From Terriglobia bacterium (GTDB lineage Bacteria > Acidobacteriota > Terriglobia > Versatilivoradales > Versatilivoraceae), in contig OX638355.1 in the NCBI GenBank assembly GCA_951813285.1, forward strand, positions 4,712,437 to 4,776,436: a stretch of DNA of 64,000 bases, in the 5' to 3' direction. The number at the start of each line of letters is the position of its first letter. Position 1 is the first letter of the stretch. The notes beneath the pieces are model-generated. The model searched no databases. It saw nothing but the letters and a program-made list of their open reading frames with translations, and had not been told where the DNA came from. Positions 1-64,000 of the stretch are shown here, one piece after another. The translations under genes were made by a program, and so were the position numbers.

Positions 1-1900
1 ACAGGAGTTCACCGACGACGACGAAGAGATTTTGGTGTTGTTCGCGTCGCAGGCGGCAACGGCCATCGCCAACGCGCGTGCCTTCCGCGACGAGCATCGG
101 GCCCGGGCCGATCTGGAGGCGCTGATCGACACGTCGCCGGTGGGCGTCGCGGTTTTCGACGCCAAGAGCGGTCGAGTGGTGTCGTTCAATCAGGAGGCGA
201 AGCGGATTGTCGGGAGCCTGCGCATGCCGGACCTCCCGATTGAGCAGTTGCCGGACGTCATCACGTGTCGGCGCGCCGACGGAACGGAAGTGACCTTCAA
301 GGAGTTTCCCCTATCGCAGGCACTGAGTCGGGCCACAACGGTGAGAGCCGAGGAAATCGTCCTCGAGGTTCCCGACGGGCGAAGCGTCACGACGCTAATC
401 AACGCCACGCCGATCCGTGCCGAAGACGGCACGGTCGAGTCCATGGTGGTCACGCTCCAGGATTTGGCGCAGTTGCAGGAGATGGAGCAGCTGCGGGCGG
501 AGTTTCTGGGTATGGTGAGTCACGAACTGCAGGCCCCGCTGATGTCCATCAAGGGCTCCACATCCACGGTGCTGAGCGTGTTGCAGACCCCGAGCTTGGC
601 CGAGTTGCTCCAGTTCTTCCGCATCATCGACGAGCAGGCCGATTACATGCGTAGCCTGATCAGCGACCTGCTGGATGCCAGCCATATCGAGACGGGCACT
701 CTGGCCGTCTCCCCGGAGCCTGCGGAGGTGGTCGGCCTGGTGGACCAAGCCAGGAAAACATTCCTGACCGGAGGAGGTCGGCACGCCGTCGAGATCGACC
801 TGCCGTTCGATCTCCCCCGGGTGATGGCCGACCGGCAGCGCATCGTCCAGGTTATGAACAATCTCCTGTCGAACGCCGCCCGCTTCTCTCCCGAGTCCTC
901 TCCGATCCGAGTTGCTGCGGTCCATCAGGGGGTTGAGGTGGCGATCTCGGTATCGGACGAAGGCCAGGGAGTGCCGCCGGATCTGTTGCCGCGCCTGTTC
1001 CGCAAGCACGTGCGAATGGGCGGCGATCGCGGGATCGGAGGGTCCGGCCTGGGTCTGGCCATCTGCAAGGGTCTGGTGGAAGCTCACGGGGGACGCATCC
1101 GGGCCCAGAGCGCCGGGTCGGGTCTGGGCACGAGGTTCACCTTCACGATTCCGGTGGCCGAGGACGCCGGCGCCAGCTCGGCCGGGCTCGCTTCCCATCC
1201 GCCCCGAGCCGGAGGGGAGGGTGTGCCCGTCCTGGTGGTCGACGACGACCCGCAGACGCTCCGCTACGTTCGGGAGGCCCTCGCGGCGGCCGGTTACTCC
1301 CCGCTATTGAGCAGCGACCCGAGGGAAGTGCCCCGTCTGATTAAGACGAAGAAACCCCGGCTGCTTCTATTGGATCTGATGCTGCCCGGGATGGACGGGA
1401 TCGAATTGATGCAGCACGTCTCCGAAATTACCGATCTGCCGGTCATCTTCGTCTCTGCTTACGGCAGGGACGAGACGATTGCCCGGGCGCTGGAGCTGGG
1501 CGCCGCCGATTACGTGGTCAAGCCCTTCTCACCGACGGAACTGGTGGCGAGAGTCCGGGCGGCGCTACGCCGACACCACGAGCCGCCCGAGCCCTTCCGG
1601 TTGAGGAGTCTGACCATCCACTACGAGGACCGCCGGGTGAGCGTGGCGGGCCGCACGGTGCAGCTGACGGCCACCGAATACGAAGTGCTGCGGGTACTCT
1701 CGGTCAACGCGGGACGAATCATGACCTATGCGTCCCTGCTGCGCCAAGTGTGGAATCAGTCGGAAGCGGGTGACCGGCGGTCGCTACGCGGCATCGTCAA
1801 GCAGCTCCGGCGCAAGCTGGGCGACGATGCGTCCAAACCCACCTACATTTTTAACGAGCGCCAAGTCGGCTACCGCATGGCCAAACCGGACAAGGGCTGA
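1..1900 (+). CDS. Hybrid sensor histidine kinase/response regulator with C-terminal OmpR-type winged-helix DNA-binding domain; 5' end lies outside the window
   Basis: ORF 32..1900 is in frame from base 1. It aligns with the full-length paralog at 34840..37311 (GAF end 'LVLFAxQAATAIANAR', PAS, HisKA 'SHELQAPLMSIKGS', HATPase 'GSGLGLAICKGLVEAHGG', REC 'VLVVDDDP...LLLLDLMLPGMDG', Trans_reg_C 'LTATEYEVLRVLSVNAGRIMTY...YRM'). Confidence 0.85.
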   Translation, partial: QEFTDDDEEILVLFASQAATAIANARAFRDEHRARADLEALIDTSPVGVAVFDAKSGRVVSFNQEAKRIVGSLRMPDLPIEQLPDVITCRRADGTEVTFKEFPLSQALSRATTVRAEEIVLEVPDGRSVTTLINATPIRAEDGTVESMVVTLQDLAQLQEMEQLRAEFLGMVSHELQAPLMSIKGSTSTVLSVLQTPSLAELLQFFRIIDEQADYMRSLISDLLDASHIETGTLAVSPEPAEVVGLVDQARKTFLTGGGRHAVEIDLPFDLPRVMADRQRIVQVMNNLLSNAARFSPESSPIRVAAVHQGVEVAISVSDEGQGVPPDLLPRLFRKHVRMGGDRGIGGSGLGLAICKGLVEAHGGRIRAQSAGSGLGTRFTFTIPVAEDAGASSAGLASHPPRAGGEGVPVLVVDDDPQTLRYVREALAAAGYSPLLSSDPREVPRLIKTKKPRLLLLDLMLPGMDGIELMQHVSEITDLPVIFVSAYGRDETIARALELGAADYVVKPFSPTELVARVRAALRRHHEPPEPFRLRSLTIHYEDRRVSVAGRTVQLTATEYEVLRVLSVNAGRIMTYASLLRQVWNQSEAGDRRSLRGIVKQLRRKLGDDASKPTYIFNERQVGYRMAKPDKG

Positions 1901-1911
1901 GGACCTTCTTC

Positions 1912-2098
1912 TCTGCCGGATTCGGGTCAATTGCTTATGCTGGCCGAAGTATCGAATGGACCGGCGACACCTCTTACAGGCATCCCGGCGTTCCTGAAGG
2001 GCGGCGTTATAAAGCTCTTGGGCCATTTCAAGGAAACGATCCAGGAAGCGGGCTTGCTTTCGATTCGGCAGGCATCGGTAGTGGTAAGTGCGAATCAT
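1912..2098 (-). pseudogene. IS200/IS605-family TnpB (OrfB) N-terminal fragment of about 60 codons, truncated where it meets the stop codon of the upstream kinase gene
   Basis: Translation 'MIRTYHYRCLPNRKQARFLDRFLEMAQELYNAALQERRDA...IRYFGQHKQLTRIRQ' matches the TnpB N-terminal signature (YxYRLYPxxxQ...VYNxxLxxRxxxY...SYxxQxKxLTxLK). Homology stops where the ORF runs antisense into the kinase C-terminus. Confidence 0.4.
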
Positions 2099-2148
2099 GA
2101 CCGAAGGACCTCACTGGTAACAACTTAATCCGTGGGGTAGTTGGGCGC

Positions 2149-2436
2149 CTATTCTTTCTCGTTTTCAGGCTTGGTCGTTGATGGAAAGCGTCGCGGATTG
2201 TGCATCTTGAGAGCAACGAGAAGTTGCTTCTGGAGATTCGAGATCTGGTCCAGCCGCCTCACGATCTCCCCGTACTGCGCTTCAGGCCTGATCGTTGATG
2301 GAAAGGGTCGCGGATTGCGCATCTCGAAAGCAAAGAAGAGTTGCTTGTGGAGATTCGAGATCATGTCCAGCTGCCTCACGATCTCCTCGTACTCCGCGCT
2401 TTGAAGGATTACTACATTTTTCACCATTGGTCTCAT
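2149..2436 (-). CDS. Hypothetical small protein (95 aa) made of two tandem 39-aa repeats
   Basis: ORF with high GC3. The protein has the internal duplication 'EYEEIVRQLDMISNLHKQLFFAFEMRNPRPFPSTIRPE' / 'QYGEIVRRLDQISNLQKQLLVALKMHNPRRFPSTTKPE'. The plus-strand alternative is Cys/Trp/Arg-rich and less protein-like. Confidence 0.3.
   Translation of the reverse strand: MRPMVKNVVILQSAEYEEIVRQLDMISNLHKQLFFAFEMRNPRPFPSTIRPEAQYGEIVRRLDQISNLQKQLLVALKMHNPRRFPSTTKPENEKE
2150..2400. repeat. Direct tandem duplication, 2 copies of about 118 bp at roughly 85% identity
   Basis: Direct alignment of 2150-2268 against 2283-2400. Mismatches are mixed transitions and transversions, not adenine-specific. Confidence 0.8.
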
Positions 2437-2476
2437 TCAGGGTCCCCAAAGGGTGTGACTGCCAATGGGCAAGCAG

Positions 2477-2761
2477 TCACGGCTTCCTGGAGATAGCGCC
2501 TCCAGGCCCCTCGGGGGAGGCTCGCAATTGACGTTTTCGCTCCCGATAGATGGCATCGCCTTGCTCGGGCTCATCGAGAGGCACTATCTGGAGTCTAAGG
2601 CCGAGGCACTGAAGGAGCGCCTCAATCGAGTTCACCTGCGGAGTGGCCCCCCGGCGCATGTTTCGGACGGTATCGGCGGTACCCGTGGCCAGCATCGAGA
2701 GGCTCCGGTCAGGGACGCCGGAACGGTCGATGAGATCGAGCAGGCGTTGTCTCAAGCCCAT
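2477..2761 (-). CDS. XRE-family helix-turn-helix protein (about 94 aa from internal Met; the ORF could extend to 2989)
   Basis: 'RSLSMLATGTADTVRNMRRGATPQVNSIEALLQCLGLRLQIVPL' fits HTH_XRE (Cro/C1) helix2-turn-helix3 plus the following helix. The N-terminal extension to 2989 is low-complexity Arg/Ser. Confidence 0.4.
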   Translation of the reverse strand: MGLRQRLLDLIDRSGVPDRSLSMLATGTADTVRNMRRGATPQVNSIEALLQCLGLRLQIVPLDEPEQGDAIYRERKRQLRASPEGPGGAISRKP

Positions 2762-3621
2762 GTCGGAGTCAGAAGCAACCGTACCGTCTCCCCGCTCGCA
2801 TGCCGGCGTGCGGCCATACCGGTTCGATCGAGCCCGTGACACTGCCCGAGTCATTCCATGGCGGCTCGCCGCTGGCGTGCTTGCTCCGCTGTTGATGTCG
2901 GAAGACCGAGGCAGGGAGCCGCGTCTGCCTTGGCGGGATTGCTTTGTCAACAGTCGGAATTCCCGAGCCTTGCCCGGTTCCGACGGCACCCGATCGGAGT
3001 CCGGAGATGGCGGCCTTCTACTCCTCAGCCGAGGAGGGAACCGGTAATTGATAGATCGCAGGACAGAATAGACGACACAAGTGATTTCTGGGTGATGGTG
3101 GCCACGATTGTGGTGATAATATGGTGAGGGTCTGCAAGAAAACGTAATTTGTAACGCTCGGACAGCGCGGTGGGCTTTGAATTCGGCTCTTCCAGGGAGC
3201 CGGTGTTTTCAGTCTTGCAGGCCAAGCAAGTCAAAAACTCCCTACTAAGTACATGCCCTACATGCCGTGCTGAAAGGGACGGCAAAAGTGACCGTTGTAT
3301 CGAGGGCACAGCCAGGCGGCCGGGGGCCAAACCAGCCGCGCGAGAACGGGCTCCGCATGGCAGGCCGACTCTTCCCTGAGTCGTATTGATATGGTGAGAA
3401 GAGAAGCACTGGCGGCCACCCGAGAGGCATCAACGATGCTCACGGGGCCCGTATCGTGAATCGGCCCGCACTTAGGACTGTGTGGCCGAAGACAGCAGCC
3501 AGAGGGTTACATGGACTGTCGTCCCGCGCACATGAGTGTTGCCGGCTCTATGAAATATGTTAAGGAGATTAGCGTTTGCGGGGCTGCCTTCCGAGTTACG
3601 GTGAAAAACGCATGCATCCTT

Positions 3622-3806
3622 GAGCCTTTTGCAAAATTCGTCGTGCAGCGCTGGGGACGTTGTTGAATTACTGGAAAAACTTCGATCAGCCGTTCCTGAA
3701 TTGCTCTGATTCAATGACGTCTCCTAAGCGCTCTTTAGAGTAATTCCAGTAATTCAACAACGTCCCCTATTCACGTCCCCTACCTGCGGAATTTTGCAAA
3801 AGCCTC
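3622..3806. mobile_element. MITE-like element, family A (inner TIR GGGGACGTTGTTGAATTACTGGAA, outer TIR GAGCCTTTTGCAAAATTC)
   Basis: Perfect inverted termini at 3653-3676 and 3744-3767, plus outer inverted 'gagccttttgcaaaattc'/'ggaattttgcaaaagcctc'. Family recurs five more times in the window. Confidence 0.6.
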
Positions 3807-4125
3807 CCTTGAAAGCAGAATTTCCGGCAAGAGTTTTCAGTGACAGCAATCCCGTGACAGTGCCCCTGCCAAGGTCGCGCTCACAACAACCCGTGTCTCC
3901 CACCAGACGAAGCTGCTCCAGACTAACAAATCCCAACGCACTGTGCGGAGGAACCCGGTTGTAGTGGATCCGCCAGGCCTCAATGCTGTGCCGGGCATCG
4001 GCCAGATTCACAAACCACTGCACGTTCAGGCAGGCATCCCGAAACTTGCCGTTGAAGCTCTCCAACCGTGCATTCTGGATCGGCTTGCCTGGCTGGATGT
4101 AGCGCAACTCCACTCCGGTCCGCCG
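3754..4125 (-). pseudogene. IS3-family transposase (OrfB, DDE integrase core) C-terminal remnant
   Basis: 'SRRTGVELRYIQPGKPIQNARLESFNGKFRDACLNVQWF...ARHSIEAWRIHYNRVPPHSALGF' is the conserved C-terminus of IS3/IS2 OrfB. In-frame stops lie immediately upstream (about 4126-4140), so only about 120 codons remain. Local GC is lower than surrounding genes. Confidence 0.65.
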
Positions 4126-4913
4126 AGACTACAAAGCCTGACCTTATCCAAAACCACTGTGCCGGCGAATGGTGAGGCAAAAGCCCTTGCCAGTTCTTGC
4201 AAGACATCACCATATTCTCACCACATTCGCGGTCATAATCACTCAGAAATCACCTGTGTTGTCTATACTCTGCGCTGTGTCAAAAACAGACAACAGCAGA
4301 AGCAATTGATCACGCACCGTCCGGGTGGTCCACTGTCAGTGGATTGCCATACCCGGAATATTCCTGGTGACGGCAGTGTGAATTCATCGGGAACGTCAAG
4401 AAAAGCTTTTCAGGCCGGATGGCAAATCCGCCATGTTGATCAGCCTGTGAACCATGGCGAACGAGAACCGGACACCCACACGCGCTGCCTGCGCAGGCTG
4501 GACGGCATTCTCTCGAAGACCGCTGCCCTCGCGACGTGTGACTTTGAGGTGCCCGAGTCACAAGAATGATTATCGTAAACAGCTCGTGGCAACTGATTCA
4601 TTGTAGCGTCGGCACTCCCACACAATTCAATCTCTGTGTGGAAGCCCCTGGTCGATTGATTCAGGTGCGCACCGGATACAATATCCCGGGGACACGTCGG
4701 TTCATCTGGACAGGTCGTCGAACAACCATACAAGGACCTTATTGCGAGGACGTGTTTCGTCTGGGTGTCTCTCTGCTGTGGGCACGTGTGGAGGATGGCG
4801 GCGCCCCTGTAGAGATCTGTTTTCGGAGTGGTTTCTGAGCGTCGTTTCGGACTGGAAGCGCGTTCAGGCGGCTTGTTCACGAATCCTCAGAGGCAGCGGC
4901 CGGTTCCCTCTGG

Positions 4914-6404
4914 GTGTTTCGAGGCAGCGGCTCCGAAGGCGCGGTCGAGTCGGTGGTCGTAACCATGCAGGATCTGGCCCCTCAGGAGGAGACGGAACGG
5001 TTGCGCGCTGAATTTCTGAGCCTGGTAAACCACGAGTTGCGAGCCCCGCTGACCTCGATCAAGGGCTCGACCGCGACCGTGCTGGGCGCCGAGCCGGCCC
5101 CGGACACGGCCGAAATGCTGCAGTTTTTCCGAATCATCGACCAGCAAGCAGACCACATGCGAGGTCTGATCAACGACCTGCTCGATGCGGGACGCATTGA
5201 GACAGGGGCGCTTTCGGTCTCGACAGAACCGGTCGAGGTGGCGAGCCTGGTGGAGCAGGCGAGAAACACCTTTCTGAGTGGAGGCGGGCGGCACACCATC
5301 CTGATCGACCTGCCACCTGACTTGCCCAGGGTGCTGGCCGATCAGCGGCGAATCGTCCAGGTTCTCAACAACCTCTTCTCGAACGCGTCGAGGTACTCAC
5401 TCGAGTTGCTTCCGATCCGGGTCGCCGCTGCTCGGGACGACGTGCACGTGTCGATTTCAGTCTCCGACGAAGGCAGGGGGGTACCGCCGGAGCAGCTGCC
5501 GTACCTGTTCCGCAAGCAGACGCGGATGGGCAGCGAGGGGGGGATCCGTGGGAGTGGTTTAGGCCTGGCCATTTGCAAGAGCTTGGTGGAAGCCCACGGG
5601 GGACGGATTCGGGCCGAGAGCTGCGGGGTGGGCGTGGGCATGCAGACCACCTTCACGATACCGGTGGCCGAAGAAGGCGGCGTGGCCGGGAGCCTTCCGA
5701 GCTTGCCTCGGGAAGAGAGGACGGACACGCGTATTCTGGTCGTGGACGACGACCCGAAAACGCTCGGCTACGTTCGGGACGCCCTGGCATCGGAGGGTTA
5801 TGTCCCGTTGGTGACTGGAGACCCTCGCGAGGTGCCCAATCTGATCAGGACGGCGAAACCCCGGTTGGTTCTTCTCGACTCGATGCTGCCGGGAACCGAC
5901 AGAATCGAATTGATGAAACGCCTCCCCGAGATGGCCGGTTTGCCGGTGATCTTCATCTCGGGCTACGGAAGGGATGAGACGATCGCCAGGGCTCTGGATA
6001 CGGGGGCTACCGATTACATTGTCAAGCCCTTCTCGCCGACGGAGCTGGCGGCGAGAGTCCGGGCGGCCCTGCGCAAACAGTACGCCCCCCCCGAACCCTT
6101 CCGGCTAGGGGATCTGTCTATCGACTTCGAGCAACGCCGGGTGATGGTGGCCGGGCAGGCAGTCAAACTTACGCCCACCGAATACGATCTGCTGCGCGTG
6201 CTCTCGGTCAACGCCGGACGGGTCACGACATTCGATTCGTTGTTGCGCCAGGTATGGGGAGACCGTCAACCAGGAAACGTCGTGCTGTTGCGCACCTATG
6301 TGAAGAGGCTCCGTCGCAAGCTCGGCGATGGTGCAGTCAGCCCTGCCTATGTCTTCAACGAGCGCCAAGTCGGCTACCGCATGCCGAGGCCACACGATCT
6401 GTAA
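4914..6404 (+). CDS. N-terminally truncated paralog of the hybrid histidine kinase/OmpR-type response regulator (keeps HisKA-HATPase-REC-wHTH; lacks GAF and most of PAS); possibly a pseudogene
   Basis: GTG-start ORF. Homology to paralogs begins at 'GAVESVVVTMQDLAP' inside the PAS domain. Upstream sequence is IS3 remnant and non-coding low-GC DNA. Confidence 0.6.
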   Translation: MFRGSGSEGAVESVVVTMQDLAPQEETERLRAEFLSLVNHELRAPLTSIKGSTATVLGAEPAPDTAEMLQFFRIIDQQADHMRGLINDLLDAGRIETGALSVSTEPVEVASLVEQARNTFLSGGGRHTILIDLPPDLPRVLADQRRIVQVLNNLFSNASRYSLELLPIRVAAARDDVHVSISVSDEGRGVPPEQLPYLFRKQTRMGSEGGIRGSGLGLAICKSLVEAHGGRIRAESCGVGVGMQTTFTIPVAEEGGVAGSLPSLPREERTDTRILVVDDDPKTLGYVRDALASEGYVPLVTGDPREVPNLIRTAKPRLVLLDSMLPGTDRIELMKRLPEMAGLPVIFISGYGRDETIARALDTGATDYIVKPFSPTELAARVRAALRKQYAPPEPFRLGDLSIDFEQRRVMVAGQAVKLTPTEYDLLRVLSVNAGRVTTFDSLLRQVWGDRQPGNVVLLRTYVKRLRRKLGDGAVSPAYVFNERQVGYRMPRPHDL

Positions 6405-6544
6405 CCCTTGGACTCGCTTTACCTCGTTTCACTAAGCAAAGCCTCTCCACTCTGAAAAGGTTCAGACGGCCTGCGTGCGGTCGGACCTGTTCGAGCGGCA
6501 CCAAGGACGCTCAAGGCGTTCCGCATCGCGAATCGATCTGCACT

Positions 6545-6893
6545 CAGGAATTCGAAGGCGAGGGCAGCGGCCAGAGGGCGACATGGACGGTGCTGCCGCG
6601 CACATGAATGTTGACGTCGCGGTCAACGGGACACATCCAGTGCAGCTCCCGGCGAACGGTATCCGCGATCAAACCCTTGCAGGCTCCGTCGCTGTCGATC
6701 AGGATCTGGATAGCCTCATGCAGCGCCTCGGCCTCATAGCGGTCCCGCTGAGCCGTGTAGGAGTCAGCTTCTGCGTCGTCTGAGGGGAGAAAAAGGCGTC
6801 GACCAGTAGAGCCGCCAGTTCCTGGGGTTTAATCTCCACGGTTACCGAGACCAGCGGCACCACGTCGTGCAACCAAGCTCCGGGCTCCCCCAC
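6545..6893 (-). pseudogene. Small ORF split between two frames (frameshift near a T5/C4 homopolymer at about 6775-6790); function unknown
   Basis: GTG-start frame 'MGEPGAWLHDVVPLVSVTVEIKPQELAALLVDAFF' has high GC3. It continues after a one-base shift as '...DDAEADSYTAQRDRYEAEALHEAIQILIDSDGACKGLIADTVRRELHWMCPVDRDVNIHVRG', also high GC3, with no start codon of its own. Confidence 0.2.
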
Positions 6894-6953
6894 TAACGCT
6901 ACGTCGGCAGCAATGGTGATTGTCTGGATTCAATCACAACTAGCCACTGACCA

Positions 6954-8510
6954 CTATCCACTATTTGCTTCGCCACCGGCAGTTTCATCCTGCCTCAGGG
7001 TCAGGCCCTGCACGGACGACTTCGGCGGACGGGGGAAGCAGTAAGCCAGCAGCCCCGCCAAGGCCAACCCGACCAGGAACGGCAAGGGCACCACCCAGAC
7101 GAAGGAGAGGCTCTTTTCCATGCCGAACCACTCCTTCCCGAAACAGATGAAGAGGCTGGCCAGCGTCCCGGCCAGGAAACCCAGCAGGGCGGCCTGTTTC
7201 CCGGCGCGCCGAAACAGGATGCCGGCGAAGAACAGCACCCCCAGGGGCCCCACGAAAATGTGGTTCAGGCGTCCGGTGAGCTCGACCAGGTTCCAATCGG
7301 TGCGAGTGGCCATCAGGGCCGTACCGACCGCGGTGGCAATACCCACCAACCCCGCCAGCAGCGAAACCGCTCGATCCGCCCACAGGCTCCGCACCTGGGC
7401 CTTGAAGAGGCCGAACCTCTGGAAGAAGTCGGAGACCACCACTCCCGAGATGGAGTTGATGCCGGAACTCAAGCTGGACATGGCAGCCGCCAGCAAGGCG
7501 GCCAGCAGCAGCCCCGACACCCCGGCCGGAAGCTCTTCCACGATGAATATGGGCATCACCCGGTCGGCCCTGGCGGCGATCTCCTCCTGAAAGGCCTGAA
7601 TCGGAGCGGCCGACTGGCTGGCATAGAAGGCGAAAAGGGACAAGCCGCAGAACAGCAACGCCAGCATGATCACGAAGTTGAAGCCGGCAAACATCCACAC
7701 GCTCTTGCGTGCGGCCGACAGATCGGGGCAGCTCAGATAGCGCTGCACCGCCACCTGGTCTCCGCCCAGGGTGCAGATGTTCCAGAAGAAGTTGCCCATG
7801 ACGATTCCAACCACGGTGATGCGAACGGTCAGGTCCCAGCTGAAGGTCTGAATTTCAGTCCGCCCCGCTTCGGAAAAGGTCTGCCACCAGGTCGCCGGAC
7901 CGCTCCCCAGCGAGAATCCGATCAGCACCGGAATGGCCAGGGCGCCGCCCAGCAGAATCATCAACTGCAGGTTGTCGGTCCAGACCACCGTGCGCAGCCC
8001 GCCGGCGGTGGTATAGAAGGTGGTCACAAGGCCGGTGGCCACGATGGTGACGTAGAGATCCCAACCGGTGATCTGGGCCACGGCGAAGCTGCAGGTATAG
8101 ATGATCAGCCCCATCCAGATAATGGTCCGCAGCACGAAGAGAAAGGAGGCAAGGCTGCGAAAGCTCACGTCGAAGCGCTTCTCCAGGTACTCGTAGACGC
8201 TGGTGATGGGAAGTCGCCGCAGCACCGGAATCAGAACGCGGTTGGCCACCGGGACGAACAGCGGCATGGCGATGATGCCGGACAGGTAGGCGATGCCGTA
8301 GCGCATCATCTCGCCCGGCACGGAGAGGAAGGTGATGGTGGAGAGCAGGGTGGCCATCATGCTGCCGCCCAGCAGCGCCCAGTGCATGCTGCGGCCGCCC
8401 AGCAGATATTCCTCCCGCGAGGTCTGGCGCCGGGAGAAATAGATGCCGATCCCCGACAGCAATGCCATGTAGACGACCACCACCGCCAGGTCCAACGTCG
8501 TCAGTTGCAT
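6954..8510 (-). CDS. Sodium:solute symporter family (SSF/SLC5-like) transporter
   Basis: 518 aa, about 13 TM helices. Motifs 'YLLGGRSM', 'TVVWTDNLQ' are typical of SSS-family permeases. Confidence 0.9.
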   Translation of the reverse strand: MQLTTLDLAVVVVYMALLSGIGIYFSRRQTSREEYLLGGRSMHWALLGGSMMATLLSTITFLSVPGEMMRYGIAYLSGIIAMPLFVPVANRVLIPVLRRLPITSVYEYLEKRFDVSFRSLASFLFVLRTIIWMGLIIYTCSFAVAQITGWDLYVTIVATGLVTTFYTTAGGLRTVVWTDNLQLMILLGGALAIPVLIGFSLGSGPATWWQTFSEAGRTEIQTFSWDLTVRITVVGIVMGNFFWNICTLGGDQVAVQRYLSCPDLSAARKSVWMFAGFNFVIMLALLFCGLSLFAFYASQSAAPIQAFQEEIAARADRVMPIFIVEELPAGVSGLLLAALLAAAMSSLSSGINSISGVVVSDFFQRFGLFKAQVRSLWADRAVSLLAGLVGIATAVGTALMATRTDWNLVELTGRLNHIFVGPLGVLFFAGILFRRAGKQAALLGFLAGTLASLFICFGKEWFGMEKSLSFVWVVPLPFLVGLALAGLLAYCFPRPPKSSVQGLTLRQDETAGGEANSG

Positions 8511-8555
8511 CCTTCGCCCCTTCGGTCGCGGCTCGGCCGCGCATCGCTCAAACTG

Positions 8556-9347
8556 CTAGGTTTGCCTGGCCCGGGCCTCGGCATGGACCTCGCGAATCTG
8601 GCTAACCAGCTCCCGGGAGCGGTGCCGGACCATGGTCGAGATCTCCGAGCAGATCAGGAAGGAAAACCCCCGATCGATCCAGAAGCCGGCCTGCTCCAGG
8701 GTCCCCACCACCATGCCGCAGTTCTTGCCCATGTCCCGGGCCTGGCTCCACACCCGCTGGATGGCCGCCACCACCTCGGGGTGGTCGGTATGGCTCCAGC
8801 GGCCCATGTTCAGGGAAAGATCGTAGGGACCCAGCATGGCCGCATCGATCCAGTCGTGGGGAATCAACGAAGCCATGTCCTCGATTCCGGCGGGGCTCTC
8901 GAACTGAGTCGTGATGAACAGGCTGGACTCCACTTCATCCCAACCCTGGCGGTCCAGACCGCGATTGGCCAGAATGGCGGGTCCGCCGGGGCCTCGGCGG
9001 CCCATGGGGGGAATGAAGGCTCCCTCGCGAATGGCCCGGATCTGGTCCTGATTTTCCGTCCAGGGAACCATCAGGCCGGCCGCCCCCATGTCCATGTACT
9101 TCCGGATCAGGTGATAGAGGGCGGCTTCCGGACGAATCAAGAGCGGGAAATCGAGCAGTCGCGCGGTGCGGCAGAGCTCTTCGGCGGTGCGCAGGTCGGC
9201 CGAGCTGTGCTCCATGTCCAGGACGGCGAAGTCCAGGCCTTCGGACTTGAAGATCTCCAGGTATCCCGGCCAGTGATCGAAGGTCAACAGGATACCCAGG
9301 GTCAGCTCTCTTCGGTGGACTTTGGATTTCAAACGGGTAGCCAGCAA
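8556..9347 (-). CDS. HpcH/HpaI aldolase family protein (2-keto-3-deoxy-acid aldolase-like)
   Basis: 263 aa. N-terminal 'RELTLGILLTFDHWPGYLEIFKSEGLDFAVLDMEHS' matches the HpcH/HpaI fold signature. Confidence 0.85.
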   Translation of the reverse strand: MLATRLKSKVHRRELTLGILLTFDHWPGYLEIFKSEGLDFAVLDMEHSSADLRTAEELCRTARLLDFPLLIRPEAALYHLIRKYMDMGAAGLMVPWTENQDQIRAIREGAFIPPMGRRGPGGPAILANRGLDRQGWDEVESSLFITTQFESPAGIEDMASLIPHDWIDAAMLGPYDLSLNMGRWSHTDHPEVVAAIQRVWSQARDMGKNCGMVVGTLEQAGFWIDRGFSFLICSEISTMVRHRSRELVSQIREVHAEARARQT

Positions 9348-9596
9348 GGGTCCTCCTTTGTTTTCGGGACTTTGAGGCGGGCTGAGGTGAGGCGGCGCCA
9401 GCCGTGGGCGGTTCAGGGGGCCGCCGGAACGGCGCCTGCCCGGCCGCCCCTTCCGGGAGCCGCACGGATTCCGTAACCGAAGGCGGGCTGAAAAGGCCGT
9501 ATTCTACCCAGTTTGCCCGGGGACATTCCAGTGAAATAGAATGTTTGGAACAGTTGAGAGATCCTGTACACTGAGGACCCGTTCGGGGAGGTAACC

Positions 9597-10379
9597 ATGG
9601 CCGTGCTGGAACAATTTTCCCTCAAGGGCCGGATCGCGCTGGTGACCGCCGGCGCCGGGCCCCAGTTCGGCAGCAGCCTGTCGGAAGGCCTGGCCGAAGC
9701 CGGAGCCACGGTAATCGTGGCCTCCCGCTCCCTTCAGCGGAACCTGGACTTCGCCCGCAGGTTGAAGGAGCGGGGCCATGACGCCCACGGCATGCAGGTC
9801 GACATCTGCGAGACCGACTCCATTCAGCGCCTGCACGACCGCATCCTGCAGCAGTTCGGCCGCCTCGACATCCTGGTCAACAGCGCCCTGGCCCGGGTGG
9901 GCGGCGGCTTCGAAACCCAGACCTCGGAGGACTGGCTGGAAAGCGCCAAGGGGGACATGGTGGGTCTGTTCACCATCTGCAGGGCCTTCGTTCCCGACAT
10001 GGTCCGGCAGAAGCGGGGATCGATCATCAACATCGCCAGCATCTACGGCGTGGTGGCCAACGACCCCACCCTCTACGAAGGCACCGGCATGCTGCAGGCG
10101 CCGACCTACAACTTCGTCAAGGCGGGCATGATCAACTTTACCCGCCACATCGCCAACTACTACGGGAAGCAGGGGGTGCGGGCCAACTGCATCTCCCCCG
10201 GAGGCTACTTCAACCATCAGCCCAAGCCTTTTCTGGACAACTACTGCAAGCGAGTCCCCATCGGGCGCCTGCTCGACAACGAGGACATCAAGGGGGCGGC
10301 GGTCTTCCTGGCCTCCGACGCTTCGGCCTACGTCACCGGAATCAACCTCATGCTGGACGGAGGTTGGACCACCCTGTAA
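9597..10379 (+). CDS. SDR-family oxidoreductase
   Basis: 'GRIALVTAGAGPQFG' Rossmann motif, catalytic 'YNFVK', 'NIAS'. Shine-Dalgarno GGGGAGG 7 nt upstream. Confidence 0.9.
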   Translation: MAVLEQFSLKGRIALVTAGAGPQFGSSLSEGLAEAGATVIVASRSLQRNLDFARRLKERGHDAHGMQVDICETDSIQRLHDRILQQFGRLDILVNSALARVGGGFETQTSEDWLESAKGDMVGLFTICRAFVPDMVRQKRGSIINIASIYGVVANDPTLYEGTGMLQAPTYNFVKAGMINFTRHIANYYGKQGVRANCISPGGYFNHQPKPFLDNYCKRVPIGRLLDNEDIKGAAVFLASDASAYVTGINLMLDGGWTTL

Positions 10380-10408
10380 CCGACCTGTCAACCCCCACGG
10401 AAATCCCC

Positions 10409-11725
10409 ATGACCCTGGAAAAATCCGCCCGCTGGTTTGAAGAGAACAAGAAGTTTCTGGCCGGAGGCGTCAGCAGCGACGTGCGCAAGGCCGAGCTCCC
10501 CCACCCCCTCTACTTCGAGTCGGGCTCGGGAAGCCGGATTCGAGACGTGGACGGCAACGAGTACATCGACTACGTGCTTGGACAGGGGCCGCTGCTGCTG
10601 GGCCACAGTCCCCGCCCGGTGCTGGAGGCCGTCCACCGGCAACTGGACCGTGGCCTGGTCTTCGCCGGTCAACACCAGGCCGAGGCCGAACTGGCCCGGC
10701 TGTTGACCGAGGCGATTCCCTGCGCCGAGAGGATCCGGTTCAACAGCACCGGCTCCGAGGCCGTGATTACGGCCCTGCGGGCGGCCCGGGCCTACCGCGG
10801 GCGCAACCTGGTGGTCAAGTTCGAGGGGCAATGGCACGGCTGGTACGACAGCCTGTTCGTCTCGACGGCTCCGGGGCCCGCCCAGCAGGGCGACCGCAGC
10901 AGCCCCAACCCGGTCTTGCCCAGCAAGGGCCAGGTGGCCAACGCCGCCGACAACCTGGTCATCATGCCCTGGAACGACCTGGAGCTTCTGGAGGACCTGT
11001 TTGCCCGGCGCGGCCACGAGATCGCAGCCATCCTGACCGAGCCGGTGATGTGCAATTCTGGAAGCCTCATGCCCCGGCCCGGATTCCTGCAAGGGTTGCG
11101 CAACCTCTGCGACCGCTACGAGTCCGTCCTGATCTTCGACGAAGTGATTACCGGCTTCCGCCTGGCCCTGGGAGGAGCCCAGGAGATCTTCGGCGTCACC
11201 CCCGACCTGGCCACCTACGCCAAGGGCATCGCCAGCGGCTTCACCTTGAGCGCAGTGGTGGGCAAGGCCGAAGTCATGGACCTGATTTCCAGCGGCCAGG
11301 TGGTGCATGCCGGGACCTACAACAGCAATCCGGTGGTCATCGCCGCCGGTCTGGCCACCCTGCAGACCCTCACCGGCGACCGGGAAGCCGTCTACTCCCA
11401 CCTCAACCGCCTCGGCGGCCGCTTGCGCGAAGGGCTGGCGGAGCGGCTGGGACGGGCTGAAGTCCCTGCCCTGGTGGGCGGCCTGGGACCGGTGGTGCAG
11501 GTCAGCCTCACCGACCGGGAAGCCCTCAACGACTACCGCGAATGGGCCACCCGGGACGACCGCACCTACCAGGGCCTGGTCACCGACCTGGTCTACAAGG
11601 GAATCCGCACCACCGGCCGGGGCACCTGGTACGTCTCCACTGCCCACACCGACGCCGACGTGGATGAGACGCTGGATGCGTTTGCGCGGGTTCTCGAGGA
11701 GTTCAGAAACGCCCCTCAAGCCTGA
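10409..11725 (+). CDS. Class-III PLP aminotransferase (glutamate-1-semialdehyde aminomutase-like)
   Basis: 'FLAGGVSSDVRK...YFESGSGSRIRDVDGNEYIDYV', 'IFDEVITGFR', 'TYAKGIASGF'. I prefer the ATG at 10409 over the TTG at 10364, which overlaps the SDR stop. Confidence 0.85.
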   Translation: MTLEKSARWFEENKKFLAGGVSSDVRKAELPHPLYFESGSGSRIRDVDGNEYIDYVLGQGPLLLGHSPRPVLEAVHRQLDRGLVFAGQHQAEAELARLLTEAIPCAERIRFNSTGSEAVITALRAARAYRGRNLVVKFEGQWHGWYDSLFVSTAPGPAQQGDRSSPNPVLPSKGQVANAADNLVIMPWNDLELLEDLFARRGHEIAAILTEPVMCNSGSLMPRPGFLQGLRNLCDRYESVLIFDEVITGFRLALGGAQEIFGVTPDLATYAKGIASGFTLSAVVGKAEVMDLISSGQVVHAGTYNSNPVVIAAGLATLQTLTGDREAVYSHLNRLGGRLREGLAERLGRAEVPALVGGLGPVVQVSLTDREALNDYREWATRDDRTYQGLVTDLVYKGIRTTGRGTWYVSTAHTDADVDETLDAFARVLEEFRNAPQA

Positions 11726-12845
11726 GGAAATCGATGGGCCAGCCGGTTTTCCCCTCCAGGGCCAGGTCGGCCAGGACTTCCCCCACCACGGGCGCGAACT
11801 TGAACCCGTGACCGGAGAAGCCGGCCCCGAACAGCACCTGCTCGTAATGGGGATGGCGGTCGATGATGAAGTGGCCGTCGGGCGTCATGGTGTAGAGGCA
11901 GGTCTTGGCGGCCGGCATCTGGTCCAGCGGAGGACGGTCGGGGTCCAGCAGGCCCGGGACAAACCGGGCGATATCCCGTACCAGGGGAGCCAGTTCGGCT
12001 TCCGTCACCGGGGGAACCTGAACGGGGAATGCCGGCAGGGGGTCGCCCTTCTCGTGATAGGCGATCTTGACGCCGGCGCCTCCGATTTCGGGAAAACCGT
12101 AGAAGGCCCCGGGAGCAAAGACGAAGATGGGGAAAGAGCCGGGTTGAAACCATTGCGGCCGGTGGGGTCTGAACCAGGTCAGCACCTGGCGTCTCACCAG
12201 CAACGGCAGCTTCAAGGCCCTCAGGATGGCGCCGCTCCAGGCCCCGGCGGCGACCACCAGCCGCTTGGCCCGAATCTGTCGGTCGCGGGTGCTCACCCGA
12301 ACCTCCCGTCCCTCGACCGACCACCCCAGGACTTCCTGGTCCAGCCTCAGCTCTGCCCCCAGGCGGCGAGCTCCCTGTAAAGCACAGCCCACGGCAGCAG
12401 ACACGTCGATCAGGCCGGCCCGGTCGTCCAGCAGCCCGGTAAAGTTCCCCGGGGGATTGAAGGCGGGAAAGCGCCGCCGAATCTCCTCCCCGGACAGGGA
12501 CTGAACCGGCAATCCGTGAACGGCAGCACTTTGCTGAACCCCGTGGATCAGAGGGCTGCCGGCCTCTCCCAGGCTCAGCACCCCCGTCCAGGTCAGCAAC
12601 TCGGGGCGGCCTTCCGCGGCCAGGCGCTCCCAGAGCTCCAGGGCCCGCTTCATCAGCGGCACGTAATCGGGATGTTCCGTGTAGATGGTGCGAAAGGCCC
12701 GGGTCTCGCCGCCGTGGCTGCCCTGATCATGGGGTGGGGAGAACCGGTCGAAGCCGATCACCGAAGCGCCCCGGCCGGCCAACTCCAGGGCGGTGAAGCT
12801 TCCCATGGCCCCCAGGCCGACAATGGCCACGTCGTAACCTGGCAT
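11703..12845 (-). CDS. FAD-dependent oxidoreductase, monomeric sarcosine oxidase / N-methyltryptophan oxidase (MSOX/SolA/pipecolate oxidase) family
   Basis: 'YDVAIVGLGAMGSFTALELAGRG' dinucleotide-binding motif and overall MSOX-like length and architecture. Confidence 0.85.
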   Translation of the reverse strand: MPGYDVAIVGLGAMGSFTALELAGRGASVIGFDRFSPPHDQGSHGGETRAFRTIYTEHPDYVPLMKRALELWERLAAEGRPELLTWTGVLSLGEAGSPLIHGVQQSAAVHGLPVQSLSGEEIRRRFPAFNPPGNFTGLLDDRAGLIDVSAAVGCALQGARRLGAELRLDQEVLGWSVEGREVRVSTRDRQIRAKRLVVAAGAWSGAILRALKLPLLVRRQVLTWFRPHRPQWFQPGSFPIFVFAPGAFYGFPEIGGAGVKIAYHEKGDPLPAFPVQVPPVTEAELAPLVRDIARFVPGLLDPDRPPLDQMPAAKTCLYTMTPDGHFIIDRHPHYEQVLFGAGFSGHGFKFAPVVGEVLADLALEGKTGWPIDFLRLEGRF

Positions 12846-13005
12846 GCTTGCGATCTTGTCGGCTCCCGGATTTCTCTGTGCTGGATGGCTTGAGTCGAAA
12901 CAACGTTGACGGACGAGGCGGGAAATGTGGATTTCGGATTGTAGATTCTTGATTTGAGGCTAAACCAGTCGTCCTTACCCCCAAATCCACAATCGGAAAT
13001 CAACA

Positions 13006-13025
13006 GAGCCTTTTGCAAAAGGCTC
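13006..13025. terminator. Perfect palindrome GAGCCTTTTGCAAAAGGCTC (8-bp stem, TGCA loop) downstream of the minus-strand OCD-family gene
   Basis: Self-complementary 20-mer 74 nt downstream of the OCD-family stop. The same 'gagccttttgcaaaa' half-site is also the outer TIR of MITE family A, so it may be a repeat module rather than a dedicated terminator. Confidence 0.25.
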
Positions 13026-13098
13026 AACAATCAACGATTCCCTTTGTGGATATCTCTTTTCCCTTTTCGCCCGCATTTTGCGTCGAGGCACGGCCTCG

Positions 13099-14080
13099 CT
13101 AGCTGAAAGCCACCCTCCGGCCCAATCCCTTGGCCAGCGCCTGCTCGTAGATGCTGGCGGCCACGGTGGTGTCCTGAACCCCCAGGCCGATCCCGTCGAA
13201 GAGGGTGATCTCGTCCTCCCGCCGGCGGCCCTTCACCTGGCCCAGAATCACCTGCCCCAGGCTGCCGGCGTAGCAGTCCTTGCTCAGGATGCCCTGCTCC
13301 ACCGCCTGGCTGGCCTCGCCCCGCTGCAGGCAGTGCTCCACCTTGTCGGCAAAGAGCCGGCAGCGCGGCAGCAGATCCGGCTCACACTCGATCTTGGTGT
13401 GCAGGTCGGCCCCCATGCAGGAGAGGTGGGTCCCTTCCCTCACCCACTCGCTCCGCACGATGGGCGCGGTGCTGTTGGTGGCGGTGCAGATCACGTCGGC
13501 TTCCCGACAGGCTCTTTCGGCATCGGTCACCTCGATCGGGACCGGCGTTTCCTCGGCCAAGTCCGCCGCCAGCCGCTCGGCCTGGTCTTTCCGGATATCG
13601 AAGAGCAGGATGCTCCGGAAGGGCCGCACCCGGCTCAAGGCCCGCACGCACTGGCGCCCCAGTTGGCCTGAGCCGATGACCGCCAGCACGGCCGCCTCCC
13701 GCGGGGCCAGGTGCTTGGCCGCCACCGCCGCGGCCGCGGCTGTCCGGTACATGGTCGCCAGCACCGATTCCACGATCAGCAGCAGCTCGCCGGTGTCCGG
13801 ATCGTAGAGGTTCATGGTGCTGAAGATGGTGGGCAGCCCGCGCTCGACGTTGCCCTTGCGCTCCTGTCCCATCTTCATGGAGAACTTGTGGGTGGCCTTG
13901 GTGTAGCCGGTCAGGCAGGCGGCAATGCCTCCGGGCAGATCCACGATGCACTTGGGGGGAAGCAGGTCCTCTCCCTTTTCGAACTGGGCCAGGCACGTCT
14001 CGATCGCTGGCACGATCTCCTGCAGGTCGATCTGCGCCGCCACTTCCCCGCGAGTCAGAACGATTGTTTCTCTAGCCATG
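13099..14080 (-). CDS. Ornithine cyclodeaminase / mu-crystallin family protein
   Basis: From the internal ATG 'MARETIVLTRGEV...'. The upstream part of the listed ORF overlaps the next gene and is low complexity. NAD-binding 'LAVIGSGQLGRQ' and overall OCD-family similarity. Confidence 0.85.
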
Positions 14081-15225
14081 GAATCATCCTTTCGAAAGCG
14101 GACTCGATCCGGTCCATCGAGGTGGCGTAGCTCAGCCGCAGGCCGTTGCGGCAGGATTGCCCGAAGGTGTCCCCCGGGATGGCGCAGACCCGGATCTCCT
14201 GCAGCATCCTGAGCGTGAACCGGGCCCCGTCTTCCCCGGCGGGCAGCGAAGGCATGATGTAGAAGGCACCCTGCGGACGGTAGCCCTGCAGGTGGCGGCA
14301 CTGCTCCAGCAGCTCCACGATGCGGTTCCGGCGCTTCCGGTATTCGCCTACCATTCGATCGACACAGCCCTGGTCACCCTGCAAAGCCGCCACGGAGGCC
14401 CACTGTCCCGGCGTGTTCCCCACCGTAGTGGTATAGGTGTGGTAGCGCCTCAAGGTCTGGAGGTTCTTGCGGCTGGAGATCAGCCATCCCACTCGCATGC
14501 CCGGCATGCTGTAGGTCTTGGAAACACTGCTGGCCACGATCAGGTGATCCAGATCCACCTCGCAGTTGAGGACGCTGGAAGGCTCCATCTCGTCCAGGAT
14601 CAACCGGTCGTAGACCTCGTCGCTAATGACGGTAATCCCCCGCTTGGCGGCGGCCTGACAGATGGCCTCCAGGGTCGAGGGAGGATAGACGGTGCCGGTG
14701 GGGTTGCCGGGGGAGTTGAGGATGACTGCGCAGGTCCGGGGCCCCATGGCGTCGATCACTTCCTGGGGATCCACCTGGTAGCCCTGCTCGGCAGTGGTGA
14801 CGATGCGCCGGACGCTGCCTCCGGCCAGACCCACCAGCGGCTGGAAGAGCACGAAGCTGGGCTCGATGACGATCACCTCGCGCCCCGGCGCCGCCAAGCT
14901 GGTCACCGCCAGGAAGATGGCCTCCCCGGCTCCGGTGGTCTCCAGCAGGTTCTCCTCCACCAGTTTCCGGCCGCTGGCTCGCCCGTAAATCCCGGCCAGA
15001 GCAGAAAGCAGCTCCGGCAGGCCGGCATCCAGGGTGTAGTGGGTCTTGTCCTGGCGCAGTGCCTCCACGTGTGCCTCGACGATGTGCGGGGGCGTGGGAA
15101 AGTCGGGCTGCCCGATGGAGAGGTGGATGACGTCCTCCATGGTGGCCGCCAGGTTGAACATCCGGCGAATTCCCGAAACCGGCAGCGCCGACAGCGCGGG
15201 ATTCCATTGAAGGGATGGAGTCATG
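14055..15225 (-). CDS. Class I/II PLP-dependent aminotransferase (aspartate aminotransferase-like)
   Basis: From 'MTPSLQWNPALSALPVSGIRRMFNLAA'. PLP-lysine region 'SVSKTYSMPGMRVGW'. The longer upstream extension is Arg-rich and spurious. Confidence 0.85.
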
Positions 15226-15589
15226 GTCTGAAGGTAATGTCCTGGCTTTGGGTGGGCTGACGGCCCCCTTCGTATCAGCCTTCGGCTGGTCTTCCTCCCT
15301 GTTGGGCTGGCGTTTGCCCCCCTCCGCATCAGCCTTCGCCTGTCGGCTCGGCTTCTGCGACTCCCCTCAAGGGGAGAGTGACGGAGCCGCTTGAGGGAGG
15401 TTCGAGTAACAGCCCGCCCCAGAATGCCCCAAGCCGTCCCCCCAAGTCGAGCGTTTTTGGATTGGGGCGCGTTCGAGGGGGCTTTTCCTGGGGGTGTGGT
15501 TGACGTGGTTCGAGAGAAGCTGTGCGTTGGGGGAAGGGCGCACCTGGTTCGCCGCCTTCGCGGCTGACGGAGTGCAGAATTCACACCCC

Positions 15590-15951
15590 CATGGGCTGAC
15601 GCCCACGGCTAAGTACACTGGTTCATAAGTATTGCCACGTATACGTAGCTGCCAAGTCGAGTCTCGCCAGTAAGGTTTCCAGGGTGAACTTTAATAGACC
15701 AGCCAGAATACGTATTAGTACTTATGTGCAGGGGTATTAAGTGCTGGCGAGGCTACGGCGCTCTATAGGGAAGACCTGTAGAAAGCGTTTCGATGGGTAA
15801 CCGACGTCAACCGCGGCTACGCCGCTCTCCCCCAAACCACAACACTGCCGGGGGATAGGATTCTTAAATAATCATCTCCCGGGCGCCAGCCCGGGGTTCG
15901 AGACAAGCCGCGAATGCGGCGCCCGCACTTAGCCGTGGGCGTAAGCCCATG
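15590..15951. repeat. About 360-bp intergenic element bounded by inverted repeats CCATGGGCTGACGCCCACGGCTAAGT / ACTTAGCCGTGGGCGTAAGCCCATGG
   Basis: Terminal inverted repeats at 15590-15616 and 15926-15951. Internal modules (ggctacggcgctctataggga, agccgcgaatgcggcg, agccgcgtaggcggcg) recur at 25190-25340 and 57800-58000. Confidence 0.5.
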
Positions 15952-15995
15952 GAAACGGCGCCCCCACCCCCAAGCCGCGTAGGCGGCGACAGCAA

Positions 15996-17705
15996 TCATT
16001 CCGAGTCCGCATCGCTCACGGGGATGCGCTCCAAGACAAAGTCCTCGATGCGGACTGTCTTGGAGAACGCACCCAGGTGGGTGGTCTCGACGCGTACCAG
16101 CTCGGCTCCCTCCAACCAGTTTTCAGGTAGCGGCGGGCTGCCCTCGGGGAGCCGGAATTCCAAGGACCGTCGACCGACCCGCAGCATGGAGACAATACCT
16201 GACCAGGGGTGGGGATTGGCCAATGTGGCGGGGAAAAAATGGTTTCGACTTCCCAGGAGCGCCTCCCGCCGGGAAGGGTGGACCAGCAGGTAGCATACGA
16301 TCATCCCGGCATCCAAAGTGAGCCTATGTTCGGACTCGCTGAGCAGGATGTTGAATCCCTGTTCCGATGGTCGGTAGATAAGACCGGTCACCGCCCGGAT
16401 GCGGCCGTGATCGGAGCCTCGGACATAGGAGTTCGCCGGGACTGGCCGCATGGTTGCCATCCGGTTCCGTTGCACCACGAACTCCACCTGGGCCTGGTAG
16501 ACCGTGGGGGCGCCGGCATGGCGGTCGTAGTGTTCCCGACGGATCGCAAACAACTCCAACGGAAGTTGCCAGGATGGAGCATACCTGTTGAGGACTTTTA
16601 CTCCGCCCAGCGATCCTTCCAGCATTGCCACCCGGTCCCAGTCCGAAAACTCGTCGATGTAAGACCGATATCGTGGGGACAGGTCAGGGTGGAAACGGGA
16701 ACTCCGCCAGCGATGACGTGCCAGGGCTTTGCCGGACGGTAAGACCTGCTCCGCGGATATGCCCGCGGGGATGGCAACCAGACCCGCGGGCAGCGAGTCC
16801 ACGGCAAGACCTCCCCTGAGAAACAGCCAATCGTCACCTTCGCGTTTCGTCCCTCGATGAAACTTGAGGCTCTCGACCTCGACCCGCGCCGCGACCTGCT
16901 CCGGGTCAAGGATGGCCCGGGTCACGGGGGCTTCTGTCGTCCAGAAATCCCAGGACCACAGAGTCATGAAGAGAATCATTCCGGGAAAAACCGAAGAGGC
17001 CAGGATCAGGCTTCGCTTCGTCCGCCGGGTCAAATACTGATGGCAGACCGCCGTCACGGCTACTGCCAGAAGGAACAGGGAAAATCCAATGGCCGCCGAA
17101 TCTTCAAGGGATCTATCCCAAAGGTCCCGACGATTATGGGTGAGATACAGACGGATTGTGTACTGTACGATTGCCAATCCAACAGCCGCGACAATTCCCA
17201 GGAACAACATGCGGGCCAGGTTGGGGGTCAAGGACGCCAGCATCATGAGAACGGAGAGAACCAGCAACTGGAGCACGACAATTTGTGGAACCGAGCGGAA
17301 GGCATCCAAAAGGGTCACGCCGTTGGAAAGGAGCATCAGGAACTGTAACACCAGGGTCGGAAGGATCACCGCGAGCAGCAGCAAGAGGGACTTGCTTGCC
17401 AGCACGCGGGCCCCGGAAACAGGACGGCTCAGCCAGAAGGCTGTACTGCCGACGGTTGAGTCCCTCTGTATCAGTTGCGAGACGATCAGCACCAGCAAGC
17501 CAAGTTCAAGAGCCGCCAGAAGCCAGGCCAAGCCGGCAAGCAAGACGCCCAACATCATTTCAATGGCAGGAGGAGAACTCGGAAGCCGCGGAAAAACTGC
17601 AATGAGGAGCAATTGCAGGATTGCGACGCTCCACCACCCCGCAAGAGGGAAAAGCAGTCGAAGGTCCCGGAAATCCTTGCCGATGATGTGAAACGTCCGT
17701 TTCAT
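15996..17705 (-). CDS. ABC-2-type transporter permease with a large C-terminal domain of about 330 aa and unknown function (paralog 2)
   Basis: 6-7 N-terminal TM helices with 'VGSTAFWLSRPVSGARVL' shared with its upstream paralog. A 4-bp ATGA overlap with the upstream gene implies translational coupling. Confidence 0.7.
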   Translation of the reverse strand: MKRTFHIIGKDFRDLRLLFPLAGWWSVAILQLLLIAVFPRLPSSPPAIEMMLGVLLAGLAWLLAALELGLLVLIVSQLIQRDSTVGSTAFWLSRPVSGARVLASKSLLLLLAVILPTLVLQFLMLLSNGVTLLDAFRSVPQIVVLQLLVLSVLMMLASLTPNLARMLFLGIVAAVGLAIVQYTIRLYLTHNRRDLWDRSLEDSAAIGFSLFLLAVAVTAVCHQYLTRRTKRSLILASSVFPGMILFMTLWSWDFWTTEAPVTRAILDPEQVAARVEVESLKFHRGTKREGDDWLFLRGGLAVDSLPAGLVAIPAGISAEQVLPSGKALARHRWRSSRFHPDLSPRYRSYIDEFSDWDRVAMLEGSLGGVKVLNRYAPSWQLPLELFAIRREHYDRHAGAPTVYQAQVEFVVQRNRMATMRPVPANSYVRGSDHGRIRAVTGLIYRPSEQGFNILLSESEHRLTLDAGMIVCYLLVHPSRREALLGSRNHFFPATLANPHPWSGIVSMLRVGRRSLEFRLPEGSPPLPENWLEGAELVRVETTHLGAFSKTVRIEDFVLERIPVSDADSE

Positions 17706-19465
17706 TCCCGCTCAATACTCCCGTTTGTGCCGCCGCCGGCTTCGGTCGGCGTCGCCTCCGGAGAGGACCGGGCAATTCGTTCCAACACCAGGTCCTCCAA
17801 GTGGATCGACCTGGAAATCCAACCCAGGTCGCGGCTTTCGATCCGGATCAGTTCGGCCCCGTCATACCAATCCGGACCGATCGGTGGGCCGTTATGAGGC
17901 GGACTGAAATTAAGCCTCAAACGCCGGACTCTCAGCATCGGGAAGCCACGGGACAGATGGGGTGGCATCGACAAGAAGGCCCCCGAATCCCACCCCACCA
18001 GCGCCTGCCGCCTGGACCGATTGATCAGGAGATAGGTAACCTGCCTGCGAACGTCCTGCATGAGCCGATGGCCGATCTCATTGATGTGGACGATCGAGTG
18101 GCCGCGGTTGGATGTGTCAACCGAGAGAATCGCCGCCCGGTCCGAGCCCCTGTCGTAGCCTGCTCCCTCCTCCAACCTCATGGCAGCGATCGCGTTCCTT
18201 TGGATCAGGAAATCCACCTGGGCGGTATATGCCATCCCGACCTCCCGATGGCGGTCGTAGAGATCCTTGCCGAACGCAAAGAGCTCCCAGTCGTGCAGCC
18301 CAACGGGGCCGTCGAAATCCAGTAGGGTTATCCCTCTTATAGTCTGTCTCAGCGCGGCGGCTCTCTCCCCGCTTACATATCCACCGCCCCAACGGGAGAC
18401 ATCGAAGGCATAGTTGCTCTGACTGACGTGACTGGCCAGATGCTCTCCGGAGGGCAAGACCAGCTTGGCAGATATCTGGGCCGCAATGGCGGCAACATCG
18501 GACGGCAGAGGTGACAGCGCAATGCTCCCCTTGAGAACCATCGTCTTGTCTCCCTTCAAGCCGAAGAGAGACAAAGGGGCCCGCGTTGAAGCGAGCGCCA
18601 GACTCTCCCGTTCGACCCTGGCTCCGACTTGTGCAGGGTTCAGGATTGCCGTGTCGAGCCCAGGTGGGGTTGTCCCCAAAAGCTGCTCCCAATTCCCCAT
18701 GGAAGAGATAAGGAGAGCCAGTAAGACCCCCGTCACCAGAAAAATCCTGCTCCAGGTCGTCCTTCGAGTCAGATATTGGCAGCCAACCACGCCCCCGGAT
18801 ATGACAAACAAGACCAGTGCGGTACCGACAAAAACGGTGTCGTAGCTGGGAGGCGGAACGGGCCGCGCCACCGTGATTTCATCGCTCAGAAAGGTTTCCA
18901 TCCCCAGGAAGAAAAGCGACCAGGCGCCAAGCGCTAAGAACCACAGCAGAGGCAGACCGAGAAACGCCAGGCCACCGGCCAGGATCGCTCTGGCCAGACT
19001 GGTGGTCACAGCCGCCAGCATCATGAGAAGAACCACCGCCAGCAGTGCCAGAAAGAAGATCTGCGGAACGGAGCGGAGGGTGTCGTAAGGGGTGACCCCA
19101 CAATTAATGAGGAGGCCGACTTCCACCAGGAGCGAGGGCAGGATGACGGCCAGCACAAGGAAAAGGACCTTACCGATCAGTAGCCGCACTCTCGAAACGG
19201 GCCGGCTCAGCCAGAAGGCGGTGCTGCCAACGGTGCAATCTTTCTGCACCAGTTGGGCAACGATCACTGCCAGCAGGCAGATCTTGAGGACTGCCAACCA
19301 CCCGGCAAAGGAAGAGAGAGAGAAGACAAGTCCTCTCTCAACGGGAAAAAGATGGGGAGCGTACCCGACCAAGACCGCCTGCAGGACCACCAGGCCCAGC
19401 CACAGGCCCAGATAGGGACGCAGACAGCGAAGGTCCCAAGCCGCCAAGTGCAGTATCAGGTTCAT
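17702..19465 (-). CDS. ABC-2-type transporter permease with a large C-terminal domain of unknown function (paralog 1)
   Basis: Same architecture as 15996..17705 and clearly paralogous in both the TM and C-terminal regions. Confidence 0.7.
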   Translation of the reverse strand: MNLILHLAAWDLRCLRPYLGLWLGLVVLQAVLVGYAPHLFPVERGLVFSLSSFAGWLAVLKICLLAVIVAQLVQKDCTVGSTAFWLSRPVSRVRLLIGKVLFLVLAVILPSLLVEVGLLINCGVTPYDTLRSVPQIFFLALLAVVLLMMLAAVTTSLARAILAGGLAFLGLPLLWFLALGAWSLFFLGMETFLSDEITVARPVPPPSYDTVFVGTALVLFVISGGVVGCQYLTRRTTWSRIFLVTGVLLALLISSMGNWEQLLGTTPPGLDTAILNPAQVGARVERESLALASTRAPLSLFGLKGDKTMVLKGSIALSPLPSDVAAIAAQISAKLVLPSGEHLASHVSQSNYAFDVSRWGGGYVSGERAAALRQTIRGITLLDFDGPVGLHDWELFAFGKDLYDRHREVGMAYTAQVDFLIQRNAIAAMRLEEGAGYDRGSDRAAILSVDTSNRGHSIVHINEIGHRLMQDVRRQVTYLLINRSRRQALVGWDSGAFLSMPPHLSRGFPMLRVRRLRLNFSPPHNGPPIGPDWYDGAELIRIESRDLGWISRSIHLEDLVLERIARSSPEATPTEAGGGTNGSIERE

Positions 19466-19484
19466 TTCGCCCTCCTATGCCCAC

Positions 19485-20390
19485 CTAGCCGTAGAGTCGA
19501 AAGGTCCGGGCCAGCGCCAGGAAGATGGCCTTCAGGGACATGGGACGCACCGTCAAGTCCTTTATACCCGGCAGGGAGTTCCGAATGGTCTGCTCGCCGC
19601 CTTCCTCCCGGTAGCGGCAGTCCACGAACCGAACCACTTGGCCCGCCCTCTCCGCCAGCAGCCAGGAATCGGGAAGGGTCTCCGGTATTTCCCGGCCCGG
19701 CTCCAGGGTGGCCTCGCATTGACGGAAGCGGGCCTGCAGTGAGGCAGTGGGCTCCGCCAGCCGCCTCTCTCCCTTGTCGATCACGCCCACCCAGTCGGCC
19801 AGGCGCTCCACCTCGTCGATGTCGTGGGAGGCCACCAGAATGGTCCATTGGCTGCGGCCGCTCAACTCCAGCAGGCCGCGAATGAACTCGTCCCGGACCA
19901 GCGGGTCCAGGCCGGTGAAAGGCTCGTCCAGGATGACCAGCTCGGGCCGGTAGGAGAGCGAGGAAAGCAGCGAGGCCTTGACCTTCATGCCCCGCGAGAA
20001 GGTCTTGATCTTCCGGTTCAGCGGCAGCTCGAACTGGCGGCTCAACTGCCGGCACAGATCGGGGTCCCAGGTGGGATACATGGGGCGGCAGAAGTCGATC
20101 AACTGCTGAACGGTCATCCATTCCAGCATTTGCTGGTTCTCGGAGACGTAGCCGATCCGGGCCAGTTGGGCCGGGCCCAGCCTGAGAGAATCGGTTCCGA
20201 GCATCCGGGCTCTGCCGCTGGTGGGGCGGATCATGTTCATCAGCATCTTGATCACGGTGGTCTTTCCGGCTCCGTTGGGTCCCAGAAAGGCGAAGACGCT
20301 TCCCTCCGGGACCTGCAGCGACAGGTTGCGCACGGCCGTCGTCTTGCCGAATCGCCGCGTCAGCTCGTGGGTCTCAATGATGGCGTTCAT
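19485..20390 (-). CDS. ABC transporter ATP-binding protein
   Basis: Walker A 'GPNGAGKTT', ABC signature 'LSSLSYRPEL', Walker B 'ILDEP'. Confidence 0.9.
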   Translation of the reverse strand: MNAIIETHELTRRFGKTTAVRNLSLQVPEGSVFAFLGPNGAGKTTVIKMLMNMIRPTSGRARMLGTDSLRLGPAQLARIGYVSENQQMLEWMTVQQLIDFCRPMYPTWDPDLCRQLSRQFELPLNRKIKTFSRGMKVKASLLSSLSYRPELVILDEPFTGLDPLVRDEFIRGLLELSGRSQWTILVASHDIDEVERLADWVGVIDKGERRLAEPTASLQARFRQCEATLEPGREIPETLPDSWLLAERAGQVVRFVDCRYREEGGEQTIRNSLPGIKDLTVRPMSLKAIFLALARTFRLYG

Positions 20391-20812
20391 TTCGAGCCTT
20401 CCTTGCCGGGGTTCTCCCGGGCGTTGACCGAAACTTCCGAAAGGCCGTTCCAGTGGTCCTGAACGGCGTCCAGGACCTGCTCCAGCGTCAGCGACAGCCT
20501 TCTGGCCTCCACTACCAGGGCTTCCGCTTCATGGTCCAGCAGCGCCGAGCGCTCCCGCGGGGAGGCCTCCGGCAGGCGGCCCACCATGGTGCCGACTCCC
20601 GGCTTGACCTCCAGCAGCCCCTGGTCCACCAGCCGCGTCACCACCTTCTGAGCCGTGTTGGGATTGATCCGCAGCTCCTGGCTCAGCTTGCGGACCGAAG
20701 GAAAGCGGTCTCCCGGCAGCATCTGGCCCGAGATGATGGCCTTCTGGACGGCGTAGACCAGTTGCTGGTAGATCGACAGGCCCGTTCGGAACTGTACGGT
20801 GAATGGCAACAT
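20387..20812 (-). CDS. GntR-family transcriptional regulator, short YtrA-like subfamily (141 aa)
   Basis: N-terminal wHTH 'SIYQQLVYAVQKAIISGQMLPGDRFPSVRKLSQELRINPNTAQKVVTRLVDQGLLEVKPGVGTMV' with a short C-terminal domain. ATGA overlap with the ABC ATPase. Confidence 0.85.
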   Translation of the reverse strand: MLPFTVQFRTGLSIYQQLVYAVQKAIISGQMLPGDRFPSVRKLSQELRINPNTAQKVVTRLVDQGLLEVKPGVGTMVGRLPEASPRERSALLDHEAEALVVEARRLSLTLEQVLDAVQDHWNGLSEVSVNARENPGKEGSK

Positions 20813-20849
20813 ATGTGTACTATGAGTACTAGTACACGTGATGTCAAGA
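20813..20849 (-). promoter_or_regulatory. Candidate promoter/operator of the gntR-ABC operon: TTGACA -35, GTAC-rich palindrome GTGTACTA..GTACTAGTAC..GTACAC ending at the start codon
   Basis: Minus-strand reading is cTTGACAtcacgtgtactagtactCATAGTacacatatATG. A perfect -35 lies 17 nt from a weak -10. Three GTAC tetramers form nested inverted repeats typical of GntR operators. There is no Shine-Dalgarno, so a leaderless or short-leader mRNA is possible. Confidence 0.35.
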
Positions 20850-21133
20850 AATATTTTGGAAAGTCCTGCTCATTTTCGGACCGCGGACGACAGGATTCCG
20901 CGGGGTTCAGCTATCCGCTTCGGATGGTTGGGGTCTACGTAGGTTCCGACCGCGGCCTCCCTTGCTTGTACTCACCCAGCGCTGACTCATCCCAGTGGCA
21001 GATCTTTGGCGTCGTCCGAATGTCGGCTATAATTGACAAATAGAACGTCCTCATCCTGAAGCTCAGCGACGGTCCGGGCAGCGGCAAGCCGCCAAACGCG
21101 GAGATCCGACAAACCGAGAGGGACCGTGCGAGT

Positions 21134-21249
21134 AGGGGACGTTGTTGAATTACTGGAATAACTTGAAGAAAGCGAGTAGGGAGCGTTTTCAATCAAAAGC
21201 AATTCAGGAACGGCCGATCCAATATATTCCAGTAATTCAACAACGTCCC
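21134..21249. mobile_element. MITE-like element, family A (116-bp form), inserted in an ankyrin-repeat gene
   Basis: Termini GGGGACGTTGTTGAATTACTGGAA ... TTCCAGTAATTCAACAACGTCCCC. The ankyrin reading frame begins immediately at its right end. Confidence 0.6.
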
Positions 21250-21261
21250 CGGCGCAACACT

Positions 21262-21487
21262 CAAGGCCGGCGCCGACCTCAACGCACGGGAGCCCTCTCG
21301 GGGCCGCCCCCCCCTGCACCTCGCCGCTGATTCCAATTTCGATCCGGCAATTGTGTCGTTTCTTCTGGAGGCGGGAGCGGACCCAACGGTTCAAGACAAC
21401 GAGGGCAAGATACCGGTGGATCTCGCCGAGGGCAACCGCGGGCTCAAGGGAACCATGGCCTATCGGAAGTTGAAGGAGGTGCGGTGA
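21262..21487 (+). pseudogene. Ankyrin-repeat protein gene fragment; only the C-terminal part remains after MITE insertion
   Basis: In-frame translation '...KAGADLNAREPSRGRPPLHLAADSNFDPAIVSFLLEAGADPTVQDNEGKIPVDLAEGNRGLKGTMAYRKLKEVR*' holds about 2 ankyrin repeats. It has no start codon and abuts the MITE. Confidence 0.45.
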
Positions 21488-21499
21488 ACGCTGGCGCGT

Positions 21500-21961
21500 T
21501 TGACCGATGATTTGGGAGTCACCATGAAACGTGAATCGGCCGGCGCTTACCAGGTCGCCTGGATTTTGGTTGTCGTTATGGGAGGCTGCGAAGCCCTATC
21601 GGCAGGCGGCGTTGAAGCAAACGAGGGCCCGAGCTGCCAAGACTGGAATACGAAGAGATTTTTCGCGTCCGCGTCGCTAGAGAAGGTGACCGCCTGCCTC
21701 GAAGCGGGGGCCGATCCCAACGCACGGGCAAGTTTTTCACGTGAGACGCCCTTGTACCCGGCAAAGAAACGGACCGAACCCAATCCCGAGGTGATTGCCG
21801 CCCTGGAACAGGCCGGAGCGGAATCGCCTTGGATCGAGATCATGTTTTTCAAGTATGTGTCACTGCCAATCGTGACGGCGTTGGCGGTTAGTGCATTCAG
21901 ACGGTGGCGCCGCACAGCCCGTCCAACCCCCTCAGGGCAGGAAACGATCCAGCCCGTCTGA
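21500..21961 (+). CDS. Ankyrin-repeat protein with N-terminal signal peptide and C-terminal TM helix
   Basis: 'SLEKVTACLEAGADPNARASFSRETPLYPA...PEVIAALEQAGAE' are ankyrin-like repeats. N-terminal hydrophobic 'VAWILVVVMGGCEA'. C-terminal 'IEIMFFKYVSLPIVTALAVSAF'. The real start may be the Met at 21524. Confidence 0.6.
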   Translation: MTDDLGVTMKRESAGAYQVAWILVVVMGGCEALSAGGVEANEGPSCQDWNTKRFFASASLEKVTACLEAGADPNARASFSRETPLYPAKKRTEPNPEVIAALEQAGAESPWIEIMFFKYVSLPIVTALAVSAFRRWRRTARPTPSGQETIQPV

Positions 21962-22741
21962 GCAGTGCTTCATGCGTTTGAAGGCCTCGATCATGTCGGT
22001 GATGTCGTGGCCGGGGCAGACCATTCGGAATCCCTGGGCGGCCCGCTCTTCCGCTTCGCTGGGGCTGTTGGTGACGTAGCCCGCGGCCACGCCGGTCTCC
22101 CTGGAAGCTTTCAACACCTCCTGCACCAGCGCCTCGGCCTCCGTCGAGGGCCGGAATTCCCGGGTCGGTTGCTGGCCCAGGGCTTCGGCCCCCACCGCCC
22201 GTTCCAGGTCGTAGGGACCGATCAACACGCAGTCCACGTCGGGCACCGCCATCATCTCCCTCACGTTCCGGACCCCGCTCGGGGTCTCCACCATCACCAC
22301 CGTCAGTATCTGGTCGTTGGCATTCTCGGTGTAGTCGAAATAGCTGTGGCCGGCGTGGTAGGCGGTCCGCAGGCCGGTGGCCGAGCGGTTTCCCCTGGGC
22401 GGGAACTTGGCCGCACGCACAATGCTCTCGCACTGCTCGGCCGTCTCCACCATGGGAATGATGACCCCCAGAGCCCCCAGGTCCAGCACCCTCCCGATCC
22501 AGGCCGGATCGGGTCCCAGCGGCCGCACCAGGGGAACCGTATTCCGATGGACGAAGGGCGCCATGGAGGCGTTGATGCTCGACTCCGACCAGGCCCCGTG
22601 CTGCCAGTCGATCCACACGAAGTCGAATCCGTGCTGGACGGCCTCCTCGGCGATCTCGGGTGACGGGTAGTAGAGAGAAGGACCGGAAATGATCCCGCCC
22701 TCGAGCAGCTTCTTACGAGCCAGATTGACTTTCATCGACAT
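21932..22741 (-). CDS. HpcH/HpaI aldolase family protein (second copy)
   Basis: 'GFDFVWIDWQHGAWS', 'VIIPMVETAEQ' and 'VMVETPSGVRNVREMMAVPDVDCVLIGPYDL' are hallmark HpcH/HpaI segments. Confidence 0.85.
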   Translation of the reverse strand: MSMKVNLARKKLLEGGIISGPSLYYPSPEIAEEAVQHGFDFVWIDWQHGAWSESSINASMAPFVHRNTVPLVRPLGPDPAWIGRVLDLGALGVIIPMVETAEQCESIVRAAKFPPRGNRSATGLRTAYHAGHSYFDYTENANDQILTVVMVETPSGVRNVREMMAVPDVDCVLIGPYDLERAVGAEALGQQPTREFRPSTEAEALVQEVLKASRETGVAAGYVTNSPSEAEERAAQGFRMVCPGHDITDMIEAFKRMKHCSDGLDRFLP

Positions 22742-22755
22742 TACCTTTCCTTGAT

Positions 22756-22903
22756 GAGCCTATTGCAAAAATTCGTCGTGCAGCGCTGGGGACGTTGTTG
22801 AATTACTGGAATAACTGGTAAAGACCGCGTAGGAGACATTATTGAACCAAAGCAATTCGGGAAGGGTTAATCGAAGTGATTCCAGTAATTCAACAACGTC
22901 CCC
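22756..22903. mobile_element. MITE-like element, family A (with left outer TIR GAGCCTATTGCAAAAATTCG)
   Basis: Same termini as 3622..3806. Internal 'caattcgggaagggttaatcgaagtgattcc' is related to the 52468 copy. Confidence 0.6.
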
Positions 22904-22968
22904 TATTCCACGGCGCACTGTCCCTTCGTGGATAACTCCTTTGGTCATTCCGGGATAGCCCAAGTGAG

Positions 22969-23913
22969 TCAGCAACTCACTCCCTTGCCCTCGGAACCGA
23001 ACACGGCCAGACGGTCCTCGTCCCCGGTCTCCCGGCTTTCCGGCGACACGTAGTGATACTGCACGGCCCAGCGCTGCCGGTCGGTGCGGTTGGCGGGAGT
23101 GCCGTGAGGCAGGAGCGCATCGAACACCAGGCAGCCGCCGGCCCTCATGGGAATGGCCACCCGGGGGAGCCTTGCGATCTCGCTGTCGCAGATCTGCCAG
23201 TCACGCCTCATGAAGTGTGCTCGGGCACCTTGTTGATGCCCCCCTTCGATCACCTGCATGCAGCCGTTTTCGGGAGTGGCCCGGTCCAGGGCGATCCAGA
23301 CGCCTACGATTGGAGTGGTCTGTGTGAGGTTGAAGTAGGCGCGGTCCTGGTGCCAGGGCTTCTCCCTTCCGCCGGGAGGCTTGATCAGCGCCATGTCCTG
23401 GTAGAGTCCCGGCTTTCCTCCCAGAATCCGGCCCAGCACCCGCATGAGAGAGGGATCCTCCGCCAGAGCCTTGAGGCCCGGGTTCTCCTCCCGGGTGAAG
23501 CCCATGAACTTGCGGACAAAACGCATCCGGGTTGCCGCCTCGAGCGACGGCAGGCGTTTCCCGGAGTGCCCCAGGGCCAGATCTGCGAATCGCGGGCCCT
23601 TGGGCGCGGCAAAGGGCTTTCCCTGCAGCTCCGGCAACTGCTGCCTGACCGCACCCTCGAAATAGACCGACTCGCAATCCGGCCGCGGGCTGGTGCCCAA
23701 TCGGTAGAGCTCCTGCCTGGCCGCCTCCACGCGGGCCATCGAAAAAGCCTCGTGAACCACCAGGTACCCGCGTTGCCGAAAGAGGGCCAGCTCCTTCTGG
23801 TTGACGGCTTCAAAACCCGTGATTCCCTCCGCCACTGTCTGATACCGGTACAGATCGGGATCGTATGCGGGTATTTCGGGCTCGAAGACCACTCGCAGTT
23901 CAGGTCTGCTCAT
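22969..23913 (-). CDS. Phytanoyl-CoA dioxygenase (PhyH) family Fe(II)/2-oxoglutarate oxygenase
   Basis: 314 aa. 'KPWHQDRAYF' (HxD) and 'GCLVFDALLPHGTPANRTDRQRWAVQYHY' (distal His, Arg) fit the PhyH fold. Confidence 0.85.
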   Translation of the reverse strand: MSRPELRVVFEPEIPAYDPDLYRYQTVAEGITGFEAVNQKELALFRQRGYLVVHEAFSMARVEAARQELYRLGTSPRPDCESVYFEGAVRQQLPELQGKPFAAPKGPRFADLALGHSGKRLPSLEAATRMRFVRKFMGFTREENPGLKALAEDPSLMRVLGRILGGKPGLYQDMALIKPPGGREKPWHQDRAYFNLTQTTPIVGVWIALDRATPENGCMQVIEGGHQQGARAHFMRRDWQICDSEIARLPRVAIPMRAGGCLVFDALLPHGTPANRTDRQRWAVQYHYVSPESRETGDEDRLAVFGSEGKGVSC

Positions 23914-23961
23914 GAAATCATTCCTGCGTTCAACAACGTCCCCCTCGCTCCCAGCGCTCGC

Positions 23962-25068
23962 TCAAGCCAACCGATGAGACTCCACCACCAGCCGCTCCAG
24001 CTCGCCCCGATCGGGGACGCAGCCGATCCCCGGCCCCGGCAGAGCCCGGATCCGCCCGGGAGCGGAAAGCTCGATTTCCGGCACGGAAAGGTCCTTCCGG
24101 TAGAAGCGGCTGGAGGGAAAGATATCGGCGGGATAGCCGATGTTGGGGAGGGTGGCCAGGGCAATGCAGTGACAGGCCCCCACCGCCGACTCCAGCATCC
24201 CCCCCACCCAGCAGGGAATTCCACCCTTCTCGGCTTCACGCAGGATTTGAACCGCCGGGGTTAATCCACCCACGCGCGCGGGCTTCAAGTTGATCCAGCC
24301 GCAGGCGCCGAGGTCGATTGCCTGGCGGGTGCGTTCCCGCGAGACGATGCTCTCGTCCAGACACAACGGGGTCTTCAGGCACCGCTGCAGCTCGGCGTGG
24401 TCCAGCAGATCGTCGTGGCGTAGCGGCTGCTCGATCATGGCCAGGCCCAGCGAGTCCAGGGCCTGAAAAACGGGCAGGTCCCGCAGTCGGTAGCCGCTGT
24501 TGCAGTCCACGTGCATCACCAGCTCCGGGAAAGCCTCACGCACGCTGCGAACCATCTCCACGTCCCAGCCGGGCCTGAACTTAAGCTTGACCCTGGGAAA
24601 GCCGGCCTCGACCGCGCCGCCGATGGTTTCCAGCAGCTCGGGGACGGTGTCCATCACCCCGAAATCGGCCCCCACCTCGATGGTGTCGCCCCGGCCGCCC
24701 AACAGTTGCCAGAGTGGCATTCCCCGCCTTTTGGCTTCCAGGTCCCACCAGGCCAGATCCAGGCCGGCCTTGGCGAAAGGGTTGCCCTTGAAGGGGGCCA
24801 ACTGCTGCTGCAGGGCCTCTCCCGAATCGATCTCCCGCCCCAGGAGCCGCGGCGCCAGCCAATCCCGAATCAGGGCAAAGACCCCTCCGGCCCACTCCGG
24901 GGAATAGAGGGGAGATTCCCAGGGCGTTGACTCCCCCCAGCCCTCCAACCCTTCAGCCGACATCCTGACCAGCACGCTCTCGATCACGTGCCCGTCGCCA
25001 TAGGCCGTGCGGAAGGGGTAGATCACCGGCATAGCCACCCGGTGGAGTTCGATGGCTTCGATTCTCAT
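23962..25068 (-). CDS. Enolase-superfamily enzyme (o-succinylbenzoate synthase / N-acylamino-acid racemase / dipeptide epimerase-like)
   Basis: From internal 'MRIEAIELHRVAMPV'. 'KLKFRPGWDVEMVRSVREA', 'MHVDCNSGY', 'MIEQPL', 'CLDES' carry the metal-ligand D/E/D pattern of the MR/MLE family. Confidence 0.85.
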   Translation of the reverse strand: MRIEAIELHRVAMPVIYPFRTAYGDGHVIESVLVRMSAEGLEGWGESTPWESPLYSPEWAGGVFALIRDWLAPRLLGREIDSGEALQQQLAPFKGNPFAKAGLDLAWWDLEAKRRGMPLWQLLGGRGDTIEVGADFGVMDTVPELLETIGGAVEAGFPRVKLKFRPGWDVEMVRSVREAFPELVMHVDCNSGYRLRDLPVFQALDSLGLAMIEQPLRHDDLLDHAELQRCLKTPLCLDESIVSRERTRQAIDLGACGWINLKPARVGGLTPAVQILREAEKGGIPCWVGGMLESAVGACHCIALATLPNIGYPADIFPSSRFYRKDLSVPEIELSAPGRIRALPGPGIGCVPDRGELERLVVESHRLA

Positions 25069-25610
25069 GGTGCTCCTGGTACGTCCCGCCGGGCGGATCA
25101 TACGAGAGGGAAACAACGCATCTTCATGGCCTGTCGGGAACAAGGGCCATGTCGTGCAAAACCGGTTTTCTACTTATCGAACATGGATGCACAGGATAAA
25201 CAGTCGGCTTGTGCTTCACGTGGGCTCACCGGCATTTGCTGCCGCCGCCTACGCGGCTCGACACCCATACACGACGTTTCCCATGGGCTGACGCCCACGG
25301 CTAAGTGCTGCCGCGGCTTCGCCGCTCTCAAGGAAGCCGGCTAAAGCAGCATATTCTCAGGTAAGTCCGGCCCCCGCCCTGTCGTGCGGATCATTCGAGG
25401 GTGAAACAATCAGAAATTGAAAATCCTTTCGCGACCTTGGCATCCCTTCGCGGTTCACCTCAATGCCTTAGTGGCCCTTCGTCGTTCTTCGTGGCCCTTC
25501 GTGGATATCTCTTTTCCTTTTGTCTTTTCTCGTTTGTTTCAAATAAGAAGGCACCGGAACGAGGTCTTGGGCAGGGCCGGAAACCCTCCTGGGGAAAAGG
25601 GGCAAATCCC

Positions 25611-25638
25611 TTGACTCGGGGTCAAAATACAGTATTCT
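25611..25638 (+). promoter_or_regulatory. Candidate sigma70-like promoter (TTGACT-N16-TATTCT) with a TTGAC..GTCAA inverted repeat over the -35, about 150 nt upstream of the FG-GAP gene
   Basis: 'cccTTGACTcggggtcaaaatacagTATTCTgtg'. It is the only AT-enriched patch in this intergenic region. Confidence 0.25.
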
Positions 25639-25782
25639 GTGCGCGATTTACAACCTGCATCTGACCCGCATTCGATCCTCCCCAAGGGATTCCGTGCAAC
25701 GGCCCCGCCGGAGAGTCCCGGTTGCCGCTCCGGAAGAGCCATTCCCCAAGGAGGACCCGTTTCCACCGGAGGAGCCGGACCC

Positions 25783-28581
25783 ATGAAACACGCCCTGCGA
25801 GCCGCCGCGACCGCCGCCATTCTGACACTGGCCCTCTTTTCGACGTCCCTGCCGGCCGGAGAACCCATCCTCTGGGTGGAGGATTCCTTCGAGGACTTCG
25901 CCGACGGCCGGTTGGACGCGGCGGGACAGAACCTCTACGTCAGCCGGGACGGCGCCCTTCGCACCATCCACCGCTTCGATCTAAATAGAGACGGGCATCT
26001 GGACCTCATCTTCAACAGCACCCACGACAACTTCACCTACATTCCGGCCACGCTGGGCCTGTTGGAGTCCCCGCGGCGAGTTCGCCGGGCCGAGCTGGCG
26101 GTGGAGGGGAGCCTCAGGGTGGTGCTGGAGGACCTGAACCGCGACGGCCACCTGGACGCCCTCTTCTGCCCCAACCGCAGCGGGCTCCAGAACCCCAGGC
26201 GACTGCTCACCATCCTGTGGGGAGGCAAGGACGGCTGGTCCAACCGGAGAAGCCATGGCCAACTGCCGGTCTACGGCGCGCTGGCCGTGGCCGCGGCCGA
26301 CCTGGACCGGGACGGTTGGCCCGACATCGTCACCCTCAACCAGACCGCCTGGCTTCCCGGCCAGCCTGAAGGAAACATCCTGAGAATCTTCTGGGGGAGC
26401 CCGGAGGGGTTTCTCCTGACCGACACCGCCGAGCTCGGCATCCCCCAGGCACTGGACCTGGCTACCGGAGATTTCGACGGCGACGGGTTCAAGGAAGCGG
26501 CCGTGTTGAGCGAGCGCGGAGTGGCGGAGGTGGTCCGAGGCCGGGCGGCCCCGGGGTCGCCTCGGGAGCTGAACCGACAGGAGGTGCCGCTCCCGGGCAA
26601 GGAGGGCCTGTGCCTCACGGCCGCCGATGCCGACGGCGACTCACGCATCGACCTGCTGGTGGGCACCGATCGGGGTAGAGTCTACTTCGTGGGCGGAAAA
26701 GCCGGAACCGGCTGGGGAGAGCCCCGCACCTGGGCCGCTCCCAACGCCTCCCACATTGCCGTGGGTTACCTCAACGGAGACAGGCATCCCGACCTGGTGT
26801 TGACCGACTTCACCCTGGCCCGGGCCGGAGGGGGGGAAGCCGCCGGGGCCTCCGAAAGCGTCGCGAAGCCTCTCCAGATTCTCTGGGGCTCGGCCGAAGG
26901 GTTCGACGCCGGCCGCTCCACCGGCTTGGCCATTGCCTACGCCCGGTCCAGCGCGGTGGGGGACCTGGACGGAGACGGCCACCAGGACCTGTCGGTAGCG
27001 GTCCACCAGAGCTCGAAGCAGTTCGAAACCAACTCACTGGTCTTCTTCGGGACCGGCAGCAGCGTGCTGGACCAGCATCCCTTGACGCTGCGGACCATCG
27101 GCGCCACCGGCACCGCCATCGTTCCACCCGGCGGCTCCCTGCCGGGCCGGGTCCTCTTCTGCAATAGCCTGGGCGGCACCGTGGCCGAACGGGTGCCCTT
27201 GCACGTCTACTGGGGAAGTTCCGAAGGTTTCTCCGCCTCTAACCGTTGGGAGATCCCCTTCCAGAGCGGCTATGAAGCCAGCGCCGCCGACCTCAACCGC
27301 GACGGCTATCCGGACCTGATCGTGCTCAACTCCCAGCACGCCGGCGACGCCGCCGCAATGGATCCCACCGCCGGGGCCAATATCTTCTGGGGCGGACCTG
27401 GCGGCTTCGACCTGGAGGGCCGGCGAACCGTCCTGCGGGAGCGCAACCTCGGCTCCAGCAACGTGGCCGACCTCAACCGCGACGGCTACCTGGACCTGGT
27501 ACTGGGTGCCTTCGAAGCCAAAAAGGGAAAGAACTATCTTGTGATCCGATATGGATCCGAAGAGGGGTTTCTGCCGTCCGGCCGGCTGGCGCTACCCTTC
27601 GACTATCGCACCGTCGGCAGCCTGGTCGCCGATCTCAACGGGGACGACTGGCTGGACACCGCCTTCGTCTCCTCGCAGCAGAACCGCCTCCACATCCTCT
27701 GGGGCGGCCCGGAGATGTTCTCCCCGGAGCGCCGCAGCCAACTCCGCATCCCCTTCCCCATCAGCCTGGAAGCCGCCGACTTCAACGGGGACGGACAACT
27801 GGACCTGGCGGTGGGCAGCTACAGGGACCCGGTGTCCCACCACCACGACATGGGACTGTCGATTTTCTGGGGCCAGGACGGACAATTCCGATCCTCCAAC
27901 GCCCAATGGCTTCCCGGATTCACCCCCATCGGCATGGCCGTGGCCGATTTCGACGGCGACGGCCACCTGGACCTGTTCTCGCCCCACTACCTGGCGGAGC
28001 TGACCCGCGAGTCGGTGGCCTCCTACCTCTATTGGGGAGGCCCCCAGGGGTTCGGCACCCGCAACCGCACCATCCTCATCACCGACTCGGCCCACGACGC
28101 CATGGCCGGGGACTTCGATCAGGACGGACGGCTGGACCTGGCCGTCTCCTGCCACACCCGGGACGGGAACCACCATACCGACTCCAAGGTCTTCTACAAT
28201 GACGGGAATCGGTTCCGCAATCCCCGGGTGGAAACCCTGCCCACCATCGGAACCCACTGGATGTGGATTCAGGACGTGGGGCACATCCATCATCGCCAGT
28301 GGAAGCAGGTCTACCGCTCCTCGGTCTTCGCCTGGGACCGGGAGGTCTCGGCGGGCCGGCTGACCTTCCGGGCCGAGCAGGCCCAGGGAACGGGGTTGAG
28401 CTTCCAGGTCCGTTCCTCACCCGACTCAAAGGGACTGGCCGAGCAGGCTTGGCGCTCTCTGCAGGAGGGAGCCTTCGATCTGAATCTCGGAGACCGGCGC
28501 CTGCAGTACCGGGCCGTGCTGGAATCGGGCAACGGAGATCTCTATCCGGTCGTGGACCGGGTCGAGGTCCAACTGAAGTAA
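25783..28581 (+). CDS. Secreted FG-GAP/VCBS-repeat protein (integrin-alpha-like beta-propeller, CRTAC1/ASPIC-like)
   Basis: Start at 25783 'MKHALRAAATAAILTLALFSTSLPAGE' (signal peptide; GGAGG 10 nt upstream). More than 8 repeats of the DxNxDGxxD type ('DLNRDGHLD','GDFDGDG','ADFNGDGQLD','ADFDGDGHLD'). Confidence 0.85.
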   Translation: MKHALRAAATAAILTLALFSTSLPAGEPILWVEDSFEDFADGRLDAAGQNLYVSRDGALRTIHRFDLNRDGHLDLIFNSTHDNFTYIPATLGLLESPRRVRRAELAVEGSLRVVLEDLNRDGHLDALFCPNRSGLQNPRRLLTILWGGKDGWSNRRSHGQLPVYGALAVAAADLDRDGWPDIVTLNQTAWLPGQPEGNILRIFWGSPEGFLLTDTAELGIPQALDLATGDFDGDGFKEAAVLSERGVAEVVRGRAAPGSPRELNRQEVPLPGKEGLCLTAADADGDSRIDLLVGTDRGRVYFVGGKAGTGWGEPRTWAAPNASHIAVGYLNGDRHPDLVLTDFTLARAGGGEAAGASESVAKPLQILWGSAEGFDAGRSTGLAIAYARSSAVGDLDGDGHQDLSVAVHQSSKQFETNSLVFFGTGSSVLDQHPLTLRTIGATGTAIVPPGGSLPGRVLFCNSLGGTVAERVPLHVYWGSSEGFSASNRWEIPFQSGYEASAADLNRDGYPDLIVLNSQHAGDAAAMDPTAGANIFWGGPGGFDLEGRRTVLRERNLGSSNVADLNRDGYLDLVLGAFEAKKGKNYLVIRYGSEEGFLPSGRLALPFDYRTVGSLVADLNGDDWLDTAFVSSQQNRLHILWGGPEMFSPERRSQLRIPFPISLEAADFNGDGQLDLAVGSYRDPVSHHHDMGLSIFWGQDGQFRSSNAQWLPGFTPIGMAVADFDGDGHLDLFSPHYLAELTRESVASYLYWGGPQGFGTRNRTILITDSAHDAMAGDFDQDGRLDLAVSCHTRDGNHHTDSKVFYNDGNRFRNPRVETLPTIGTHWMWIQDVGHIHHRQWKQVYRSSVFAWDREVSAGRLTFRAEQAQGTGLSFQVRSSPDSKGLAEQAWRSLQEGAFDLNLGDRRLQYRAVLESGNGDLYPVVDRVEVQLK

Positions 28582-28611
28582 CCGCGGCTACGCGGCGGAA
28601 AGGATGCCACC

Positions 28612-29679
28612 ATGAACGCCAGCAGAGGGTTGGGCGGGGCGATTCTGTTTCTGCTTGGATTGGCGGGTCTCTGCACCATTCCGGGGTGCTCCCCCGCCCC
28701 GGACCCTTTGGCCCCCGGGACCGAGCTTCACTGGAGTAAATCCACGCCGCTTCCCGAGCCGCGGGCCGGTCATGCCGCCGGCCTGCTGGACGGCAAGTTC
28801 GTGATCGCGGGCGGCACCTGGTGGGAGGGGGAAATGGGCAACTGGACCCAAAAGATCTTCTCGGCAAGCACCCACGCCTTCGATCCCGAGACCGAGGCCT
28901 GGGAGCGGCTGCCGGATGCCCCCTTCCCCTTCGGCTACTCGGCCTATACCGTGGTGGAAAACCGGCTTTACGTTCTGGGGGGCTTCGACGGCCGGCAGGA
29001 GATCGGCAAGATCCTGAGGCTATCCAGGAATGGGGACGGATACCAGTGGGAGGTCTTCGGCGAGCTGCCCCGGACCCGCCTGTTCGGATGGGCCGGAAGT
29101 TCCGGGTCTTCCCTGTTCCTGCTGGGCGGGGTGGAGCGCTTCGAACCCACCGACGAGGCGGGCACCTGCTGCACCTCCAAGACGGCCACCAACAGCTTGA
29201 GCGTTCTGGACACGGCCGCGCCCGAAAAAGGCTGGCGGGAGCTATCGCCCTATCCCGGTGGCAAACGGTGGCTGTTTGCTGCCGAGGGCGACGGAGAGAA
29301 CATCTGGCTGTTCGGCGGGATCGACTCTCCCGAGGCGGGGGTGCCGCCATTCCAGTTCAACCAGGCCCTGCAATACGACCTCAAGCAGGACCTCTGGGAG
29401 GAACTTCCTCCCCTGCCCGAGGACACCCTGGAGGCCAGGCCGCTGGTTCCGCTCCATGTTCCGGGGAGAATCCTCTTCATGAGCTTTGCCAAGACGGTGT
29501 GGCAGCTCGACCTGCAAACCCTGGAGTACAGCCAACTCACACCCATGCCCGAAGAAGCCTTCGTGGATCGGTTCGCCTGGCATGAGGGCCGCATCATCGG
29601 CGCCGGGGGAGAGAACAAGATCGAGTCTCCCCGGCGGCGGTCGGAATGGACTTTCATCGGCGAGTTTCGGGCGGAATAG
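28612..29679 (+). CDS. Kelch-repeat beta-propeller lipoprotein; same fold as NanM/YjhT (N-acetylneuraminate mutarotase)
   Basis: Lipoprotein-type signal 'LLGLAGLCTIPGCS'. Six blades with GG doublets ('VIAGG','LYVLGGFDG','LFLLGG','IWLFGG','IIGAGGEN'). About 355 aa, matching NanM size. Calling it NanM-like is an inference. Confidence 0.7.
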   Translation: MNASRGLGGAILFLLGLAGLCTIPGCSPAPDPLAPGTELHWSKSTPLPEPRAGHAAGLLDGKFVIAGGTWWEGEMGNWTQKIFSASTHAFDPETEAWERLPDAPFPFGYSAYTVVENRLYVLGGFDGRQEIGKILRLSRNGDGYQWEVFGELPRTRLFGWAGSSGSSLFLLGGVERFEPTDEAGTCCTSKTATNSLSVLDTAAPEKGWRELSPYPGGKRWLFAAEGDGENIWLFGGIDSPEAGVPPFQFNQALQYDLKQDLWEELPPLPEDTLEARPLVPLHVPGRILFMSFAKTVWQLDLQTLEYSQLTPMPEEAFVDRFAWHEGRIIGAGGENKIESPRRRSEWTFIGEFRAE

Positions 29680-29770
29680 CCGTTGGGGAAAAAGATACCC
29701 ACGAAGAGACACGAAGAATGACCCCCGGGAAAGAGACCCGGGAGCGGCCCACGGAATCGGAAAGAAAAAA

Positions 29771-30952
29771 ATGACCGAAGGCACCCTGCCCTCCTCAATC
29801 ACCGAGAAGCTGCTGGCGGCCGTCAACCCGGAGCGCCTGCTGCAGACGGCCACGGACCTGGTGGAGGTGCCCAGTCCCACCCGAAGCGCCGGACCCGCCG
29901 CCAACCGCCTGGCCGCCATTCTCCGGGAGGACGGATTCAAGGTAGAACGTCCGGAGGCAGACTGGGCCGAATCCCCGGCGGTGGTGACCCGGCTGGACAG
30001 CGGCAGGCCCGGGCGCACCCTGCAGTTCGATGGGCACCTGGATACGGTCCACCTGCCCTTTGTGCCTCCCCGCTTCGAGCAGGGCGTGCTGCACGGCTCC
30101 GGGGCCTCGGATATGAAAGGGGGGATTGCCGCCTTCGTGGAGGCCCTGCGGGTGCTCCGGGAGACCGGCAGCCTGTCGGGCGGCGGCATCCTGCTGACCG
30201 CCCACGACCACCACGAGGGCCCCTGGGGGGACGGCCGCCAGGTGCGAGCCCTGATCGATGCCGGCTACACGGGAGACGGGGTGCTGCTTCCGGAATACCT
30301 GGGGGATCGGCTGGCCCTGGCCGGGCGAGGGTCGGGCATCTTTGAAATCACCATCAGCCGGGAGGAGCCGCCCGTCCACGAGGTGCTGCGTCCGGAGGGG
30401 CTGCCCGACGTGCTGGGGACCGGGGTGGAGTTGGCCGCCCGCTTCGCCCGCTGGCAGCAGGAGCTCGAGCAGCAGCGCGACCCCTACGCCGGCCACGACT
30501 CGATCTTCATCGGTAAATTCCACTCGGGCGAAATCTACAACCAGTCTCCGCGGGAATGCCGTCTCAACGGCATCCGCCGCTGGGTGACTCCGGGCGTGGG
30601 ACCCCGGGTGGAGGCCGACTTTCGCCAGCGTCTGCAGGATCTGGCCCGGGAGAGCCGCACCCGAATCACGGCAGACTACCACTTCATGGCCGAAGCCTTC
30701 CGCATCGATCCCGCCGAACCCCTGGTCTCGGCGCTTCAGTCGGCCCACACGGCCGCCGCCGGCAAGCCGCTGCCCCTTGGAGGCAAGCCCTTTGTGGACG
30801 ACGGCAACGCCTTCTGCAACCGGGCCGGCATCCCCGCCCTGACCCACGGCCCCCTGGCCCGGGGCGCCCACACCACCAGCGAGACGGTCACGCTGGACGA
30901 GCTGGTCCGCGTGGCCCGGGTCTACGCCCTGACGGCTGCAACCTATTGTTAG
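29771..30952 (+). CDS. M20-family metallopeptidase / deacylase (ArgE/DapE/ACY1-like)
   Basis: From 'MTEGTLPSS'. 'GHLDTVH', 'GASDMKGG', 'HDHHEG' metal-binding motifs of the M20 family. Confidence 0.85.
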   Translation: MTEGTLPSSITEKLLAAVNPERLLQTATDLVEVPSPTRSAGPAANRLAAILREDGFKVERPEADWAESPAVVTRLDSGRPGRTLQFDGHLDTVHLPFVPPRFEQGVLHGSGASDMKGGIAAFVEALRVLRETGSLSGGGILLTAHDHHEGPWGDGRQVRALIDAGYTGDGVLLPEYLGDRLALAGRGSGIFEITISREEPPVHEVLRPEGLPDVLGTGVELAARFARWQQELEQQRDPYAGHDSIFIGKFHSGEIYNQSPRECRLNGIRRWVTPGVGPRVEADFRQRLQDLARESRTRITADYHFMAEAFRIDPAEPLVSALQSAHTAAAGKPLPLGGKPFVDDGNAFCNRAGIPALTHGPLARGAHTTSETVTLDELVRVARVYALTAATYC

Positions 30953-31003
30953 GGGTTGGTGGAAAGTGGGGAGTCTGCGTTTCTCTATGTGAGGTCGGTG
31001 TTG

Positions 31004-31237
31004 GCCCCCCTCCTGATCGACTGCGGGCTGCGCCCTTGTCTCTCCGACTCCCCCTCAAGAGGGGAGTGATACTTGAGGCCTGCACCAGGCCTCTTGCCCG
31101 ATTCCTGGGCAGGATGTAAACCATGTTCCCGGTCTACCGCATAGACTCCGTTCCCTCTTCATCACACGGATATCACTCCCCCCTTGAGGGGGAGTCGGAG
31201 AAGCCGAGCCGCAGGCGAAGGCTGATGCGGTGGGGGG
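31004..31237. repeat. Hairpin-TIR repeat, family R copy 1 (TIR TCTCCGACTCCCCCTCAAGGGGGGAGTGATA at both ends, inverted)
   Basis: Left 31040-31070 and right 31172-31202 are reverse complements. Each contains the CTCCCCC-tcaa-GGGGGAG stem-loop. The first about 130 bp match 52233-52365 and 58010-58244 (reverse). Confidence 0.55.
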
Positions 31238-31376
31238 TTCGCACAAGGCGAGCCACAGGCGAGATCTTGTGCGCCGCTGCGGGGTTCGCACGAGGTGAGT
31301 TGCCAAGCGAAAACCTGTGCATCGATGTTAATTCTTCTCATAAATCACAGGGTGGAAAGCCCCGCCGGCTTGCCCA

Positions 31377-32489
31377 TCAGGCGCTGACCTTGAGGCGGTG
31401 GGCCTTGACTCTGCCCTGGCCGTCCTCGATGGTCCAGTAGGCGGCCAGGATGGTGCCGTCCTGCAGGGGCAGCAGCGACGCCTGGCCGAACCGCAGGGAC
31501 TGGAACATCTCGTGGATCACCTGGCCGGAATCGGTCGCCAGAGACTGACCGGCGTTCCAGATGAACTTCTCCTCCAGCGTCTTCCAGCGGTCTCCCGCCA
31601 GGTCGACGATCCGGATGCAGATGCCCAGATCCCCCTCCCGGTGGCAGTGGATGGTCAGCAGCAGGTCGTCGCCCAGCCACATCAGGTTGGATGCCTGGGC
31701 TTGATGACCGGTGTTGATCGGGTCCAACCAGGTGTGGCCGTTGTCCCGGGAGATGGCCACGTAGTTGGGCAGGTGTTTGGAGGCCGGAAAGTCGTAGGCC
31801 CAGGTAATGGCCACCACCCGCCCTGGCTGCATCTCGCAGATCCGTGACTCCCAGGCCGTCACTTCCCTGCCGGGGAGGTCGAAGAAGCGACCTCTGTCGT
31901 CCCAGGTTTCCCCGTTATCCCGGCTCCTGAACAGGACGCCGTACTGGCCGGAGGGATTGGAGCCGTCGGGCATCTTGAAGACGCCGGCCACGGCCAGCAG
32001 GTCACCCTCCGCGGTCTGAATGCAGGGACCCGAGATCTCCAGCAGTTCCGGGTGGCTGCGGGGAATGACCCGAGGGACTGTCCAGGTCCTGCCGTCGTCC
32101 TCGGAGAAAGAAACGATGTCATCTCCCGGCAGGATGCCTCCGGTCTCTTCGATGCTGATCCCCTGCTCCAGGTCGTGCCGGTAGAAGCAATAGCCGACCG
32201 CGATCAAGCGACCGTCCCGCAGCCGGGTGGCCTTCAGGCATTCGCTGGTCACCACCGGGTCCAGCGATTTGTCGTAGAGCGGCCCCTGCAGAGTCCAGCT
32301 TCGCCCGCCGTCCCGGGACCGCGAGACATGGGTGGTGGAGTTGGGCGACTCGAAGGCTTCTCCAAGGACGAACAGATTCAGCAGCTCCCCGTCGGACAAC
32401 TCCACCAAGCCGGGGAAAATCCCGTGGCGACTGTGGACTTGAGGCCTGGGATTGTCGTAGATGGTGACGTCTTCAATGACCTCGATCAT
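31377..32489 (-). CDS. BNR/Asp-box repeat protein, sialidase-like (GH33-like) fold, no signal peptide
   Basis: Four Asp-boxes 'SRDGGRSW','SEDDGRTW','SRDNGETW','SRDNGHTW'. 370 aa with no N-terminal hydrophobic segment. Confidence 0.8.
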   Translation of the reverse strand: MIEVIEDVTIYDNPRPQVHSRHGIFPGLVELSDGELLNLFVLGEAFESPNSTTHVSRSRDGGRSWTLQGPLYDKSLDPVVTSECLKATRLRDGRLIAVGYCFYRHDLEQGISIEETGGILPGDDIVSFSEDDGRTWTVPRVIPRSHPELLEISGPCIQTAEGDLLAVAGVFKMPDGSNPSGQYGVLFRSRDNGETWDDRGRFFDLPGREVTAWESRICEMQPGRVVAITWAYDFPASKHLPNYVAISRDNGHTWLDPINTGHQAQASNLMWLGDDLLLTIHCHREGDLGICIRIVDLAGDRWKTLEEKFIWNAGQSLATDSGQVIHEMFQSLRFGQASLLPLQDGTILAAYWTIEDGQGRVKAHRLKVSA

Positions 32490-32715
32490 GGATGGGTCCT
32501 CTCGAAAGGGGTGGGAGGGAATCTTCCGCTCCGGGCAAACCGGCGGAACCGGAAGGCCCCCGAGCGGGCCGCGGCGCGGTTTGCCAACGGGACAGCCATG
32601 GTGTATGGTTTTCCGTCGAGTGTCAATCGAAGTTTAGGGGCTTCGAGGGAGACAGAGCCGGACAGGTCCGAGGAACGAAACCTCCCATTTCATCGCACTG
32701 AGGAGACAGCCGCTC

Positions 32716-33468
32716 ATGAATCCGTATTCACAGTATCACCAGGAATTTTTCAGAAACGGTTTCGTCAGGCTCAAGGGCTACCTGACGCCCGAGGAGGTGC
32801 GGAACCTGGAGAAGAATCTAAAGCGCTACTTGGGCGAGATCGCCCCCGGCCTGCCCCCCACCGACGTCTTTTACGAGATCCAGGGGCGCGCGGAAACCCT
32901 CAAGCAGATGCAGAAAATGGAGGCGCACGACCCTTTCTTCCAGTCCATTACCGCTCTCCCCAAGTTCGCCAGGCTGGCCGAAGCGCTACTGGACACGCCG
33001 GTCGTTCTCCGAGGGGTAGAGCTCTTCAACAAGCCGGCGGGTATCGGAAAGCCCACGCCTCCCCACCAGGACGGATACTATTTCTGCCTGGTCCCCAGCC
33101 AGGCCGTGACCCTGTGGTTCCCGCTGGATCCGGTGAGCGAGGAGAACGGGTGCATCCGCTACGTCCGGGGCTCGCACCGCAAGGGCATCCGTCCTCACCG
33201 GGTGTCGAACATCCTGGGTTTTTCCCAGGGACTGAGCGACTGGGGGCCCGAGGATGAAGCCGCCGAAGTCAAGGCGCTGGCTTCGCCGGGAGACCTGCTG
33301 GCCCACCACTGCGACATGATTCACCGCGCCGATGCCAATCCCAGCCGGATCTCCCGCAGGGCTCTGGCCATCGTCTACGACGCCGCCTCCGCCACCATCG
33401 ACCAGGCAGCCCAAGCCCGCTACAAACAGTCCTCGACGGCTCAGCGGGTCGAGATACAGTCCCGGTGA
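32716..33468 (+). CDS. Phytanoyl-CoA dioxygenase (PhyH) family protein (second copy)
   Basis: 'PHQDGYYF' (HxD), 'HHCDMIHRADANPSRISRRALAIVY' (distal His, Arg). Confidence 0.85.
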   Translation: MNPYSQYHQEFFRNGFVRLKGYLTPEEVRNLEKNLKRYLGEIAPGLPPTDVFYEIQGRAETLKQMQKMEAHDPFFQSITALPKFARLAEALLDTPVVLRGVELFNKPAGIGKPTPPHQDGYYFCLVPSQAVTLWFPLDPVSEENGCIRYVRGSHRKGIRPHRVSNILGFSQGLSDWGPEDEAAEVKALASPGDLLAHHCDMIHRADANPSRISRRALAIVYDAASATIDQAAQARYKQSSTAQRVEIQSR

Positions 33469-33483
33469 AATTCCCCGAACCGC

Positions 33484-34611
33484 CTACTCCACTCTCAGAC
33501 GGGCAAAGCGGATCTGGGTGACGGATACCTCGGTGCACCAGAAGGTCGCCAGGATATCGCCGTCGTCCAACACGGTCGCCATGGGAGCCCCGAAGGCAAT
33601 GCTGTCATGGGACCGCGGGTAGGACTCGGGCGCATCGGTTCCGATCTTGTCGCGGCCGGTGGCGTCCCAAACCTGGATCTGGTTGTCGAGGTCCCAGGTG
33701 AGGCCTCCGTCCTGGGAGCAGGCCGCGAAAAACCCGGGAGGGTCGGTCTCCCGCACCGTATAGACCACCGCCATGCGGCCCCCGCCCACATCCACGGCCC
33801 AGTTGGTCTGTCCGGGGATGTTGGTCGGGACCGGCTCCGACCACTCCCGCCCGTCCGGGGTGCCGGTGGAAGCGTACAGCGTCAGGTTGCTCCCGGACTT
33901 GAGATCGGCCGTCCAGAACAGGGCAAACAGGCTGTCGTCGCGCTGCCGGATGACTCGCCCGTGCCAGTGGCCCTTACCGGTGTCCGATCCGACCCCGAAG
34001 ATCACCGGATCCCCCCAGCTTCGACCTTCATCCGAGGAAAAGAGCCCCACGGTCCTGGGCTTGTAGGGACCGGGGTCTTGGTAGGCGTGCCACTGGTCGA
34101 ACGCCTGAAACCAGTCTCCGTTCGACAAGACCACCGCGGAGCAACTGGGGGTGATCACCATGCCTTCGGGAACCCGTAGAACCCGTGGCCCCGTCCAATT
34201 GGCGCCCTTGTCGGCGGACCGGTAGAAGAGAGTGTCGGCAGGGAAAATGCCGCCGGTCTGCTCGTTGAACAACGGATGGGCCGGATCGGACCGGTCCCAG
34301 CGCTGGGCCGTCATCAGCAGGGAGCCGTCGGGCAGACAAGTGCACATGGGGGCGTGGTAGGAGTAGGCCCGGTCGTCCCCGGAGGCGTCATGGATCAGTC
34401 CCTCGGTCTGCCAGCTCCGCCCTCCGTCGCTGGAGCGCGCCTGTACCATCGCCGAGTCCACGCTGTAGAGGGCCTGGCCCCGTTGAAAGGTGCAGAGCAG
34501 CTCCCGCGGCGTCACCTGGACCAGGTAGCTGTGGCAGGCGAAATGGAACTCGTAGCCCGGATTGGTATTGCGGTAGACCACCCCCTGGTCGACCAGACGG
34601 ATGCTTGCCAT
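33484..34611 (-). CDS. BNR/Asp-box repeat protein, sialidase-like fold, no signal peptide (second copy)
   Basis: 'SSDGGRSW','SADKGANW','SSDEGRSW','SQDGGLTW' Asp-boxes. Confidence 0.8.
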   Translation of the reverse strand: MASIRLVDQGVVYRNTNPGYEFHFACHSYLVQVTPRELLCTFQRGQALYSVDSAMVQARSSDGGRSWQTEGLIHDASGDDRAYSYHAPMCTCLPDGSLLMTAQRWDRSDPAHPLFNEQTGGIFPADTLFYRSADKGANWTGPRVLRVPEGMVITPSCSAVVLSNGDWFQAFDQWHAYQDPGPYKPRTVGLFSSDEGRSWGDPVIFGVGSDTGKGHWHGRVIRQRDDSLFALFWTADLKSGSNLTLYASTGTPDGREWSEPVPTNIPGQTNWAVDVGGGRMAVVYTVRETDPPGFFAACSQDGGLTWDLDNQIQVWDATGRDKIGTDAPESYPRSHDSIAFGAPMATVLDDGDILATFWCTEVSVTQIRFARLRVE

Positions 34612-34839
34612 GAAATTTCTCCCCCGCGGGCGTCTCTCATCGATCGGACCGACTCATGAGTCCGTCCCCTGACCGCAGTCGGCAAAACACTCGGAGGGGG
34701 CGGTTGCTATCGGCGCCTGCACGATATAGGTCCTTTGCTGCCGGGGGACAGGAAATTCACCGGGGTTCGAGCATGGACGCAAATGGTTCGTCCGAGCCCA
34801 CCCGATCTCCACACACGGCGCTTATGACGACCAGGCTCG

Positions 34840-37311
34840 CTACACTTCGCCCGGCCTCGCCATACGGTAGCCGACCCGGCGTACGTTAAAGATGTAGGCG
34901 GAATTCTGCGCGTCATCGCCGAGCTTGCGACGGAGCCTCTTCACATAGGTGCGAACCAGGCGAGGATCGCCTTGCTCCCGCTTGCCCCACACTTGGCGCA
35001 GCAACGACTCGAAGGTGACGACCCGTCCCGCATTGACTGAAAGTACTCTGAGCAAATCGAATTCGGTGGCTGTCAACTCCAGCGGATTCCCGGCCACCTT
35101 CACCCGTCGTCCCGCGTAGTCGATCGCGACCTCCCCCAACCTGAAGGGTTCAGGCGGCTCGGCTACTCGGCGCAGGACCGCCTGGACTCTCGCCACCAGC
35201 TCCGTCCGCGAGAAGGGCTTGACGATGTAGTCGGAGGCGCCCTTCTGCAGGGCCTTGGCGACGGTCCCGTCCCTTCCATAACCGGAGATGAAAATGACCG
35301 GCAGACCGGCTATCTCCGGAACTCGCTCCATTAACTCAATGCCATCGGTTCCGGGCAGCATCAGGTCCAGCAGGACCAATTCGGGCTTCTTGGCATTGAT
35401 CAGATGGGGCACCTCCTGAGGGTCGCCCGTCACAAAGGGTATGTAGCCCGCGGCCGTAAGAGAGTCTCGAACGAAACGCAATGTCAGCGGGTCGTCGTCC
35501 ACCACCAGGATGCGTGTTCGCTCCAGTCTTTCCCGAGGCGAACGTGTGGGATTCAGGGCGAAGCCGTTAGTGGCACGGATGGCGGTCTCCTCGGCTATCG
35601 GAATCGTGAACGTGAATCGTGCGCCCAAACCTGTTCCACCGCTTTCCGCCCGGATGCGGCCCCCATGGGCTTCCACCAGTCCCTTGCAGATGGACAGCCC
35701 CAAGCCCGACCCCCTGATCCCGTCTTCGCCGCCTCCGACACGGGCGTACTTGCGGAACAGATTCGGCAACTGATCCGGAGGTATGCCCCGACCTTCATCC
35801 GAGATCGAGACGGCCACGTACAATCCATCCACTACGGCCGAGACCCGGATGGGCGCAGAGTCGGAAGACTGCCTCGACGCATTGGAGAAGAGGTTGTTGA
35901 GAACCTGGACGATGCGACGATGGTCGGCCAGCACCCGGGGCAGGTCTGGCGGCAGGTCGATCAGGAGGGCGTGCCGGCCACCGCCACTCAGAAAGGTATT
36001 CCTGGCTTGCTCCACCAGGTCGGCCACCTCTGCCGGCTCAGGCGTGACCGACAGAGTGCCCGCCTCGATACGCCCGGCATCCAGCAGGTCGCTGATCAGG
36101 CCGCGCATGTGATCGGCCTGTTGTTCGATGATGCGGAAAAACTGAATAATCTCGGCAAGGTCCGGGGCCGGAGAGGCGTCCATCACGGTGGCGGCCGAGC
36201 CCTTGATGGAAGTCAGCGGCGCTCGCAGTTCGTGACTCACCAAGCTCAGAAACTCGGCCCGCGACCGCTCCAGCTCTTCCAGCGGCGCCATGTCCTGAAT
36301 GACAACCACCACCGACTCGACCGCGCCGTCCCCGGAACGGATGGGCGTGGCGTTGACCAACGTGGTGACGCTCCCGCCGCCCGGAACTTCAAACACGGTC
36401 TCACTGGCACGCAGCATCGTACCTCTGCTCAGCACATGCGCCGCCGGATACTCTTCCAATGAGAATTCACTACCGTCGGCGCACCGGCACTTCATGACCT
36501 CCAGCAACTGTTCCGCGGACTGACCTGCGGGGCTCAGATCCTCGACAATTCGCCTCGCCTCCCGATTGATCAACACCGGCTGTCCGGTCCGCGCATTGAA
36601 AACCGCAACGCCTATAGGCGAGGTGTCAACCAGGGCCTCCAGATCGGCCCGGGCCCGATGCTCCTTACGGTAAGTGCGCGCGTTGGCGATCGCCGTGGCC
36701 GCCTGGGCGGCGAACAACACCAGAACATCCTCGTCTTCGCTGGAAAACTCCCGTCCGCCGGCCTTGCCGGCCAGATAGAAGATGCCGACACTCACCCCCC
36801 GATGACACAACGGCGTTCCCAGAACGGTCTTCGGCAGGATCGGGTGCCGGGAAAGACCAAGCGACCGGACGTAGCCATGCATGTCAGTTGATCTCAAGGC
36901 ACCCTCACGGTCCCGGAGGTGTTCGAACAACCGGAGCCCGTCGGCCCATTCCGTCATCTGGTGGCGCTCTTCCTGAGTGAAGCCGGAAAAAACGACCTCC
37001 TCCAACTGTCCCGAGTCCCCGATGGTCGCGATAACACCATAACGGGTGCCGATCAGCGCGCGGGCGCCTTCTACAATCTCGGACAAGACCGTGTCGAACT
37101 CAAGGCTTGCGCTGATGCGCAGGCTGGCCGCGCTTAGCTTGGAGATGCGATCCCGCAGGACCGCGACCTCCTGCATCAGTTCGTCGCGACTCTTCAATTC
37201 CCTTCTCCTTTGGATACCGGAGCCAAACCCGGCTCCTGGCCGCCGCTCCCTGTCTCGAAGCAGACACCGGAGTCGAGGCCCGCCAAGCTCCGCTGGCGCC
37301 AAGACCAGCAT
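34840..37311 (-). CDS. Full-length cytoplasmic hybrid sensor kinase / OmpR-type regulator (coiled-coil-GAF-PAS-HisKA-HATPase-REC-wHTH)
   Basis: 823-aa ORF with no TM segments. All domains readable. The real start may be the internal Met at about 37176 ('MQEVAVLRDRISKL') because the first 45 residues are Arg/Gly-rich. Confidence 0.85.
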   Translation of the reverse strand: MLVLAPAELGGPRLRCLLRDRERRPGAGFGSGIQRRRELKSRDELMQEVAVLRDRISKLSAASLRISASLEFDTVLSEIVEGARALIGTRYGVIATIGDSGQLEEVVFSGFTQEERHQMTEWADGLRLFEHLRDREGALRSTDMHGYVRSLGLSRHPILPKTVLGTPLCHRGVSVGIFYLAGKAGGREFSSEDEDVLVLFAAQAATAIANARTYRKEHRARADLEALVDTSPIGVAVFNARTGQPVLINREARRIVEDLSPAGQSAEQLLEVMKCRCADGSEFSLEEYPAAHVLSRGTMLRASETVFEVPGGGSVTTLVNATPIRSGDGAVESVVVVIQDMAPLEELERSRAEFLSLVSHELRAPLTSIKGSAATVMDASPAPDLAEIIQFFRIIEQQADHMRGLISDLLDAGRIEAGTLSVTPEPAEVADLVEQARNTFLSGGGRHALLIDLPPDLPRVLADHRRIVQVLNNLFSNASRQSSDSAPIRVSAVVDGLYVAVSISDEGRGIPPDQLPNLFRKYARVGGGEDGIRGSGLGLSICKGLVEAHGGRIRAESGGTGLGARFTFTIPIAEETAIRATNGFALNPTRSPRERLERTRILVVDDDPLTLRFVRDSLTAAGYIPFVTGDPQEVPHLINAKKPELVLLDLMLPGTDGIELMERVPEIAGLPVIFISGYGRDGTVAKALQKGASDYIVKPFSRTELVARVQAVLRRVAEPPEPFRLGEVAIDYAGRRVKVAGNPLELTATEFDLLRVLSVNAGRVVTFESLLRQVWGKREQGDPRLVRTYVKRLRRKLGDDAQNSAYIFNVRRVGYRMARPGEV

Positions 37312-37495
37312 CCTGACCCCATGAGTTCATGATAATAACACTAAAATGACTGAATTATTCACACTATTGGCATTCAGTTTTATTGCACAATCAGAAACAA
37401 GGCTGGAAAGGAAGGGTCGCGCTACGTCGATGCCTTGCAGTTACTGGACCGCACGGAAGAAGAGCTGCGGGAAGCCGAGGCCGAGAGAAAAACAG

Positions 37496-37708
37496 GGGAC
37501 GTTGTTGAATAATTGGAAATGCCGGGCGGGGTGATTCTGAAATGCCTTGGATTCGACTGGAAGGGCTCGAAACCTCGTCGTTTGACGGGATGTGCTGAGA
37601 ACCAGGACCGTTCAGCCGGGCCTGACCGAGCACCGGCTGCTCCTTTGCTGCCGGCCAGGGCTCACGCACGGGAAAAAAGTGATTCCCGTAAGCCAACAAC
37701 TTCGCCAT
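37496..37708. mobile_element. MITE-like element, family A long subfamily (about 210 bp); right terminus degenerate
   Basis: Left terminus GGGGACGTTGTTGAATAATTGGAA. The interior is about 75% identical to the 38392..38603 copy. Confidence 0.5.
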
Positions 37709-37736
37709 ATTTTATCCCCGCCAAAATCGGTTTGGG

Positions 37737-38198
37737 TCACGACGTGAGGATCTTGTAAAGCAGGCCGAACATGGGAATGAACAGCAGGCTGATGAGCGTC
37801 CAGATGATCTTGGTGAGGTTGTTCATCTCCGCTCGGAGAGCGGTGAATTGAGCTTGCAGACCCTTGATCTGAGTTTGCATCTCAGACCGGAGCTCGGTGA
37901 TCTGAGTTTGCACGTCGGACCGGAGCTCGGTGATCTGAGTTTGCACGTCGGACCGGAGCTCGGTGATCTGGGCTCCGATGGCGGTGGTGACGTTCTGGCC
38001 ACTCAAGTGACGTATCTCCTCGATGGCGGGATGGATCAACTTGGGGTCCGCGCCGCTGTCGATCAGGACCCGATGAATTGCGCTGGTTTGAGGTTTTGAC
38101 GAGGTCGGCACTAGCTTTCTCCCTTTCCGGATGGGGTGATTCCGCTCACCCAACCCGTGGAAACGATTCAATGCGAAGAGGGAGAAAGGTGCGGCCAC
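37737..38198 (-). CDS. Small coiled-coil protein with C-terminal TM anchor (DUF1640/XhlA-like architecture) and 3 tandem 11-aa repeats
   Basis: 'QITELRSDVQTQITELRSDVQTQITELRSEMQTQIKGLQAQFTALRAEMNNLTKIIWTLISLLFIPMFGLLYKIL'. A GTG start at 38111 preceded by AGGGAGAAAG is an alternative and would give 124 aa. The DUF1640 assignment is from memory of the family pattern. Confidence 0.5.
   Translation of the reverse strand: MAAPFSLFALNRFHGLGERNHPIRKGRKLVPTSSKPQTSAIHRVLIDSGADPKLIHPAIEEIRHLSGQNVTTAIGAQITELRSDVQTQITELRSDVQTQITELRSEMQTQIKGLQAQFTALRAEMNNLTKIIWTLISLLFIPMFGLLYKILTS
37869..37967. repeat. 33-bp direct tandem repeat x3 inside the coiled-coil gene (copies 2 and 3 identical)
   Basis: ctgagtttgca(c/t)(g/c)tc(g/a)gaccggagctcggtgat repeated at 37869, 37902 and 37935. 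Confidence 0.85.
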
Positions 38199-38391
38199 GC
38201 CGGGGACGGCCGGGGCCGATCGGCACCGGCGAAACCATACCTTGAACAGTATACCCTGACAGGCCCGCTATTGACGCCATGAATCCTTGCCCGGCGGCCC
38301 CGACTCAGTCTCGAGGCCACCGGGAACAATCAGGCAACCAATAGGGTTGCCGCCGACTTAGGGGGACAGCGCGAGATGGCCCGGGAGAACC

Positions 38392-38603
38392 GGGGACGTT
38401 GTTTTATTACTGGAAAAATCGGGTGGAGCGACTCTGAAATGCTTTGGAAATGGACGGGAAGGGTCGACACCGGGTAGTGTGACAGGGCGTGCTGGGAAGC
38501 AGGTTCGTTCAGCCGAGTTCGACGAAGCGTCGGCTGGTCGTTATCCGCCGGCCAAGGCGTAGATGTCGGAATAGAGTTATTCCAGTAATTCAACTACATC
38601 CCC
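38392..38603. mobile_element. MITE-like element, family A long subfamily (212 bp), both termini intact
   Basis: GGGGACGTTGTTTTATTACTGGAA ... TTCCAGTAATTCAACTACATCCCC. Confidence 0.6.
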
Positions 38604-38727
38604 CGTACTTGCCGGAGACGCTTGAACCACCCCTCCCACCGAGCACCCATCCAGTCCCTTCTCCCCACCGCTTCAGGTATACTGGACGCCATTCACCCAT
38701 CGGAACCGAACTCACCGAGGAGACACC

Positions 38728-39336
38728 ATGCTCTCGCGTATCCCCATCCTGGTGGCGCTTGCCGCCCTTTCGCTCGGCTTGGGCTGTCAATCGCCGACGC
38801 CGGAACAGTCGGGCGCCGTCGACGTACTGGACGACTTCGAAAAGGACTTTTTCGTTGCTTTCGGAGACCCGGCCTCCTGGAAGGCCGAGGGGGGCGTCAT
38901 CCAGTGCAACGGTACGCCCAACGGGTATCTCTCCACCCGGAAGTCCTACTCCAATTACGTTCTGACGCTGGAGTTCCGCTACCCCGAGCAGGCCGGCAAC
39001 AGCGGCGTGTTCCACTACATCTCCGGGGAGCACAAGGTGTGGCCGGCCTGCGTGGAGGTCCAGGGCCTCTATTCGCGGCTGGCGCAGATCTTTCCCTTGG
39101 GGGGCGCCGAGGGTCCCCGAAGCGACGGCGACGAGGAGGCGCGCACCCGGGCCCGCAAGCCGCACACCGAGTGGAACCGGCTCGATATCACCTCGCGGGA
39201 CGGCGTGATCGGCGCCAAGCTCAACGGAGTCTTCATTGGAGAGAGCGGGCCCTATCCAGTGCGCCAGGGGCCGATCGGCCTCCAGTCGGAAGGGGCGCCG
39301 GTGCATTTCCGCAATATCGAGATTCGGGAGTTTTGA
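38728..39336 (+). CDS. DUF1080 (3-keto-disaccharide hydrolase / LamG-like) domain lipoprotein
   Basis: Signal plus lipobox 'LSLGLGCQS'. 'W..EGGVI','NSGVF','WN.L.I...GVIGAKLNG','GPIGLQSEGAPVHFRNIEIRE' match the PF06439-type pattern. Confidence 0.8.
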   Translation: MLSRIPILVALAALSLGLGCQSPTPEQSGAVDVLDDFEKDFFVAFGDPASWKAEGGVIQCNGTPNGYLSTRKSYSNYVLTLEFRYPEQAGNSGVFHYISGEHKVWPACVEVQGLYSRLAQIFPLGGAEGPRSDGDEEARTRARKPHTEWNRLDITSRDGVIGAKLNGVFIGESGPYPVRQGPIGLQSEGAPVHFRNIEIREF

Positions 39337-39342
39337 GATTTC

Positions 39343-40809
39343 TCAGGCCAGCAGTGCTTTCACCACGTGGGCGGACTCGACCCCGGTGAGCTTGGCGTCC
39401 AGGCCCTGGTGGCGGTAGGTGAAGCGTTCGTGGTCGATGCCGAACAGGTGCAGGATGGTGGCCTGGTAGTCCCGAATGTGGACCGGGTCTTTGACGATGT
39501 TGTAGGAGAAGTCGTCGGTCTCCCCGTGAACCACGCCGCCCTTTACGCCGCCCCCGGCCATCCACAGGCTGTAGCAGCGGGGATGGTGGTCTCGTCCGTA
39601 GTTGGTGGGCGTCAACTCGCCCTGGGAGTAGATGGTGCGGCCGAATTCTCCGCCCCAGATGACCAGGGTGTCTTCGAAGAGCCCGCGCTCCTTGAGGTCC
39701 TGAATCAACGCCCATGAAGCCTTGTCTACGTCCCTTGCCTGCGCCGGGAGCACTTCGGGGGCCGAGGAGTGAACGTCCCAGCCGCGGTGGTAGATCTGCA
39801 CGAAGCGCACGCCCCGCTCCACCAGCCGGCGGGCCATCAGGGCGGCGTTCTGGAACTTGCCCGGCTGCCTGGCCTCCTCCCCCCAGCGCTTGAAGGTGCT
39901 TTTCGGCTCGCTGGAGAGGTCGCTCATCTCCGGCACCGAGGACTGCATTCGGAAGGCCATCTCGTACTGCTCGATACGGGCCAGGGTCTCCGGGTTCCCC
40001 ACTTCCTGGTGCCGCATCCGGTTCAACTCGCCGAGACCGTCCAGCATCTTGCGCCGCACCTGTCGGGAGACTCCCCCGGGGTCCTTCAGGTAGAGCACCG
40101 GCTCGTCTCCTCCGCGCAGCCCCACGCCGGCGTACTTCGGGGAGAGGAATCCCGAGCTCCACAGCTTGGCCGAGATAGCTTGAACTCCTGCCTTGGGATG
40201 GCTTTTCTCGGCGTTCATCACCACGAAGGTGGGCAGGTCCCGGTTCATGCTTCCCAGGCCGTAGGAGATCCAGGAGCCGATGCATGGTCGTCCGGGAATC
40301 TGGCGGCCCGTCTGGATGAAGGTGATGGCGGGCTCGTGGTTGATGGCCTCGGTGTGCATGGAGCGAATGATGGCGATGTCGTCGACCATGCTGGCCGTAT
40401 GGGGCAGCAGCTCGGAGATCCAGGCGCCGCTGCCGCCGTGCTGCTTGAAGTCGAAGACGGAGGGAGCAATGGGAAAGCGCGCCTGGCCCGAGGTCATGGT
40501 GGTCAAGCGCTGACCCCGGCGTACCGATTCCGGAAGGTCCTTGTCGTACCACTCCCTCATTTTGGGTTTGTAGTCCAGCAGGTCCATCTGCGGCGGCGCC
40601 CCCATCATGTGCAGGTAGATGCAGCGCTTGGCCTTGGGGGCGAAGTGGGGCAGGTGGGCCAGCCCGCCAACCGTCTCGGCCGTGCCGCCGGCCTCCAGGA
40701 GATCTTCGGCCAGGAGGCTGCCCAGGGCGATTCCGGCGATCCCCTTGGCTCCCCGCCGGAAGAAATGGCGCCGGGTTTCCGTCAGGATGGCTTCCTGGTG
40801 TGGATGCAT
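39343..40809 (-). CDS. DUF1501 (sulfatase-like) protein with Tat signal
   Basis: Twin-arginine 'TRRHFFRRGAKGIAGIALG'. Conserved DUF1501 segments 'FVQIYHRGWDVHS','WGGEFGRT','GRDHHP'. Confidence 0.9.
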   Translation of the reverse strand: MHPHQEAILTETRRHFFRRGAKGIAGIALGSLLAEDLLEAGGTAETVGGLAHLPHFAPKAKRCIYLHMMGAPPQMDLLDYKPKMREWYDKDLPESVRRGQRLTTMTSGQARFPIAPSVFDFKQHGGSGAWISELLPHTASMVDDIAIIRSMHTEAINHEPAITFIQTGRQIPGRPCIGSWISYGLGSMNRDLPTFVVMNAEKSHPKAGVQAISAKLWSSGFLSPKYAGVGLRGGDEPVLYLKDPGGVSRQVRRKMLDGLGELNRMRHQEVGNPETLARIEQYEMAFRMQSSVPEMSDLSSEPKSTFKRWGEEARQPGKFQNAALMARRLVERGVRFVQIYHRGWDVHSSAPEVLPAQARDVDKASWALIQDLKERGLFEDTLVIWGGEFGRTIYSQGELTPTNYGRDHHPRCYSLWMAGGGVKGGVVHGETDDFSYNIVKDPVHIRDYQATILHLFGIDHERFTYRHQGLDAKLTGVESAHVVKALLA

Positions 40810-40906
40810 CTCGAATCCCTCCCATTGGAAGACGGGGTCCGGTGACCGGGAGGCTCCCTTGGCTCCAGTCGCCCTCCGGGGCTGTCGCGTCCCGGCAGGG
40901 ACACCC

Positions 40907-43900
40907 CTACTTGTTCAGGACCTCGTCCAGGTTCATCAACTGGCTGGTCAACATGGTCCAGACGGCCGACTCGGCGGCCGGCAGCGCCTCATCGGGCGCC
41001 GACTCTCCGGTGGCCAGCAGTTTCCCGGCCTCCCGGCCGGCCGATCCGTAATACTCGACAAACTCCCGGTAGGTCCGCCGGGCTACCTCTCGTTCCACCG
41101 GTCTCAGCTCGCGGGCCAGCAGCCGGGTGGTGATGAAGTCCAGCCGCCGGTCGAAGTCGGCGCCGGCGTCGCGCATGGCCCGCTGAGCCAGATAGCGGGC
41201 AGCTTCCATGAACTGGGTGTCGTTCATGGTGACCAGCGCCTGCAGCGGCGTATTGGTTCGTTCCCGGCGCACGGTGGCGTGCTCGCGGGTGGGCGCGTTG
41301 AAGATTTCCATGGAGGCCGGAGGCGCCGAGCGTTTCCAGAAGGTGTAGAGGCTGCGGCGATAGAGCTTGGAGCCGCTGTCCGGCCGGTAGGTCCGGGTAT
41401 TGCTGGTGGGCATGGCCACCCTCTCCCAGACCCCGTCCGGCTGGTAGGGCTTGACGCTTGGCCCCCCGATCTTGCGAACCAGCAGACCGCTGGCCGCCAG
41501 GGCGTAGTCCCGGAGCATCTCGCCGTCCATGCGGAAGCTGGGCCCGCGGGACAACAGCAGATTGCGCGGATCTTTCTCGAGCTTCTCGGGGGTGAGCACC
41601 GCCGCCTGGCGATAGGTGGCCGAAGTCACCAGGGTGCTAAAGAAGCGCTTGATGTCCCAGCCCGAGCGGCGAAACTCCACCGCCAGCCAGTCCAGCATCT
41701 CCGGATGGGAGGGACGCTTCCCCTGGGAGCCGAAGTCGTCGCTGGTTTCCACCAGCCCCGTGCCGAACACTTCCTGCCAGTAGCGGTTCACCACCACCCG
41801 GCCCGTCAGCGGATTGGAGGGGTCTATCAGCCAGCGGGCCAGTCCCAGCCGGTTGCGGGGCCAGGAGGCCGGCATGGGGTGCAGAGCCGAGGGCGTCCGG
41901 GCCTTCACCAGCTCGCGCGGCTGATCGTAGTTGCCGCGGTAGAGGATACGGGCCTCGGGTTGGCTGTCGGCTCTCTCCTGCATGACGTGGGTGATCCCGC
42001 CTCGCCGCCGCACCTCTCGCCACTCCTTCTCGATCTCCCGGGCGCGGGCTATCAGCCGGCGATAACGGTCGTCCTCGACAGTCAGGTAGTAGAGGCGCAA
42101 GGCCGACCGCTCCTCGGGGGACAGCGCCTGGGTTTTCTTGTGCCGGGCGCTTTCCAGACTGGACCAGAGCGAAACTACCTTGGCTTCGCGGGCCGAGATC
42201 GCACGATTGAAGATTCTGAGATCGGCGATGCCGCCCCCTGAAAAGCTGCTCACCTCGGGAACGGCGAGGTCCCCGACCTTGGTCAGACCCCGGCCCAGAT
42301 AGAGCGGCTGGTCGGTCCGGATACTGCCCTCGACCCGAGTGAAATACTCGCTGCCCTGGGACTCGATGGTCTCGCCGTTCCAGTAGAGCCCCAGACCGGC
42401 CCGCTCTCCGGAGCCGTCATAGGTCAATACAATGTGAGTCCACTCACCCGGAGGCAGCCGCCGGGTGTTGATGGGACGGATCTGCACCGAGCTGGCCGGT
42501 TTCTCGGGGGCCGGCTTCTCTCCCGTCAGGGTGAGGACGAGCTGCCGCGAGCGGCTGATCAAGGTCCAGCCGCGGGAGTGATCGTCAGGGTCGGACTGGC
42601 CCATCACGGCAAAGGTCCCCACCACCTCGGGCTGGTAGTACCACAAGGCGATGGAAAAGGGCGTGTCGGTGTCGAGTTCCAGGCTGGGCAGCCCCGCCCA
42701 CGATTCCTCCCCGAACCGCAGCGAGCGCTGGTTCCTTGTGGGCCCCTCGCGCACCTTTGCTCCCTCACGGAGGACGACCTTCTTTCGTTTTCCCTCGATC
42801 TCCGCGGAGGCCTTGCGGCCCAGCCGGAGCCGCAACAGCTCCGCCGATGCTTCCAGCGGCGCCTGCAGCGAGCGGTGACGGTCGGCTGCCAGCCAGTCGG
42901 AGAAGGCCCCGTCGACGGAAGTGGCGCGGCTCTCGATCCCTTCTTCCACTTCAGCGGCTTCCCGGCGAAGCCGGTGCCAGCGGTCCAGGTCCTGAGCCTC
43001 CGGAACCACCAGCACCGGCGGAGGATCGGAGATGTTGCCGTCCATCACGTACTGGGTGGTGTTCCTGAAGAAGGCCGTCAGGGCGTAGAAGTCCCGCTGG
43101 GTAATGGGATCGAACTTGTGATCGTGGCAGGTGGCGCATCCCACGGTGAGGCCGAGGAAGACCAGGCCGGTGGTATCGGCCCGGTCCTTGGCGTAGATGG
43201 CCTCGTACTCTTCGGGAATGACCCCGCCCTCGTTGGTGGTGATGTTGCATCGATGAAAGCCGGTGGCCACCAGCCGCTCCAGGTCGGCTTCGGGCAGCAT
43301 GTCGCCCGCGATCTGTTCGACCGTGAACTCGTCGAAGGGCTTGTTCCGGTTGAAGGCCCGGATCACCCAGTCGCGGTAGGGCCACATCTCCCGATAGTTG
43401 TCGATGTGGATGCCGTGGGTATCTCCGTAGCGGGCCGCGTCCAGCCAGTAGCGGGCACGGTGCTCGCCCCAGTGCTTCGACTCCATGAGGCGGTCGACCA
43501 GGGTTTCGTAGGCGCTGTCGGAATCGTCGGCCAGGAAGGCGGCCAGGGTTCCCGGGTCGGGAGGCAGTCCCGTCAGATCCAGGGCCAGTCGGCGGGCCAG
43601 GGTGTTCTTGTCGGCTTCGGGAGCCGGCGCCAGACCCTCGGCTTCCAGACGGGCCAGGACGAAGCGGTCCAGCGGGTTGCGGACCCAGGAGGAGTCTTTC
43701 ACCGGAGGCGGTTCGGGCCTGCCGATGGGCTTGAAGGACCAGTGCCGGTCCCAGGCGGCTCCCTGCCGGATCCACTGCCGGAGCGTGTCGATCTGTTGGC
43801 TGTTCAGAGGCCTCTTGGAGTGGGCGGGCGGCATCCGCAGGGCCGGCTGGGGATGGGAGATGCGCTGGTAGAGCAGGCTGGCCTCGGGATCGCCTGGGAC

Positions 43901-44143
43901 GATCAGGCTTCCGCTGGGCCGCTGCGAGAAGGCTCCCTCCCGGGTATCGAACCGCAGATCCACCATCCGCGTGGCCGCATCGGGCCCGTGGCACTCGAAG
44001 CAGTGGTTGGAGAGGATGGGACGAACGTCCCGCTGGAAGTCGACGGTGGCTGCGCCCGACGGGGGCGGTTCGGCCGGGGAGCGTTCCACCCCCAGCAACA
44101 CCATCGCCGCCATGACCACAACGGCACCCGTTACGACCTTCAC
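40907..44143 (-). CDS. DUF1549/DUF1553 protein with N-terminal planctomycete-type cytochrome c motif (PSCyt) and LamG-like region
   Basis: Signal peptide, 'CFECHGP' (CXXCH) near the N-terminus, 1078 aa. Canonical partner of DUF1501 immediately downstream. Confidence 0.9.
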   Translation of the reverse strand: MKVVTGAVVVMAAMVLLGVERSPAEPPPSGAATVDFQRDVRPILSNHCFECHGPDAATRMVDLRFDTREGAFSQRPSGSLIVPGDPEASLLYQRISHPQPALRMPPAHSKRPLNSQQIDTLRQWIRQGAAWDRHWSFKPIGRPEPPPVKDSSWVRNPLDRFVLARLEAEGLAPAPEADKNTLARRLALDLTGLPPDPGTLAAFLADDSDSAYETLVDRLMESKHWGEHRARYWLDAARYGDTHGIHIDNYREMWPYRDWVIRAFNRNKPFDEFTVEQIAGDMLPEADLERLVATGFHRCNITTNEGGVIPEEYEAIYAKDRADTTGLVFLGLTVGCATCHDHKFDPITQRDFYALTAFFRNTTQYVMDGNISDPPPVLVVPEAQDLDRWHRLRREAAEVEEGIESRATSVDGAFSDWLAADRHRSLQAPLEASAELLRLRLGRKASAEIEGKRKKVVLREGAKVREGPTRNQRSLRFGEESWAGLPSLELDTDTPFSIALWYYQPEVVGTFAVMGQSDPDDHSRGWTLISRSRQLVLTLTGEKPAPEKPASSVQIRPINTRRLPPGEWTHIVLTYDGSGERAGLGLYWNGETIESQGSEYFTRVEGSIRTDQPLYLGRGLTKVGDLAVPEVSSFSGGGIADLRIFNRAISAREAKVVSLWSSLESARHKKTQALSPEERSALRLYYLTVEDDRYRRLIARAREIEKEWREVRRRGGITHVMQERADSQPEARILYRGNYDQPRELVKARTPSALHPMPASWPRNRLGLARWLIDPSNPLTGRVVVNRYWQEVFGTGLVETSDDFGSQGKRPSHPEMLDWLAVEFRRSGWDIKRFFSTLVTSATYRQAAVLTPEKLEKDPRNLLLSRGPSFRMDGEMLRDYALAASGLLVRKIGGPSVKPYQPDGVWERVAMPTSNTRTYRPDSGSKLYRRSLYTFWKRSAPPASMEIFNAPTREHATVRRERTNTPLQALVTMNDTQFMEAARYLAQRAMRDAGADFDRRLDFITTRLLARELRPVEREVARRTYREFVEYYGSAGREAGKLLATGESAPDEALPAAESAVWTMLTSQLMNLDEVLNK

Positions 44144-44232
44144 CGGCTTGCCTCCTATTAAGACATGGATCCCGGTATTCTAGCCGATTCCGGAGGAAAA
44201 TCTCCAGACCCGCTGTTCTGGCCGGTTCCCCG

Positions 44233-45165
44233 TCAGTGAACCTTCTCAGGGCTCATGATCTGCTCCAGGACGTCCATGCCCACCTGCCGGCTCCAGGCCT
44301 TGGTCAAGCGGTCGAACAGCGGACCCGGCTTCCCGTCGGCGATGGTCAGCCCGTTCACCCTGGTGACCGGGGCGATGCCATAGGGAGTGGTGGCCAGGAA
44401 GGCCTCGTCGGCGTTCACCACGTCGTGAACCTGCAGATTCTTCTCAATGAAAGGAATCTGCAGCTCCCGGGCCAGCTCGCTCGCGTTGAGCAGGCTGATG
44501 CCGCCCAGGATGTTGCGGCTGGTGGGCGACAGCAGCCTTCCGTTCTTGGCGATCAGGAAGTTGGCGCCGCTGGCCTCGCTGATGTTGCCGTCCAGGTCGA
44601 GCAGCACGGTGATGGCCTCGGGGTCGACCAGGCGGGCCTCCTGCTCCGCCAGCCACCAGTGCAGCCGGCTGCGGTTCTTGACCTTGGGATCGAGGCATTC
44701 GGGGGGCACGTGCCGAATGGAGGGAATGACCACGTGGGCGCCCTCCCGAAACAGCGGTTGCCAGGTGGCGAACTGCATGGGATAGGTGTGGATGCAGAAG
44801 GTCGGCGCCTGGTGCACCGCCCCCTCGGGCAGCCCGCCGTAGACGGCATTCTCCCCGGGGGTGATGAAGTAGACGATGGCCAGGTCGTCCGACTGGCCGA
44901 TTCCCTGCAGGTTGTGCTCCAGCAGCTCCAGGGTGACCTCGCGGGTCTCCTCATGAGTCAGCAGCGGCTGGATGCGGGCGTACTTGCAGGATGCATAGAA
45001 GCGGGTCAAATGATCGTCCAGGCGGAAGGGTTTGTGACCATAGGTCCGGACCAGGTCGGTCACGGTGGCCCCCAGGATGATGCCCCAGTCGTAGTAGGCA
45101 ATCCTGGCTTGAGAGGCCGGAACGATGGCGTCTCGAAAATAGACGACGGGTTCGAAAGCCGGCAT
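44233..45165 (-). CDS. Class-IV PLP aminotransferase (branched-chain / D-amino-acid aminotransferase family)
   Basis: 310 aa. Fold-type IV pattern 'EAFLATTPYGIAPVTRVNG'. Confidence 0.85.
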   Translation of the reverse strand: MPAFEPVVYFRDAIVPASQARIAYYDWGIILGATVTDLVRTYGHKPFRLDDHLTRFYASCKYARIQPLLTHEETREVTLELLEHNLQGIGQSDDLAIVYFITPGENAVYGGLPEGAVHQAPTFCIHTYPMQFATWQPLFREGAHVVIPSIRHVPPECLDPKVKNRSRLHWWLAEQEARLVDPEAITVLLDLDGNISEASGANFLIAKNGRLLSPTSRNILGGISLLNASELARELQIPFIEKNLQVHDVVNADEAFLATTPYGIAPVTRVNGLTIADGKPGPLFDRLTKAWSRQVGMDVLEQIMSPEKVH

Positions 45166-45263
45166 GGCGTCCTCACTTTCTCACACAGTGGCGTTGGTTG
45201 GTTAATCGGATAGCTTCGATTCTTGTCTCACAGGGATGAACAGGATGGATCCACCGAATCCGG

Positions 45264-46016
45264 TCAGTAACTGAGAAAGCCGCCGTCCACGATCAACGTG
45301 GTTCCGTGCACGAAGCTGGCGTCGTCGGAGGCCAGAAAGGCGGCGGCGGCGCCGATCTCCTCCGGCAGCCCGCGGCGGGCCAGCGGAGTTTTTCGAACAT
45401 AGGTGCGGTCCACCCCCAGATCATCCAATTCCTGGCCGAGCTGCTGGTTCTTCTCGACCACGATGTCGCCCGGCGCGATGCCCACCACCCGGATGCCGTG
45501 GGAAGAAAGGTCCAGGGCCATGGCCTTGGTCAGCCCCTCCATCCCGCCCTTGCTGGCGCAGTAGGCGGCCGCCCAGCTCTGGGCCGCGTAGGCCCCTACC
45601 GAGGAGATGTTGATGATGACGCCCTGGCCCCGGGAGGCCATGTGGCGGGCGGCGAGCTGAGAGCAGAGAAAGGTCCCCTTCAGGTTCACATCCAGGATGT
45701 TGTCCCAGGCCTCCTCCGAACACTCCAGAAAAGGCGTGAGCGCGGGCAATCCGGTCACGGCGGCATTGTTGACCAGGATGTCGATCTGCCCGTAGTGGCG
45801 GAGCGTCTCCTCGAACAGCCGCTCAACCTGAAGCCGGGAAGAGACGTCACAGGCCAGGGCCCGGCCGCCCAGCTCTCCCGCCGTTCGTTCGGCCACCGCC
45901 AGGCGGCGTTGAGCCAGCATCAAGCGGGCTCCCTCCCGGGCGAAGCACTTGGCGATTCCCTTGCCGATTCCGGTACCCCCTCCGGTGATGACGGCCACCT
46001 TGTCCTTGAGTTTCAT
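45264..46016 (-). CDS. SDR-family oxidoreductase (3-oxoacyl-ACP reductase-like)
   Basis: 'KVAVITGGGTGIGKGIA','NNAA','YCASKGG'. Confidence 0.9.
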   Translation of the reverse strand: MKLKDKVAVITGGGTGIGKGIAKCFAREGARLMLAQRRLAVAERTAGELGGRALACDVSSRLQVERLFEETLRHYGQIDILVNNAAVTGLPALTPFLECSEEAWDNILDVNLKGTFLCSQLAARHMASRGQGVIINISSVGAYAAQSWAAAYCASKGGMEGLTKAMALDLSSHGIRVVGIAPGDIVVEKNQQLGQELDDLGVDRTYVRKTPLARRGLPEEIGAAAAFLASDDASFVHGTTLIVDGGFLSY

Positions 46017-46089
46017 GGTGTCCTCTCCCGCAGCCTTTGTTCAGGCCCCGGTGGCGGCGGTTGCGCCTCCAAGGGCGGCTCGCCCATCC

Positions 46090-47163
46090 TCAGGCTTCGG
46101 AAGCCAGGGCCGCGATGTTCTCGCCCGGGTAGATGCGGGGCGTGGCCCGCATCAGCATCAACACACCCTCGGCGGGAGCCGTGATCTCCTCGACCACCCT
46201 TCCGTCCAGGCTGCGGATAATACCCAGCAGGTCTCCCCGGCGCACTCGCGCACCGATCTCCAGGGCGCCGAAAAACAATCCACCCTGCCGGCACTTGATG
46301 GCCACGTCCATGTCTCCGGATCCCCCCAGCAGCCAGGGGCGATAGCCCGCGGGTAGGCCCGCGCCCTCCAACACCGTCATGTCGAGAAACTTCAACAGGT
46401 TGGCCAGCCCCTGGGTGTAGCAGTCCACGTCCTCGGGCCGCACGTGGCCGGCTCCATAGGCCTCGGTATAGAGAGAAGGGATGCCCAGCTCCAGGGTAGC
46501 CGAGAGGGTTCTCCCCGGAGATGTGTTGGGATGGGCCCAGACCACCGGGGCTCCAAAGGCGAGGGCGGCTTCCCGGGCGACGGCGGCCTGCTTTCCCAGC
46601 ATGGAGTAACCGCAAAGCGTCAACATGTGATAGTTGCGCCCCGAACTGTGCAGGTCGATGTAGAAGCTGGCATGGCGCAACACCCGCTGCAGCACGGCCT
46701 GGGCCAGCCGCTGGCTGAAGCTGCCATCGGCGCTGCCCGGAAACACCCGCGCCATATTGAGGGAGTCGACGGGATTGCAGCGGATGCCGAGCCAGAAAGC
46801 CGTCAGGGTGACAATGGGCACGGCCACGAAAGTCCCTACCAGCCTGCCGGGATCGAGGGCCTCATAGGTCCGGTAGATGGCTTCCATCCCCTCGTATTCG
46901 TCGCCATGAACCCCGGCCGTCACCACCAATGTGGGTCCGTCCTGGCGGCCCCTGGCAGTCAGGACGGGCATTGACAGCCTCCGGCCATCGAACTGCAGGG
47001 CCATCTCGGCGGCGATGCGTTCTTCCGGGCAAAACCCGCTGGAGGCCAGAAAGCTCTGCCGGGCCAGGTCTCCCAGTCCCTCGGGCAGATCCACCGAAAA
47101 GGAACGGATTCCCTTGGATTCCCTGGCGATGGCTTCGATGTCGAATTCAGGCGGTCGGCTCAT
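46090..47163 (-). CDS. Succinylglutamate desuccinylase / aspartoacylase (AstE/AspA) family zinc deacylase
   Basis: From 'MSRPPEFDIE'. 'VVTAGVHGDEYEG' and 'IDLHSSG' are the zinc-ligand motifs of this family. Confidence 0.8.
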   Translation of the reverse strand: MSRPPEFDIEAIARESKGIRSFSVDLPEGLGDLARQSFLASSGFCPEERIAAEMALQFDGRRLSMPVLTARGRQDGPTLVVTAGVHGDEYEGMEAIYRTYEALDPGRLVGTFVAVPIVTLTAFWLGIRCNPVDSLNMARVFPGSADGSFSQRLAQAVLQRVLRHASFYIDLHSSGRNYHMLTLCGYSMLGKQAAVAREAALAFGAPVVWAHPNTSPGRTLSATLELGIPSLYTEAYGAGHVRPEDVDCYTQGLANLLKFLDMTVLEGAGLPAGYRPWLLGGSGDMDVAIKCRQGGLFFGALEIGARVRRGDLLGIIRSLDGRVVEEITAPAEGVLMLMRATPRIYPGENIAALASEA

Positions 47164-47182
47164 TGGACTCCTATTAGATCCT

Positions 47183-48172
47183 TCACTCCTCCAAGGCCAC
47201 CGGGGCGCCCTGTCTCCAGGACTGAATAATGGCCTCGACAATACGCATGGACTGAATAGCCTCGCGGGCCGGGCTTTCGGGTGGACGGCGACCGTCCACC
47301 GCATCCAGGAAAGCCTGGTGCTCGTCGGCCATCAAGGGGTCCCGCTCCAGGTCGAAGGTGCGGACGGTTTCCGACTCGGTATCGCGATTGCCCAGTCGCA
47401 GCGAATTGGAGCGCATGTCGAAAAGAGCCCAGCCCCGGTCCCCGATCACTTCGCAGGCGCCGCGGTCGGGATGCTGCACGTAGTTCATGTGAATGGTGGC
47501 GATCAGCGGTTCCTGGTACTCCAGGGTGACGGCCATCAGATTGGGATTGGACTGCAGCGGCAGTTCTCCGCCCCGGCAGCCGGCGGCATAGACCCTGACC
47601 GGCATCTTCCCCAACCACCAGTAATAGAGGTCGGGCTGGTGGGCGTAGTCCATGGCGATGGCCCCCTCCACCTCGGCCTGGTGCCGAGAGATGGAGTTCA
47701 TCAGGGTGAGATAGGTCCCCACGTGGAAGTGCAGCGAGAGGATGCGCCCGAAGGCTCCTTCCCGGATGAGCTCCTTCAGGTGCTGCATCACCGGATGGAA
47801 GTGGTAGGTGAACCCCACGCTGAAGACCCGGCGACCGGCCTCGGCCGCCTCGAGCATTCGCTTGGCTTGAGCCAGGCTGTCGCTCATGGGCTTTTCGCAA
47901 AGCACGTGGCACCCGACCTGGAGCGACCGAATCGCCATTTCGGCATGCAATCGGTGGGGTGTGGCGATCACCACCATTTCCGGGCGAGTGGCCAGCAGGC
48001 TCTCGAAGGACGTATGGGTCGGAACCTCGCCCACTTCCCGCAAGGCCCGCTGCAGGTGGTCGGGATGGGATTCGCACAGCTCCACCGCGAGCTCCGGCCG
48101 GGCCGACAACACGCGGGCGTGCCGGCGTCCGATGGATCCGCAGCCGACCACTGCAATGCGCCTCTGGGCCAT
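47183..48172 (-). CDS. Gfo/Idh/MocA-family NAD(P)-dependent oxidoreductase
   Basis: 'RIAVVGCGSIGRRHA','VLCEKPM'. Confidence 0.85.
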   Translation of the reverse strand: MAQRRIAVVGCGSIGRRHARVLSARPELAVELCESHPDHLQRALREVGEVPTHTSFESLLATRPEMVVIATPHRLHAEMAIRSLQVGCHVLCEKPMSDSLAQAKRMLEAAEAGRRVFSVGFTYHFHPVMQHLKELIREGAFGRILSLHFHVGTYLTLMNSISRHQAEVEGAIAMDYAHQPDLYYWWLGKMPVRVYAAGCRGGELPLQSNPNLMAVTLEYQEPLIATIHMNYVQHPDRGACEVIGDRGWALFDMRSNSLRLGNRDTESETVRTFDLERDPLMADEHQAFLDAVDGRRPPESPAREAIQSMRIVEAIIQSWRQGAPVALEE

Positions 48173-48191
48173 TCTCCGTCTGCCTTTCAGA

Positions 48192-49253
48192 TCAGATCTC
48201 GTCGACGTTGATGAGAGGCATGGAGGCGCCCTCCAGCATGGCGTCGATGGATTCCAGGTGCTTGAACCCGCCCCCGGTGACCAGGCACACGACCCTCTCG
48301 TCCGCCTTCACCAGCCCCTGGCCCACCGCCAGTTCCAGGCCGGCCAGCGCTGTGGCCCCGGCAGGCTCGGTATAGATGCCTTCCTCCCGGATGAGGCGGC
48401 GCTGCCAGGAGTAGACGGCCTCATCGGACATCATCTGGCCCGACCCCTGGCTGGCCAGCACCGCGTCCAGGGCCACCTGGGCGTCCAGCACGGCGGCCAC
48501 CTGCAACCCGGAAATCTCACTGGTGCAGGTGACCGCCTGGGCGCGAGTCTCGTTCCTGCTCAGCGGCCCCACCACCGTGGCGCATCCCTGCGGCTGGGAG
48601 GCGTGCATCCTTGGAACCCGGTCGATGCGCCCCTCCTGGAACCACTCCCGATACCCCTGATAACACTGGTAGAACAGGCCGCCCCCTCCGATGGGCCCGA
48701 AGACGTGATCGGGGGCGCCGCCGAGCTGCTCGCAGATTTCAAAGGAGATGGTCTTCACCCCGGCCATCTGCCGCGGGCTGATGCAGGTGGCCGAGATCAG
48801 CAACACGGCCTCGCTGGTCCGGGCTCGGGCCTTGAGCCGTTCCACCACCGAGTTGGTCCCGGCCTCGGTGACCCCGAACTTCCGGACCCGGATCACCCGG
48901 GCGCCGTAGGCCTCGGCCTGCACCAGCTTCGCGCGCGAGGCCGTCTCCAGCACATACAGGTCCAGCTCAAAGCCGAAGCGGGCCGCGTAGGCCGCCAGGG
49001 CCGAGCCGGTATTGCCGGAGGAGGTGGCCAGCATCCGGTCGCGGTCCTCCTCGATCATCAATGAGGCGGCCATGCTGGCGAAACGGTCCTTGTAGGATCC
49101 CGAGGGGTTCTGGAACTCCAGCTTGAAGTAGAGGTGGTCCAACCCCAGGGATGGGCCGATCTGGCGGCTGCGAACCAGGGCGGTGTCGCCCTCTCCCAGG
49201 GAAGAGATGTTGCTTCTGTCCTTCAGGGGCAGGTTGTCGAAATATTTCCACAT
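48192..49253 (-). CDS. PLP-dependent enzyme of the tryptophan-synthase-beta fold (threonine synthase-like)
   Basis: 'FQNPSGSYKDRFA' with PLP-lysine, 'SSGNTGSALAAYAA', 'VTGGG'. Confidence 0.8.
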   Translation of the reverse strand: MWKYFDNLPLKDRSNISSLGEGDTALVRSRQIGPSLGLDHLYFKLEFQNPSGSYKDRFASMAASLMIEEDRDRMLATSSGNTGSALAAYAARFGFELDLYVLETASRAKLVQAEAYGARVIRVRKFGVTEAGTNSVVERLKARARTSEAVLLISATCISPRQMAGVKTISFEICEQLGGAPDHVFGPIGGGGLFYQCYQGYREWFQEGRIDRVPRMHASQPQGCATVVGPLSRNETRAQAVTCTSEISGLQVAAVLDAQVALDAVLASQGSGQMMSDEAVYSWQRRLIREEGIYTEPAGATALAGLELAVGQGLVKADERVVCLVTGGGFKHLESIDAMLEGASMPLINVDEI

Positions 49254-49419
49254 GTGAGTTGACTTGGCAGGCCGGCGGCGCCGGTCCCGGAGTCCCCGCC
49301 ATCATAGAAGCGAGACCTGCCGCCATCAACTAAAAAAGATTGGGGAGGGTAGGACCACGGGCCCTCCTTGCTCCCCCAAAGCCTTTGGCATACTATTTCC
49401 GCAGGCGTCGGGAGAACTC

Positions 49420-50235
49420 ATGAACGAGGACGGCTCCACATCGGGCCGGGTTGAAGTCAACGGCGTCCGACTGGCCTATAGCCTGTGCGGCCAGGGAGCC
49501 GGTGTCGTCTTGCTGCACGGCTGGATGTGCAACCGGTCCTTCTGGCAACGCCAGTGCCGGGAGTTGGCGGGCCGGAACTTCCGCTGTCTGGCTGTCGACT
49601 TCCGGGGGCACGGCGACTCGGAAGCGCCTGCCCGAGGCTATTCCATTGGGCAACTGGCCGCCGACGTGAGCGCCATGATGGCGGCCCTGGAGTTCGGGCC
49701 GGCCGTCATCGTGGGCCATTCCATGGGCGGCATGGTGGCCCAGCACTTCTGCCTGGAACGGCCGGAGCAGACCGCCGCGATGGTGCTGGTGGCGACCATC
49801 GCCTCCGATGTAGAAGACCGGCTGATCTCGAAGAGAATCGCCTCCGATGCCACCCGGATGGGCTTCCAACGTGCTTTCGACCGCCATTTCGACGCCTGGT
49901 TTGCTCCCGGCGCCCCGGAGTCGGTTCGCGGCTGGGTCAAGCGGCAGATGCGGTCCACCTCCGACGAGCTGGGCCTGCAACTGGTCGGCGACTACAGCCG
50001 CTTCGACCTGACCGGCCGGTTGGGAGAGATTCGGCATCCCACCCTGGTGATCGGCACCCGAGCGGACGACTCGGCCCCTCCCGCACAGAGCCTCCGCCTG
50101 GCCGAACTGATCCCCGGTGCCCGACTGGCCCTGATCGAAGACTGCGGACACTTCCCCATGCTGGAGAAACCGGAACTGCTGAGCCGGGCGCTGCTGCCCT
50201 TCCTCGAGGCGCAGGCCGGCGTCGGAGAGGATTGA
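49420..50235 (+). CDS. Alpha/beta-hydrolase fold protein
   Basis: From 'MNEDGST' (GGGAG Shine-Dalgarno). 'VVLLHGW','GHSMGG' nucleophile elbow, C-terminal 'DCGHFP'. Confidence 0.85.
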   Translation: MNEDGSTSGRVEVNGVRLAYSLCGQGAGVVLLHGWMCNRSFWQRQCRELAGRNFRCLAVDFRGHGDSEAPARGYSIGQLAADVSAMMAALEFGPAVIVGHSMGGMVAQHFCLERPEQTAAMVLVATIASDVEDRLISKRIASDATRMGFQRAFDRHFDAWFAPGAPESVRGWVKRQMRSTSDELGLQLVGDYSRFDLTGRLGEIRHPTLVIGTRADDSAPPAQSLRLAELIPGARLALIEDCGHFPMLEKPELLSRALLPFLEAQAGVGED

Positions 50236-50237
50236 CC

Positions 50238-51590
50238 ATGTCGAGCGGCCCCTGGCGTGAGGAGCACGACTTCCTGGGCCCGGTCCAGGTCCCGCGGGAA
50301 GCCCTTTATGGAGCCCAGACCCAACGCGCCCTGCACAACTTTCCACTGTCGGGGGAGCGCTCCATCGGCGACTATCCGACCCTGGTGGAGGCGCTGCTGC
50401 GCATCAAGTGGGCGGCTGCCGAGGCCAATCGGACGGCCGGGTTCCTGGACGCCGAGGTCGCCGCGGCCATCGTTCGAGCGGTTCGGGAACTGATCGACGA
50501 AGGGGCCTGTCGCCATTTCCCCATCCATCGCTTCCACGGAGGAGGAGGCACTTCGGCCAACATGAACGCCAACGAAGTGCTGGCCAACCGGGCCGAAGAG
50601 CTCCTGGGAGGGGGCCGGGGGCAATACCATCTGGTCCATCCCAACGATCACGTCAACCTCCACCAGTCCACCAACGACGTCTACCCCACCGCCTGCCGCA
50701 TGGCCGTGATCGCTTCCCGGCCCCCGCTGGCCGATGCCCTTGAAGGACTGAGGCAGGTCTTGCGAACCCAGGCCTCCCGATTCCAGGACGAGCCCCGGGT
50801 GGCCAGGACCTGCCTTCAGGATGCGGTGGCCGTCACTTTCGGGGACCTGTTCGGAGGCTATGAAGCCACCCTTGCCCGAGCCGCCGGCCGGATCGCCCGC
50901 GACGTGGACGAGCTGCACGTCATTAACCTCGGCGGCACCATCGTGGGGCGCTCGCAGGATGCTCCCGAGGTTTATCGGGATCGGATCCTTCCCAGCCTTC
51001 GGGAAATCAGCGGCGACCCGGCCTACCGCTTGGCGCCCGACCTCTTCGACGCCGCCCAGAACCCGGACGGGATGGTGGCAGTCTCCACCGCCCTGGAGAT
51101 GCTGGCCCGGACCCTCATCAAGATCGCCAAGGACCTGCGGCTGCTCAGTTCAGGCCCCGAGGCGGGCCTGGGAGAGATCCGGCTCCCTGCCGTTCAGCCC
51201 GGCTCCTCCATCATGCCCGGCAAGGTAAATCCGGTGATTCCGGAGTTCGTCGTTCAGTGCTGCTTTCAGGTCATCGGAAACCATGCGGCTTGCGCCGGCG
51301 TCCTGGACCACGGCGAACTGGACCTGAACATCTGGGAGAGCCTCCTGCTCTTCAATGTGCTGGATTCGATGGGCTTGCTGGCAAACGCCGCCCAAACCCT
51401 GGCCGAGCGCTGCCTGGCGGGAATGACGGTGGCGCCGGAACGCAACCGGTCCAACGCCGACTCCATCATCCCCCGATTGACCGAGCTGGTGAAGAAACGA
51501 GGCTACTCGGCGGTCAGCCGCGTGTGCCGGGAGGCCGGGGGGGACCCGCGGAAAATCCGAGATTTGTTGAAGAAAGAAGGCTGGAACTAG
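50238..51590 (+). CDS. Aspartate ammonia-lyase / class II fumarase family (lyase_1) protein
   Basis: From 'MSSGPWREEHDFLGPVQVP'. 'TSANMNANEV','GSSIMPGKVNP' signature. Confidence 0.85.
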   Translation: MSSGPWREEHDFLGPVQVPREALYGAQTQRALHNFPLSGERSIGDYPTLVEALLRIKWAAAEANRTAGFLDAEVAAAIVRAVRELIDEGACRHFPIHRFHGGGGTSANMNANEVLANRAEELLGGGRGQYHLVHPNDHVNLHQSTNDVYPTACRMAVIASRPPLADALEGLRQVLRTQASRFQDEPRVARTCLQDAVAVTFGDLFGGYEATLARAAGRIARDVDELHVINLGGTIVGRSQDAPEVYRDRILPSLREISGDPAYRLAPDLFDAAQNPDGMVAVSTALEMLARTLIKIAKDLRLLSSGPEAGLGEIRLPAVQPGSSIMPGKVNPVIPEFVVQCCFQVIGNHAACAGVLDHGELDLNIWESLLLFNVLDSMGLLANAAQTLAERCLAGMTVAPERNRSNADSIIPRLTELVKKRGYSAVSRVCREAGGDPRKIRDLLKKEGWN

Positions 51591-51663
51591 CCCGGAGGGC
51601 CGCCGGACGAGATAGGCGGACCTCCCCTCTTGCCGCCTGGCGGCTCAATCAGGAGAAAGTCCT

Positions 51664-52122
51664 ATGAAATTCCAAGACCCATCCCCCACCGAAGCCACCC
51701 GAGCGCCGCGGGAAGAAACAAGCCCAACGGAAATTGTGACCGTGCGTCCCAGCCGGGAGGTGATGTCCAAGCAGCGTCTTCCCTATTTCTTTGGAGTCTC
51801 GGAGGAAACTTCCGGAGCACGGGGAATTTCCATGAGCCTGGTGGTCATCCCCCCCGGCGGTGCGGCCGAACCCCACTACCATCGAGGCTTCGAAACCGCC
51901 ATCTACATGCTGGAAGGAAGTGTCGAGACCCGTTACGGCAAGGGGCTGCGCCGCAAGGTCACCCACCGCCCGGGAGATTTTCTCTTCATTCCGCCCGGCG
52001 TGCCTCACCAACCGGTCAACCTCAGCGACCGGGAGCCGGCCAGGGCCATCGTGGCCCGCAATCACCCCAGCACCAACGAAGAGGTGGTCTTCTACGATCC
52101 GGGGGCGGAGGATGTGGGCTGA
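51664..52122 (+). CDS. Cupin-domain protein
   Basis: 'PHYHRGFETAIYMLEGS...GDFLFIPPGVPH' two-motif cupin signature. Confidence 0.7.
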   Translation: MKFQDPSPTEATRAPREETSPTEIVTVRPSREVMSKQRLPYFFGVSEETSGARGISMSLVVIPPGGAAEPHYHRGFETAIYMLEGSVETRYGKGLRRKVTHRPGDFLFIPPGVPHQPVNLSDREPARAIVARNHPSTNEEVVFYDPGAEDVG

Positions 52123-52232
52123 GGCGTCAGCGCCCTCGTACTCTTCCGTAAAGGTGCATCACGAGACCCGCCCGAAGCCCTTGTACGACGCCGCCAACAG
52201 GCCGCTGATATTCCGCACGGGACGCCGCGTTT

Positions 52233-52465
52233 GCCCCCCTCCGGATCGACTGCGGGCGGAGCCCTTGTCTCTCCGACTCCCCCTCAAGGGGGGAGTGATT
52301 CTTGAGGCTTGCAAAGGGCCTATTGCCCCATTCCTGGGCACGATGTAAACCATGTTCCCGGTTTAATGTGTGGACCATGCCCACCCGGGAGCGCGGGCGT
52401 CCCGCCCGCTTCCTTATTCCTGCAATCAGCCTGCGGTCCACGCCACTCTCTTGCAAGGAGGGCAC
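52233..52465. repeat. Hairpin-TIR repeat, family R copy 2 (about 230 bp)
   Basis: About 90% identical to the reverse complement of 58010..58244. Abuts MITE family A copy at 52468. Confidence 0.55.
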
Positions 52466-52467
52466 CG

Positions 52468-52540
52468 CTGGGGACGTTATTGAACAAGAGCAATTCGGAA
52501 GCGGTCGATCAAAGTTATTCCAGTAATTCAACAACGTCCC
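52468..52540. mobile_element. MITE-like element, family A short form (73 bp; termini intact, interior deleted)
   Basis: GGGGACGTTATTGAACAAG ... TTCCAGTAATTCAACAACGTCCCC. Confidence 0.5.
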
Positions 52541-52762
52541 CTACTCCCCTCAGCACGAGAGGTTGCTGCACCACAAGCTGGCTCGGGCGGCGATCCGCTA
52601 CGGGCTTGCGGATGCCCAGGATTACAGGACGCCGGACTCCCAAAACCAAATCCTGTATATCCTGTTAATCCATGTGAATTATTCTTGTAAATCACGAGTC
52701 GGGAATTGCACGCCCGAACCGCCAAGCGAAGGCAGATGGCGTAGGGGGTGCCCCCCGGGGTC

Positions 52763-54655
52763 TCAGTGGCTTCGGAAGACCCGCAGGACGTCCTCGATCT
52801 CTCCAAGAATGGCCGGGGCGTCGATGGTGGAAGGAACGGTGTAGTCGCGCCCGTCGGCCAGGTCCCGAAGGGTGCGGCGCAGGACCTTGCCGGAGCGGGT
52901 CTTGGGCAGGCGCTGGACCAGCAGGGCTTTCTTGAAGCTGGCCACGGCTCCGATGTCCGACCGGACTTCCTGAATGATCTCGGCTTCGATGGCCTCCCAC
53001 TGGCGCTCCACCCCGGCCTTCAACACCACGAACCCCAGGGGGATCTGACCCTTGAGCGCGTCCCGGGCGCCGACCACGGCGCACTCGGCCACGTCGGGAT
53101 GGCCGGAAACCACCTCCTCCATTCTGCCGGTGGAGAAACGGTGGCCGGCCACGTTGATGACGTCATCCACCCGCCCCATGACGAAAAGGTACCCCTCCTC
53201 GTCCTTGAAGCCACCGTCGGCGGTGAAGTAGTAGCCGGGGAAACGGCTGAGATAGGACTCCAGAAAACGCCGGTCGTCATTCCACAGGGTCGGCAGGCAG
53301 CCCGGGGGCAGCGGAAGCTTGACGGCGATCAGCCCCTCCTTGCCGGGTCCCAGGACCCGGCCCTCGCCGTCGAGCACCTGGATGTCGTATCCGGGAACGG
53401 ACCTGCCGGCAGAGCCGGGCTTGAGCGGATGGGGAGAGAGCCCCATGCAGTTGGCAGCCATCGGCCACCCGCTCTCGGTCTGCCACCAGTGATCGATGAC
53501 CGGTATCCCCAGAAGGCGGCCGGCCCAGTGAAAAGTGTCCGGGTCCAGCCGTTCGCCGGCCAGGAAGAGATAGCGCAGGCAGGAGACATCGTGGTCCTTG
53601 AGGTGCTCCCCCTCCGGATCTTCCTTCTTGATGGCCCGGAACGCGGTCGGGGCCGTGAACAGGACCTTCACCCCGTGCTGGGACACCACCCGCCAGAAGG
53701 CTCCCGCATCCGGCGTCCCCACCGGCTTGCCCTCGTAGAGCAGGCTGGTGCAGCCGTGCATCAGGGGGCCGTACACCGTATAGGAATGGCCCACCGCCCA
53801 ACCGATGTCGGAAGCCGCCCAGAAGACGTCTCCCGCCTGTACGTCGTAGATGTTGTCCAGGCTCCACCGCAAGACTACCGCGTGTCCGCCGTTGTCTCTC
53901 ACCACGCCCTTGGGTTTCCCGGTGGTCCCCGAGGTGTAGAGGATGTAGAGGGGGTCGGTGGCCTCCAGGGGCAGGCAGTCCACCGGATCGGCCGCGGCAA
54001 CCATTTCCTCCCAGTCCAGGTCTCGTCCCGGCTGGAGAGCGGCCCGCGACTGCGGCCTCTGGTAGACCACGCAGACCGCCGGCTTGTGCTCGGCAAGGTC
54101 GATAGCCGCGTCCAGCAGGGGCTTGTAGGGAATGACCTGCTGCACCTCGATCCCGCAGGAAGCAGTCACGATGGCCTTGGGTCGGGCGTCGTCGATCCGG
54201 ATGGCCAGCTCCTGGGAAGCGAAGCCGCCGAAGACCACCGAGTGCACCACGCCGATGCGGGCGCAGGCCAGCATGGCCACCACCGCCTCGGGGATCATGG
54301 GCATGTAGATGATCAGACGATCTCCTTTTTCCAGGCCGGCGGCACGCAGCGCTCCGGCGAAACGGGAGACCTCCTGCTGCAGTTCCCGATAGGAGATCCG
54401 GCGGACGACGCCGGTGACCGGGCTGTCGTAAATCAGGGCGGCCTGCTCCGCCCGCCCGTTCTCCACCTGTCGGTCCACTGCGTTGTAGCAGGTGTTGAGC
54501 CTGCCGCCCTTGAACCAGTGGACGAACTGCCCCCGGGAGACATTCAGGACACGGTCCCACTTGCGATCCCAATGCACGGCCTCGGCCGCCTCGGCCCAGA
54601 AGGCCTCAGGTTCCTCCAGGGAATGCCGATAGAGGGTTTCGTAGGTTGATTTCAT
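52763..54655 (-). CDS. Acyl-CoA synthetase of the acetyl/propionyl-CoA synthetase family (PrpE-like propionate--CoA ligase)
   Basis: From 'MKSTYETLYRHSLEEPEAFWAEAAE'. AMP-binding 'YTSGTTGKPKGV'. About 630 aa as in PrpE. The ORF as listed extends about 39 codons further upstream. Confidence 0.85.
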   Translation of the reverse strand: MKSTYETLYRHSLEEPEAFWAEAAEAVHWDRKWDRVLNVSRGQFVHWFKGGRLNTCYNAVDRQVENGRAEQAALIYDSPVTGVVRRISYRELQQEVSRFAGALRAAGLEKGDRLIIYMPMIPEAVVAMLACARIGVVHSVVFGGFASQELAIRIDDARPKAIVTASCGIEVQQVIPYKPLLDAAIDLAEHKPAVCVVYQRPQSRAALQPGRDLDWEEMVAAADPVDCLPLEATDPLYILYTSGTTGKPKGVVRDNGGHAVVLRWSLDNIYDVQAGDVFWAASDIGWAVGHSYTVYGPLMHGCTSLLYEGKPVGTPDAGAFWRVVSQHGVKVLFTAPTAFRAIKKEDPEGEHLKDHDVSCLRYLFLAGERLDPDTFHWAGRLLGIPVIDHWWQTESGWPMAANCMGLSPHPLKPGSAGRSVPGYDIQVLDGEGRVLGPGKEGLIAVKLPLPPGCLPTLWNDDRRFLESYLSRFPGYYFTADGGFKDEEGYLFVMGRVDDVINVAGHRFSTGRMEEVVSGHPDVAECAVVGARDALKGQIPLGFVVLKAGVERQWEAIEAEIIQEVRSDIGAVASFKKALLVQRLPKTRSGKVLRRTLRDLADGRDYTVPSTIDAPAILGEIEDVLRVFRSH

Positions 54656-55371
54656 GGTCGGGCTCGATTTCTTGAGTCGAAACGACATTGACAGACGAGT
54701 CAAGTGTCTTAAATTGTGGATTGTCGATTTCTGATTGTTGATTGGCGGGGATGAGAACTGACTTTGCCTCAAATCTAAAATCTACAATCCACAATCAACA
54801 ATTCATTTCTTGAGCCTTTTGCAAGATTCGTCGTCGGGCGATCCTTATTCGGATCGAGGGTTTTTCCTCCCGAGTCCCTCAAGGATCCGGTGACACTGAA
54901 CCGGTTTGCCGTCTGAAGCTCAATGGCCACAAAAGGCACAAAAACACAAAAAGAACCATCGGATGGGCAAGTCTCGAAATCAAGAAACTCGTTTTGTGCC
55001 TTTTGTGCTTTTTGTGGTTTCTGTTGTCTCTTGTGCTTATCGTGGTGAATGCTGGAGCCTGCAGCACATCATCCTTGCCGCCTCAATGTCATTCCCGATT
55101 GCGATATTTGCAAAAGGCTCATAATAAACATGGATACACAGGATGCACAGGATAACCAGTACGGGACGCTGCTGCACGAGAAGCCGGCTCCGGCAATGAT
55201 CGTGTGCGGATTTGCGGATGCTCAGGATTACCAGCTAGCCGTTTCCTGAAAAAATCCTGTGCATCCATGTGAATCAAAACCTGTTCCGAGCCTCCATAAA
55301 ACCGTTGGCTGCGGAATTTTGCAAAAGGCTCTGTCTTGTCGGTCCGAGGTCTGCGCCTTCCGCGAACCGGT

Positions 55372-57282
55372 TCAAATCCAGATCTCGACCAGGGTCTTGC
55401 CCAACCAGGCGCCGAAATAGGCCAGAGCCAACATGTAGCCGAATTGCAAAATGGCCAGCCGCCAGCCGCCGGTCTCCCTCCGGACGACGGCCACCGTGGA
55501 CATGCACTGGAGGGCGAAAGCGAAAAAGATCAGCAGGGCGACCGCTGCCCCCGGGGTCAGATCCTGCTTCAGGGCCTGCTGCAAACCAGGGGAGCCTTCG
55601 TCTCCTCCCTCCTCTGCCGCCTCGATTCCGTAAATGGTCCCCAGGGTGCCCACGATCACTTCTCGCGCCGCCAGGGAGGTGATCAACCCGATCCCGATTT
55701 TCCAGTTGAAGCCCAGGGGCTCGATGACCGGCTCGACAGCCTTTCCCATCTTGCCGGCCAGGCTGTGGGAAATTTCCGGCGCCTCGCCGTCGGTGCGAGG
55801 CACACTGGCCAGAAACCAGAGCACCACCGTCACCAACAGGATCACGGTCCCGGCGCGCTTGAGAAAGATGAGCGAACGGTCGGCCAGCCGCAGGCCGATG
55901 GACTGCAGGGTGGGCCAGCGGTAGGGAGGGAGCTCCAGGGTGAAAGGCAGGGGACTCCGCCGTTTCAGGAGGGTGGACTTCAGCAGCCGGGCGGTCGCCA
56001 CCGCGGCCCCGAAACCCAGCAGGTAAAGTCCGATCATGGCCGCGGCCCGTGTGCCCAGCAACGGCCCCAACAGAGGCTTTTCCGGCAGGAAGGCGGCGAT
56101 GACCAGCACATAGACCGGCAGCCTGGCCGAGCAGGTCATGAACGGGGCGATCAGTATGGTCGCCAAGCGTTCCCGCCGGCTCTCGATGGTGCGGGTGGCC
56201 ATGATGGCCGGTATGGCGCAGGCGTAAGCCGACAACAGGGGGATGAAGGCCTTGCCCTCCAGACCCACCCGAGCCATGGTGCGGTCGGCAATCACGGCCG
56301 CCCGGGCCAGGTATCCCGAATCCTCCATCACTCCGATCAAGAGAAACAGGAAGAGGATCTGGGGGAGGAACACCAGGACGGAGCCCACCCCGGCCCAAAC
56401 CCCTTCCAGGAGCAGGTCGCGGAACCAGGAATCGGGCAGCAGGGTGCCTATCCAGAGGCCCGAGGCGGCTATGACGGCTTCGGTGCCGTCCATCAGGGGC
56501 TGGGCCAGCGTGAAGATACTTTGAAAGACAGCCATCACCACCAGGAGAAAAATCAGCGGCCCTCCCAGGGGATGCAGCAACACCGAGTCCAGGCGGCGGG
56601 TCCAAACGGCGGCGGCGGGCGCCTGGTAGCCCGACTGGCCGGTGGCATGGACCGCCCAGCGGCGGCGGCCAGGGATATCCTGAAGCACCGGCAGCTCCAG
56701 CCGCTGGGGGGCCGCGGAGCGACGGGACAGGAAGGCGCGGATGGTCTCCAAGCCCTCACCCCTGGCGGCGCTGGCCAGGACCACCGGAACCCCCAACCGC
56801 TCGGACAGGCGCCGGCCGTCCACCATTCCGCCCCGGCTGTGCAGGTCATCGGACATGTTCAGGACAACCAGGGTGGGGATTCCCAATGCCAGGATGGGGG
56901 CGGCCAGGCTCAGGTTGCGGTTCAGATTGGTGGAGTCGACCACCAGCAGGACGGCGTCCGGAGAAGGCAGGCCCGGCATCTCGCCCAGCAGCACCCCTCG
57001 GGCCACCCGCTCGTCCTCCGATCGGGCCGTGAGGCTGTATATGCCCGGCAGGTCCACCAGGGTGATCTCCCGGCCGCCCTCGACTCTGACCCTGCCCAGG
57101 CGCTTTTCTACCGTGACCCCCGGATAGTTGGCCACCTTCTGCCGGAGCCCGGTGAGCCGGTTGAAGAGCGTGGATTTTCCGCAATTGGGGGCGCCAACCA
57201 CGGCGACCAGGGAGAAGGCGCCGGAGGTCTTTGGCGTAGCGGGCGGGGCTTTGGCGGCCGAAGCAGCCTGGAAATCAGACAT
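55372..57282 (-). CDS. feoB: Ferrous iron transporter FeoB
   Basis: N-terminal G-domain 'GAPNCGKSTLFNRLTG','DLPG','NMSD', followed by a polytopic membrane domain. Confidence 0.9.
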   Translation of the reverse strand: MSDFQAASAAKAPPATPKTSGAFSLVAVVGAPNCGKSTLFNRLTGLRQKVANYPGVTVEKRLGRVRVEGGREITLVDLPGIYSLTARSEDERVARGVLLGEMPGLPSPDAVLLVVDSTNLNRNLSLAAPILALGIPTLVVLNMSDDLHSRGGMVDGRRLSERLGVPVVLASAARGEGLETIRAFLSRRSAAPQRLELPVLQDIPGRRRWAVHATGQSGYQAPAAAVWTRRLDSVLLHPLGGPLIFLLVVMAVFQSIFTLAQPLMDGTEAVIAASGLWIGTLLPDSWFRDLLLEGVWAGVGSVLVFLPQILFLFLLIGVMEDSGYLARAAVIADRTMARVGLEGKAFIPLLSAYACAIPAIMATRTIESRRERLATILIAPFMTCSARLPVYVLVIAAFLPEKPLLGPLLGTRAAAMIGLYLLGFGAAVATARLLKSTLLKRRSPLPFTLELPPYRWPTLQSIGLRLADRSLIFLKRAGTVILLVTVVLWFLASVPRTDGEAPEISHSLAGKMGKAVEPVIEPLGFNWKIGIGLITSLAAREVIVGTLGTIYGIEAAEEGGDEGSPGLQQALKQDLTPGAAVALLIFFAFALQCMSTVAVVRRETGGWRLAILQFGYMLALAYFGAWLGKTLVEIWI

Positions 57283-57538
57283 TGTCCCCCTCTTCCCCCA
57301 CCTGCGTGGAATCCCTCAGTATCAAGCGCCGGGCAGTAGCGCGTCTGAGAGCGACCTCCGAGCCGTCCACCCGGAAGATCATGGGGTCCCCGCCGGGAGC
57401 CGCCCGCCCGGCGCTCACGCGAACACCGGGCAGAAAACCCAGCTCCATCAGTCGCTGCGCCACTTCCGCGGCGACCTCCAGGCGATCCAGGATCCCTTCC
57501 TCGCCTCGCTTCAAATCCGACAGTGTCCTGGCCGGCAT
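57275..57538 (-). CDS. feoA: FeoA-domain protein
   Basis: From 'MPARTLSDLKRGEEGILDRL'. SH3-like FeoA pattern. An 8-nt overlap with feoB implies coupling. Confidence 0.75.
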   Translation of the reverse strand: MPARTLSDLKRGEEGILDRLEVAAEVAQRLMELGFLPGVRVSAGRAAPGGDPMIFRVDGSEVALRRATARRLILRDSTQVGEEGDNV

Positions 57539-58009
57539 TCTGTCCCCAACCTCAACCGCGCCCAAGGTGGTTGACCCTTATTTCCCGCAAGACAGGGCCA
57601 TTCTACACCCATTGGGCAAACAGACCGGAGCCTCAAGTCACATCACCGGTAGGACCGGGTCAGCGCCTGCCCCCCACCGCATCAGCCTTCGCCATTCGGC
57701 TCCCCCTCAAGGGGGGAGTGATACTCGATTTTCTTGAAGGACGTTTCATGAGATTGGGGAGTAGACTCCCGGAGATAGTCAATTGAAAAATCCTAGCCAC
57801 GGGCAGTGCCGTGAGTTAGGGGAGAGCCGCGAATGCGGCGGTTGGCGTGGGTCGTCCGAGGAAACGTCTCCTGCAAGCCATCCTTATAGAGCAGCGTAGC
57901 TGCGGTCTCGTGTAGCCCCGGGCGGGAGCCCGGGGTCCTGTGAGTTCTGCGCCAACCTAGCCGCGTAGGCGGCGGATTGAGAGCTGCGTCCCCGAACGCG
58001 CGGCCAGTG

Positions 58010-58244
58010 GTGCTCTCCCTGTAGGGGAGTGCCATGGACCGCGGGCTGATTGCAGGAATAAGGATGCGGGCGGGACGCCCGCGCTCCCGGGGGGGCATCG
58101 TCCACACATTAAACCGGGAGAATGGTTTACATCCTGCCCGGGAATCGGGCAAGAAGCCTGGTTCAGCGCTCAAGAATCACTCCCCCCCTTGAGGGGGAGT
58201 CGGCGAGACAAGGGCAGAGCCCGCAGTCGAGCCGGTGGGGGGCC
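58010..58244. repeat. Hairpin-TIR repeat, family R copy 3 (inverted relative to copy 2)
   Basis: Reverse complement matches 52233..52465 over about 225 bp, including the CTCCCCCTCAAGGGGGGAGTGATTCTTGAG hairpin. Confidence 0.55.
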
Positions 58245-58272
58245 AACGCGGCATCCCGATGGTGGGGTGCAG

Positions 58273-58764
58273 CTACCCCCTGGGCGGTGGTCCCAACCCC
58301 ATGGCGCGGCGCCAGGCCGATATCTGTCCCAGGTGGTTCATTTCGTGGGAGGTCATCATCATCGTCACCATGTCGCCCATGGTGGGGAAGAATTTGCGCC
58401 GTCGTTCGTCGGGGAGAGGGGTGGCGAACCAGGCCGGGTCGGCTTTGAGCACGGCGGCGGTAACGCGCTCATGCTGAGCCGTCAGGAAGGCAAGCAGGTC
58501 CTCCTTGGAGGGATAGCGGGAAGGGTCTCCCGAGGGAACCCCGCCGGTGGCGAAGATCTGAGCCCATCCCTGCGGAGCCTGTGACTCGAGACCGAACATT
58601 CCTGCCAGGCGGTCGGACGTCATGGCCAGGTGACCGAGCGACCAGGCGGGATGATTGACCACGCCGGCCGGCTGCTCGACCATCTGCCGAGGGGTCAGGT
58701 CCCCGACCAGCCTGGCGGCGACGTTGAGATTGAATCGATAGAGGTAGGTCACATGCTGAATCAT
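58273..58764 (-). CDS. DinB/YfiT-like (DUF664, DinB_2) four-helix-bundle metalloprotein
   Basis: From 'MIQHVTYLYRFNL'. '...HPAWSLGHL...' and 'HEMNHLGQI' are the His motifs of the DinB_2 family. Confidence 0.75.
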   Translation of the reverse strand: MIQHVTYLYRFNLNVAARLVGDLTPRQMVEQPAGVVNHPAWSLGHLAMTSDRLAGMFGLESQAPQGWAQIFATGGVPSGDPSRYPSKEDLLAFLTAQHERVTAAVLKADPAWFATPLPDERRRKFFPTMGDMVTMMMTSHEMNHLGQISAWRRAMGLGPPPRG

Positions 58765-58980
58765 CGGGTTCTCCTGCAGCGTTGGAAAGTAAAACGGAGG
58801 CGACGGCCGCCCGCCCCACCGGGAACGCCGAATCGGGCAGGGGCTCAACCCGGGCGCGTTCCTGGAGGCAAGGCGCTGAAGGGGGGCATTGCGCCCAAGG
58901 GCCGCCACAAAGGGCGGCCTCAGGCAAACCCTTGGAGGAAAAGGAGGTCGATACCGGTTTCCTCAGCTAATCCGAACCGG

Positions 58981-59439
58981 TCAAACCGCCTGTGCCGAGG
59001 GAGCGCTCGCCGCGCCTTGGGCAATTCTGACTTTGGCCAGGATTTTGACCAGCCGTTCCACGTCGTCCTGCTCGGCAATGATCTGGTCTTCCAGCAGGTA
59101 GGCCGTGGGCTGGTGGCCACAGACATCTCGGGCCAGGCTGTAGGTTTCCACGGCTTGAGTTTCCAGTTCCAGATCCATCTCCAGCATCTCGGTCAGGTCG
59201 ATGGACTGGTGGATCTCACCTACCTCGACGGTCGGGACGCCGCCCAGATAGACAATCTTTTCGCCCCAAGTCTTGGCATGGGTGAGGGCTTCCTCCGCCT
59301 GCTTGTTGAACAGCTCTTCGAACACCTCCTTGTCCGGACCCGTCAGCAGCATGCTGTGCTGGTTGTATTGGACCACAGCCGTGTACTCCAGGGAAACGGC
59401 CTGGTTGAGGATTTCGATCAGTTTGTGATGATTTGCCAT
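58981..59439 (-). CDS. bfr: Bacterioferritin-like ferritin-fold protein
   Basis: 'IEILNQAVSLEYTAVVQYNQHSMLL...EALTHAKTWGEKIVYLGG...EMLEMDLELETQAV' aligns with the Bfr di-iron site pattern (E..H ... E..H). Confidence 0.8.
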   Translation of the reverse strand: MANHHKLIEILNQAVSLEYTAVVQYNQHSMLLTGPDKEVFEELFNKQAEEALTHAKTWGEKIVYLGGVPTVEVGEIHQSIDLTEMLEMDLELETQAVETYSLARDVCGHQPTAYLLEDQIIAEQDDVERLVKILAKVRIAQGAASAPSAQAV

Positions 59440-59572
59440 GGCTCACTCACCTCCCATTGAATTTCCGGACTGCCCGGCGGCAGTCGGGCCTTCGGTCGCG
59501 TTAACGGCTGCGAGTCGGTCGATGCACCCTGGAGCGAGTGTTTTCGGTCCGACTGACTCTGCCGATAACTAA

Positions 59573-59661
59573 GTTCAGTCTAACCGGAACATTGCGGCAA
59601 GTCAACCTTTAAGTTATTGAAAATATTATATTTAAAGAACTTGAATGTCAATATCAATATC
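59573..59661 (-). promoter_or_regulatory. Candidate bfr promoter (TTGACT-N17-TAGACT on minus strand) with an upstream Fur-box-like GATATTGATATTGACATTC hexamer array
   Basis: Minus-strand read is gatattgatattgacattc...ggTTGACTtgccgcaatgttccggtTAGACTgaac...gggaggtgagtgagccATG. Three GATATT-type hexamers resemble the (GATAAT)3 Fur model. Confidence 0.3.
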
Positions 59662-59815
59662 GCCTGAAGCGGGACCGGTCGCTTGCAGGAGGCCGAATGG
59701 CGGTCAGGACCGGCCTTGCGCCCCAGACCGATTGAGAGTAGATTCACTGTCCCCGAAAGAGCCGGCGGCGGCCGCGCGCCGGTGGAATGCCATCACCCGG
59801 AACCGGAGGGTACTC

Positions 59816-60520
59816 ATGTCCTTGACCAACCTGCTTTTTCAACTCCGTGAATTTGACACAGCCCTGATTGCCAACACCATTGCCTACACCGATAACACCC
59901 CCCCGCACGAATATTACATGGAGGGCTCCATCCAGTCGGTCACGCCGTCCCTGGGCCCGACGGTGGGTATAGCCATGACCTGTGAACTGGACAGCAGCAC
60001 GCCCCACAACCGAGAAAACCCGGAACCCTACCTGCGCCAACTAGACCAAATCTGCCAGACTCAAGAACCGGTGGTTTGGGTTGTGAAAACGGTGGGCACG
60101 CGACCCGATCATGAGTGTGTGGTGGGTGATGGGATGGCCAAGATTCTAGATGGTGCGGGGTGTGTCGGTGTGGTCACCGACGGCGGCGTGCGGGACGTGG
60201 CCGGTCTCCTCAGCATCCCCTTTGCGGCCTACTGCAAGGGCAAAACCATTCATCACTGCGCCCTCAATTTCGGCAAGATCAATGAGCCGGTCGAAATCGG
60301 AGGCATCACCATCCGAACCGGAGACGTCATCCACGCCAACGATGAGGGGGTCATTCGGATTCCTCCCGGCTGCCTGGAGTCGCTTCCGTCCCTGGCCCTC
60401 AAGATGCGTTCCTTTGAGCAAGACGCACACCGCTTTCTCCGTCAAACCGACCTCAGTCCACGGCAAAAAAGTCAGCGAGTGAGCCAGCTTTTTGGGGAGT
60501 ATGGGCTCGGAAAGCGGTGA
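59816..60520 (+). CDS. RraA-family protein (RNase E regulator / 4-hydroxy-4-methyl-2-oxoglutarate aldolase-like)
   Basis: From 'MSLTNLL' (GGAGGG Shine-Dalgarno). 'GCVGVVTDGGVRD' and 'GDVIHANDEGV' are RraA/DlpA family motifs. Confidence 0.8.
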   Translation: MSLTNLLFQLREFDTALIANTIAYTDNTPPHEYYMEGSIQSVTPSLGPTVGIAMTCELDSSTPHNRENPEPYLRQLDQICQTQEPVVWVVKTVGTRPDHECVVGDGMAKILDGAGCVGVVTDGGVRDVAGLLSIPFAAYCKGKTIHHCALNFGKINEPVEIGGITIRTGDVIHANDEGVIRIPPGCLESLPSLALKMRSFEQDAHRFLRQTDLSPRQKSQRVSQLFGEYGLGKR

Positions 60521-60526
60521 GCCAAG

Positions 60527-61324
60527 CTACACTTCGGCCAGGGCTTTCATCATGGTGACGGGGTCCTGCTTGAGGAAGGCGTGGGTGGCCCGATCGGTAT
60601 CCAGTTCCGCCACCAGCAGCATTTCCCGGCCCAGCTCGGAGGCTTGAATCACCAGCCCGTCGGGTCCGATGATGAAGGAGCGGCAGTTGTTGTTGGCATG
60701 GCACATGTTGGCGGAAACGAAGTAGATGGTGTTCTCTCCGGCCCGGGCCATCAGCAGGGCCTCCTGAATGGGCCGTTTCCAGGCCATGTCGCTGTACAGG
60801 TGGTTGAATTGGGGGTGAAAGACAATAGTGGCGCCGGCCTTGGCCAGTTCCCGAACGTTTTCCGGGAACCGGAACCCTTCGAAGCAGATGACGATGCCCA
60901 TGCAGATGTCGTCAAAATAGAATAGGGTGGGTCCGGTCCCCGGGGAGTAGCCTTCGGCATCCTTGGGGGTGAGCCGGCTCTTGTGATGGACCGCCAGGGT
61001 CTCTCCCTCCCGGTTCAGAATCACGGCGCTGTTGAACGGCTTGGCGGACCCGTTGGGCGTTTCGGTGCCCACGATCACCCCCATGTTCAGTTGGCGGCAA
61101 CGCCCGGCAATCTCCTCCAGCGCCCCTTCCAGGGCCCGGGCGGGACAGGCGGCCTCGGAAGCCAGCAGGCCGACCCGGTAGCCGGAGAGCTGGGTCTCGG
61201 GGAAACAGAGCAGTTCCACTCCTTCCCGAGCGGCCTTGTCCATGGTCTCAACCACCTTGGCCGTGTTGACCGCCACATCGGTGGTCTGGGGAATCTGCGC
61301 TGCGCCCACTTTGATCTTGCTCAC
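60527..61324 (-). CDS. Carbon-nitrogen hydrolase (nitrilase superfamily) protein
   Basis: Catalytic 'CFPE' (Glu), 'HHKSRL' (Lys), 'GIVICFEGFRFPE' (Cys). Confidence 0.85.
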   Translation of the reverse strand: MSKIKVGAAQIPQTTDVAVNTAKVVETMDKAAREGVELLCFPETQLSGYRVGLLASEAACPARALEGALEEIAGRCRQLNMGVIVGTETPNGSAKPFNSAVILNREGETLAVHHKSRLTPKDAEGYSPGTGPTLFYFDDICMGIVICFEGFRFPENVRELAKAGATIVFHPQFNHLYSDMAWKRPIQEALLMARAGENTIYFVSANMCHANNNCRSFIIGPDGLVIQASELGREMLLVAELDTDRATHAFLKQDPVTMMKALAEV

Positions 61325-61354
61325 TGCTTCCCTCCCGCTCCGCCTGCAACTCCA

Positions 61355-62302
61355 TCAAGGGTAGATTGTATGGCCGGCGACGCTGAGACCGATCTCGAAC
61401 AGCGTCTTTCCGGCGGTAATGTAGGCGGTCCGCTTGCCGGGTCCGCCGAAGGTGAGGTTGGTGATGACGTCTTCGGGAACGTCGATAAAGCCCAGTAGCT
61501 CCCCCGTTGGGCTCACTACGTAGATTCCCGGCGGATTCAGGCCGGTTTCGCCCTCTCCCCTGGGCATCTTGATCCCGGCCGCGGCCCAGAGATTCCCCTG
61601 GGCGTCCACGCGGAGTCCGTCCGCGCCCCGGCCCGGGGAGAAATCGTAAACCACTCTCTGATTGGCCAGCCCATCGTCGTCCTGAATGTCAAAGGCCCAG
61701 ATCTTTCTGTTGCCGCCGGGCCGGTGGTTGCTGTCCACCACGTAGAGCGTCCTGTCGTCAGGCGAGAGGGTGATGCCGTTGGGACGCTGTATGGCCGGTT
61801 GTTGCAGCACCCGCACCACCGAGCCGTCGAGGTCGATCCGATAGACCCCTTCTTCGGTCATCTCCATGATGGATCGGTCGCCGTAGCAGGGGTCGGTAAA
61901 GTAGATCCGTCCGCGACCGTCGATGACGAGGTCGTTGGGACTGTTGTATCGCCGGCCCTCGAAGCGGTCGGTAAGCACCTCGACCTCGCCGCTTTCCATT
62001 TCCGTCCGTACCAGCCGCCGCCGTCCCCCGGGGCCCGATTCACTCCCTTCGCAGCTCACCAGGCGGCCCTGCCGATCGAACATGTTTCCGTTGGTGCGGC
62101 CGCTGTCCTCCCGAAAGACCGAGAGAACCCCGTCGGCGGAAACCTTCATGATGCGGTTGTTGGCGATATCGCTGAAGAAGACGTTGCCCTCGGCATCCGC
62201 GGCCGGACCCTCGGTGAACGCAATGATGGCCGCCGAAGTCAACTTGGAGCTGGCCGCCACCCAGTCCGAGTCCTGGGGACGGCGAGAAGGGTTGTCAGAC
62301 AT
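61355..62302 (-). CDS. SMP-30/gluconolactonase/LRE-like six-bladed beta-propeller protein
   Basis: From 'MSDNPSRRP'. Repeated 'EGPAADAEGNVFFSD','NGNMFDRQGRL','PNDLVIDGRGRIYFTD','PNGITLSPDDRTLYVVD'. Confidence 0.8.
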   Translation of the reverse strand: MSDNPSRRPQDSDWVAASSKLTSAAIIAFTEGPAADAEGNVFFSDIANNRIMKVSADGVLSVFREDSGRTNGNMFDRQGRLVSCEGSESGPGGRRRLVRTEMESGEVEVLTDRFEGRRYNSPNDLVIDGRGRIYFTDPCYGDRSIMEMTEEGVYRIDLDGSVVRVLQQPAIQRPNGITLSPDDRTLYVVDSNHRPGGNRKIWAFDIQDDDGLANQRVVYDFSPGRGADGLRVDAQGNLWAAAGIKMPRGEGETGLNPPGIYVVSPTGELLGFIDVPEDVITNLTFGGPGKRTAYITAGKTLFEIGLSVAGHTIYP

Positions 62303-62457
62303 GAAACCTCCTGAATCCTGGCCGGCGCCCACCCGATGCCGGGCCGAACCTGCAGACACTCTCATTCAACAGGGAATCGGGGCCAAAGGCCACAATTATG
62401 GGACGCCACCGAGGCAATGGCAAACCAAACTTCTCCCCGGACGGCCCTGGAAAACGT

Positions 62458-63576
62458 CTATCGATAGATCCTCGGAACCCTTGGACCGATCCGGCACAGC
62501 GCCTCGTAGGGAATGGTGGAGCAGGCGGCGGCGAACTCCCGGGCCGTGATCTCCTCGCTTCCCTGCCGGCCGATCAGGCAGACTTCATCCCCCACGGCAG
62601 CGTCCGGCACCGGGCCGACATCCACGGCGGTCAGGTCCATGCTGATCCTGCCGGCAAAGGGGAGGCGGCGGCCCCCCAGCAGGACGTTGCCCCCGGACAC
62701 CAGCAGCCGGTTGACTCCATCCGCATAGCCGACCGGGAGGATGGCGATACGGGTGTCTCCGGGAGTCACGTAGTCGCCCCCGTATCCAACCGGGGTCCCG
62801 GCCTTCACCGTCTTGACCTGCATGATCGAGGTCTTGAAGCTCAGCGCCGGACTCAGGGTCAGCCGAGCCGGTCCGCTCAACGGATTGATGCCATAGAGCA
62901 TCAGCCCGGGGCGAACCGCATCGTGCCAGGCCTCTTGAAAAGCGAGAATGCCAGCGCTGTTTGCCATGTGGTTGCGGCATTCCGCCGGTGTCTCGGAGGG
63001 CAATTCCGACAACACCTGCCTGAAGCGGCCGATCTGGCTGCGGTTGGCTGGATGGCCGGGCTCGTCGGCCGAGCTGAAATGGGTATAGAGACCCTGGCAG
63101 CGGACCCATTCCAGGGCCAGGCAGCGGCCGATCACCTCGCCAGCCCTCTCGAAGGGTACACCCAGGCGGGTCATCCCGGTGTCGATCTTGATGGCGTAGC
63201 GGGCCGGGGTCTTCAGGCGGCGGGCCTCACGGGCCAACCGCAGCAGCATGTCTTGGTCATACACCGCCGGAGTCAAGTCCCGGCGAATGATCTCGGCCTC
63301 CTCCCCCGGCCAGAACCCGTTGAGGATGAGGATGGGCGATCCTATGGCGGCCCGCCTCAGCTCCAGGGCTTCCTCCAGAATGGCCACCGCCAGCGAGTCG
63401 ACCCCCGCCTCTTGCAGGCAGCGCGCCACCGGCACCGCCCCGTGACCGTAGGCGTCGGCCTTCACCACGGCAATGACGCCAACGCCCTCCTCAAGAAGAG
63501 CGCGCAGGGTTTGGAGGTTGGCCCGGATGGCAGTCAGATCGACCTCTACCCAGGTCGGTCTGCCCGATCGATTCAT
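62458..63576 (-). CDS. alr: Alanine racemase
   Basis: From 'MNRSGRPTWVEVDLTAIRANL'. PLP-lysine 'AVVKADAYGHG'. C-terminal 'RISMD...EITA.E.A....TI.YE..C'. Confidence 0.9.
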   Translation of the reverse strand: MNRSGRPTWVEVDLTAIRANLQTLRALLEEGVGVIAVVKADAYGHGAVPVARCLQEAGVDSLAVAILEEALELRRAAIGSPILILNGFWPGEEAEIIRRDLTPAVYDQDMLLRLAREARRLKTPARYAIKIDTGMTRLGVPFERAGEVIGRCLALEWVRCQGLYTHFSSADEPGHPANRSQIGRFRQVLSELPSETPAECRNHMANSAGILAFQEAWHDAVRPGLMLYGINPLSGPARLTLSPALSFKTSIMQVKTVKAGTPVGYGGDYVTPGDTRIAILPVGYADGVNRLLVSGGNVLLGGRRLPFAGRISMDLTAVDVGPVPDAAVGDEVCLIGRQGSEEITAREFAAACSTIPYEALCRIGPRVPRIYR

Positions 63577-63595
63577 GGCCTGGCCCGGGGTGGAC

Positions 63596-64000
63596 CTACT
63601 CCTGCAGGAGGCTTTCAAAGCGAGTGTACTCTTTGAGGAAAACCAGGTCTACTTTGCCTGTAGGACCGTTTCGCTGCTTGCCGATGATCAGCTCGGCAAC
63701 TCCCTGGTTCTCGTCGGTCTTCTTGTACAGCTCTTCACGGAAAATGAAGGCCACCAGGTCGGCGTCCTGCTCAATGGAGCCGGACTCTCTCAGATCCGAA
63801 AGCTGGGGGCGGTGATTCCCGGTTCGCTGCTCAGGGGCACGGCTGAGCTGGGAGAGTGCGATCACCGGAATCTCCAGTTCCTTGGCCAGCGCCTTCAGAC
63901 CCCGAGAGATGCTCGATATCTCCTGTTGGCGATTTTCAAAACGCCCTCTTCCTCCCGAAACCAGCTGCAGGTAGTCCACGATCAGCAGATCCAGCCCGCT
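63596..64000 (-). CDS. dnaB: Replicative DNA helicase DnaB, C-terminal portion (gene continues beyond the window end)
   Basis: 'DYLQLV...[33 protein letters not shown]...[25 protein letters not shown]' is the DnaB RecA-like C-terminus. The ORF is open at position 64000. Confidence 0.85.

Follow-up and report, generated by a model that had tools for sequence, protein, structure and literature searches.

A soluble histidine kinase–OmpR-type regulator fusion: three copies in an Acidobacteriota window, relatives across phyla and a candidate operator

Closest described systems and architecture of the fusion

In the hybrid two-component systems (HTCS) of Bacteroides (for example those of B. thetaiotaomicron; PMC11253607), a sensor, a histidine kinase (HK) core, a receiver (REC) and a DNA-binding output reside in one polypeptide, the outputs are tethered to a dimeric kinase, and the family has expanded within genomes. 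The proteins described here are alike in all of this, and in both cases it should be tethering, not the specificity of interfaces, that insulates paralogues from one another. HTCS, however, are transmembrane proteins with a large periplasmic glycan sensor and an AraC-type output and lie beside polysaccharide utilisation loci, whereas the present family is soluble, combines a GAF-PAS input with an OmpR-type winged-helix (wHTH) output, has no conserved neighbour and crosses phylum boundaries. We found no specific sequence relation to HTCS, and no HTCS model is among the NCBIfam matches listed.

The kinase part has the DHp and CA core of class I enzymes (HK853, PhoR/PnpS, WalK core) with the H, N, G1, F and G2 boxes and a PAS domain directly before the DHp helix; it is about 34% identical to HK853 and superposes on it with a TM score of about 0.8. 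Unlike these kinases, it has no membrane anchor, carries an N-terminal GAF domain and is fused to its cognate regulator. The C-terminal 220 amino acids align over their full length with models and structures of the OmpR/PhoB-family regulators (MtrA, PhoB, KdpE, RpaB; for residues 560–782, MtrA model positions 1–218 of 219, 181 bits, and PDB 2gwr, 1.1e-41) and have the same phospho-acceptor and switch residues (S638/Y657/K660, of which Y657 and K660 are invariant), but they are not a separate protein and score under every equivalog cut-off. Phosphorelay hybrid kinases (TorS, RcsC, ShkA) likewise place a receiver behind the kinase in one chain; their receivers, in contrast, lack an output domain and feed an Hpt domain, whereas here a DNA-binding domain follows and Hpt is absent.

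The window, the whole 64-kb stretch of an Acidobacteriota MAG analysed here, contains three uninterrupted reading frames of this HK-RR fusion (Table 1), and a tblastn search of all of it with copy 3 matched copies 1, 2 and 3 only. The full domain order is GAF-PAS-HisKA-HATPase_c-REC-Trans_reg_C. Pfam assigned it to copy 3 (GAF_2 1.4e-9, a weak PAS at 5e-4, HisKA 3.6e-14, HATPase_c 2.8e-24, Response_reg 1.5e-24, Trans_reg_C 8.7e-24) and to copy 1 (end of GAF, PAS 2.5e-10, HisKA, HATPase_c, Response_reg, Trans_reg_C 1.4e-19), and found only the last four domains in copy 2. In copies 1, 2 and 3, kinase and regulator are read in one frame, with neither a stop nor a frameshift between them. These results bear out the first-pass annotation, which had described an HK core fused to a complete OmpR-type regulator in three paralogues, one of them without a sensor. 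Its description of the proteins as cytoplasmic and unanchored also agrees with the hydropathy of copies 1–3, for which no membrane helix is predicted (top 19-residue Kyte-Doolittle mean, 1.37). The shared C-terminal motif it had noted is present in each copy but is not identical among them (YIFNERQVGYRM in copy 1, YVFNERQVGYRM in copy 2, YIFNVRRVGYRM in copy 3).

Table 1 Features of the window
Feature	Position	Strand	Description
Copy 1 (c1)	1–1900 (ORF 2–1900)	+	3′ 633 codons; GAF end, PAS, HisKA, HATPase_c, REC, Trans_reg_C; open at window 5′ edge
IS605-type OrfB/TnpB fragment	1970–2098	−	N-terminal HTH only; Pfam HTH_OrfB_IS605 1.3e-7, residues 1–43 of ORF 1784–2098(−)
Inverted repeat arm 1	3048–3140	+	Predicted orphan c1-type promoter/operator module; GTGA-N7-GTGA boxes 3081–3095, 3113–3127
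Transposase/integrase fragment	3754–4113	−	rve_3 C-terminal part only; Pfam rve_3 5.9e-24; between the two operator modules
Inverted repeat arm 2	4194–4283	−	Second predicted orphan operator module, opposite orientation; boxes 4239–4253, 4207–4221
Further box-like site	4367–4388	+	Near arm 2, upstream of copy 2
Copy 2 (c2)	4914–6404	+	496 aa; HisKA, HATPase_c, REC, Trans_reg_C; 5′-truncated, no GAF/PAS
Copy 3 (c3)	34840–37197	−	Complete, 785 aa: N-terminal helix, GAF, PAS, HisKA (H322), HATPase_c, linker, REC (D611), OmpR-type wHTH
Candidate operator of copy 3	37320–37373	−	11-bp-phased half-sites ATGCCAATAGT-GTGAATAATTC ... GTGTTATTATC-ATGAACTCATG; 123–176 nt upstream of TTG

The copies are 66% (c1/c2), 65% (c1/c3) and 72% (c2/c3) identical in amino acid sequence, and all three keep the five kinase boxes and the receiver DD/D/S/K residues. 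An AlphaFold2 model of moderate quality (pLDDT 72, pTM 0.33) resolves the domain order and gives the HK-REC linker (residues 537–559) a pLDDT below 50. This disordered linker of roughly 25 residues is the sole poorly conserved segment of the protein (22% versus 55–70% elsewhere). Each full-length gene is thus predicted from its domains and motifs to encode a soluble, self-contained two-component pathway on one polypeptide.

Copy 3 is complete, as had been annotated, but its start is likely TTG 37197, which is preceded by AAAGGAGAAGGGAA (AGGAG); the resulting protein matches database entry P0188, encoded on the same 5,108,082-bp contig, at 100% identity. Position 37311, the limit given earlier, only marks the longest possible ORF. 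The locus is syntenic in two other genomes (L001 and L002), a close relative sharing it is labelled Ca. Versatilivorator, and copy 3 itself, at this conserved locus, is an intact family member. Copy 1 is probably intact as well: its nearest database relatives (91% identity) are 780–782 aa long and contain the GAF domain, and its orthologue in L085 (P0339) has 92.5% DNA identity across positions 1–1900.

Distribution and probable transfer of the family

The architecture had been called uncommon, which the database searches contradict. The best 120 protein matches are all full-length (~785 aa) with the same architecture, the best 80 loci in GTDB species genomes, where the search gave at least 590 matches, are likewise full-length, and end-to-end alignment extends to about 75 of the 150 top-ranking clusters at 50% identity. 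The family is large, unnamed and unstudied rather than uncommon, and our literature search found no paper on any of its members.

Full-length relatives with 54–86% identity come from MAGs that represent at least nine different phyla or classes (Acidobacteriota, Gemmatimonadota, Latescibacterota, Binatia, Chloroflexota, Nitrospirota, Spirochaetota, Alpha- and Gammaproteobacteria), and many matches lie on multi-Mb chromosome-level contigs. MAG taxonomy can err; the 'Aldehydirespirator' locus L061, for instance, is syntenic with Dehalococcoidia loci. Among 78 sequences, whose median pairwise identity is 61%, 30 have their nearest neighbour in another phylum or class, as in the pairs Vicinamibacterales-Gammaproteobacteria (86%), Binatia-Rhodobacterales (80%) and Longimicrobiales-Gammaproteobacteria (78%). 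The GC content of the gene (0.61–0.74) is higher than that of its flanks at most loci, the difference reaching 16 points. No neighbour is conserved, the largest cluster of flanking ORFs (8 of the 80 loci) being the family itself, and between phyla DNA homology ends at the gene ends. Together, the cross-phylum relatives, the GC offset and the lack of a conserved neighbour suggest that the gene has been transferred horizontally and on its own, although strong purifying selection could be the cause of part of the cross-phylum similarity.

The family is also multiplied within genomes. The contig from which the window comes carries at least four copies (c1, c2, c3 and the gene of P0067), at least three occur on each of the 5.25-, 5.50- and 5.34-Mb Acidobacteriota contigs, and copies or fragments cluster at L045 (three in a row), L026 and L020. 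Names of two MAG series with confirmed sponge origin (SB06xx, Ircinia ramosa; APA, Aplysina aerophoba) account for 7 of the 80 loci, about 50 of which bear UUID isolate names that carry no habitat information. MAGs named RHO, COS, CO3638x, bin87 and Plut are presumably sponge-linked as well, and a link of the family to sponge symbionts is suggested.

The candidate operator and the truncated copy 2

OmpR/PhoB-family regulators typically bind direct repeats whose period is 11 bp. Such a repeat, GTGA-N7-GTGA, lies 70–250 nt upstream of family genes across phyla, and its spacing is specific: in the sense orientation it is present in 12 of 73 non-redundant upstream regions, versus 0–1 for other spacers from 0 to 15 and none in antisense, and the relaxed form GTG-N8-GTG is found in 33 of the 73, versus 3–18 with other spacers. 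A position weight matrix (PWM) matched 51 times in 320-nt stretches upstream of the family genes themselves, at 37 loci, versus 34 times in the remaining roughly 2 Mb scanned, counts for which the matrix was refined and scored on the same kind of sequences, so that the independent controls are those of spacer and orientation and a scan of the held-out window. In that scan, a matrix built from other genomes only gave its top match (score 20.5), plus two more, upstream of copy 3, where, on alignment with L001, L002 and L005, the two boxes stay invariant while the sequence around them has diverged. Boxes also precede degenerate gene copies (L023, L004, L010, L045). The position of the top window-wide match suggests that the HK-RR genes, copy 3 among them, are autoregulated through this repeat, which their wHTH domains would bind. 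A sigma-70-like promoter was looked for beside the boxes and not found, and activation and repression are therefore indistinguishable.

Between copies 1 and 2 lies an inverted repeat of 76–93 nt, made up of two orphaned candidate operator modules. Arm 1 lies in a segment (2921–3206) that is 79.5% identical to L085 8668–8950, located 51–333 nt upstream of the start of the c1 orthologue. The segment around arm 2 (4137–4860) is 75% identical to L085 12269–12960, downstream of that orthologue, with the boxes conserved.

Copy 2, which is identical to database protein P0121 on the 5,108,082-bp contig, had been taken for one of two genes in tandem. Its DNA is only 72% identical to copy 1, versus 95.0% to the gene of P0067 (L003 3541–5040), a full-length paralogue that the 5.1-Mb contig also carries, and the flanks of the two are unrelated; this rules out a tandem duplicate of copy 1. 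Family homology spans 4934–6433 and sets in at 4934/4935, seven codons past GTG 4914. Over 1.5 kb, copy 2 reproduces part of the P0067 paralogue, and it sits in mobile-element debris. Its native upstream region is absent, and no Shine-Dalgarno sequence is evident before GTG 4914. The earlier idea of ongoing decay is upheld in part, by the loss of sensor and operator and by a dN/dS of 0.60 against the P0067 gene, versus 0.17–0.32 for orthologue and paralogue pairs, but not by the intact reading frame and catalytic residues or by the excess of changes on its lineage, which is not significant (23 versus 13, p = 0.13). Most likely, copy 2 is a decaying relic amid transposase fragments and orphan operator modules, and presumably it no longer functions.

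Alternative explanations and the proposed pathway

Copy 2 might instead be a functional sensor-less isoform, acting as a constitutive kinase-regulator or as a heterodimer partner that titrates the full-length paralogues. Its 496-codon frame retains every kinase and receiver motif, it deviates at 8 of 198 conserved columns, within a family range that reaches 10 (the value for copy 1), a box-like site lies upstream, and proteins of 494–528 aa are called in other genomes. This is nevertheless unlikely, if worth keeping in mind, given the missing native operator and ribosome-binding site, the elevated dN/dS, the substitutions adjoining its phospho-sites (S39N, L323S, G330R), a related L085 fragment that is more decayed (called ORF just 216 aa) and at least one 'short' homologue, P0148, that corresponds to the 3′ half of a full-length gene broken by a frameshift. 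As for the full-length proteins, partial NCBIfam hybrid-kinase matches (TorS, LvrA, HrmK) over HK plus REC would suit a receiver that passes the phosphoryl group on to Hpt as in TorS or RcsC, yet all of them are far under cut-off. The end-to-end regulator alignment, the retained switch residues, the lack of Hpt in the protein, the lack of any conserved neighbour and the matching direct repeat upstream make such a phosphorelay highly improbable. Nothing was found in favour of an assembly or annotation artefact that joined separate HK and RR genes, although the nearest classical systems have the two genes side by side. Such an artefact is refuted by the reading frames, since the ORF runs uninterrupted in all three window copies and in well over 100 assemblies that are independent of one another, chromosome-level contigs included, and we give it practically no credence.

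The spread and multiplicity of the gene could also be explained if it were carried by a defined mobile element, be it a plasmid, an ICE, a transposon or a phage. Transposase fragments adjoin copy 2, P0148 (DDE_3 and DDE_Tnp_1) and the c1 orthologue (DUF772), an integrase lies 2.5 kb from the copy 3 orthologue in L002, and the gene is interrupted at 4 of the 80 loci. However, the flanks of these 80 loci share no recurrent mobility gene, between phyla homology stops at the gene and its operator, the copy 3 locus is syntenic in related genomes, and 72,556 plasmids contain no full-length homologue, their best matches being separate kdpD/kdpE pairs at about 37%; we regard cargo status as distinctly unlikely. 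The lineage-specific expansion proposed in the first-pass annotation, in the form of an Acidobacteria-specific family that duplicated locally, is now decaying and resembles proteins elsewhere by vertical descent, fits the several paralogues per Acidobacteriota genome, their clusters and fragments, and the Acidobacteriota origin of the closest relatives of copies 1–3. It is hard to square with the cross-group relatives and nearest neighbours, the GC offset, the lack of conserved synteny across loci and the origin of copy 2 from a distant paralogue instead of its neighbour, and we consider it very unlikely. The nearest-neighbour analysis already points towards mutual nesting of Acidobacteriota and other sequences.

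Combining these findings, we consider it probable, though by no means certain, that the family consists of self-contained soluble fusions that are autoregulated and travel as portable operator-gene units, with copy 2 as a relic. In the pathway we propose, the cytoplasmic GAF-PAS module would sense an intracellular or membrane-permeant cue and control a class I (HK853/PhoR-like) kinase dimer. The phosphoryl group would then pass from His322 to the receiver Asp611 within the same dimer, by way of the flexible tether of about 25 residues. Phosphorylation of the receiver would enable two OmpR-type winged helices to bind GTGA-N7-GTGA 70–250 nt upstream, resulting in autoregulation. The repeat upstream of family genes is new here, and operator and gene together may form a portable unit that has passed repeatedly between unrelated bacteria, in many cases probably sponge symbionts, and has become multicopy in their genomes.

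Architecture of the three kinase–regulator fusions

The ORF listing, translation and Pfam searches confirm that the window contains three long open reading frames in which a histidine kinase (HK) is fused to an OmpR-type response regulator (RR), as the first-pass annotation had proposed. When the complete copy 3 is used as a tblastn query, it matches the window at these three copies and nowhere else. Copy 3 carries GAF_2, a weak PAS, HisKA, HATPase_c, Response_reg and Trans_reg_C domains, copy 1 displays the same set minus the start of the GAF domain, and copy 2 contains solely the last four, with the core domains of all three scoring far over the Pfam gathering thresholds. The HisKA matches (9e-13 to 4e-14) include an H-box that reads SHELR, SHELQ or NHELR, the HATPase_c matches (7e-23 to 7e-27) are accompanied by the N, G1, F and G2 boxes in every copy, and a fold search matched the HK core to HK853 with a TM of ~0.8. 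The Response_reg matches (8e-22 to 8e-26) display the motifs VVDDD, LLD, F(I/V)S(G/A)YG and VKPF, which carry the DD, D, S and K residues, in all copies, and Trans_reg_C is matched over positions 1–77 of 77 (1e-19 to 9e-24). In the family alignment, H322 is invariant across 74 sequences, and the receiver residues D567-D569, D611, S638, Y657 and K660 are family-invariant. The RR region aligns with MtrA and PhoB over their full length, and this MtrA/PhoB-like part has intact switch residues. Because the kinase and regulator are fused in frame in every copy, the RR is not a stand-alone protein.

The first-pass annotation had allowed for two findings against its reading, namely that the C-terminal region is not a Trans_reg_C domain and that a stop or frameshift separates kinase from regulator. 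The domain is present in all three copies and none of them has such an interruption, so both objections fall away. The C-terminal motif described as common to the three copies is similar in all of them, with slight differences, and is not identical. No membrane helix is predicted, the maximum 19-residue Kyte-Doolittle mean being 1.37. Pfam returned no match to an Hpt domain in the family protein and none to HTH_18/AraC, the output being Trans_reg_C. The sequences thus indicate that these proteins hold a class I HK and an OmpR-type RR, both bona fide.

The open reading frame of copy 3 extends over the whole annotated interval (see table), but its start has to be moved: the likely initiation codon is the TTG at 37197, with AAAGGAGAAGGGAA 5′ of it, which gives a product of 785 aa. 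This product is identical to database protein P0188, and copy 2 is identical to P0121; both are recorded on one 5,108,082-bp contig. The domain order of copy 3 is an N-terminal helix, GAF, a long connecting helix, PAS, DHp, CA, a disordered linker (residues 537–559), REC and wHTH.

Coordinates of the window features discussed in the text
Feature	Position	Strand	Basis or remark
Copy 1, fused HK-RR ORF	2-1900	+	ORF listing and translation; open at window edge
Copy 2, fused HK-RR ORF	4914-6404	+	ORF listing and translation
Copy 3, fused HK-RR ORF, longest reading	34840-37311	-	ORF listing and translation
Inverted repeat between copies 1 and 2	3048-3140 / 4194-4283
Tandem 117-nt unit	2164-2397		87% identity between units
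95-aa ORF around the 117-nt duplication	2149-2436	-
Top weight-matrix match	37320-37341
Further weight-matrix matches 5′ of copy 3	37329-37350, 37352-37373
GGGGACGTTGTTGAATTACTGG pairs	3653-3674/3746-3767, 21135-21156/21229-21250, 22788-22809/22882-22903, 38392-38413/38582-38603
GGGGACGTTGTTGAATTACTGG further copies	37495-37516, 52520-52541
Palindromic insert, ~384 bp	30967-31349
CTCCCCCTCAAGAGGGGAG units elsewhere	52218-52365, 58110-58259, 15317-15381, 57670-57728
Two ~210-nt stretches 5′ of copy 3	37391-37708, 38330-38593		72% identical to each other
PSCyt1/PSCyt2/PSD1–DUF1501–hydrolase stretch	38728-44143		L001 1-4753

Family size, distribution and probable gene transfer

The architecture had been regarded as uncommon, a view overturned by the database searches. 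The best 120 rows of three protein searches consist almost only of proteins of ~780–790 aa with 67–98% identity, which carry HisKA, HATPase_c, Response_reg and Trans_reg_C and, in nearly all cases, GAF or PAS too, and at least 590 relatives were recovered when one genome per GTDB species was scanned. When 1.84 billion representatives clustered at 50% identity were scanned exhaustively with HMMER, ~75 of the best 150 representatives align end to end with the query at 38–60% identity; some representatives display longer N-terminal sensor regions. Several family proteins are found on each of a number of multi-Mb contigs (e.g. 5.25, 5.50, 5.34 and 5.26 Mb), which argues that multi-copy genomes are the rule. 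The few named relatives are titled merely ‘response regulator [Acidobacteriota bacterium]’ at NCBI. Curated NCBIfam cut-offs were reached by none of the 25 best among 159 matching models (the top match, MtrA, scored 180.7 bits vs a cut-off of 300), structure and fold searches returned no solved structure beyond the HK core or the RR part, and literature searches on the family and its architecture returned no paper describing either. The architecture is thus abundant but unnamed and unstudied. A full-model fold search was of no use as a ligand clue, as it returned only generic HK cores and phytochromes.

An orthologue of copy 3 is located on OZ242296.1 (labelled Candidatus Versatilivorator sp., Acidobacteriota), where synteny is kept in the order 3-keto-disaccharide hydrolase, small helical protein, HK-RR, BNR_2, PhyH, BNR_2, M20 peptidase and Kelch. 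The best 80 of the at least 590 loci are 54–84% identical to copy 3 and cover the full query in nearly all cases (three begin after residue 18, one of them cut by a contig end). Their MAG labels comprise Acidobacteriota (several orders), Gemmatimonadota, Latescibacterota, Binatia, Dehalococcoidia / SAR202, Nitrospirales, Spirochaetia, Alphaproteobacteria and Gammaproteobacteria, and many of these loci lie on chromosome-level contigs. Among 78 aligned full-length sequences, the pairwise identity has a minimum of 49% and a median of 61%, and for 30 of the 78 the nearest neighbor belongs to another phylum or class, with cross-group pairs such as Vicinamibacterales–Gammaproteobacteria (86%) and Binatia–Rhodobacterales (80%). 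In most loci the GC content of the family gene exceeds that of its flanks, with a difference that reaches 16 points in a Nitrospirales MAG (0.724 vs 0.56). Cross-phylum DNA similarity stops at the gene: beyond close relatives, no conserved non-coding flanks or terminal repeats are found between phyla. Clustering of the flank ORFs of the 80 loci yielded no conserved neighbor or regulon hint, the largest cluster being the family itself (8 of 80 loci), and a collection of 72,556 plasmids contained no full-length homologue. Considering (i) the cross-phylum neighbors, (ii) the GC offset, and (iii) the absence of a shared neighbor or plasmid copy in these collections, we conclude that a stand-alone gene has most likely been transferred repeatedly between phyla. 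The interpretation of the window copies as a lineage-specific expansion is not borne out.

Two loci of this set display particular arrangements. A Bryobacterales MAG (OZ241997.1, locus L045) carries three full-length family genes on one strand within 14 kb (16-2325, 6001-8331 and 12047-14332), with operator-like sites 5′ of the second and third. The protein encoded at L061, a locus labelled Candidatus Aldehydirespirator (Actinomycetota), is 95% identical to Dehalococcoidia copies and has 450 nt of upstream DNA in common with them at 78–89% identity, which means that either a larger segment was transferred very recently or the taxon label is wrong.

A candidate operator and the fate of copies 1 and 2

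Cross-phylum conservation amounts to 59% in the wHTH, 70% in REC, 69% in DHp, 66% in CA, 61% in PAS and 55% in GAF, and the HK–REC linker, at 22%, is the sole variable segment. As the output domain is conserved like the rest of the protein, we searched for a common upstream DNA site. An AT-rich direct repeat with the core GTGA-N7-GTGA emerged 5′ of family genes. Of 73 non-redundant upstream regions of 300 nt, 12 contain it in the sense orientation, whereas other spacers of 0–15 are found in 0–1 of the 73 and the antisense orientation in none, and this spacer and orientation control is independent of base composition. Similarly, GTG-N8-GTG is present in 33 of the 73 regions vs 3–18 for other spacers. 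A weight matrix trained without any sequence from this genome placed its top match of the whole 64-kb window, together with two more matches, 123–176 nt before the start of copy 3. In an alignment with three orthologous loci, the boxes ATGyCAATAGTGTGAA and TTAGTGTTATTATCATGAA are invariant in otherwise diverged intergenic DNA, and their spacing of 33 nt corresponds to three helical turns. Across the 80 loci, 51 matches with a score >15 map to the own-upstream windows (~26 kb) of 37 loci, compared with 34 in the remaining ~2 Mb, and several of these 34 lie 5′ of extra or degenerate copies of the family gene.

OmpR/PhoB regulators classically bind direct repeats that recur every 11 bp. The simplest reading of the phased upstream repeat is that it may mediate autoregulation, and we infer that it is a candidate site for the family wHTH. 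Sigma-70 promoter scans near the candidate operators gave nothing usable. Weight-matrix matches at 52674-52695 and 31162-31176 were rejected as targets as they lie 3′ of convergent genes or within palindromic repeat elements.

Copies 1 and 2 are located on one strand, 3 kb apart, and had been read as a tandem pair. The DNA of copy 2 is, however, only 72% identical to copy 1 (74% to copy 3) vs 95.0% to the gene of P0067, a 780-aa full-length paralogue whose record lies on the 5.1-Mb contig as well; the latter match spans exactly 4934-6433 and the flanks are unrelated. These identities argue that copy 2 is not a duplicate of copy 1. The interval between the two copies has a GC content of 0.56, vs 0.63 for the window, and contains an IS605 OrfB HTH fragment, a 117-nt tandem duplication, an rve_3 fragment and a 76-93-nt inverted repeat. 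The 117-nt duplication lies inside an ORF with only faint NikA-like and MtrG-like matches.

The inverted repeat could be taken for the ends of an insertion sequence, but this reading was rejected: an IS3 layout does not accommodate the enclosed rve_3 fragment, and the arms match DNA 5′ of the copy 1 orthologue at L085, a locus of a related 4.85-Mb genome. Four of the six exact GTGA-N7-GTGA repeats in the window lie in the arms, vs 1.6 expected by chance, as two per arm, 32 nt apart. At L085, the arm sequence is found (i) 51–333 nt before the start codon of the copy 1 orthologue, (ii) 5′ of a decayed REC-wHTH fragment sharing 86% identity with the 3′ part of copy 2, and (iii) inverted, 3′ of the copy 1 orthologue, beside a DUF772 transposase fragment. 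The five modules of the window and L085 align, and both boxes are kept in all of them. The positions at L085 thus identify the inverted repeat, by homology, as two putative orphaned promoter/operator modules of copy 1-type genes. Fragments of family genes and debris of insertion sequences have accumulated around copy 1, in a neighborhood that is undergoing rearrangement.

The ongoing decay proposed by the first-pass annotation is borne out in part. Copy 2 lacks a sensor, a native operator and an obvious ribosome-binding site, and a relaxed tblastn search of residues 1–345 against 1900-5000 returned no GAF/PAS remnant, only the junction at 4935-4988. Its dN/dS vs the P0067 gene is 0.60, compared with 0.17–0.32 for copy 3 orthologues and 0.19–0.27 between paralogues, and the related fragment at L085 is more degraded still. 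On the other side, copy 2 keeps a whole ORF and all catalytic residues, and polarized changes (23 on its lineage vs 13 on that of P0067) do not differ significantly (p = 0.13). Of 198 columns conserved at ≥95%, copy 2 deviates in 8, including S39N adjoining the phospho-His and L323S and G330R adjoining the phospho-Asp; this speaks for decay, as P0067 deviates in 3 and the family mean is 2.5 (SD 2.1), but copy 1 deviates in 10, the family maximum. Relaxed selection was not retained as an explanation, as dN/dS is raised but the lineage test and the conserved-site audit are not decisive. On balance, copy 2 is probably a relic.

Recurrent short isoforms elsewhere were also considered. The ‘523-aa’ homologue P0148 (locus L004, 4186-6563) turned out to come from the 3′ part of a full-length gene with a frameshift, whose N-terminal part lies in another frame, with two operator boxes at 4050-4102, so short homologues were dropped as evidence; the frameshift either marks a pseudogene or stems from an indel error in long reads. 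In four of the 80 loci the family gene is interrupted, by a ~1.1-kb insert in L009, L027 and L072 and by ~0.4 kb in L062, giving matched stretches of 2.7–3.5 kb with stop codons, as expected of insertion sequences within the gene. Considering these four genes and P0148, copy erosion is common in the family.

Several other elements were observed in the window. The 22-nt sequence GGGGACGTTGTTGAATTACTGG occurs 10 times (0 expected), mostly as inverted pairs with copy starts 93–94 nt apart (190 nt in one pair), and looks like a family of small MITE or REP-type elements; one copy lies in the intergenic region 5′ of copy 3. Also 5′ of copy 3 are two stretches, each bounded by GGGGACGTTGTTGAATTACTGG, whose small ORFs are probably not genes. 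The insert between the M20 peptidase and BNR_2 genes, absent from the orthologous locus L001, consists of palindromic G+C-rich repeat units (CTCCCCCTCAAGAGGGGAG...) that are found again at four further sites of the window and, in L002, at the same position. Upstream of the copy 3 locus are a PSCyt1/PSCyt2/PSD1 protein (1078 aa), its DUF1501 partner and a 3-keto-disaccharide hydrolase; the first two form a gene pair more familiar from Planctomycetes-type genomes.

Mechanism, habitat and implications

Combining the domain assignments with the upstream repeat, we propose the following model. The kinase would dimerize via DHp, and the GAF-PAS module would gate autophosphorylation of H322. The tethered receiver would take the phosphoryl group on D611 inside the dimer, whereupon two winged helices could occupy neighboring half-sites of the candidate operator. 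For the Bacteroides hybrid two-component systems (HTCS), it has been pointed out that fidelity of the pathway can rest on local concentration owing to tethering, which also makes it necessary to keep the DNA-binding domains inactive before the stimulus (PMC11253607). By analogy, this logic would let at least four paralogues coexist in one cell.

The proteins are predicted to work like HTCS, in that HK and RR transcription factor form a single polypeptide, but fail three of the four defining features. HTCS are transmembrane with a periplasmic sensor, whereas the family proteins lack a hydrophobic segment and have a GAF-PAS input; HTCS output is an AraC-type HTH and that of the family an OmpR-type Trans_reg_C; and HTCS are located beside polysaccharide utilization loci, whereas the family displays neither such a context nor a conserved neighbor in the 80 loci. 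The family also differs from phosphorelay hybrid kinases, in which the receiver lacks an output domain and an Hpt is present, as its receiver bears a wHTH and there is no Hpt, and from OmpR/PhoB regulators, which are stand-alone proteins with a separate kinase. We classify the family, on its predicted features, as a soluble, OmpR-output, putatively autoregulated one-polypeptide two-component system that appears to act as a horizontally mobile single-gene cassette.

The fusion alone will not surprise a specialist. What is notable and testable is the end-to-end conservation over at least nine phyla, the candidate operator that travels with the gene, and a possible link to sponge symbionts. To our knowledge, nearly all work on one-polypeptide two-component systems concerns those of Bacteroides, which are membrane-bound proteins with AraC output. 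A soluble OmpR-output version with a recognizable candidate operator represents a compact, self-contained sensor-to-promoter module, which can be taken through phosphotransfer, footprinting and reporter assays with just one protein and one 55-bp DNA site. As the gene evidently functions in organisms as far apart as Chloroflexota and Proteobacteria, it may be of use as a portable biosensor chassis, and the family deserves an annotation model of its own in place of ‘response regulator’.

The sponge link is a lead and not a result. Papers confirm a sponge origin for the MAG series SB06xx (Ircinia ramosa) and APA (Aplysina aerophoba), and the series RHO, COS, CO3638x, bin87 and Plut (coral) are probably sponge or coral sets; habitat information is absent for ~50 of the best 80 loci. 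Very large leucine-rich-repeat proteins are encoded near the family genes at L085 (1-5427, 1896 aa) and L056 (5573-10387, 1604 aa). Eukaryote-like repeat proteins are considered typical of sponge symbionts, so these neighbors fit the suspected habitat. A speculative and, in our estimate, rather unlikely extension is that operator and gene form a plug-and-play sensing cassette that spread through the sponge holobiont by detecting a habitat-specific cue, which might be a redox state or a metabolite of the host or the community. If so, symbionts of at least nine phyla would use one receptor and one DNA code, a horizontally acquired, community-wide signaling channel, and the equal conservation of sensor (GAF 55%, PAS 61%) and DNA-reading domain (59%) would reflect a shared ligand and a shared operator. 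A receptor common to unrelated members of the sponge microbiome (55–86% identity) would offer a handle on what uncultured symbionts sense.

Follow-up and report, generated by a model that had tools for sequence, protein, structure and literature searches.

The window, i.e., the whole 64-kb stretch of DNA analyzed, contained six paired elements (115/116, 212, and 72 bp) plus one solo end. The 24-mer terminus GGGGACGTTGTTGAATTACTGGAA gave 10 matches at ≤3 mismatches in the window versus 0 in 100 shuffles, so the repeat family with inverted termini proposed in an earlier note on this DNA is real, and nhmmer with a model from 35 copies gave no additional copies in the window. The elements and two associated features were as follows:

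3622-3806, DDE-type miniature element, 185 bp, with arms at 3622-3639 and 3789-3806 and c1 inside as cargo
3653-3767, c1 core, 115 bp, perfect 24-nt inverted termini
21135-21250, c2, 116 bp, perfect termini
22756-22787, plus strand, single DDE-type element arm (GAGCCTATTGCAAAAATTCGTCGTGCAGCGCT) beside c3
22788-22903, c3, 116 bp, perfect termini
23929-23943, minus strand, solo terminus remnant (TTCAACAACGTCCCC), 15 nt exact and 19/24 overall
37495-37706, c4, 212 bp, decayed termini with 2 and 5 mismatches
38392-38603, c5, 212 bp, 2 mismatches in each terminus
52470-52541, c6, 72 bp, one canonical terminus, the left end being a diverged inverted terminus (GGGGACGTTATTGAAC...)

These coordinates agreed with those given earlier within 0-2 nt, except at c1 and at the left boundary of c3, where the earlier ones had taken in an outer arm. 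The size classes were correct and recurred in other genomes (72, 116, 169, 212, and 257-260 bp among the matches listed); the short form, previously given as a 73-bp internally deleted one, existed at 72 bp, but rather than simply lacking an internal stretch of the 116-bp form it corresponded to the first 72 bp of that form, and at least nine more copies of it were found in other genomes.

Most window copies were intergenic: c3 lay in the spacer between a PhyH gene (22969-23913, minus strand) and an HpcH gene (21932-22741, minus strand), and the solo terminus in the 48 bp that separate the PhyH gene from an MR_MLE gene. The copy c2 adjoined an 80-aa C-terminal ankyrin-repeat fragment (a truncated reading frame) starting at 21245, but no N-terminal ankyrin half was present on the opposite side of c2, and the supposed interruption of an ankyrin gene was thus reduced to a copy abutting a truncated fragment. 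c4 and c5 bracketed a small repeat-containing ORF (37737-38198, minus strand; 153 aa), an arrangement that might be taken for an integron-like array in which the copies act as recombination sites bounding gene cassettes, all the more as the same element-plus-ORF unit was tandemly amplified at the related locus L084. That amplification is, however, accounted for by homologous recombination between repeats; the ORFs examined near c4/c5 included no integrase gene, most copies flanked no cassette, and the termini did not fit the attC consensus (GTTRRRY), which leaves the cassette reading with hardly any credibility.

The 115/116-bp copies were each predicted to form a hairpin doublet of two inverted repeats plus a spacer, with z of -8.1 to -9.6 (c1 as single-stranded DNA, -30.4 kcal/mol and z -8.1; c2, z -9.6). 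The termini of a short copy, as single-stranded DNA, paired into a perfect 24-26-bp stem; a single terminus had no significant hairpin of its own (z -1.1), in contrast to known Y1 substrates. Among the window copies with perfect ends, all six ends were perfect while interiors were 65-78% identical (22-35% diverged); across genomes, terminus identity was 98-99.5% versus 88% for the interior, a difference inflated on the terminus side because the loci had been gathered by exact 21-mer match. The 116-bp cores were bordered by conserved, asymmetric sequences, GTGCAGCGCT at one side and TAYTC at the other, and occurred in both orientations relative to them (the c3 core was inverted versus c1 relative to the flanks common to both); a simple Y1 model does not predict such core flipping.

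An exact 21-mer of the terminus was found at 96 or more loci, distributed over 14 assemblies, 13 of which were labelled Acidobacteriota (Ca. Versatilivorator and relatives). Near-identical cores lay in unrelated flanks inside one genome (CBDAOQ01), close relatives differed in the presence or absence of copies, and c3 was missing from the same spacer at L098 in a close relative, the flanking gene being 98% identical. These repeats are real, mobile, non-coding mini-elements and not conserved regulatory sites, and at 72-212 bp they are too short to encode a transposase and hence non-autonomous, both as the earlier note had supposed. Its suggestion of recent or current mobilization held for the near-identical copies in unrelated flanks and for the differences between relatives, but not for every copy, since c4 and c5 look old and their regions were syntenic in four related assemblies (counterparts of c5: L084, L025, L056, and L062).

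That synteny, the intergenic position of most copies, the strong hairpins, and the perfect termini kept despite 22-35% interior divergence could alternatively suit host-maintained, REP-like palindromes that are now immobile, with the hairpin serving as terminator, mRNA stabilizer, or protein-binding site. We hold this to be unlikely: copies pointed either way and lay in unrelated contexts, c3 was absent from the L098 spacer although the neighboring gene was nearly unchanged, c2 abutted a truncated gene, and Rfam returned nothing beyond generic hairpins for the copies. Such a proposal concerns current function alone and is compatible with a transposon origin.

Target-site duplications, which the earlier note had advised looking for, were not found at the 24-nt termini: none of 82 elements had one of ≥3 bp, with offsets of 0-15 allowed. 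They were found one layer further out. The outer inverted repeat GAGCCTTTTGCAAAATTC, which had been reported for some copies, was present on both sides of c1 but on one side only of c3, and it forms the terminus of a DDE insertion sequence distinct from the element with the 24-nt terminus: the same 18-bp ends bracketed a 1487-bp insertion sequence (L076, 4022-5508) with a DDE_Tnp_1/DUF772 transposase. The DDE-type miniature element around c1 was flanked by the 4-bp target duplication CCTT (3618-3621 and 3807-3810), 4-5-bp duplications accompanied 8 of 14 outer-repeat pairs, and c1, like four other composites, was carried as cargo by such a miniature element, itself flanked by a 4-5-bp target duplication.

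The composites, the terminal-inverted-repeat architecture of the copies, and the rve_3 (IS3-type) remnant adjoining c1 would all suit classical DDE-type miniature elements, their termini bound by a DDE transposase (that of the IS3-type remnant or of the DDE_Tnp_1 insertion sequence) and moved by cut-and-paste. The remnant is real, as had been noted, but it lay outside the outer shell of c1, had no terminus in common with this shell, and was not the partner; the DDE insertion sequence had different ends, and no duplication accompanied the 24-nt termini themselves. Across the 96 loci retrieved by terminus match, the termini enclosed a Y1 gene, intact or in truncated form, at roughly a dozen places, and no DDE gene bracketed by GGGGACGTTGTT... 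termini was seen. A DDE parent for the 24-nt termini was accordingly disfavored, the longer units examined carrying the Y1 gene, whole or in part, and we regard the whole DDE account as very improbable.

The full-length element with the same termini and a transposase gene that had been anticipated was found in related Acidobacteriota: the termini bracketed a 1341-1355-bp (1.35 kb) unit encoding a 321-aa Y1/HUH transposase with NHAH and YIHLNP motifs (L028, 2724-4078; L061, 5688-7031; L081, 4834-6174; also L007/L005). Inverted termini of 24-31 nt flanked the Y1 gene in four full-length copies, and the right terminus abutted the Y1 stop codon. The protein scored 30.3 bits with Pfam Y1_Tnp (cut-off, 23), and its best NCBIfam match was REP_Tyr_transpos; N59-H60-A61-H62 and Y119-I120-H121-L122-N123 were invariant in 25 homologues. 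Its AlphaFold model (pLDDT 78.7) was closest in fold to E. coli TnpA-REP (4ER8; TM 0.73, probability 1.00), followed by the IS608, ISDra2, and IS200 TnpA structures. Residues 255-314 were helical in the model (pLDDT 75-87) and matched HTH_23 (19.9 bits) and Bac_DnaA_C (18.8 bits), both below cut-offs, and several homologues carried precomputed PF08299 or PF13384. The motif GGGGACGTT stood upstream of the gene in five homologues of 57-65% identity, some source-named Thermodesulfobacteriota or NC10, and an inverted copy of it was present at the stop codon in four of these five.

The unit was also multicopy and had shortened forms. OZ240232.1 contained three full copies, 95-98% identical and in different flanks, together with internal-deletion derivatives of 1037, 878, and 530 bp, and another genome had one of 1114 bp; a 434-bp form retained the ends plus the C-terminal coding part, and the 257-260-bp forms retained both subterminal regions. 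The interiors of the 116-bp and 72-bp forms showed no significant similarity to the full-length unit, only ~30 nt of terminus being common. A Y1/HUH tyrosine transposase (TIRYT) is the candidate partner, rather than a DDE enzyme or the adjacent IS3 remnant. No Y1 gene was present within the 64-kb window, in line with the earlier statement that the partner lies outside it, and the co-occurrence of gene and copies in the window's genome is therefore inferred from relatives.

Taken together, we think it likely that the copies belong to a TIRtron family as its non-autonomous miniature elements, moved by a Y1/HUH transposase (TIRYT; TnpA-Y1 subclass 2.1). A TIRtron would here consist of ~30-nt inverted termini, GGGGACGTTGTTGAATTACTGGAATAAC, bracketing a Y1/HUH transposase gene with a putative C-terminal helix-turn-helix (HTH) tail. 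An intact Y1 enzyme encoded elsewhere in the genome would recognize GGGGACGTT-type termini in trans, its HUH/Tyr site would nick at the base of the terminal stem, and the element would travel as single-stranded DNA and be reinserted without target-site duplication, as in IS200/IS605 and REP/RAYT systems. A second layer is superimposed: some copies, c1 included, lie within the DDE-type miniature element and travel with it as cargo.

The element adds a new case to a known, little-studied kind. To our knowledge, no TIRYT has been tested biochemically, and our literature search found no report of demonstrated mobility for TIRYT/TIRtron elements, though they have been catalogued. The present family is a clear natural case (multicopy full-length units, a deletion ladder, abundant miniatures without target-site duplications, and a terminal motif travelling with the protein across distant homologues), and these features make specific experiments possible on which strand is cut, where it is cut, and what the HTH tail binds. 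For the annotation of Acidobacteriota MAGs, the family accounts for a dense class of intergenic repeats, which probably fragment assemblies and truncate genes in this Acidobacteriota group.

The elements were compared with four known systems. IS200/IS605 elements likewise have a Y1/HUH catalytic fold, no target-site duplication, and short forms derived from a longer unit; they have no terminal inverted repeats but different subterminal hairpins at each end, and a TnpA of ~150 aa with a Y---Q motif, and often carry tnpB, whereas the unit described here had long inverted termini, a Y---NP motif, a putative HTH tail, and no tnpB. DDE-type bacterial miniatures such as Correia elements are similar in length (70-260 bp), terminal inverted repeats, mainly intergenic location, and several size classes, but the present copies had neither target-site duplication nor a DDE parent, only the outer shell of c1 being DDE-type. 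REPIN-RAYT systems (Bertels and Rainey 2011; PMC3116915, PMC5581495) differ in that the ends found here were not palindromic themselves and lacked the GTAG tag, and in that the transposase unit was multicopy and IS-like while the RAYT gene is single-copy and vertically inherited. The likeness lies in short non-coding doublets with inverted conserved ends, a less conserved spacer, and long hairpins, in singlets as remnants and the absence of target-site duplication, and in a Y1 partner with these same repeats on either side of its gene.

The closest resemblance was to TIRtrons/TIRYT, a class of tyrosine transposase genes linked to terminal inverted repeats (Di Nocera et al. 2013, PMC3733652) that corresponds to the TnpA-Y1 subclass 2.1 of Quentin et al. 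(2018, PMC6006769). Only one group of Y1 proteins is larger than this subclass, and a TIRYT group specific to Acidobacteria had already been noted. Shared features were (i) a ~320-aa Y1/HUH protein with the Y[IV]HLNP and FQ motifs and possibly a C-terminal HTH tail, (ii) inverted repeats starting with GGGG, rather than self-palindromic REP sequences, bracketing the gene, and (iii) repeats also dispersed in the genome as singles, pairs/dimers, and clusters. Differences were (i) the terminal octamer GGGGACGT, which fitted the published GGGGWSAS consensus at 6/8 positions (7/8 for the right-end outer box GGGGAGTC), (ii) Ala as the middle residue of the HuH motif, and (iii) the IS-like nature of the unit, with at least three copies 95-98% identical in one genome plus deletion derivatives, whereas subclass 2.1 was reported to average 1.9 copies at 49% identity and to lack IS features (PMC6006769). 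It can be entertained, tentatively, that the subclass-2.1 TIRYT here constitutes an active autonomous IS family with long inverted termini, a conserved GGGGACGTT box, and an HTH tail, spawning miniatures that hitch-hike in DDE-type miniature elements, and that the flipping of the 116-bp core is a by-product of hairpin-based processing.

The family termini began GGGGACGTTGTT..., and the 24-mer GGGGACGTTGTTGAATTACTGGAA had 10 matches with at most three mismatches in the 64-kb window, compared to none in 100 dinucleotide-preserving shuffles; the repeat family with inverted termini proposed in the earlier note was thereby borne out. Six paired mini-elements (c1 to c6) and a solo end were recognized:

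3653-3767: c1, 115 bp, perfect 24-nt inverted termini, among insertion-sequence debris
21135-21250: c2, 116 bp, perfect 24-nt inverted termini
22788-22903: c3, 116 bp, perfect 24-nt inverted termini, between PhyH and HpcH genes
37495-37706: c4, 212 bp, decayed termini
38392-38603: c5, 212 bp, decayed termini
52470-52541: c6, 72-bp form, in a spacer crowded with other repeats
23929-23943: solo end, 15 nt, in the 48-bp PhyH-MR_MLE spacer

The coordinates first assigned to these copies were reproduced within 0 to 2 nt, except for c1 and the left end of c3, where an outer arm (a second inverted repeat outside the termini) had been included. A profile built from 35 copies detected no extra family members in the window. 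Rfam at gathering thresholds gave nothing at the copies, and a permissive Rfam search of them gave either nothing or, well under threshold, generic microRNA models of long hairpins. The statement that one copy interrupts an ankyrin gene stood in part: c2 adjoined an 80-aa C-terminal ankyrin fragment, but the other side carried no N-terminal half.

A terminus search in related genomes, suggested in the earlier note and made with an exact 21-mer, recovered at least 96 stretches of DNA (designated by L-numbers, with coordinates local to each) and recurrent size classes. The matches listed fell in 14 species-level assemblies, 13 of them labelled Acidobacteriota (Ca. Versatilivorator, belonging to Acidobacteriota class Terriglobia; Versatilivoraceae; "Terriglobia"; "Vicinamibacterales"; "Acidobacteria bacterium"; and one Aminicenantes), and the remaining one was represented by an 857-bp contig end whose bin carried the label Silicimonas. 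The window was not among these 14 and was syntenic with Ca. Versatilivorator assemblies at 88-93% nucleotide identity. Pairing of plus and minus ends among the matches listed gave classes of 72 bp (n = 9), 116 bp (n = 33), 169 bp (n = 7), 211-214 bp (n = 9), and 256-260 bp (n = 5), plus a few units of 1.0-1.36 kb.

A single terminus had no fold of its own (z -1.1), and whole 115/116-bp copies as single-stranded DNA gave a stem of 24-26 perfectly paired bases, at z -8.1 to -9.6 and folding energies of -30 to -33 kcal/mol. Target-site duplications, which had been proposed for inspection, were absent at 3 bp or longer from all 82 elements at every offset tried (0 to 15), and a 2-bp TA match flanked only 12 of the 82. 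The termini were 98-99.5% conserved versus 88% for the interiors, the former figure being inflated by the exact-match search; the window's three 116-bp-class copies, which were not search-selected, had interiors 65-78% identical and all six ends perfect.

The repeat family is real, mobile, and non-autonomous, with the following observations on mobility: (i) at least seven cores differing by 0-3 nt lay in unrelated flanks in CBDAOQ01, indicating recent spread; (ii) an empty site was found at 49354-49359 of the window, where L096 carried 1.16 kb of nested repeats including a 116-bp copy; and (iii) c3 was missing from the PhyH-HpcH spacer of L098 (PhyH gene 98% identical), with a different repeat there. 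This L098 spacer was filled by CCCTTCGTGG-rich short repeats, which occurred in several spacers (window 22925-22945 and 25470-25510, L098 553-840, and L096 700-960). The c4/c5 region had syntenic counterparts in four related assemblies, all of them with family termini there, and c4 and c5 are probably older copies because their termini were decayed.

c4 and c5 bracketed a 153-aa repeat-containing ORF (37737-38198, minus strand), which had 33-bp (11-aa) tandem repeats at 37865-37970 and weak coiled-coil-type Pfam matches only. L084 385-3901 matched three overlapping stretches of this ORF and harbored several 212-bp elements, a pattern suggesting that an element-plus-ORF unit was amplified in tandem. 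A reading of c4, ORF, and c5 as an integron attC array was rejected, since no integrase gene was found nearby among the ORFs examined; the termini also departed from the usual attC consensus.

Gene-bearing units of 1341-1355 bp with family termini were identified in the following stretches:

L028 2724-4078
L061 5688-7031
L081 4834-6174
L007 7280 into L005 620

Each had a single 321-aa ORF, with the right terminus abutting the stop codon. Beyond the termini of full-length units and of clear derivatives of these, the inverted repeat extended outward by about 11-12 nt in less conserved form, with GGGnAAAAATA 5' of GGGGACG and TATTGACTCCCC after CGTCCCC. The 321-aa protein scored 30.3 bits against Pfam Y1_Tnp (cut-off 23), its top NCBIfam match REP_Tyr_transpos lay under that model's cut-off, and residues 255-314 gave weak HTH_23 and Bac_DnaA_C matches; N59-H60-A61-H62, F98-Q99, and Y119-I120-H121-L122-N123 were invariant in 25 homologues. 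Neither the single protein nor a profile reached a Y1 structure when searched by sequence against the PDB; such structures were reached via a fold search with an AlphaFold model (mean pLDDT 78.7), its top match being 4ER8, Escherichia coli TnpA-REP on a REP hairpin (TM 0.73 on the target, probability 1.00), followed by IS608, ISDra2, and IS200 TnpA structures. The motif set (Y[IV]HLNP and FQ), the length, and the putative HTH tail (weak HTH matches) are those of TnpA-Y1 subclass 2.1, which Quentin et al. (2018; PMC6006769) equated with the TIRYT proteins that Di Nocera et al. (2013) described. In the TIRYT case, a Y1 gene lies between terminal inverted repeats starting with GGGG, and these repeats can be genome-dispersed (PMC3733652, PMC6006769). 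The most likely partner of the family is, with good probability, a TIRYT-type Y1/HUH (single-strand-DNA tyrosine) transposase, which would be encoded elsewhere. The IS3 remnant once considered as partner was rejected, as it lay outside the c1 shell and shared no terminus; its rve_3 (IS3-type integrase core) match at 3931-4110 (minus strand; E 5.9e-24) adjoined c1, outside the element.

Five homologues of 57-65% identity, some source-named Thermodesulfobacteriota or NC10, were fetched. All five had GGGGACGTT(G/C)(T/C)T 5' of the start codon (beginning 57-103 nt upstream in the three cases measured), and an inverted copy overlapped or directly followed the stop codon in four; the protein family and the terminal box are therefore kept together even among distant homologues, and on this sequence comparison the protein-terminus link is no local coincidence.

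OZ240232.1 harbored three full-length units, 95-98% identical in unrelated flanks, together with derivatives of 1037, 878, and 530 bp that aligned to the full-length unit with internal deletions; a 1114-bp derivative of this kind was found in another genome. The unit was thus multicopy at 95-98% identity, whereas subclass 2.1 was reported with a mean copy number of 1.9 at 49% identity (PMC6006769), and it likewise differed from the single-copy RAYT genes. As for the shorter forms, the 257-260-bp ones kept both subterminal regions of the full-length unit, and a 434-bp form retained its ends plus the C-terminal coding part. The last approximately 50 nt of the unit were kept in the 157-, 171-, 257-, and 293-bp forms and marginally in the 169-bp form; the proposal that every short class keeps them failed against shuffled sequence for three classes (72, 85, and 116 bp) and for the 212-bp copies of the window. 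Similarity of these latter forms to the full-length unit was confined to about 30 nt of terminus, and their interiors matched it no better than shuffled sequence; the window copies therefore stand to the gene-bearing unit as REPINs do to RAYT-flanking repeats and are not simple deletion products.

The second, outer inverted repeat noticed on some copies was upheld at c1, which lay inside a paired shell, and was reassigned to a separate DDE insertion sequence, of which GAGCCTTTTGCAAAATTC was the 18-bp end. A full copy of the latter (L076 4022-5508; 1487 bp; target duplication CAAC) encoded a 391-aa transposase with DDE_Tnp_1 and DUF772 domains, a homologue of which was not found in the window. 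Target duplications of 4-5 bp were present in 8 of 14 GAGCCTTTTGCAAAATTC pairs, five of these eight enclosing a Y1-type core. The window shell 3622-3806 was one such pair, with CCTT at 3618-3621 and 3807-3810, so c1 is a Y1-type core carried as cargo of a DDE-type miniature element. The conserved flanks of 116-bp cores, in their long versions (GTGCAGCGCT on one side and TAYTC... on the other), were inner parts of the DDE shell. A cargo-free 309-bp miniature of the GAGCCTTTTGCAAAATTC-ended family was located at 54812-55120 of the window, and the family also occurred at 13006-13025.

Relative to these flanks (GTGCAGCGCT/TAYTC), the 116-bp core was found in both orientations, 20 one way and 12 the other. 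Orientation mostly tracked subfamily, an argument for a few flank bases moving together with the core; the closest pair, c1 and the copy at L013 6002 (91% identical), had opposite orientations, and flipping therefore occurred more than once. It might proceed by template switching at the hairpin or by excision and then reinsertion at the same joint. An invertible promoter switch was rejected as the main reading, given the tracking of subfamily and arms about 66 bp apart, a spacing that to our knowledge seems shorter than known invertases could use; beside the copies, the ORFs examined included no recombinase. At L011 4284-4350, the 20-bp junction GCAACAACGTCCCCAGCGCT (terminus plus flank) stood in three tandem copies beside one element, a hint of slippage, or of repeated processing, at this end.

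Other repeats were also present in the window. Acido-Lenti-1 sRNA, above the Rfam gathering score, was matched at 25281-25326 (plus strand) and 57890-57935 (minus strand) inside repeated intergenic sequence, with a third core copy of the repeat at 15916-15955; the motif may here belong to a dispersed repeat instead of marking a single-copy sRNA gene. Repeats of about 250 bp with palindrome CTCCCCCTCAAGGGGGGAG (31000-31237, 52218-52471, and 58004-58258) were 84-92% identical; one directly adjoined c6, and this repeat plus the 72-bp element was tandemly duplicated in L080. Three paralogous regions (32-1900, 4914-6404, and 34840-37311 on the minus strand) shared 71-79% DNA identity, with conserved segments downstream (3449-3544 and 6521-6616); the third, the only one Pfam-tested, encoded a hybrid two-component protein (GAF, HisKA, HATPase, receiver, and Trans_reg_C).

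Because termini are shared, target-site duplications are lacking, and the copies can form hairpins, we infer that the family operates in the manner of REPIN/RAYT or IS200-type single-strand systems. Compared to REPIN/RAYT and IS200/IS605, however, its termini were not self-palindromic, its transposase unit was multicopy, and its ends were long inverted repeats, and these three differences place it outside both groups. The family fits the TIRtron class (Y1 gene units bracketed by terminal inverted repeats), and points of added interest are that a subclass-2.1 element behaves in an IS-like way, that the GGGGACGTT box is conserved, and that nesting in DDE-type miniatures occurs.

Follow-up and report, generated by a model that had tools for sequence, protein, structure and literature searches.

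A picture is forming of YtrA-regulated ABC-2 pumps as minimalist modules that sense and expel antimicrobial peptides; to our knowledge, all studies of them so far concern Gram-positive bacteria. The nearest characterised relatives of the operon described here are the PmtCD, LanFEG-type and MbrAB-type ABC-2 pumps and the ABCG/ABCA transporters. The MbrR-MbrAB system of Streptococcus salivarius has the gene order YtrA-type repressor, ATPase, permease, its promoter is autorepressed via a palindrome, and the system is proposed to extrude membrane-active peptides while its ATPase controls the repressor (bioRxiv 10.64898/2026.02.18.706565). Such sequestration of a YtrA repressor has so far been reported only in Bacillota, in that preprint. 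YtrA operators are typically ~24 bp long with distant half-sites, and YtrA proteins have no ligand pocket (PMC6746942). Staphylococcus aureus exports phenol-soluble modulins with PmtR-PmtABCD (PmtCD structure 6xjh), which comprises two ATPases and two permeases of ~250 aa that lack an ectodomain, whereas LanFEG/MutFEG lantibiotic immunity systems combine one ATPase gene with two paralogous ABC-2 permeases, which heterodimerise.

The operon analysed here lies in a 64-kb window (the whole stretch of DNA that was analysed, 64,000 nucleotides) from an uncultured Acidobacteriota bacterium. It shares with MbrR-MbrAB the order of repressor, ATPase and permease and a candidate palindrome at the promoter, and by analogy its role and its regulation by the ATPase may be similar. 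MbrAB, however, belongs to a monoderm and has a single permease gene, whereas here two paralogous permeases, each with a seventh helix and a predicted periplasmic domain of ~320 aa, are found in a diderm. The NCBIfam equivalogs of the Pmt system scored well under their cut-offs (PmtR NF047563, 36 vs 200 bits; PmtA NF047565, 153.7 vs 350; PmtD NF047564, 14.1 vs 220). LanFEG shares the single ATPase gene and the paralogous permease pair, and the best NCBIfam match of permease 1 was MutE/EpiE, but at 17.7 bits against a cut-off of 145; unlike the permeases described here, those of LanFEG are six-helix proteins that lack an ectodomain, and a two-component system usually controls them. In NosDFY (NosY permease, 7o0y/7o17) NosD is a separate beta-helix protein, whereas the C-terminal beta-sandwich is fused here; NosDFY serves solely to deliver copper for N2O reductase, and this locus contains no nos genes. 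LptB2FG, which we cite as an analogy only, likewise pairs one ATPase gene with two paralogous permeases that each carry a periplasmic beta domain in a diderm; the beta-jellyroll between TM3 and TM4 that characterises LptF and LptG was not found. PADLOC defence-system models matched neither permease and gave only generic P-loop matches for the ATPase.

Operon layout, regulator and ATPase

Four genes on the minus strand, whose open reading frames were all confirmed, encode a GntR regulator (141 aa, 20387..20812), an ABC ATPase (301 aa, 19485..20390), permease 1 (Perm1, 587 aa, 17702..19465) and permease 2 (Perm2, 569 aa, 15996..17705). Stop and start codons overlap as ATGA at the GntR/ATPase and Perm1/Perm2 junctions, and the 19-nt gap between the ATPase and Perm1 contains a GGAGG Shine-Dalgarno sequence, in agreement with the two overlaps and the gap given for a four-gene operon in the initial annotation. 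Because homologs with identical architecture occur in dozens of genomes, these are real genes and not chance open reading frames, and the operon is genuine. It is flanked by genes for unrelated metabolic enzymes. A second copy was not found within the window, nor does the operon include a gene for an adaptor or an outer-membrane partner.

The regulator carries an N-terminal winged helix-turn-helix at residues 15-77 (PF00392, E = 4.7e-14, 52.2 bits against a cut-off of 27), followed by 64 aa. Members of the YtrA subfamily are recognised by a very short C-terminal effector/dimerisation region (~50-60 aa) and a total length of ~120-140 aa, and the regulator has these proportions. Its seven best short PDB relatives (3tqn, 4ham, 2du9/2ek5, 3neu, 6sbs, 4r1h and 3by6; 113-134 aa) are all of the YtrA type, with alignments extending to about residue 111; similarity to the PmtR and Rv1152 models was weak. 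In a consensus scan the promoter of the operon appeared as a −35-like hexamer TTGACA (20842..20847, minus strand) and a −10-like hexamer CATAGT (20819..20824, minus strand), with 10 of 12 matching positions and a 17-nt spacer. The −10 hexamer ends only 6 nt before the ATG of the GntR gene, which implies a leaderless or near-leaderless transcript; there is no room for a Shine-Dalgarno sequence and no upstream in-frame start. The promoter is therefore probably leaderless.

Overlapping the −10 box and ending 3 nt before the same ATG is a perfect 23-bp inverted repeat, GTGTACTA-N7-TAGTACAC (20815..20837), a candidate YtrA operator. It is unique in the window even when 3 mismatches are allowed, with 0 occurrences expected by chance. 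A footprint of fixed arms and free spacer recurs at the same position in 11 related loci; the arms are identical and the spacer variable in L001-L006 and L008-L011, and near-variants are seen in L012, L015, L017 and L024. A long palindromic operator at the own promoter, beside ABC transporter genes, is a further mark of YtrA regulators (PMC6746942), and the 23-bp candidate has this form. A GntR dimer most likely binds the palindrome over the −10 box of its own promoter. The earlier description of a short, usually self-regulating GntR protein of the YtrA type is thus upheld by the winged helix-turn-helix, the PDB relatives and the conserved palindrome.

The ATPase (PF00005, 84 bits) contains the motifs that define an ABC ATPase: Walker A (GPNGAGKT at 37), the Q-loop region, the signature (FSRGM at 131), Walker B with the catalytic Glu (LVILDEP at 151) and the H-loop (SHD at 188). 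These are followed by a C-terminal extension of ~85 aa. The best NCBIfam models were DrrA and PmtA, both under their cut-offs, and the best PDB matches were ABCA nucleotide-binding domains, Rv1218c and NosF. By sequence, the protein is an ABC nucleotide-binding domain of the DrrA/PmtA/ABCA class that looks functional, and its nearest counterparts are those of type V transporters.

Permease membrane blocks and C-terminal domains

Perm1 and Perm2 are paralogs over their full length (38% identity, E = 5e-83), as had been proposed for the tandem pair. The membrane block of Perm1 (residues 1-262; 18680..19465, minus strand) is predicted as a type V/ABC-2-like six-helix core with a seventh helix, and that of Perm2 (residues 1-255; 16941..17705, minus strand) is its paralog (ABC2_membrane_4, E = 0.027). 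Seven helices are predicted in both paralogs and across the family, where the canonical number is six, and the motifs AFWLSRP (83) and QYLTRRT (230), numbered in Perm1, are also present in Perm2. Within the Pfam ABC-2 clan (ABC2_membrane, _2, _4 and _5) the best permease scores were 11.8-14.9 bits, under cut-offs of ~27, and no permease reached any curated ABC-2 sequence cut-off. Among 16 diverse members the only recurrent Pfam matches were to ABC2_membrane_4 (6 members, best E = 2e-4), _2 (4) and _5 (2), all of them sub-threshold, and one database homolog has a precomputed PF13346 match. A PDB sequence search with Perm1 and the family profiles A1 and A3 returned nothing usable. In the structure models, which are only moderately confident (pLDDT 74-76), the six-helix domain can be superposed on solved transporters of the type V (ABC-2/ABCG/ABCA) fold. 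The predicted fold and the consistent sub-threshold Pfam matches suggest that the membrane blocks are ABC-2-like. The ABC-2-like character given in the initial annotation is retained with a helix count of seven, and a lack of homology between the permeases and ABC-2 membrane domains, which would have spoken against it, is not what the predicted type V fold indicates.

In Perm1, the N-terminus and the even loops contain 11 Lys and Arg residues against 3 in the odd loops, from which we derive an N-in, C-out orientation. The seventh helix would therefore place the ~320-aa beta domain in the periplasm. Hydropathy and the positive-inside rule thus supply the topology prediction that had been called for, with the C-terminal domains predicted to be periplasmic.

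These domains comprise residues 263-587 of Perm1 (325 aa; 17702..18679, minus strand, stop codon included) and residues 256-569 of Perm2 (314 aa; 15996..16940, minus strand, stop codon included). Both are hydrophilic; the Perm2 domain is 38% identical to that of Perm1 and is a member of alignment A2. The predicted structure is large, all-beta and rich in beta-sandwich, ~320 aa in size. No Pfam, NCBIfam or PDB family matched the domain, and Pfam gave no match at E ≤ 1 for the two window domains or for any of 21 members scanned. The domain had been described as hydrophilic and not assignable to any family, with a GldG- or DUF4350-type assignment as the outcome that would have overturned this; the searches leave that description standing. 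The sequence features attributed to it fared less evenly. The block YxAQVxFxxQRN occurs in both permeases (Perm1 413-424, Perm2 403-414), whereas RxHxxPxxxR is exact in neither and not common to the paralogs, and the region from which it was quoted is variable and of low confidence in the model. Similarly, the domain is Arg-rich (9.5-10.8%) but not Trp-rich (1.5-1.9%, vs 3.1% in the membrane block).

An enzymatic role had been considered because His466 is invariant and Glu463 near-invariant in the close family, and was rejected since neither is conserved in the wider family. There, the conserved positions are only Gly, Pro, Leu, Ala, Trp and Asn. As no catalytic-type residues are conserved family-wide, a structural or binding role is favoured.

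Family distribution and genomic context

The domain occurs in ~449 protein clusters (50% identity) from Acidobacteriota, Verrucomicrobiota and Kiritimatiellae, almost always fused to the seven-helix core and beside the same ATPase. The GntR-ATPase-permease context, for which a neighbourhood survey had been suggested, is kept in 28 of the 34 genome loci as well as in the metagenome contigs sampled. A Perm1-like gene precedes a Perm2-like gene in L001-L008 and L011-L012, and this conserved order points to an ancient duplication. The number of permeases varies, with one in L010 and L019 and four in L003-L006 and L008, so that not every member of the family need form a Perm1/Perm2 heterodimer. Relatives in Bryobacterales consist of the seven-helix core alone, without the C-terminal domain, and the beta domain was looked for as a separate gene in these short-permease loci and not found. 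The ectodomain-less version adjoins a beta-lactamase-fold protein and a MacB-like permease.

All named homologs are annotated as 'hypothetical protein'. P0265 was rejected as a carrier of the domain without transmembrane helices, its gene being N-terminally truncated at a contig end. The exact window protein has no record in public assemblies; P0001, which is 96% identical to it, lies on a 2.3-kb ENA metagenome scaffold without gene context. No mention of 'Versatilivorator' was found in the literature.

Proposed function and alternative readings

We propose, with a probability of roughly 55%, that the operon encodes a self-repressed, substrate-induced type V (ABC-2-class) ABC exporter that extrudes membrane-active compounds. 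With a GntR dimer on the palindrome, the four genes, which are translationally coupled, would stay off. Two copies of the one ATPase would form the nucleotide-binding homodimer, and the two anciently duplicated permeases would make up the membrane part, probably by heterodimerising, each with a six-helix type V fold and a seventh helix that puts its beta-sandwich-rich domain in the periplasm. By reference to the nearest characterised relatives, the pump may draw an amphipathic, membrane-active compound out of the inner membrane and expel it; the cargo could be a peptide, a lipid-like toxin, or a metabolite of a host or competitor. In this diderm organism the paired periplasmic domains may take over the substrate above the exit site, shield it or hand it on. 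Induction could work as reported for the YtrA-type MbrRAB system, with the ATPase of the working transporter capturing the repressor, so that expression would scale with substrate load.

Instead of a resistance pump, the same components could form a housekeeping exporter for a lipid, glycolipid or peptide that the cell makes itself, as part of its envelope or for secretion. The periplasmic domains would then pass this cargo to the outer membrane, in functional analogy to LptFG or ABCA ectodomains; we regard this as rather unlikely. Sensing could also be the module's main task: the periplasmic domains would respond to an external ligand or to envelope damage, and the YtrA repressor and, via the repressor, a wider regulon would be governed by the ATPase cycle. 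Transport would then be a side function, as in a flux sensor of the Bce or MbrRAB type. This reading would be in line with MbrRAB, whose transporter serves as the sensor and sequesters the repressor (bioRxiv 10.64898/2026.02.18.706565), with the missing ligand pocket of YtrA proteins (PMC6746942) and with the large variable ectodomains, which are typical of sensors. However, the operator occurs only once in the window, so no wider regulon is visible within it, and the short Bryobacterales relatives retain regulator and transporter without the ectodomain, which is therefore dispensable for the regulatory loop. These points make a primarily sensory role improbable. In a more far-reaching version, the fused beta-sandwich domains would be ectodomains that sense ligands or damage and so gate the ATPase cycle, and the ATPase would capture or release the YtrA repressor. 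The operon would then amount to a complete device for signalling and defence in diderms that leads from outside to DNA without a kinase, with the two to four tandem permease paralogs serving as a combinatorial recognition repertoire. We consider this version equally doubtful.

Finally, large periplasmic domains on an ABC permease of a diderm, together with the Bryobacterales neighbours (the beta-lactamase-fold protein and the MacB-like permease), could speak for a mechanotransmission machine as in MacB, LolCDE and FtsEX, where ATP hydrolysis would move periplasmic domains acting on a periplasmic substrate or partner and nothing would cross the inner membrane. The predicted membrane fold is nevertheless type V and not the four-helix type VII of FtsX/MacB, FtsX and MacB_PCD models (PF02687, PF12704) gave no matches that would indicate a MacB/FtsX or BceB-type permease, and the operon has no adaptor or outer-membrane partner gene. 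We consider this reading very improbable.

The exporter reading thus involves a familiar machine class, a regulator, an ATPase and permeases of a well-known exporter type; the novelty lies in the extra helix and the undescribed domain family. The locus by itself opens no long-standing question. The regulator-ATPase-permease unit also exists in diderm Acidobacteriota, Verrucomicrobiota and Kiritimatiellae, where it carries the extra helix and a large, predicted periplasmic domain. Defining this domain would add a Pfam-level family; it could show how a type V exporter handles the periplasm, and it would offer a way into the chemical defence or tolerance of Acidobacteriota that are uncultured and apparently host-associated.

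Operon architecture and control region

Region 15996-20849 contains four co-directional ORFs, all on the minus strand: a GntR-family protein of 141 aa (20387-20812), an ABC ATPase of 301 aa (19485-20390) and two large membrane proteins, Perm1 with 587 aa (17702-19465) and Perm2 with 569 aa (15996-17705). The ATGA overlaps that the initial annotation had placed at two junctions were confirmed as stop/start at GntR/ATPase and at Perm1/Perm2, as was the 19-nt gap between ATPase and Perm1, inside which a GGAGG ribosome-binding site lies ahead of Perm1. The two permeases are indeed tandem paralogs with 38% identity over their full lengths (E = 5e-83), and no further copy was found in the 64-kb window, where the neighbours of the operon are unrelated metabolic enzymes.

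The regulator carries a winged helix of the GntR type (PF00392, 52 bits). The solved structures closest to it are all short members of the YtrA subfamily (3tqn, 4ham, 2du9/2ek5, 3neu, 6sbs, 4r1h and 3by6), in line with the YtrA type proposed earlier. PmtR and Rv1152 are among the NCBIfam models most similar to it, with scores far under the equivalog cut-offs. Directly upstream of its gene a strong sigma-70-like promoter, TTGACA-17 nt-CATAGT, was found. A perfect inverted repeat, GTGTACTA-N7-TAGTACAC, at 20815-20837 spans the -10 box and stops 3 nt before the ATG; with up to 3 mismatches allowed it occurs once in the 64-kb window, where none is expected by chance. Ten related loci (L001-L006 and L008-L011) have the same repeat arms, equally far from the ATPase start, around a 7-nt spacer that varies, and near-variants are present at L012, L015, L017 and L024. 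Fixed arms and position together with a varying spacer typify a protein-binding site, and we therefore regard the 23-bp palindrome as the candidate site of the YtrA regulator; its distant half-sites match the operators described for such regulators (PMC6746942). The -10-like hexamer ends only 6 nt ahead of the GntR ATG, the sole possible start codon, which leaves no room for a Shine-Dalgarno sequence (20810-20824, minus strand), and the mRNA for this first gene is thus probably leaderless. The same geometry is seen in related loci.

About 400 nt 3' of Perm2 (15585-15995) are non-coding and lack a convincing intrinsic terminator; the sole terminator-like match near the operon end (16040-16056) lies within coding sequence. 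Over 16001-20000 the GC content is slightly reduced (0.60-0.61) and the plus strand shows an AT skew of 0.18, compared to about 0 in the immediate flanks and at most 0.15 in the rest of the window. The skew probably stems from the membrane genes on the minus strand, whose hydrophobic codons are rich in T; a foreign origin of the operon may also lie behind this composition. Divergent from the operon, an ankyrin-repeat open frame (21233-21487, plus strand; Pfam Ank E = 4e-8) lacks any start codon ahead of 21353 and therefore looks like a truncated gene fragment. The next ORF (21500-21961, plus strand) combines an ANK-like stretch with a C-terminal hydrophobic helix and has no Pfam match.

Transporter core and C-terminal beta domain

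In the ATPase, Walker A, the signature (as FSRGM variant), Walker B and the H-loop are intact and followed by a C-terminal extension of about 85 aa. Its closest models are DrrA and PmtA, and its closest solved structures are the nucleotide-binding domains of ABCA transporters, Rv1218c and NosF, which all pair with type V membrane domains. Neither permease reached a Pfam or NCBIfam cut-off; the only matches were weak ones to ABC2_membrane_2/_4 and MutE/PmtD. Among 16 diverse family members, the recurrent weak matches were confined to the ABC-2 clan (_4 in six, _2 in four, _5 in two), the best ABC2_membrane_4 match having E = 2e-4. Seven helices emerge from the hydropathy profile as well as from the structure model, and the seven-peak pattern recurs in the wider family and among aligned distant relatives. 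In Perm1, the N-terminus and even-numbered loops hold 11 Lys and Arg residues versus 3 in the odd loops, and the rich side includes the invariant motifs AFWLSRPxS...K and QYLTRRT. This bias predicts a cytoplasmic N-terminus, as in canonical type V permeases, and a C-terminal domain that the extra seventh helix brings into the periplasm.

This domain, predicted to be all-beta, falls outside known families, as initially suspected: none of 21 members matched a Pfam family at E ≤ 1, and family profiles found no match among PDB sequences. An enzymatic role was considered, since His466 never varies in the close family and Glu463 hardly does. Neither is among the positions conserved in the wider family, which are limited to Gly, Pro, Leu, Ala, Asn482 and Trp533; a role in structure or binding is therefore favoured over catalysis. 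Besides, fourteen repeated stretches of P0163, a giant protein of 5093 aa without predicted membrane helices, match domain-profile positions 166-197; it may be a repeat protein with a single beta-hairpin motif in common, or the match may stem from composition alone.

Distribution and gene context of the family

A word-indexed search gave 135 close homologs in Acidobacteriota MAGs, all unnamed or 'hypothetical'. Against 1.84 billion representatives, the domain profile retrieved 449 clusters at E ≤ 1e-3, 146 of them at E ≤ 1e-10. In almost all, the protein is ~550 or ~835 aa long, has the same seven-helix block and carries the domain at residues ~250-560; the lone apparent carrier without membrane helices was a gene truncated where its contig ends. 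Gene context was compared at 34 genome loci. In Ca. Versatilivoraceae and other Terriglobia, two to four permease paralogs stand in tandem behind GntR and ATPase, Perm1-like first and Perm2-like second. Verrucomicrobiota and Kiritimatiellae have a single ~835-aa permease, in which the domain (~295-560 in L019:8001-10496, L022:7995-10529 and L026:7995-10502) is joined by an extra ~280 soluble residues with neither a Pfam nor a second domain-profile match. Distant members on sampled metagenome contigs likewise have the ATPase adjoining the permease, with 4-bp overlaps. The Bryobacterales permease, of ~255 aa, ends directly after helix 7. The core unit is therefore a 7-TM permease with YtrA regulator and ATPase, to which the beta domain is a lineage-specific accretion. 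At nine of the short-permease loci (within L020-L031) the next gene encodes a conserved beta-lactamase-fold protein of 657-682 aa (PF00144), and in most of these a MacB-like FtsX permease comes after it, as in the pair L029:8713-10761 and L029:11303-13921. The arrangement may point to an island concerned with the envelope or with antibiotics.

Proposed function

Taken together, the proposal of a YtrA-regulated ABC exporter with undescribed domains is supported and the finding is real; an autorepressed, translationally coupled type V ABC transporter with predicted periplasmic ectodomains is well supported. By analogy with relatives, a Perm1/Perm2 heterodimer would sit on an ATPase homodimer, and an amphipathic, membrane-active substrate would be drawn out and expelled. 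Induction would occur by the ATPase capturing the repressor, as reported for MbrRAB, the YtrA-like repressor and ABC extruder of Streptococcus salivarius (bioRxiv 10.64898/2026.02.18.706565). The module may instead export envelope components as a housekeeping function, act primarily as a sensor or work as a mechanotransmission device, each of these readings having less support than the regulated exporter.

We thus describe a YtrA-controlled ABC-2/type V pump to which a seventh helix and a beta domain, undescribed so far and predicted to be periplasmic, have been added. In uncultured Acidobacteriota its permeases have multiplied as tandem paralogs. The beta domain makes a clean candidate for definition as a new family, and the operon is a candidate for carrying the YtrA-ABC paradigm into diderm bacteria.
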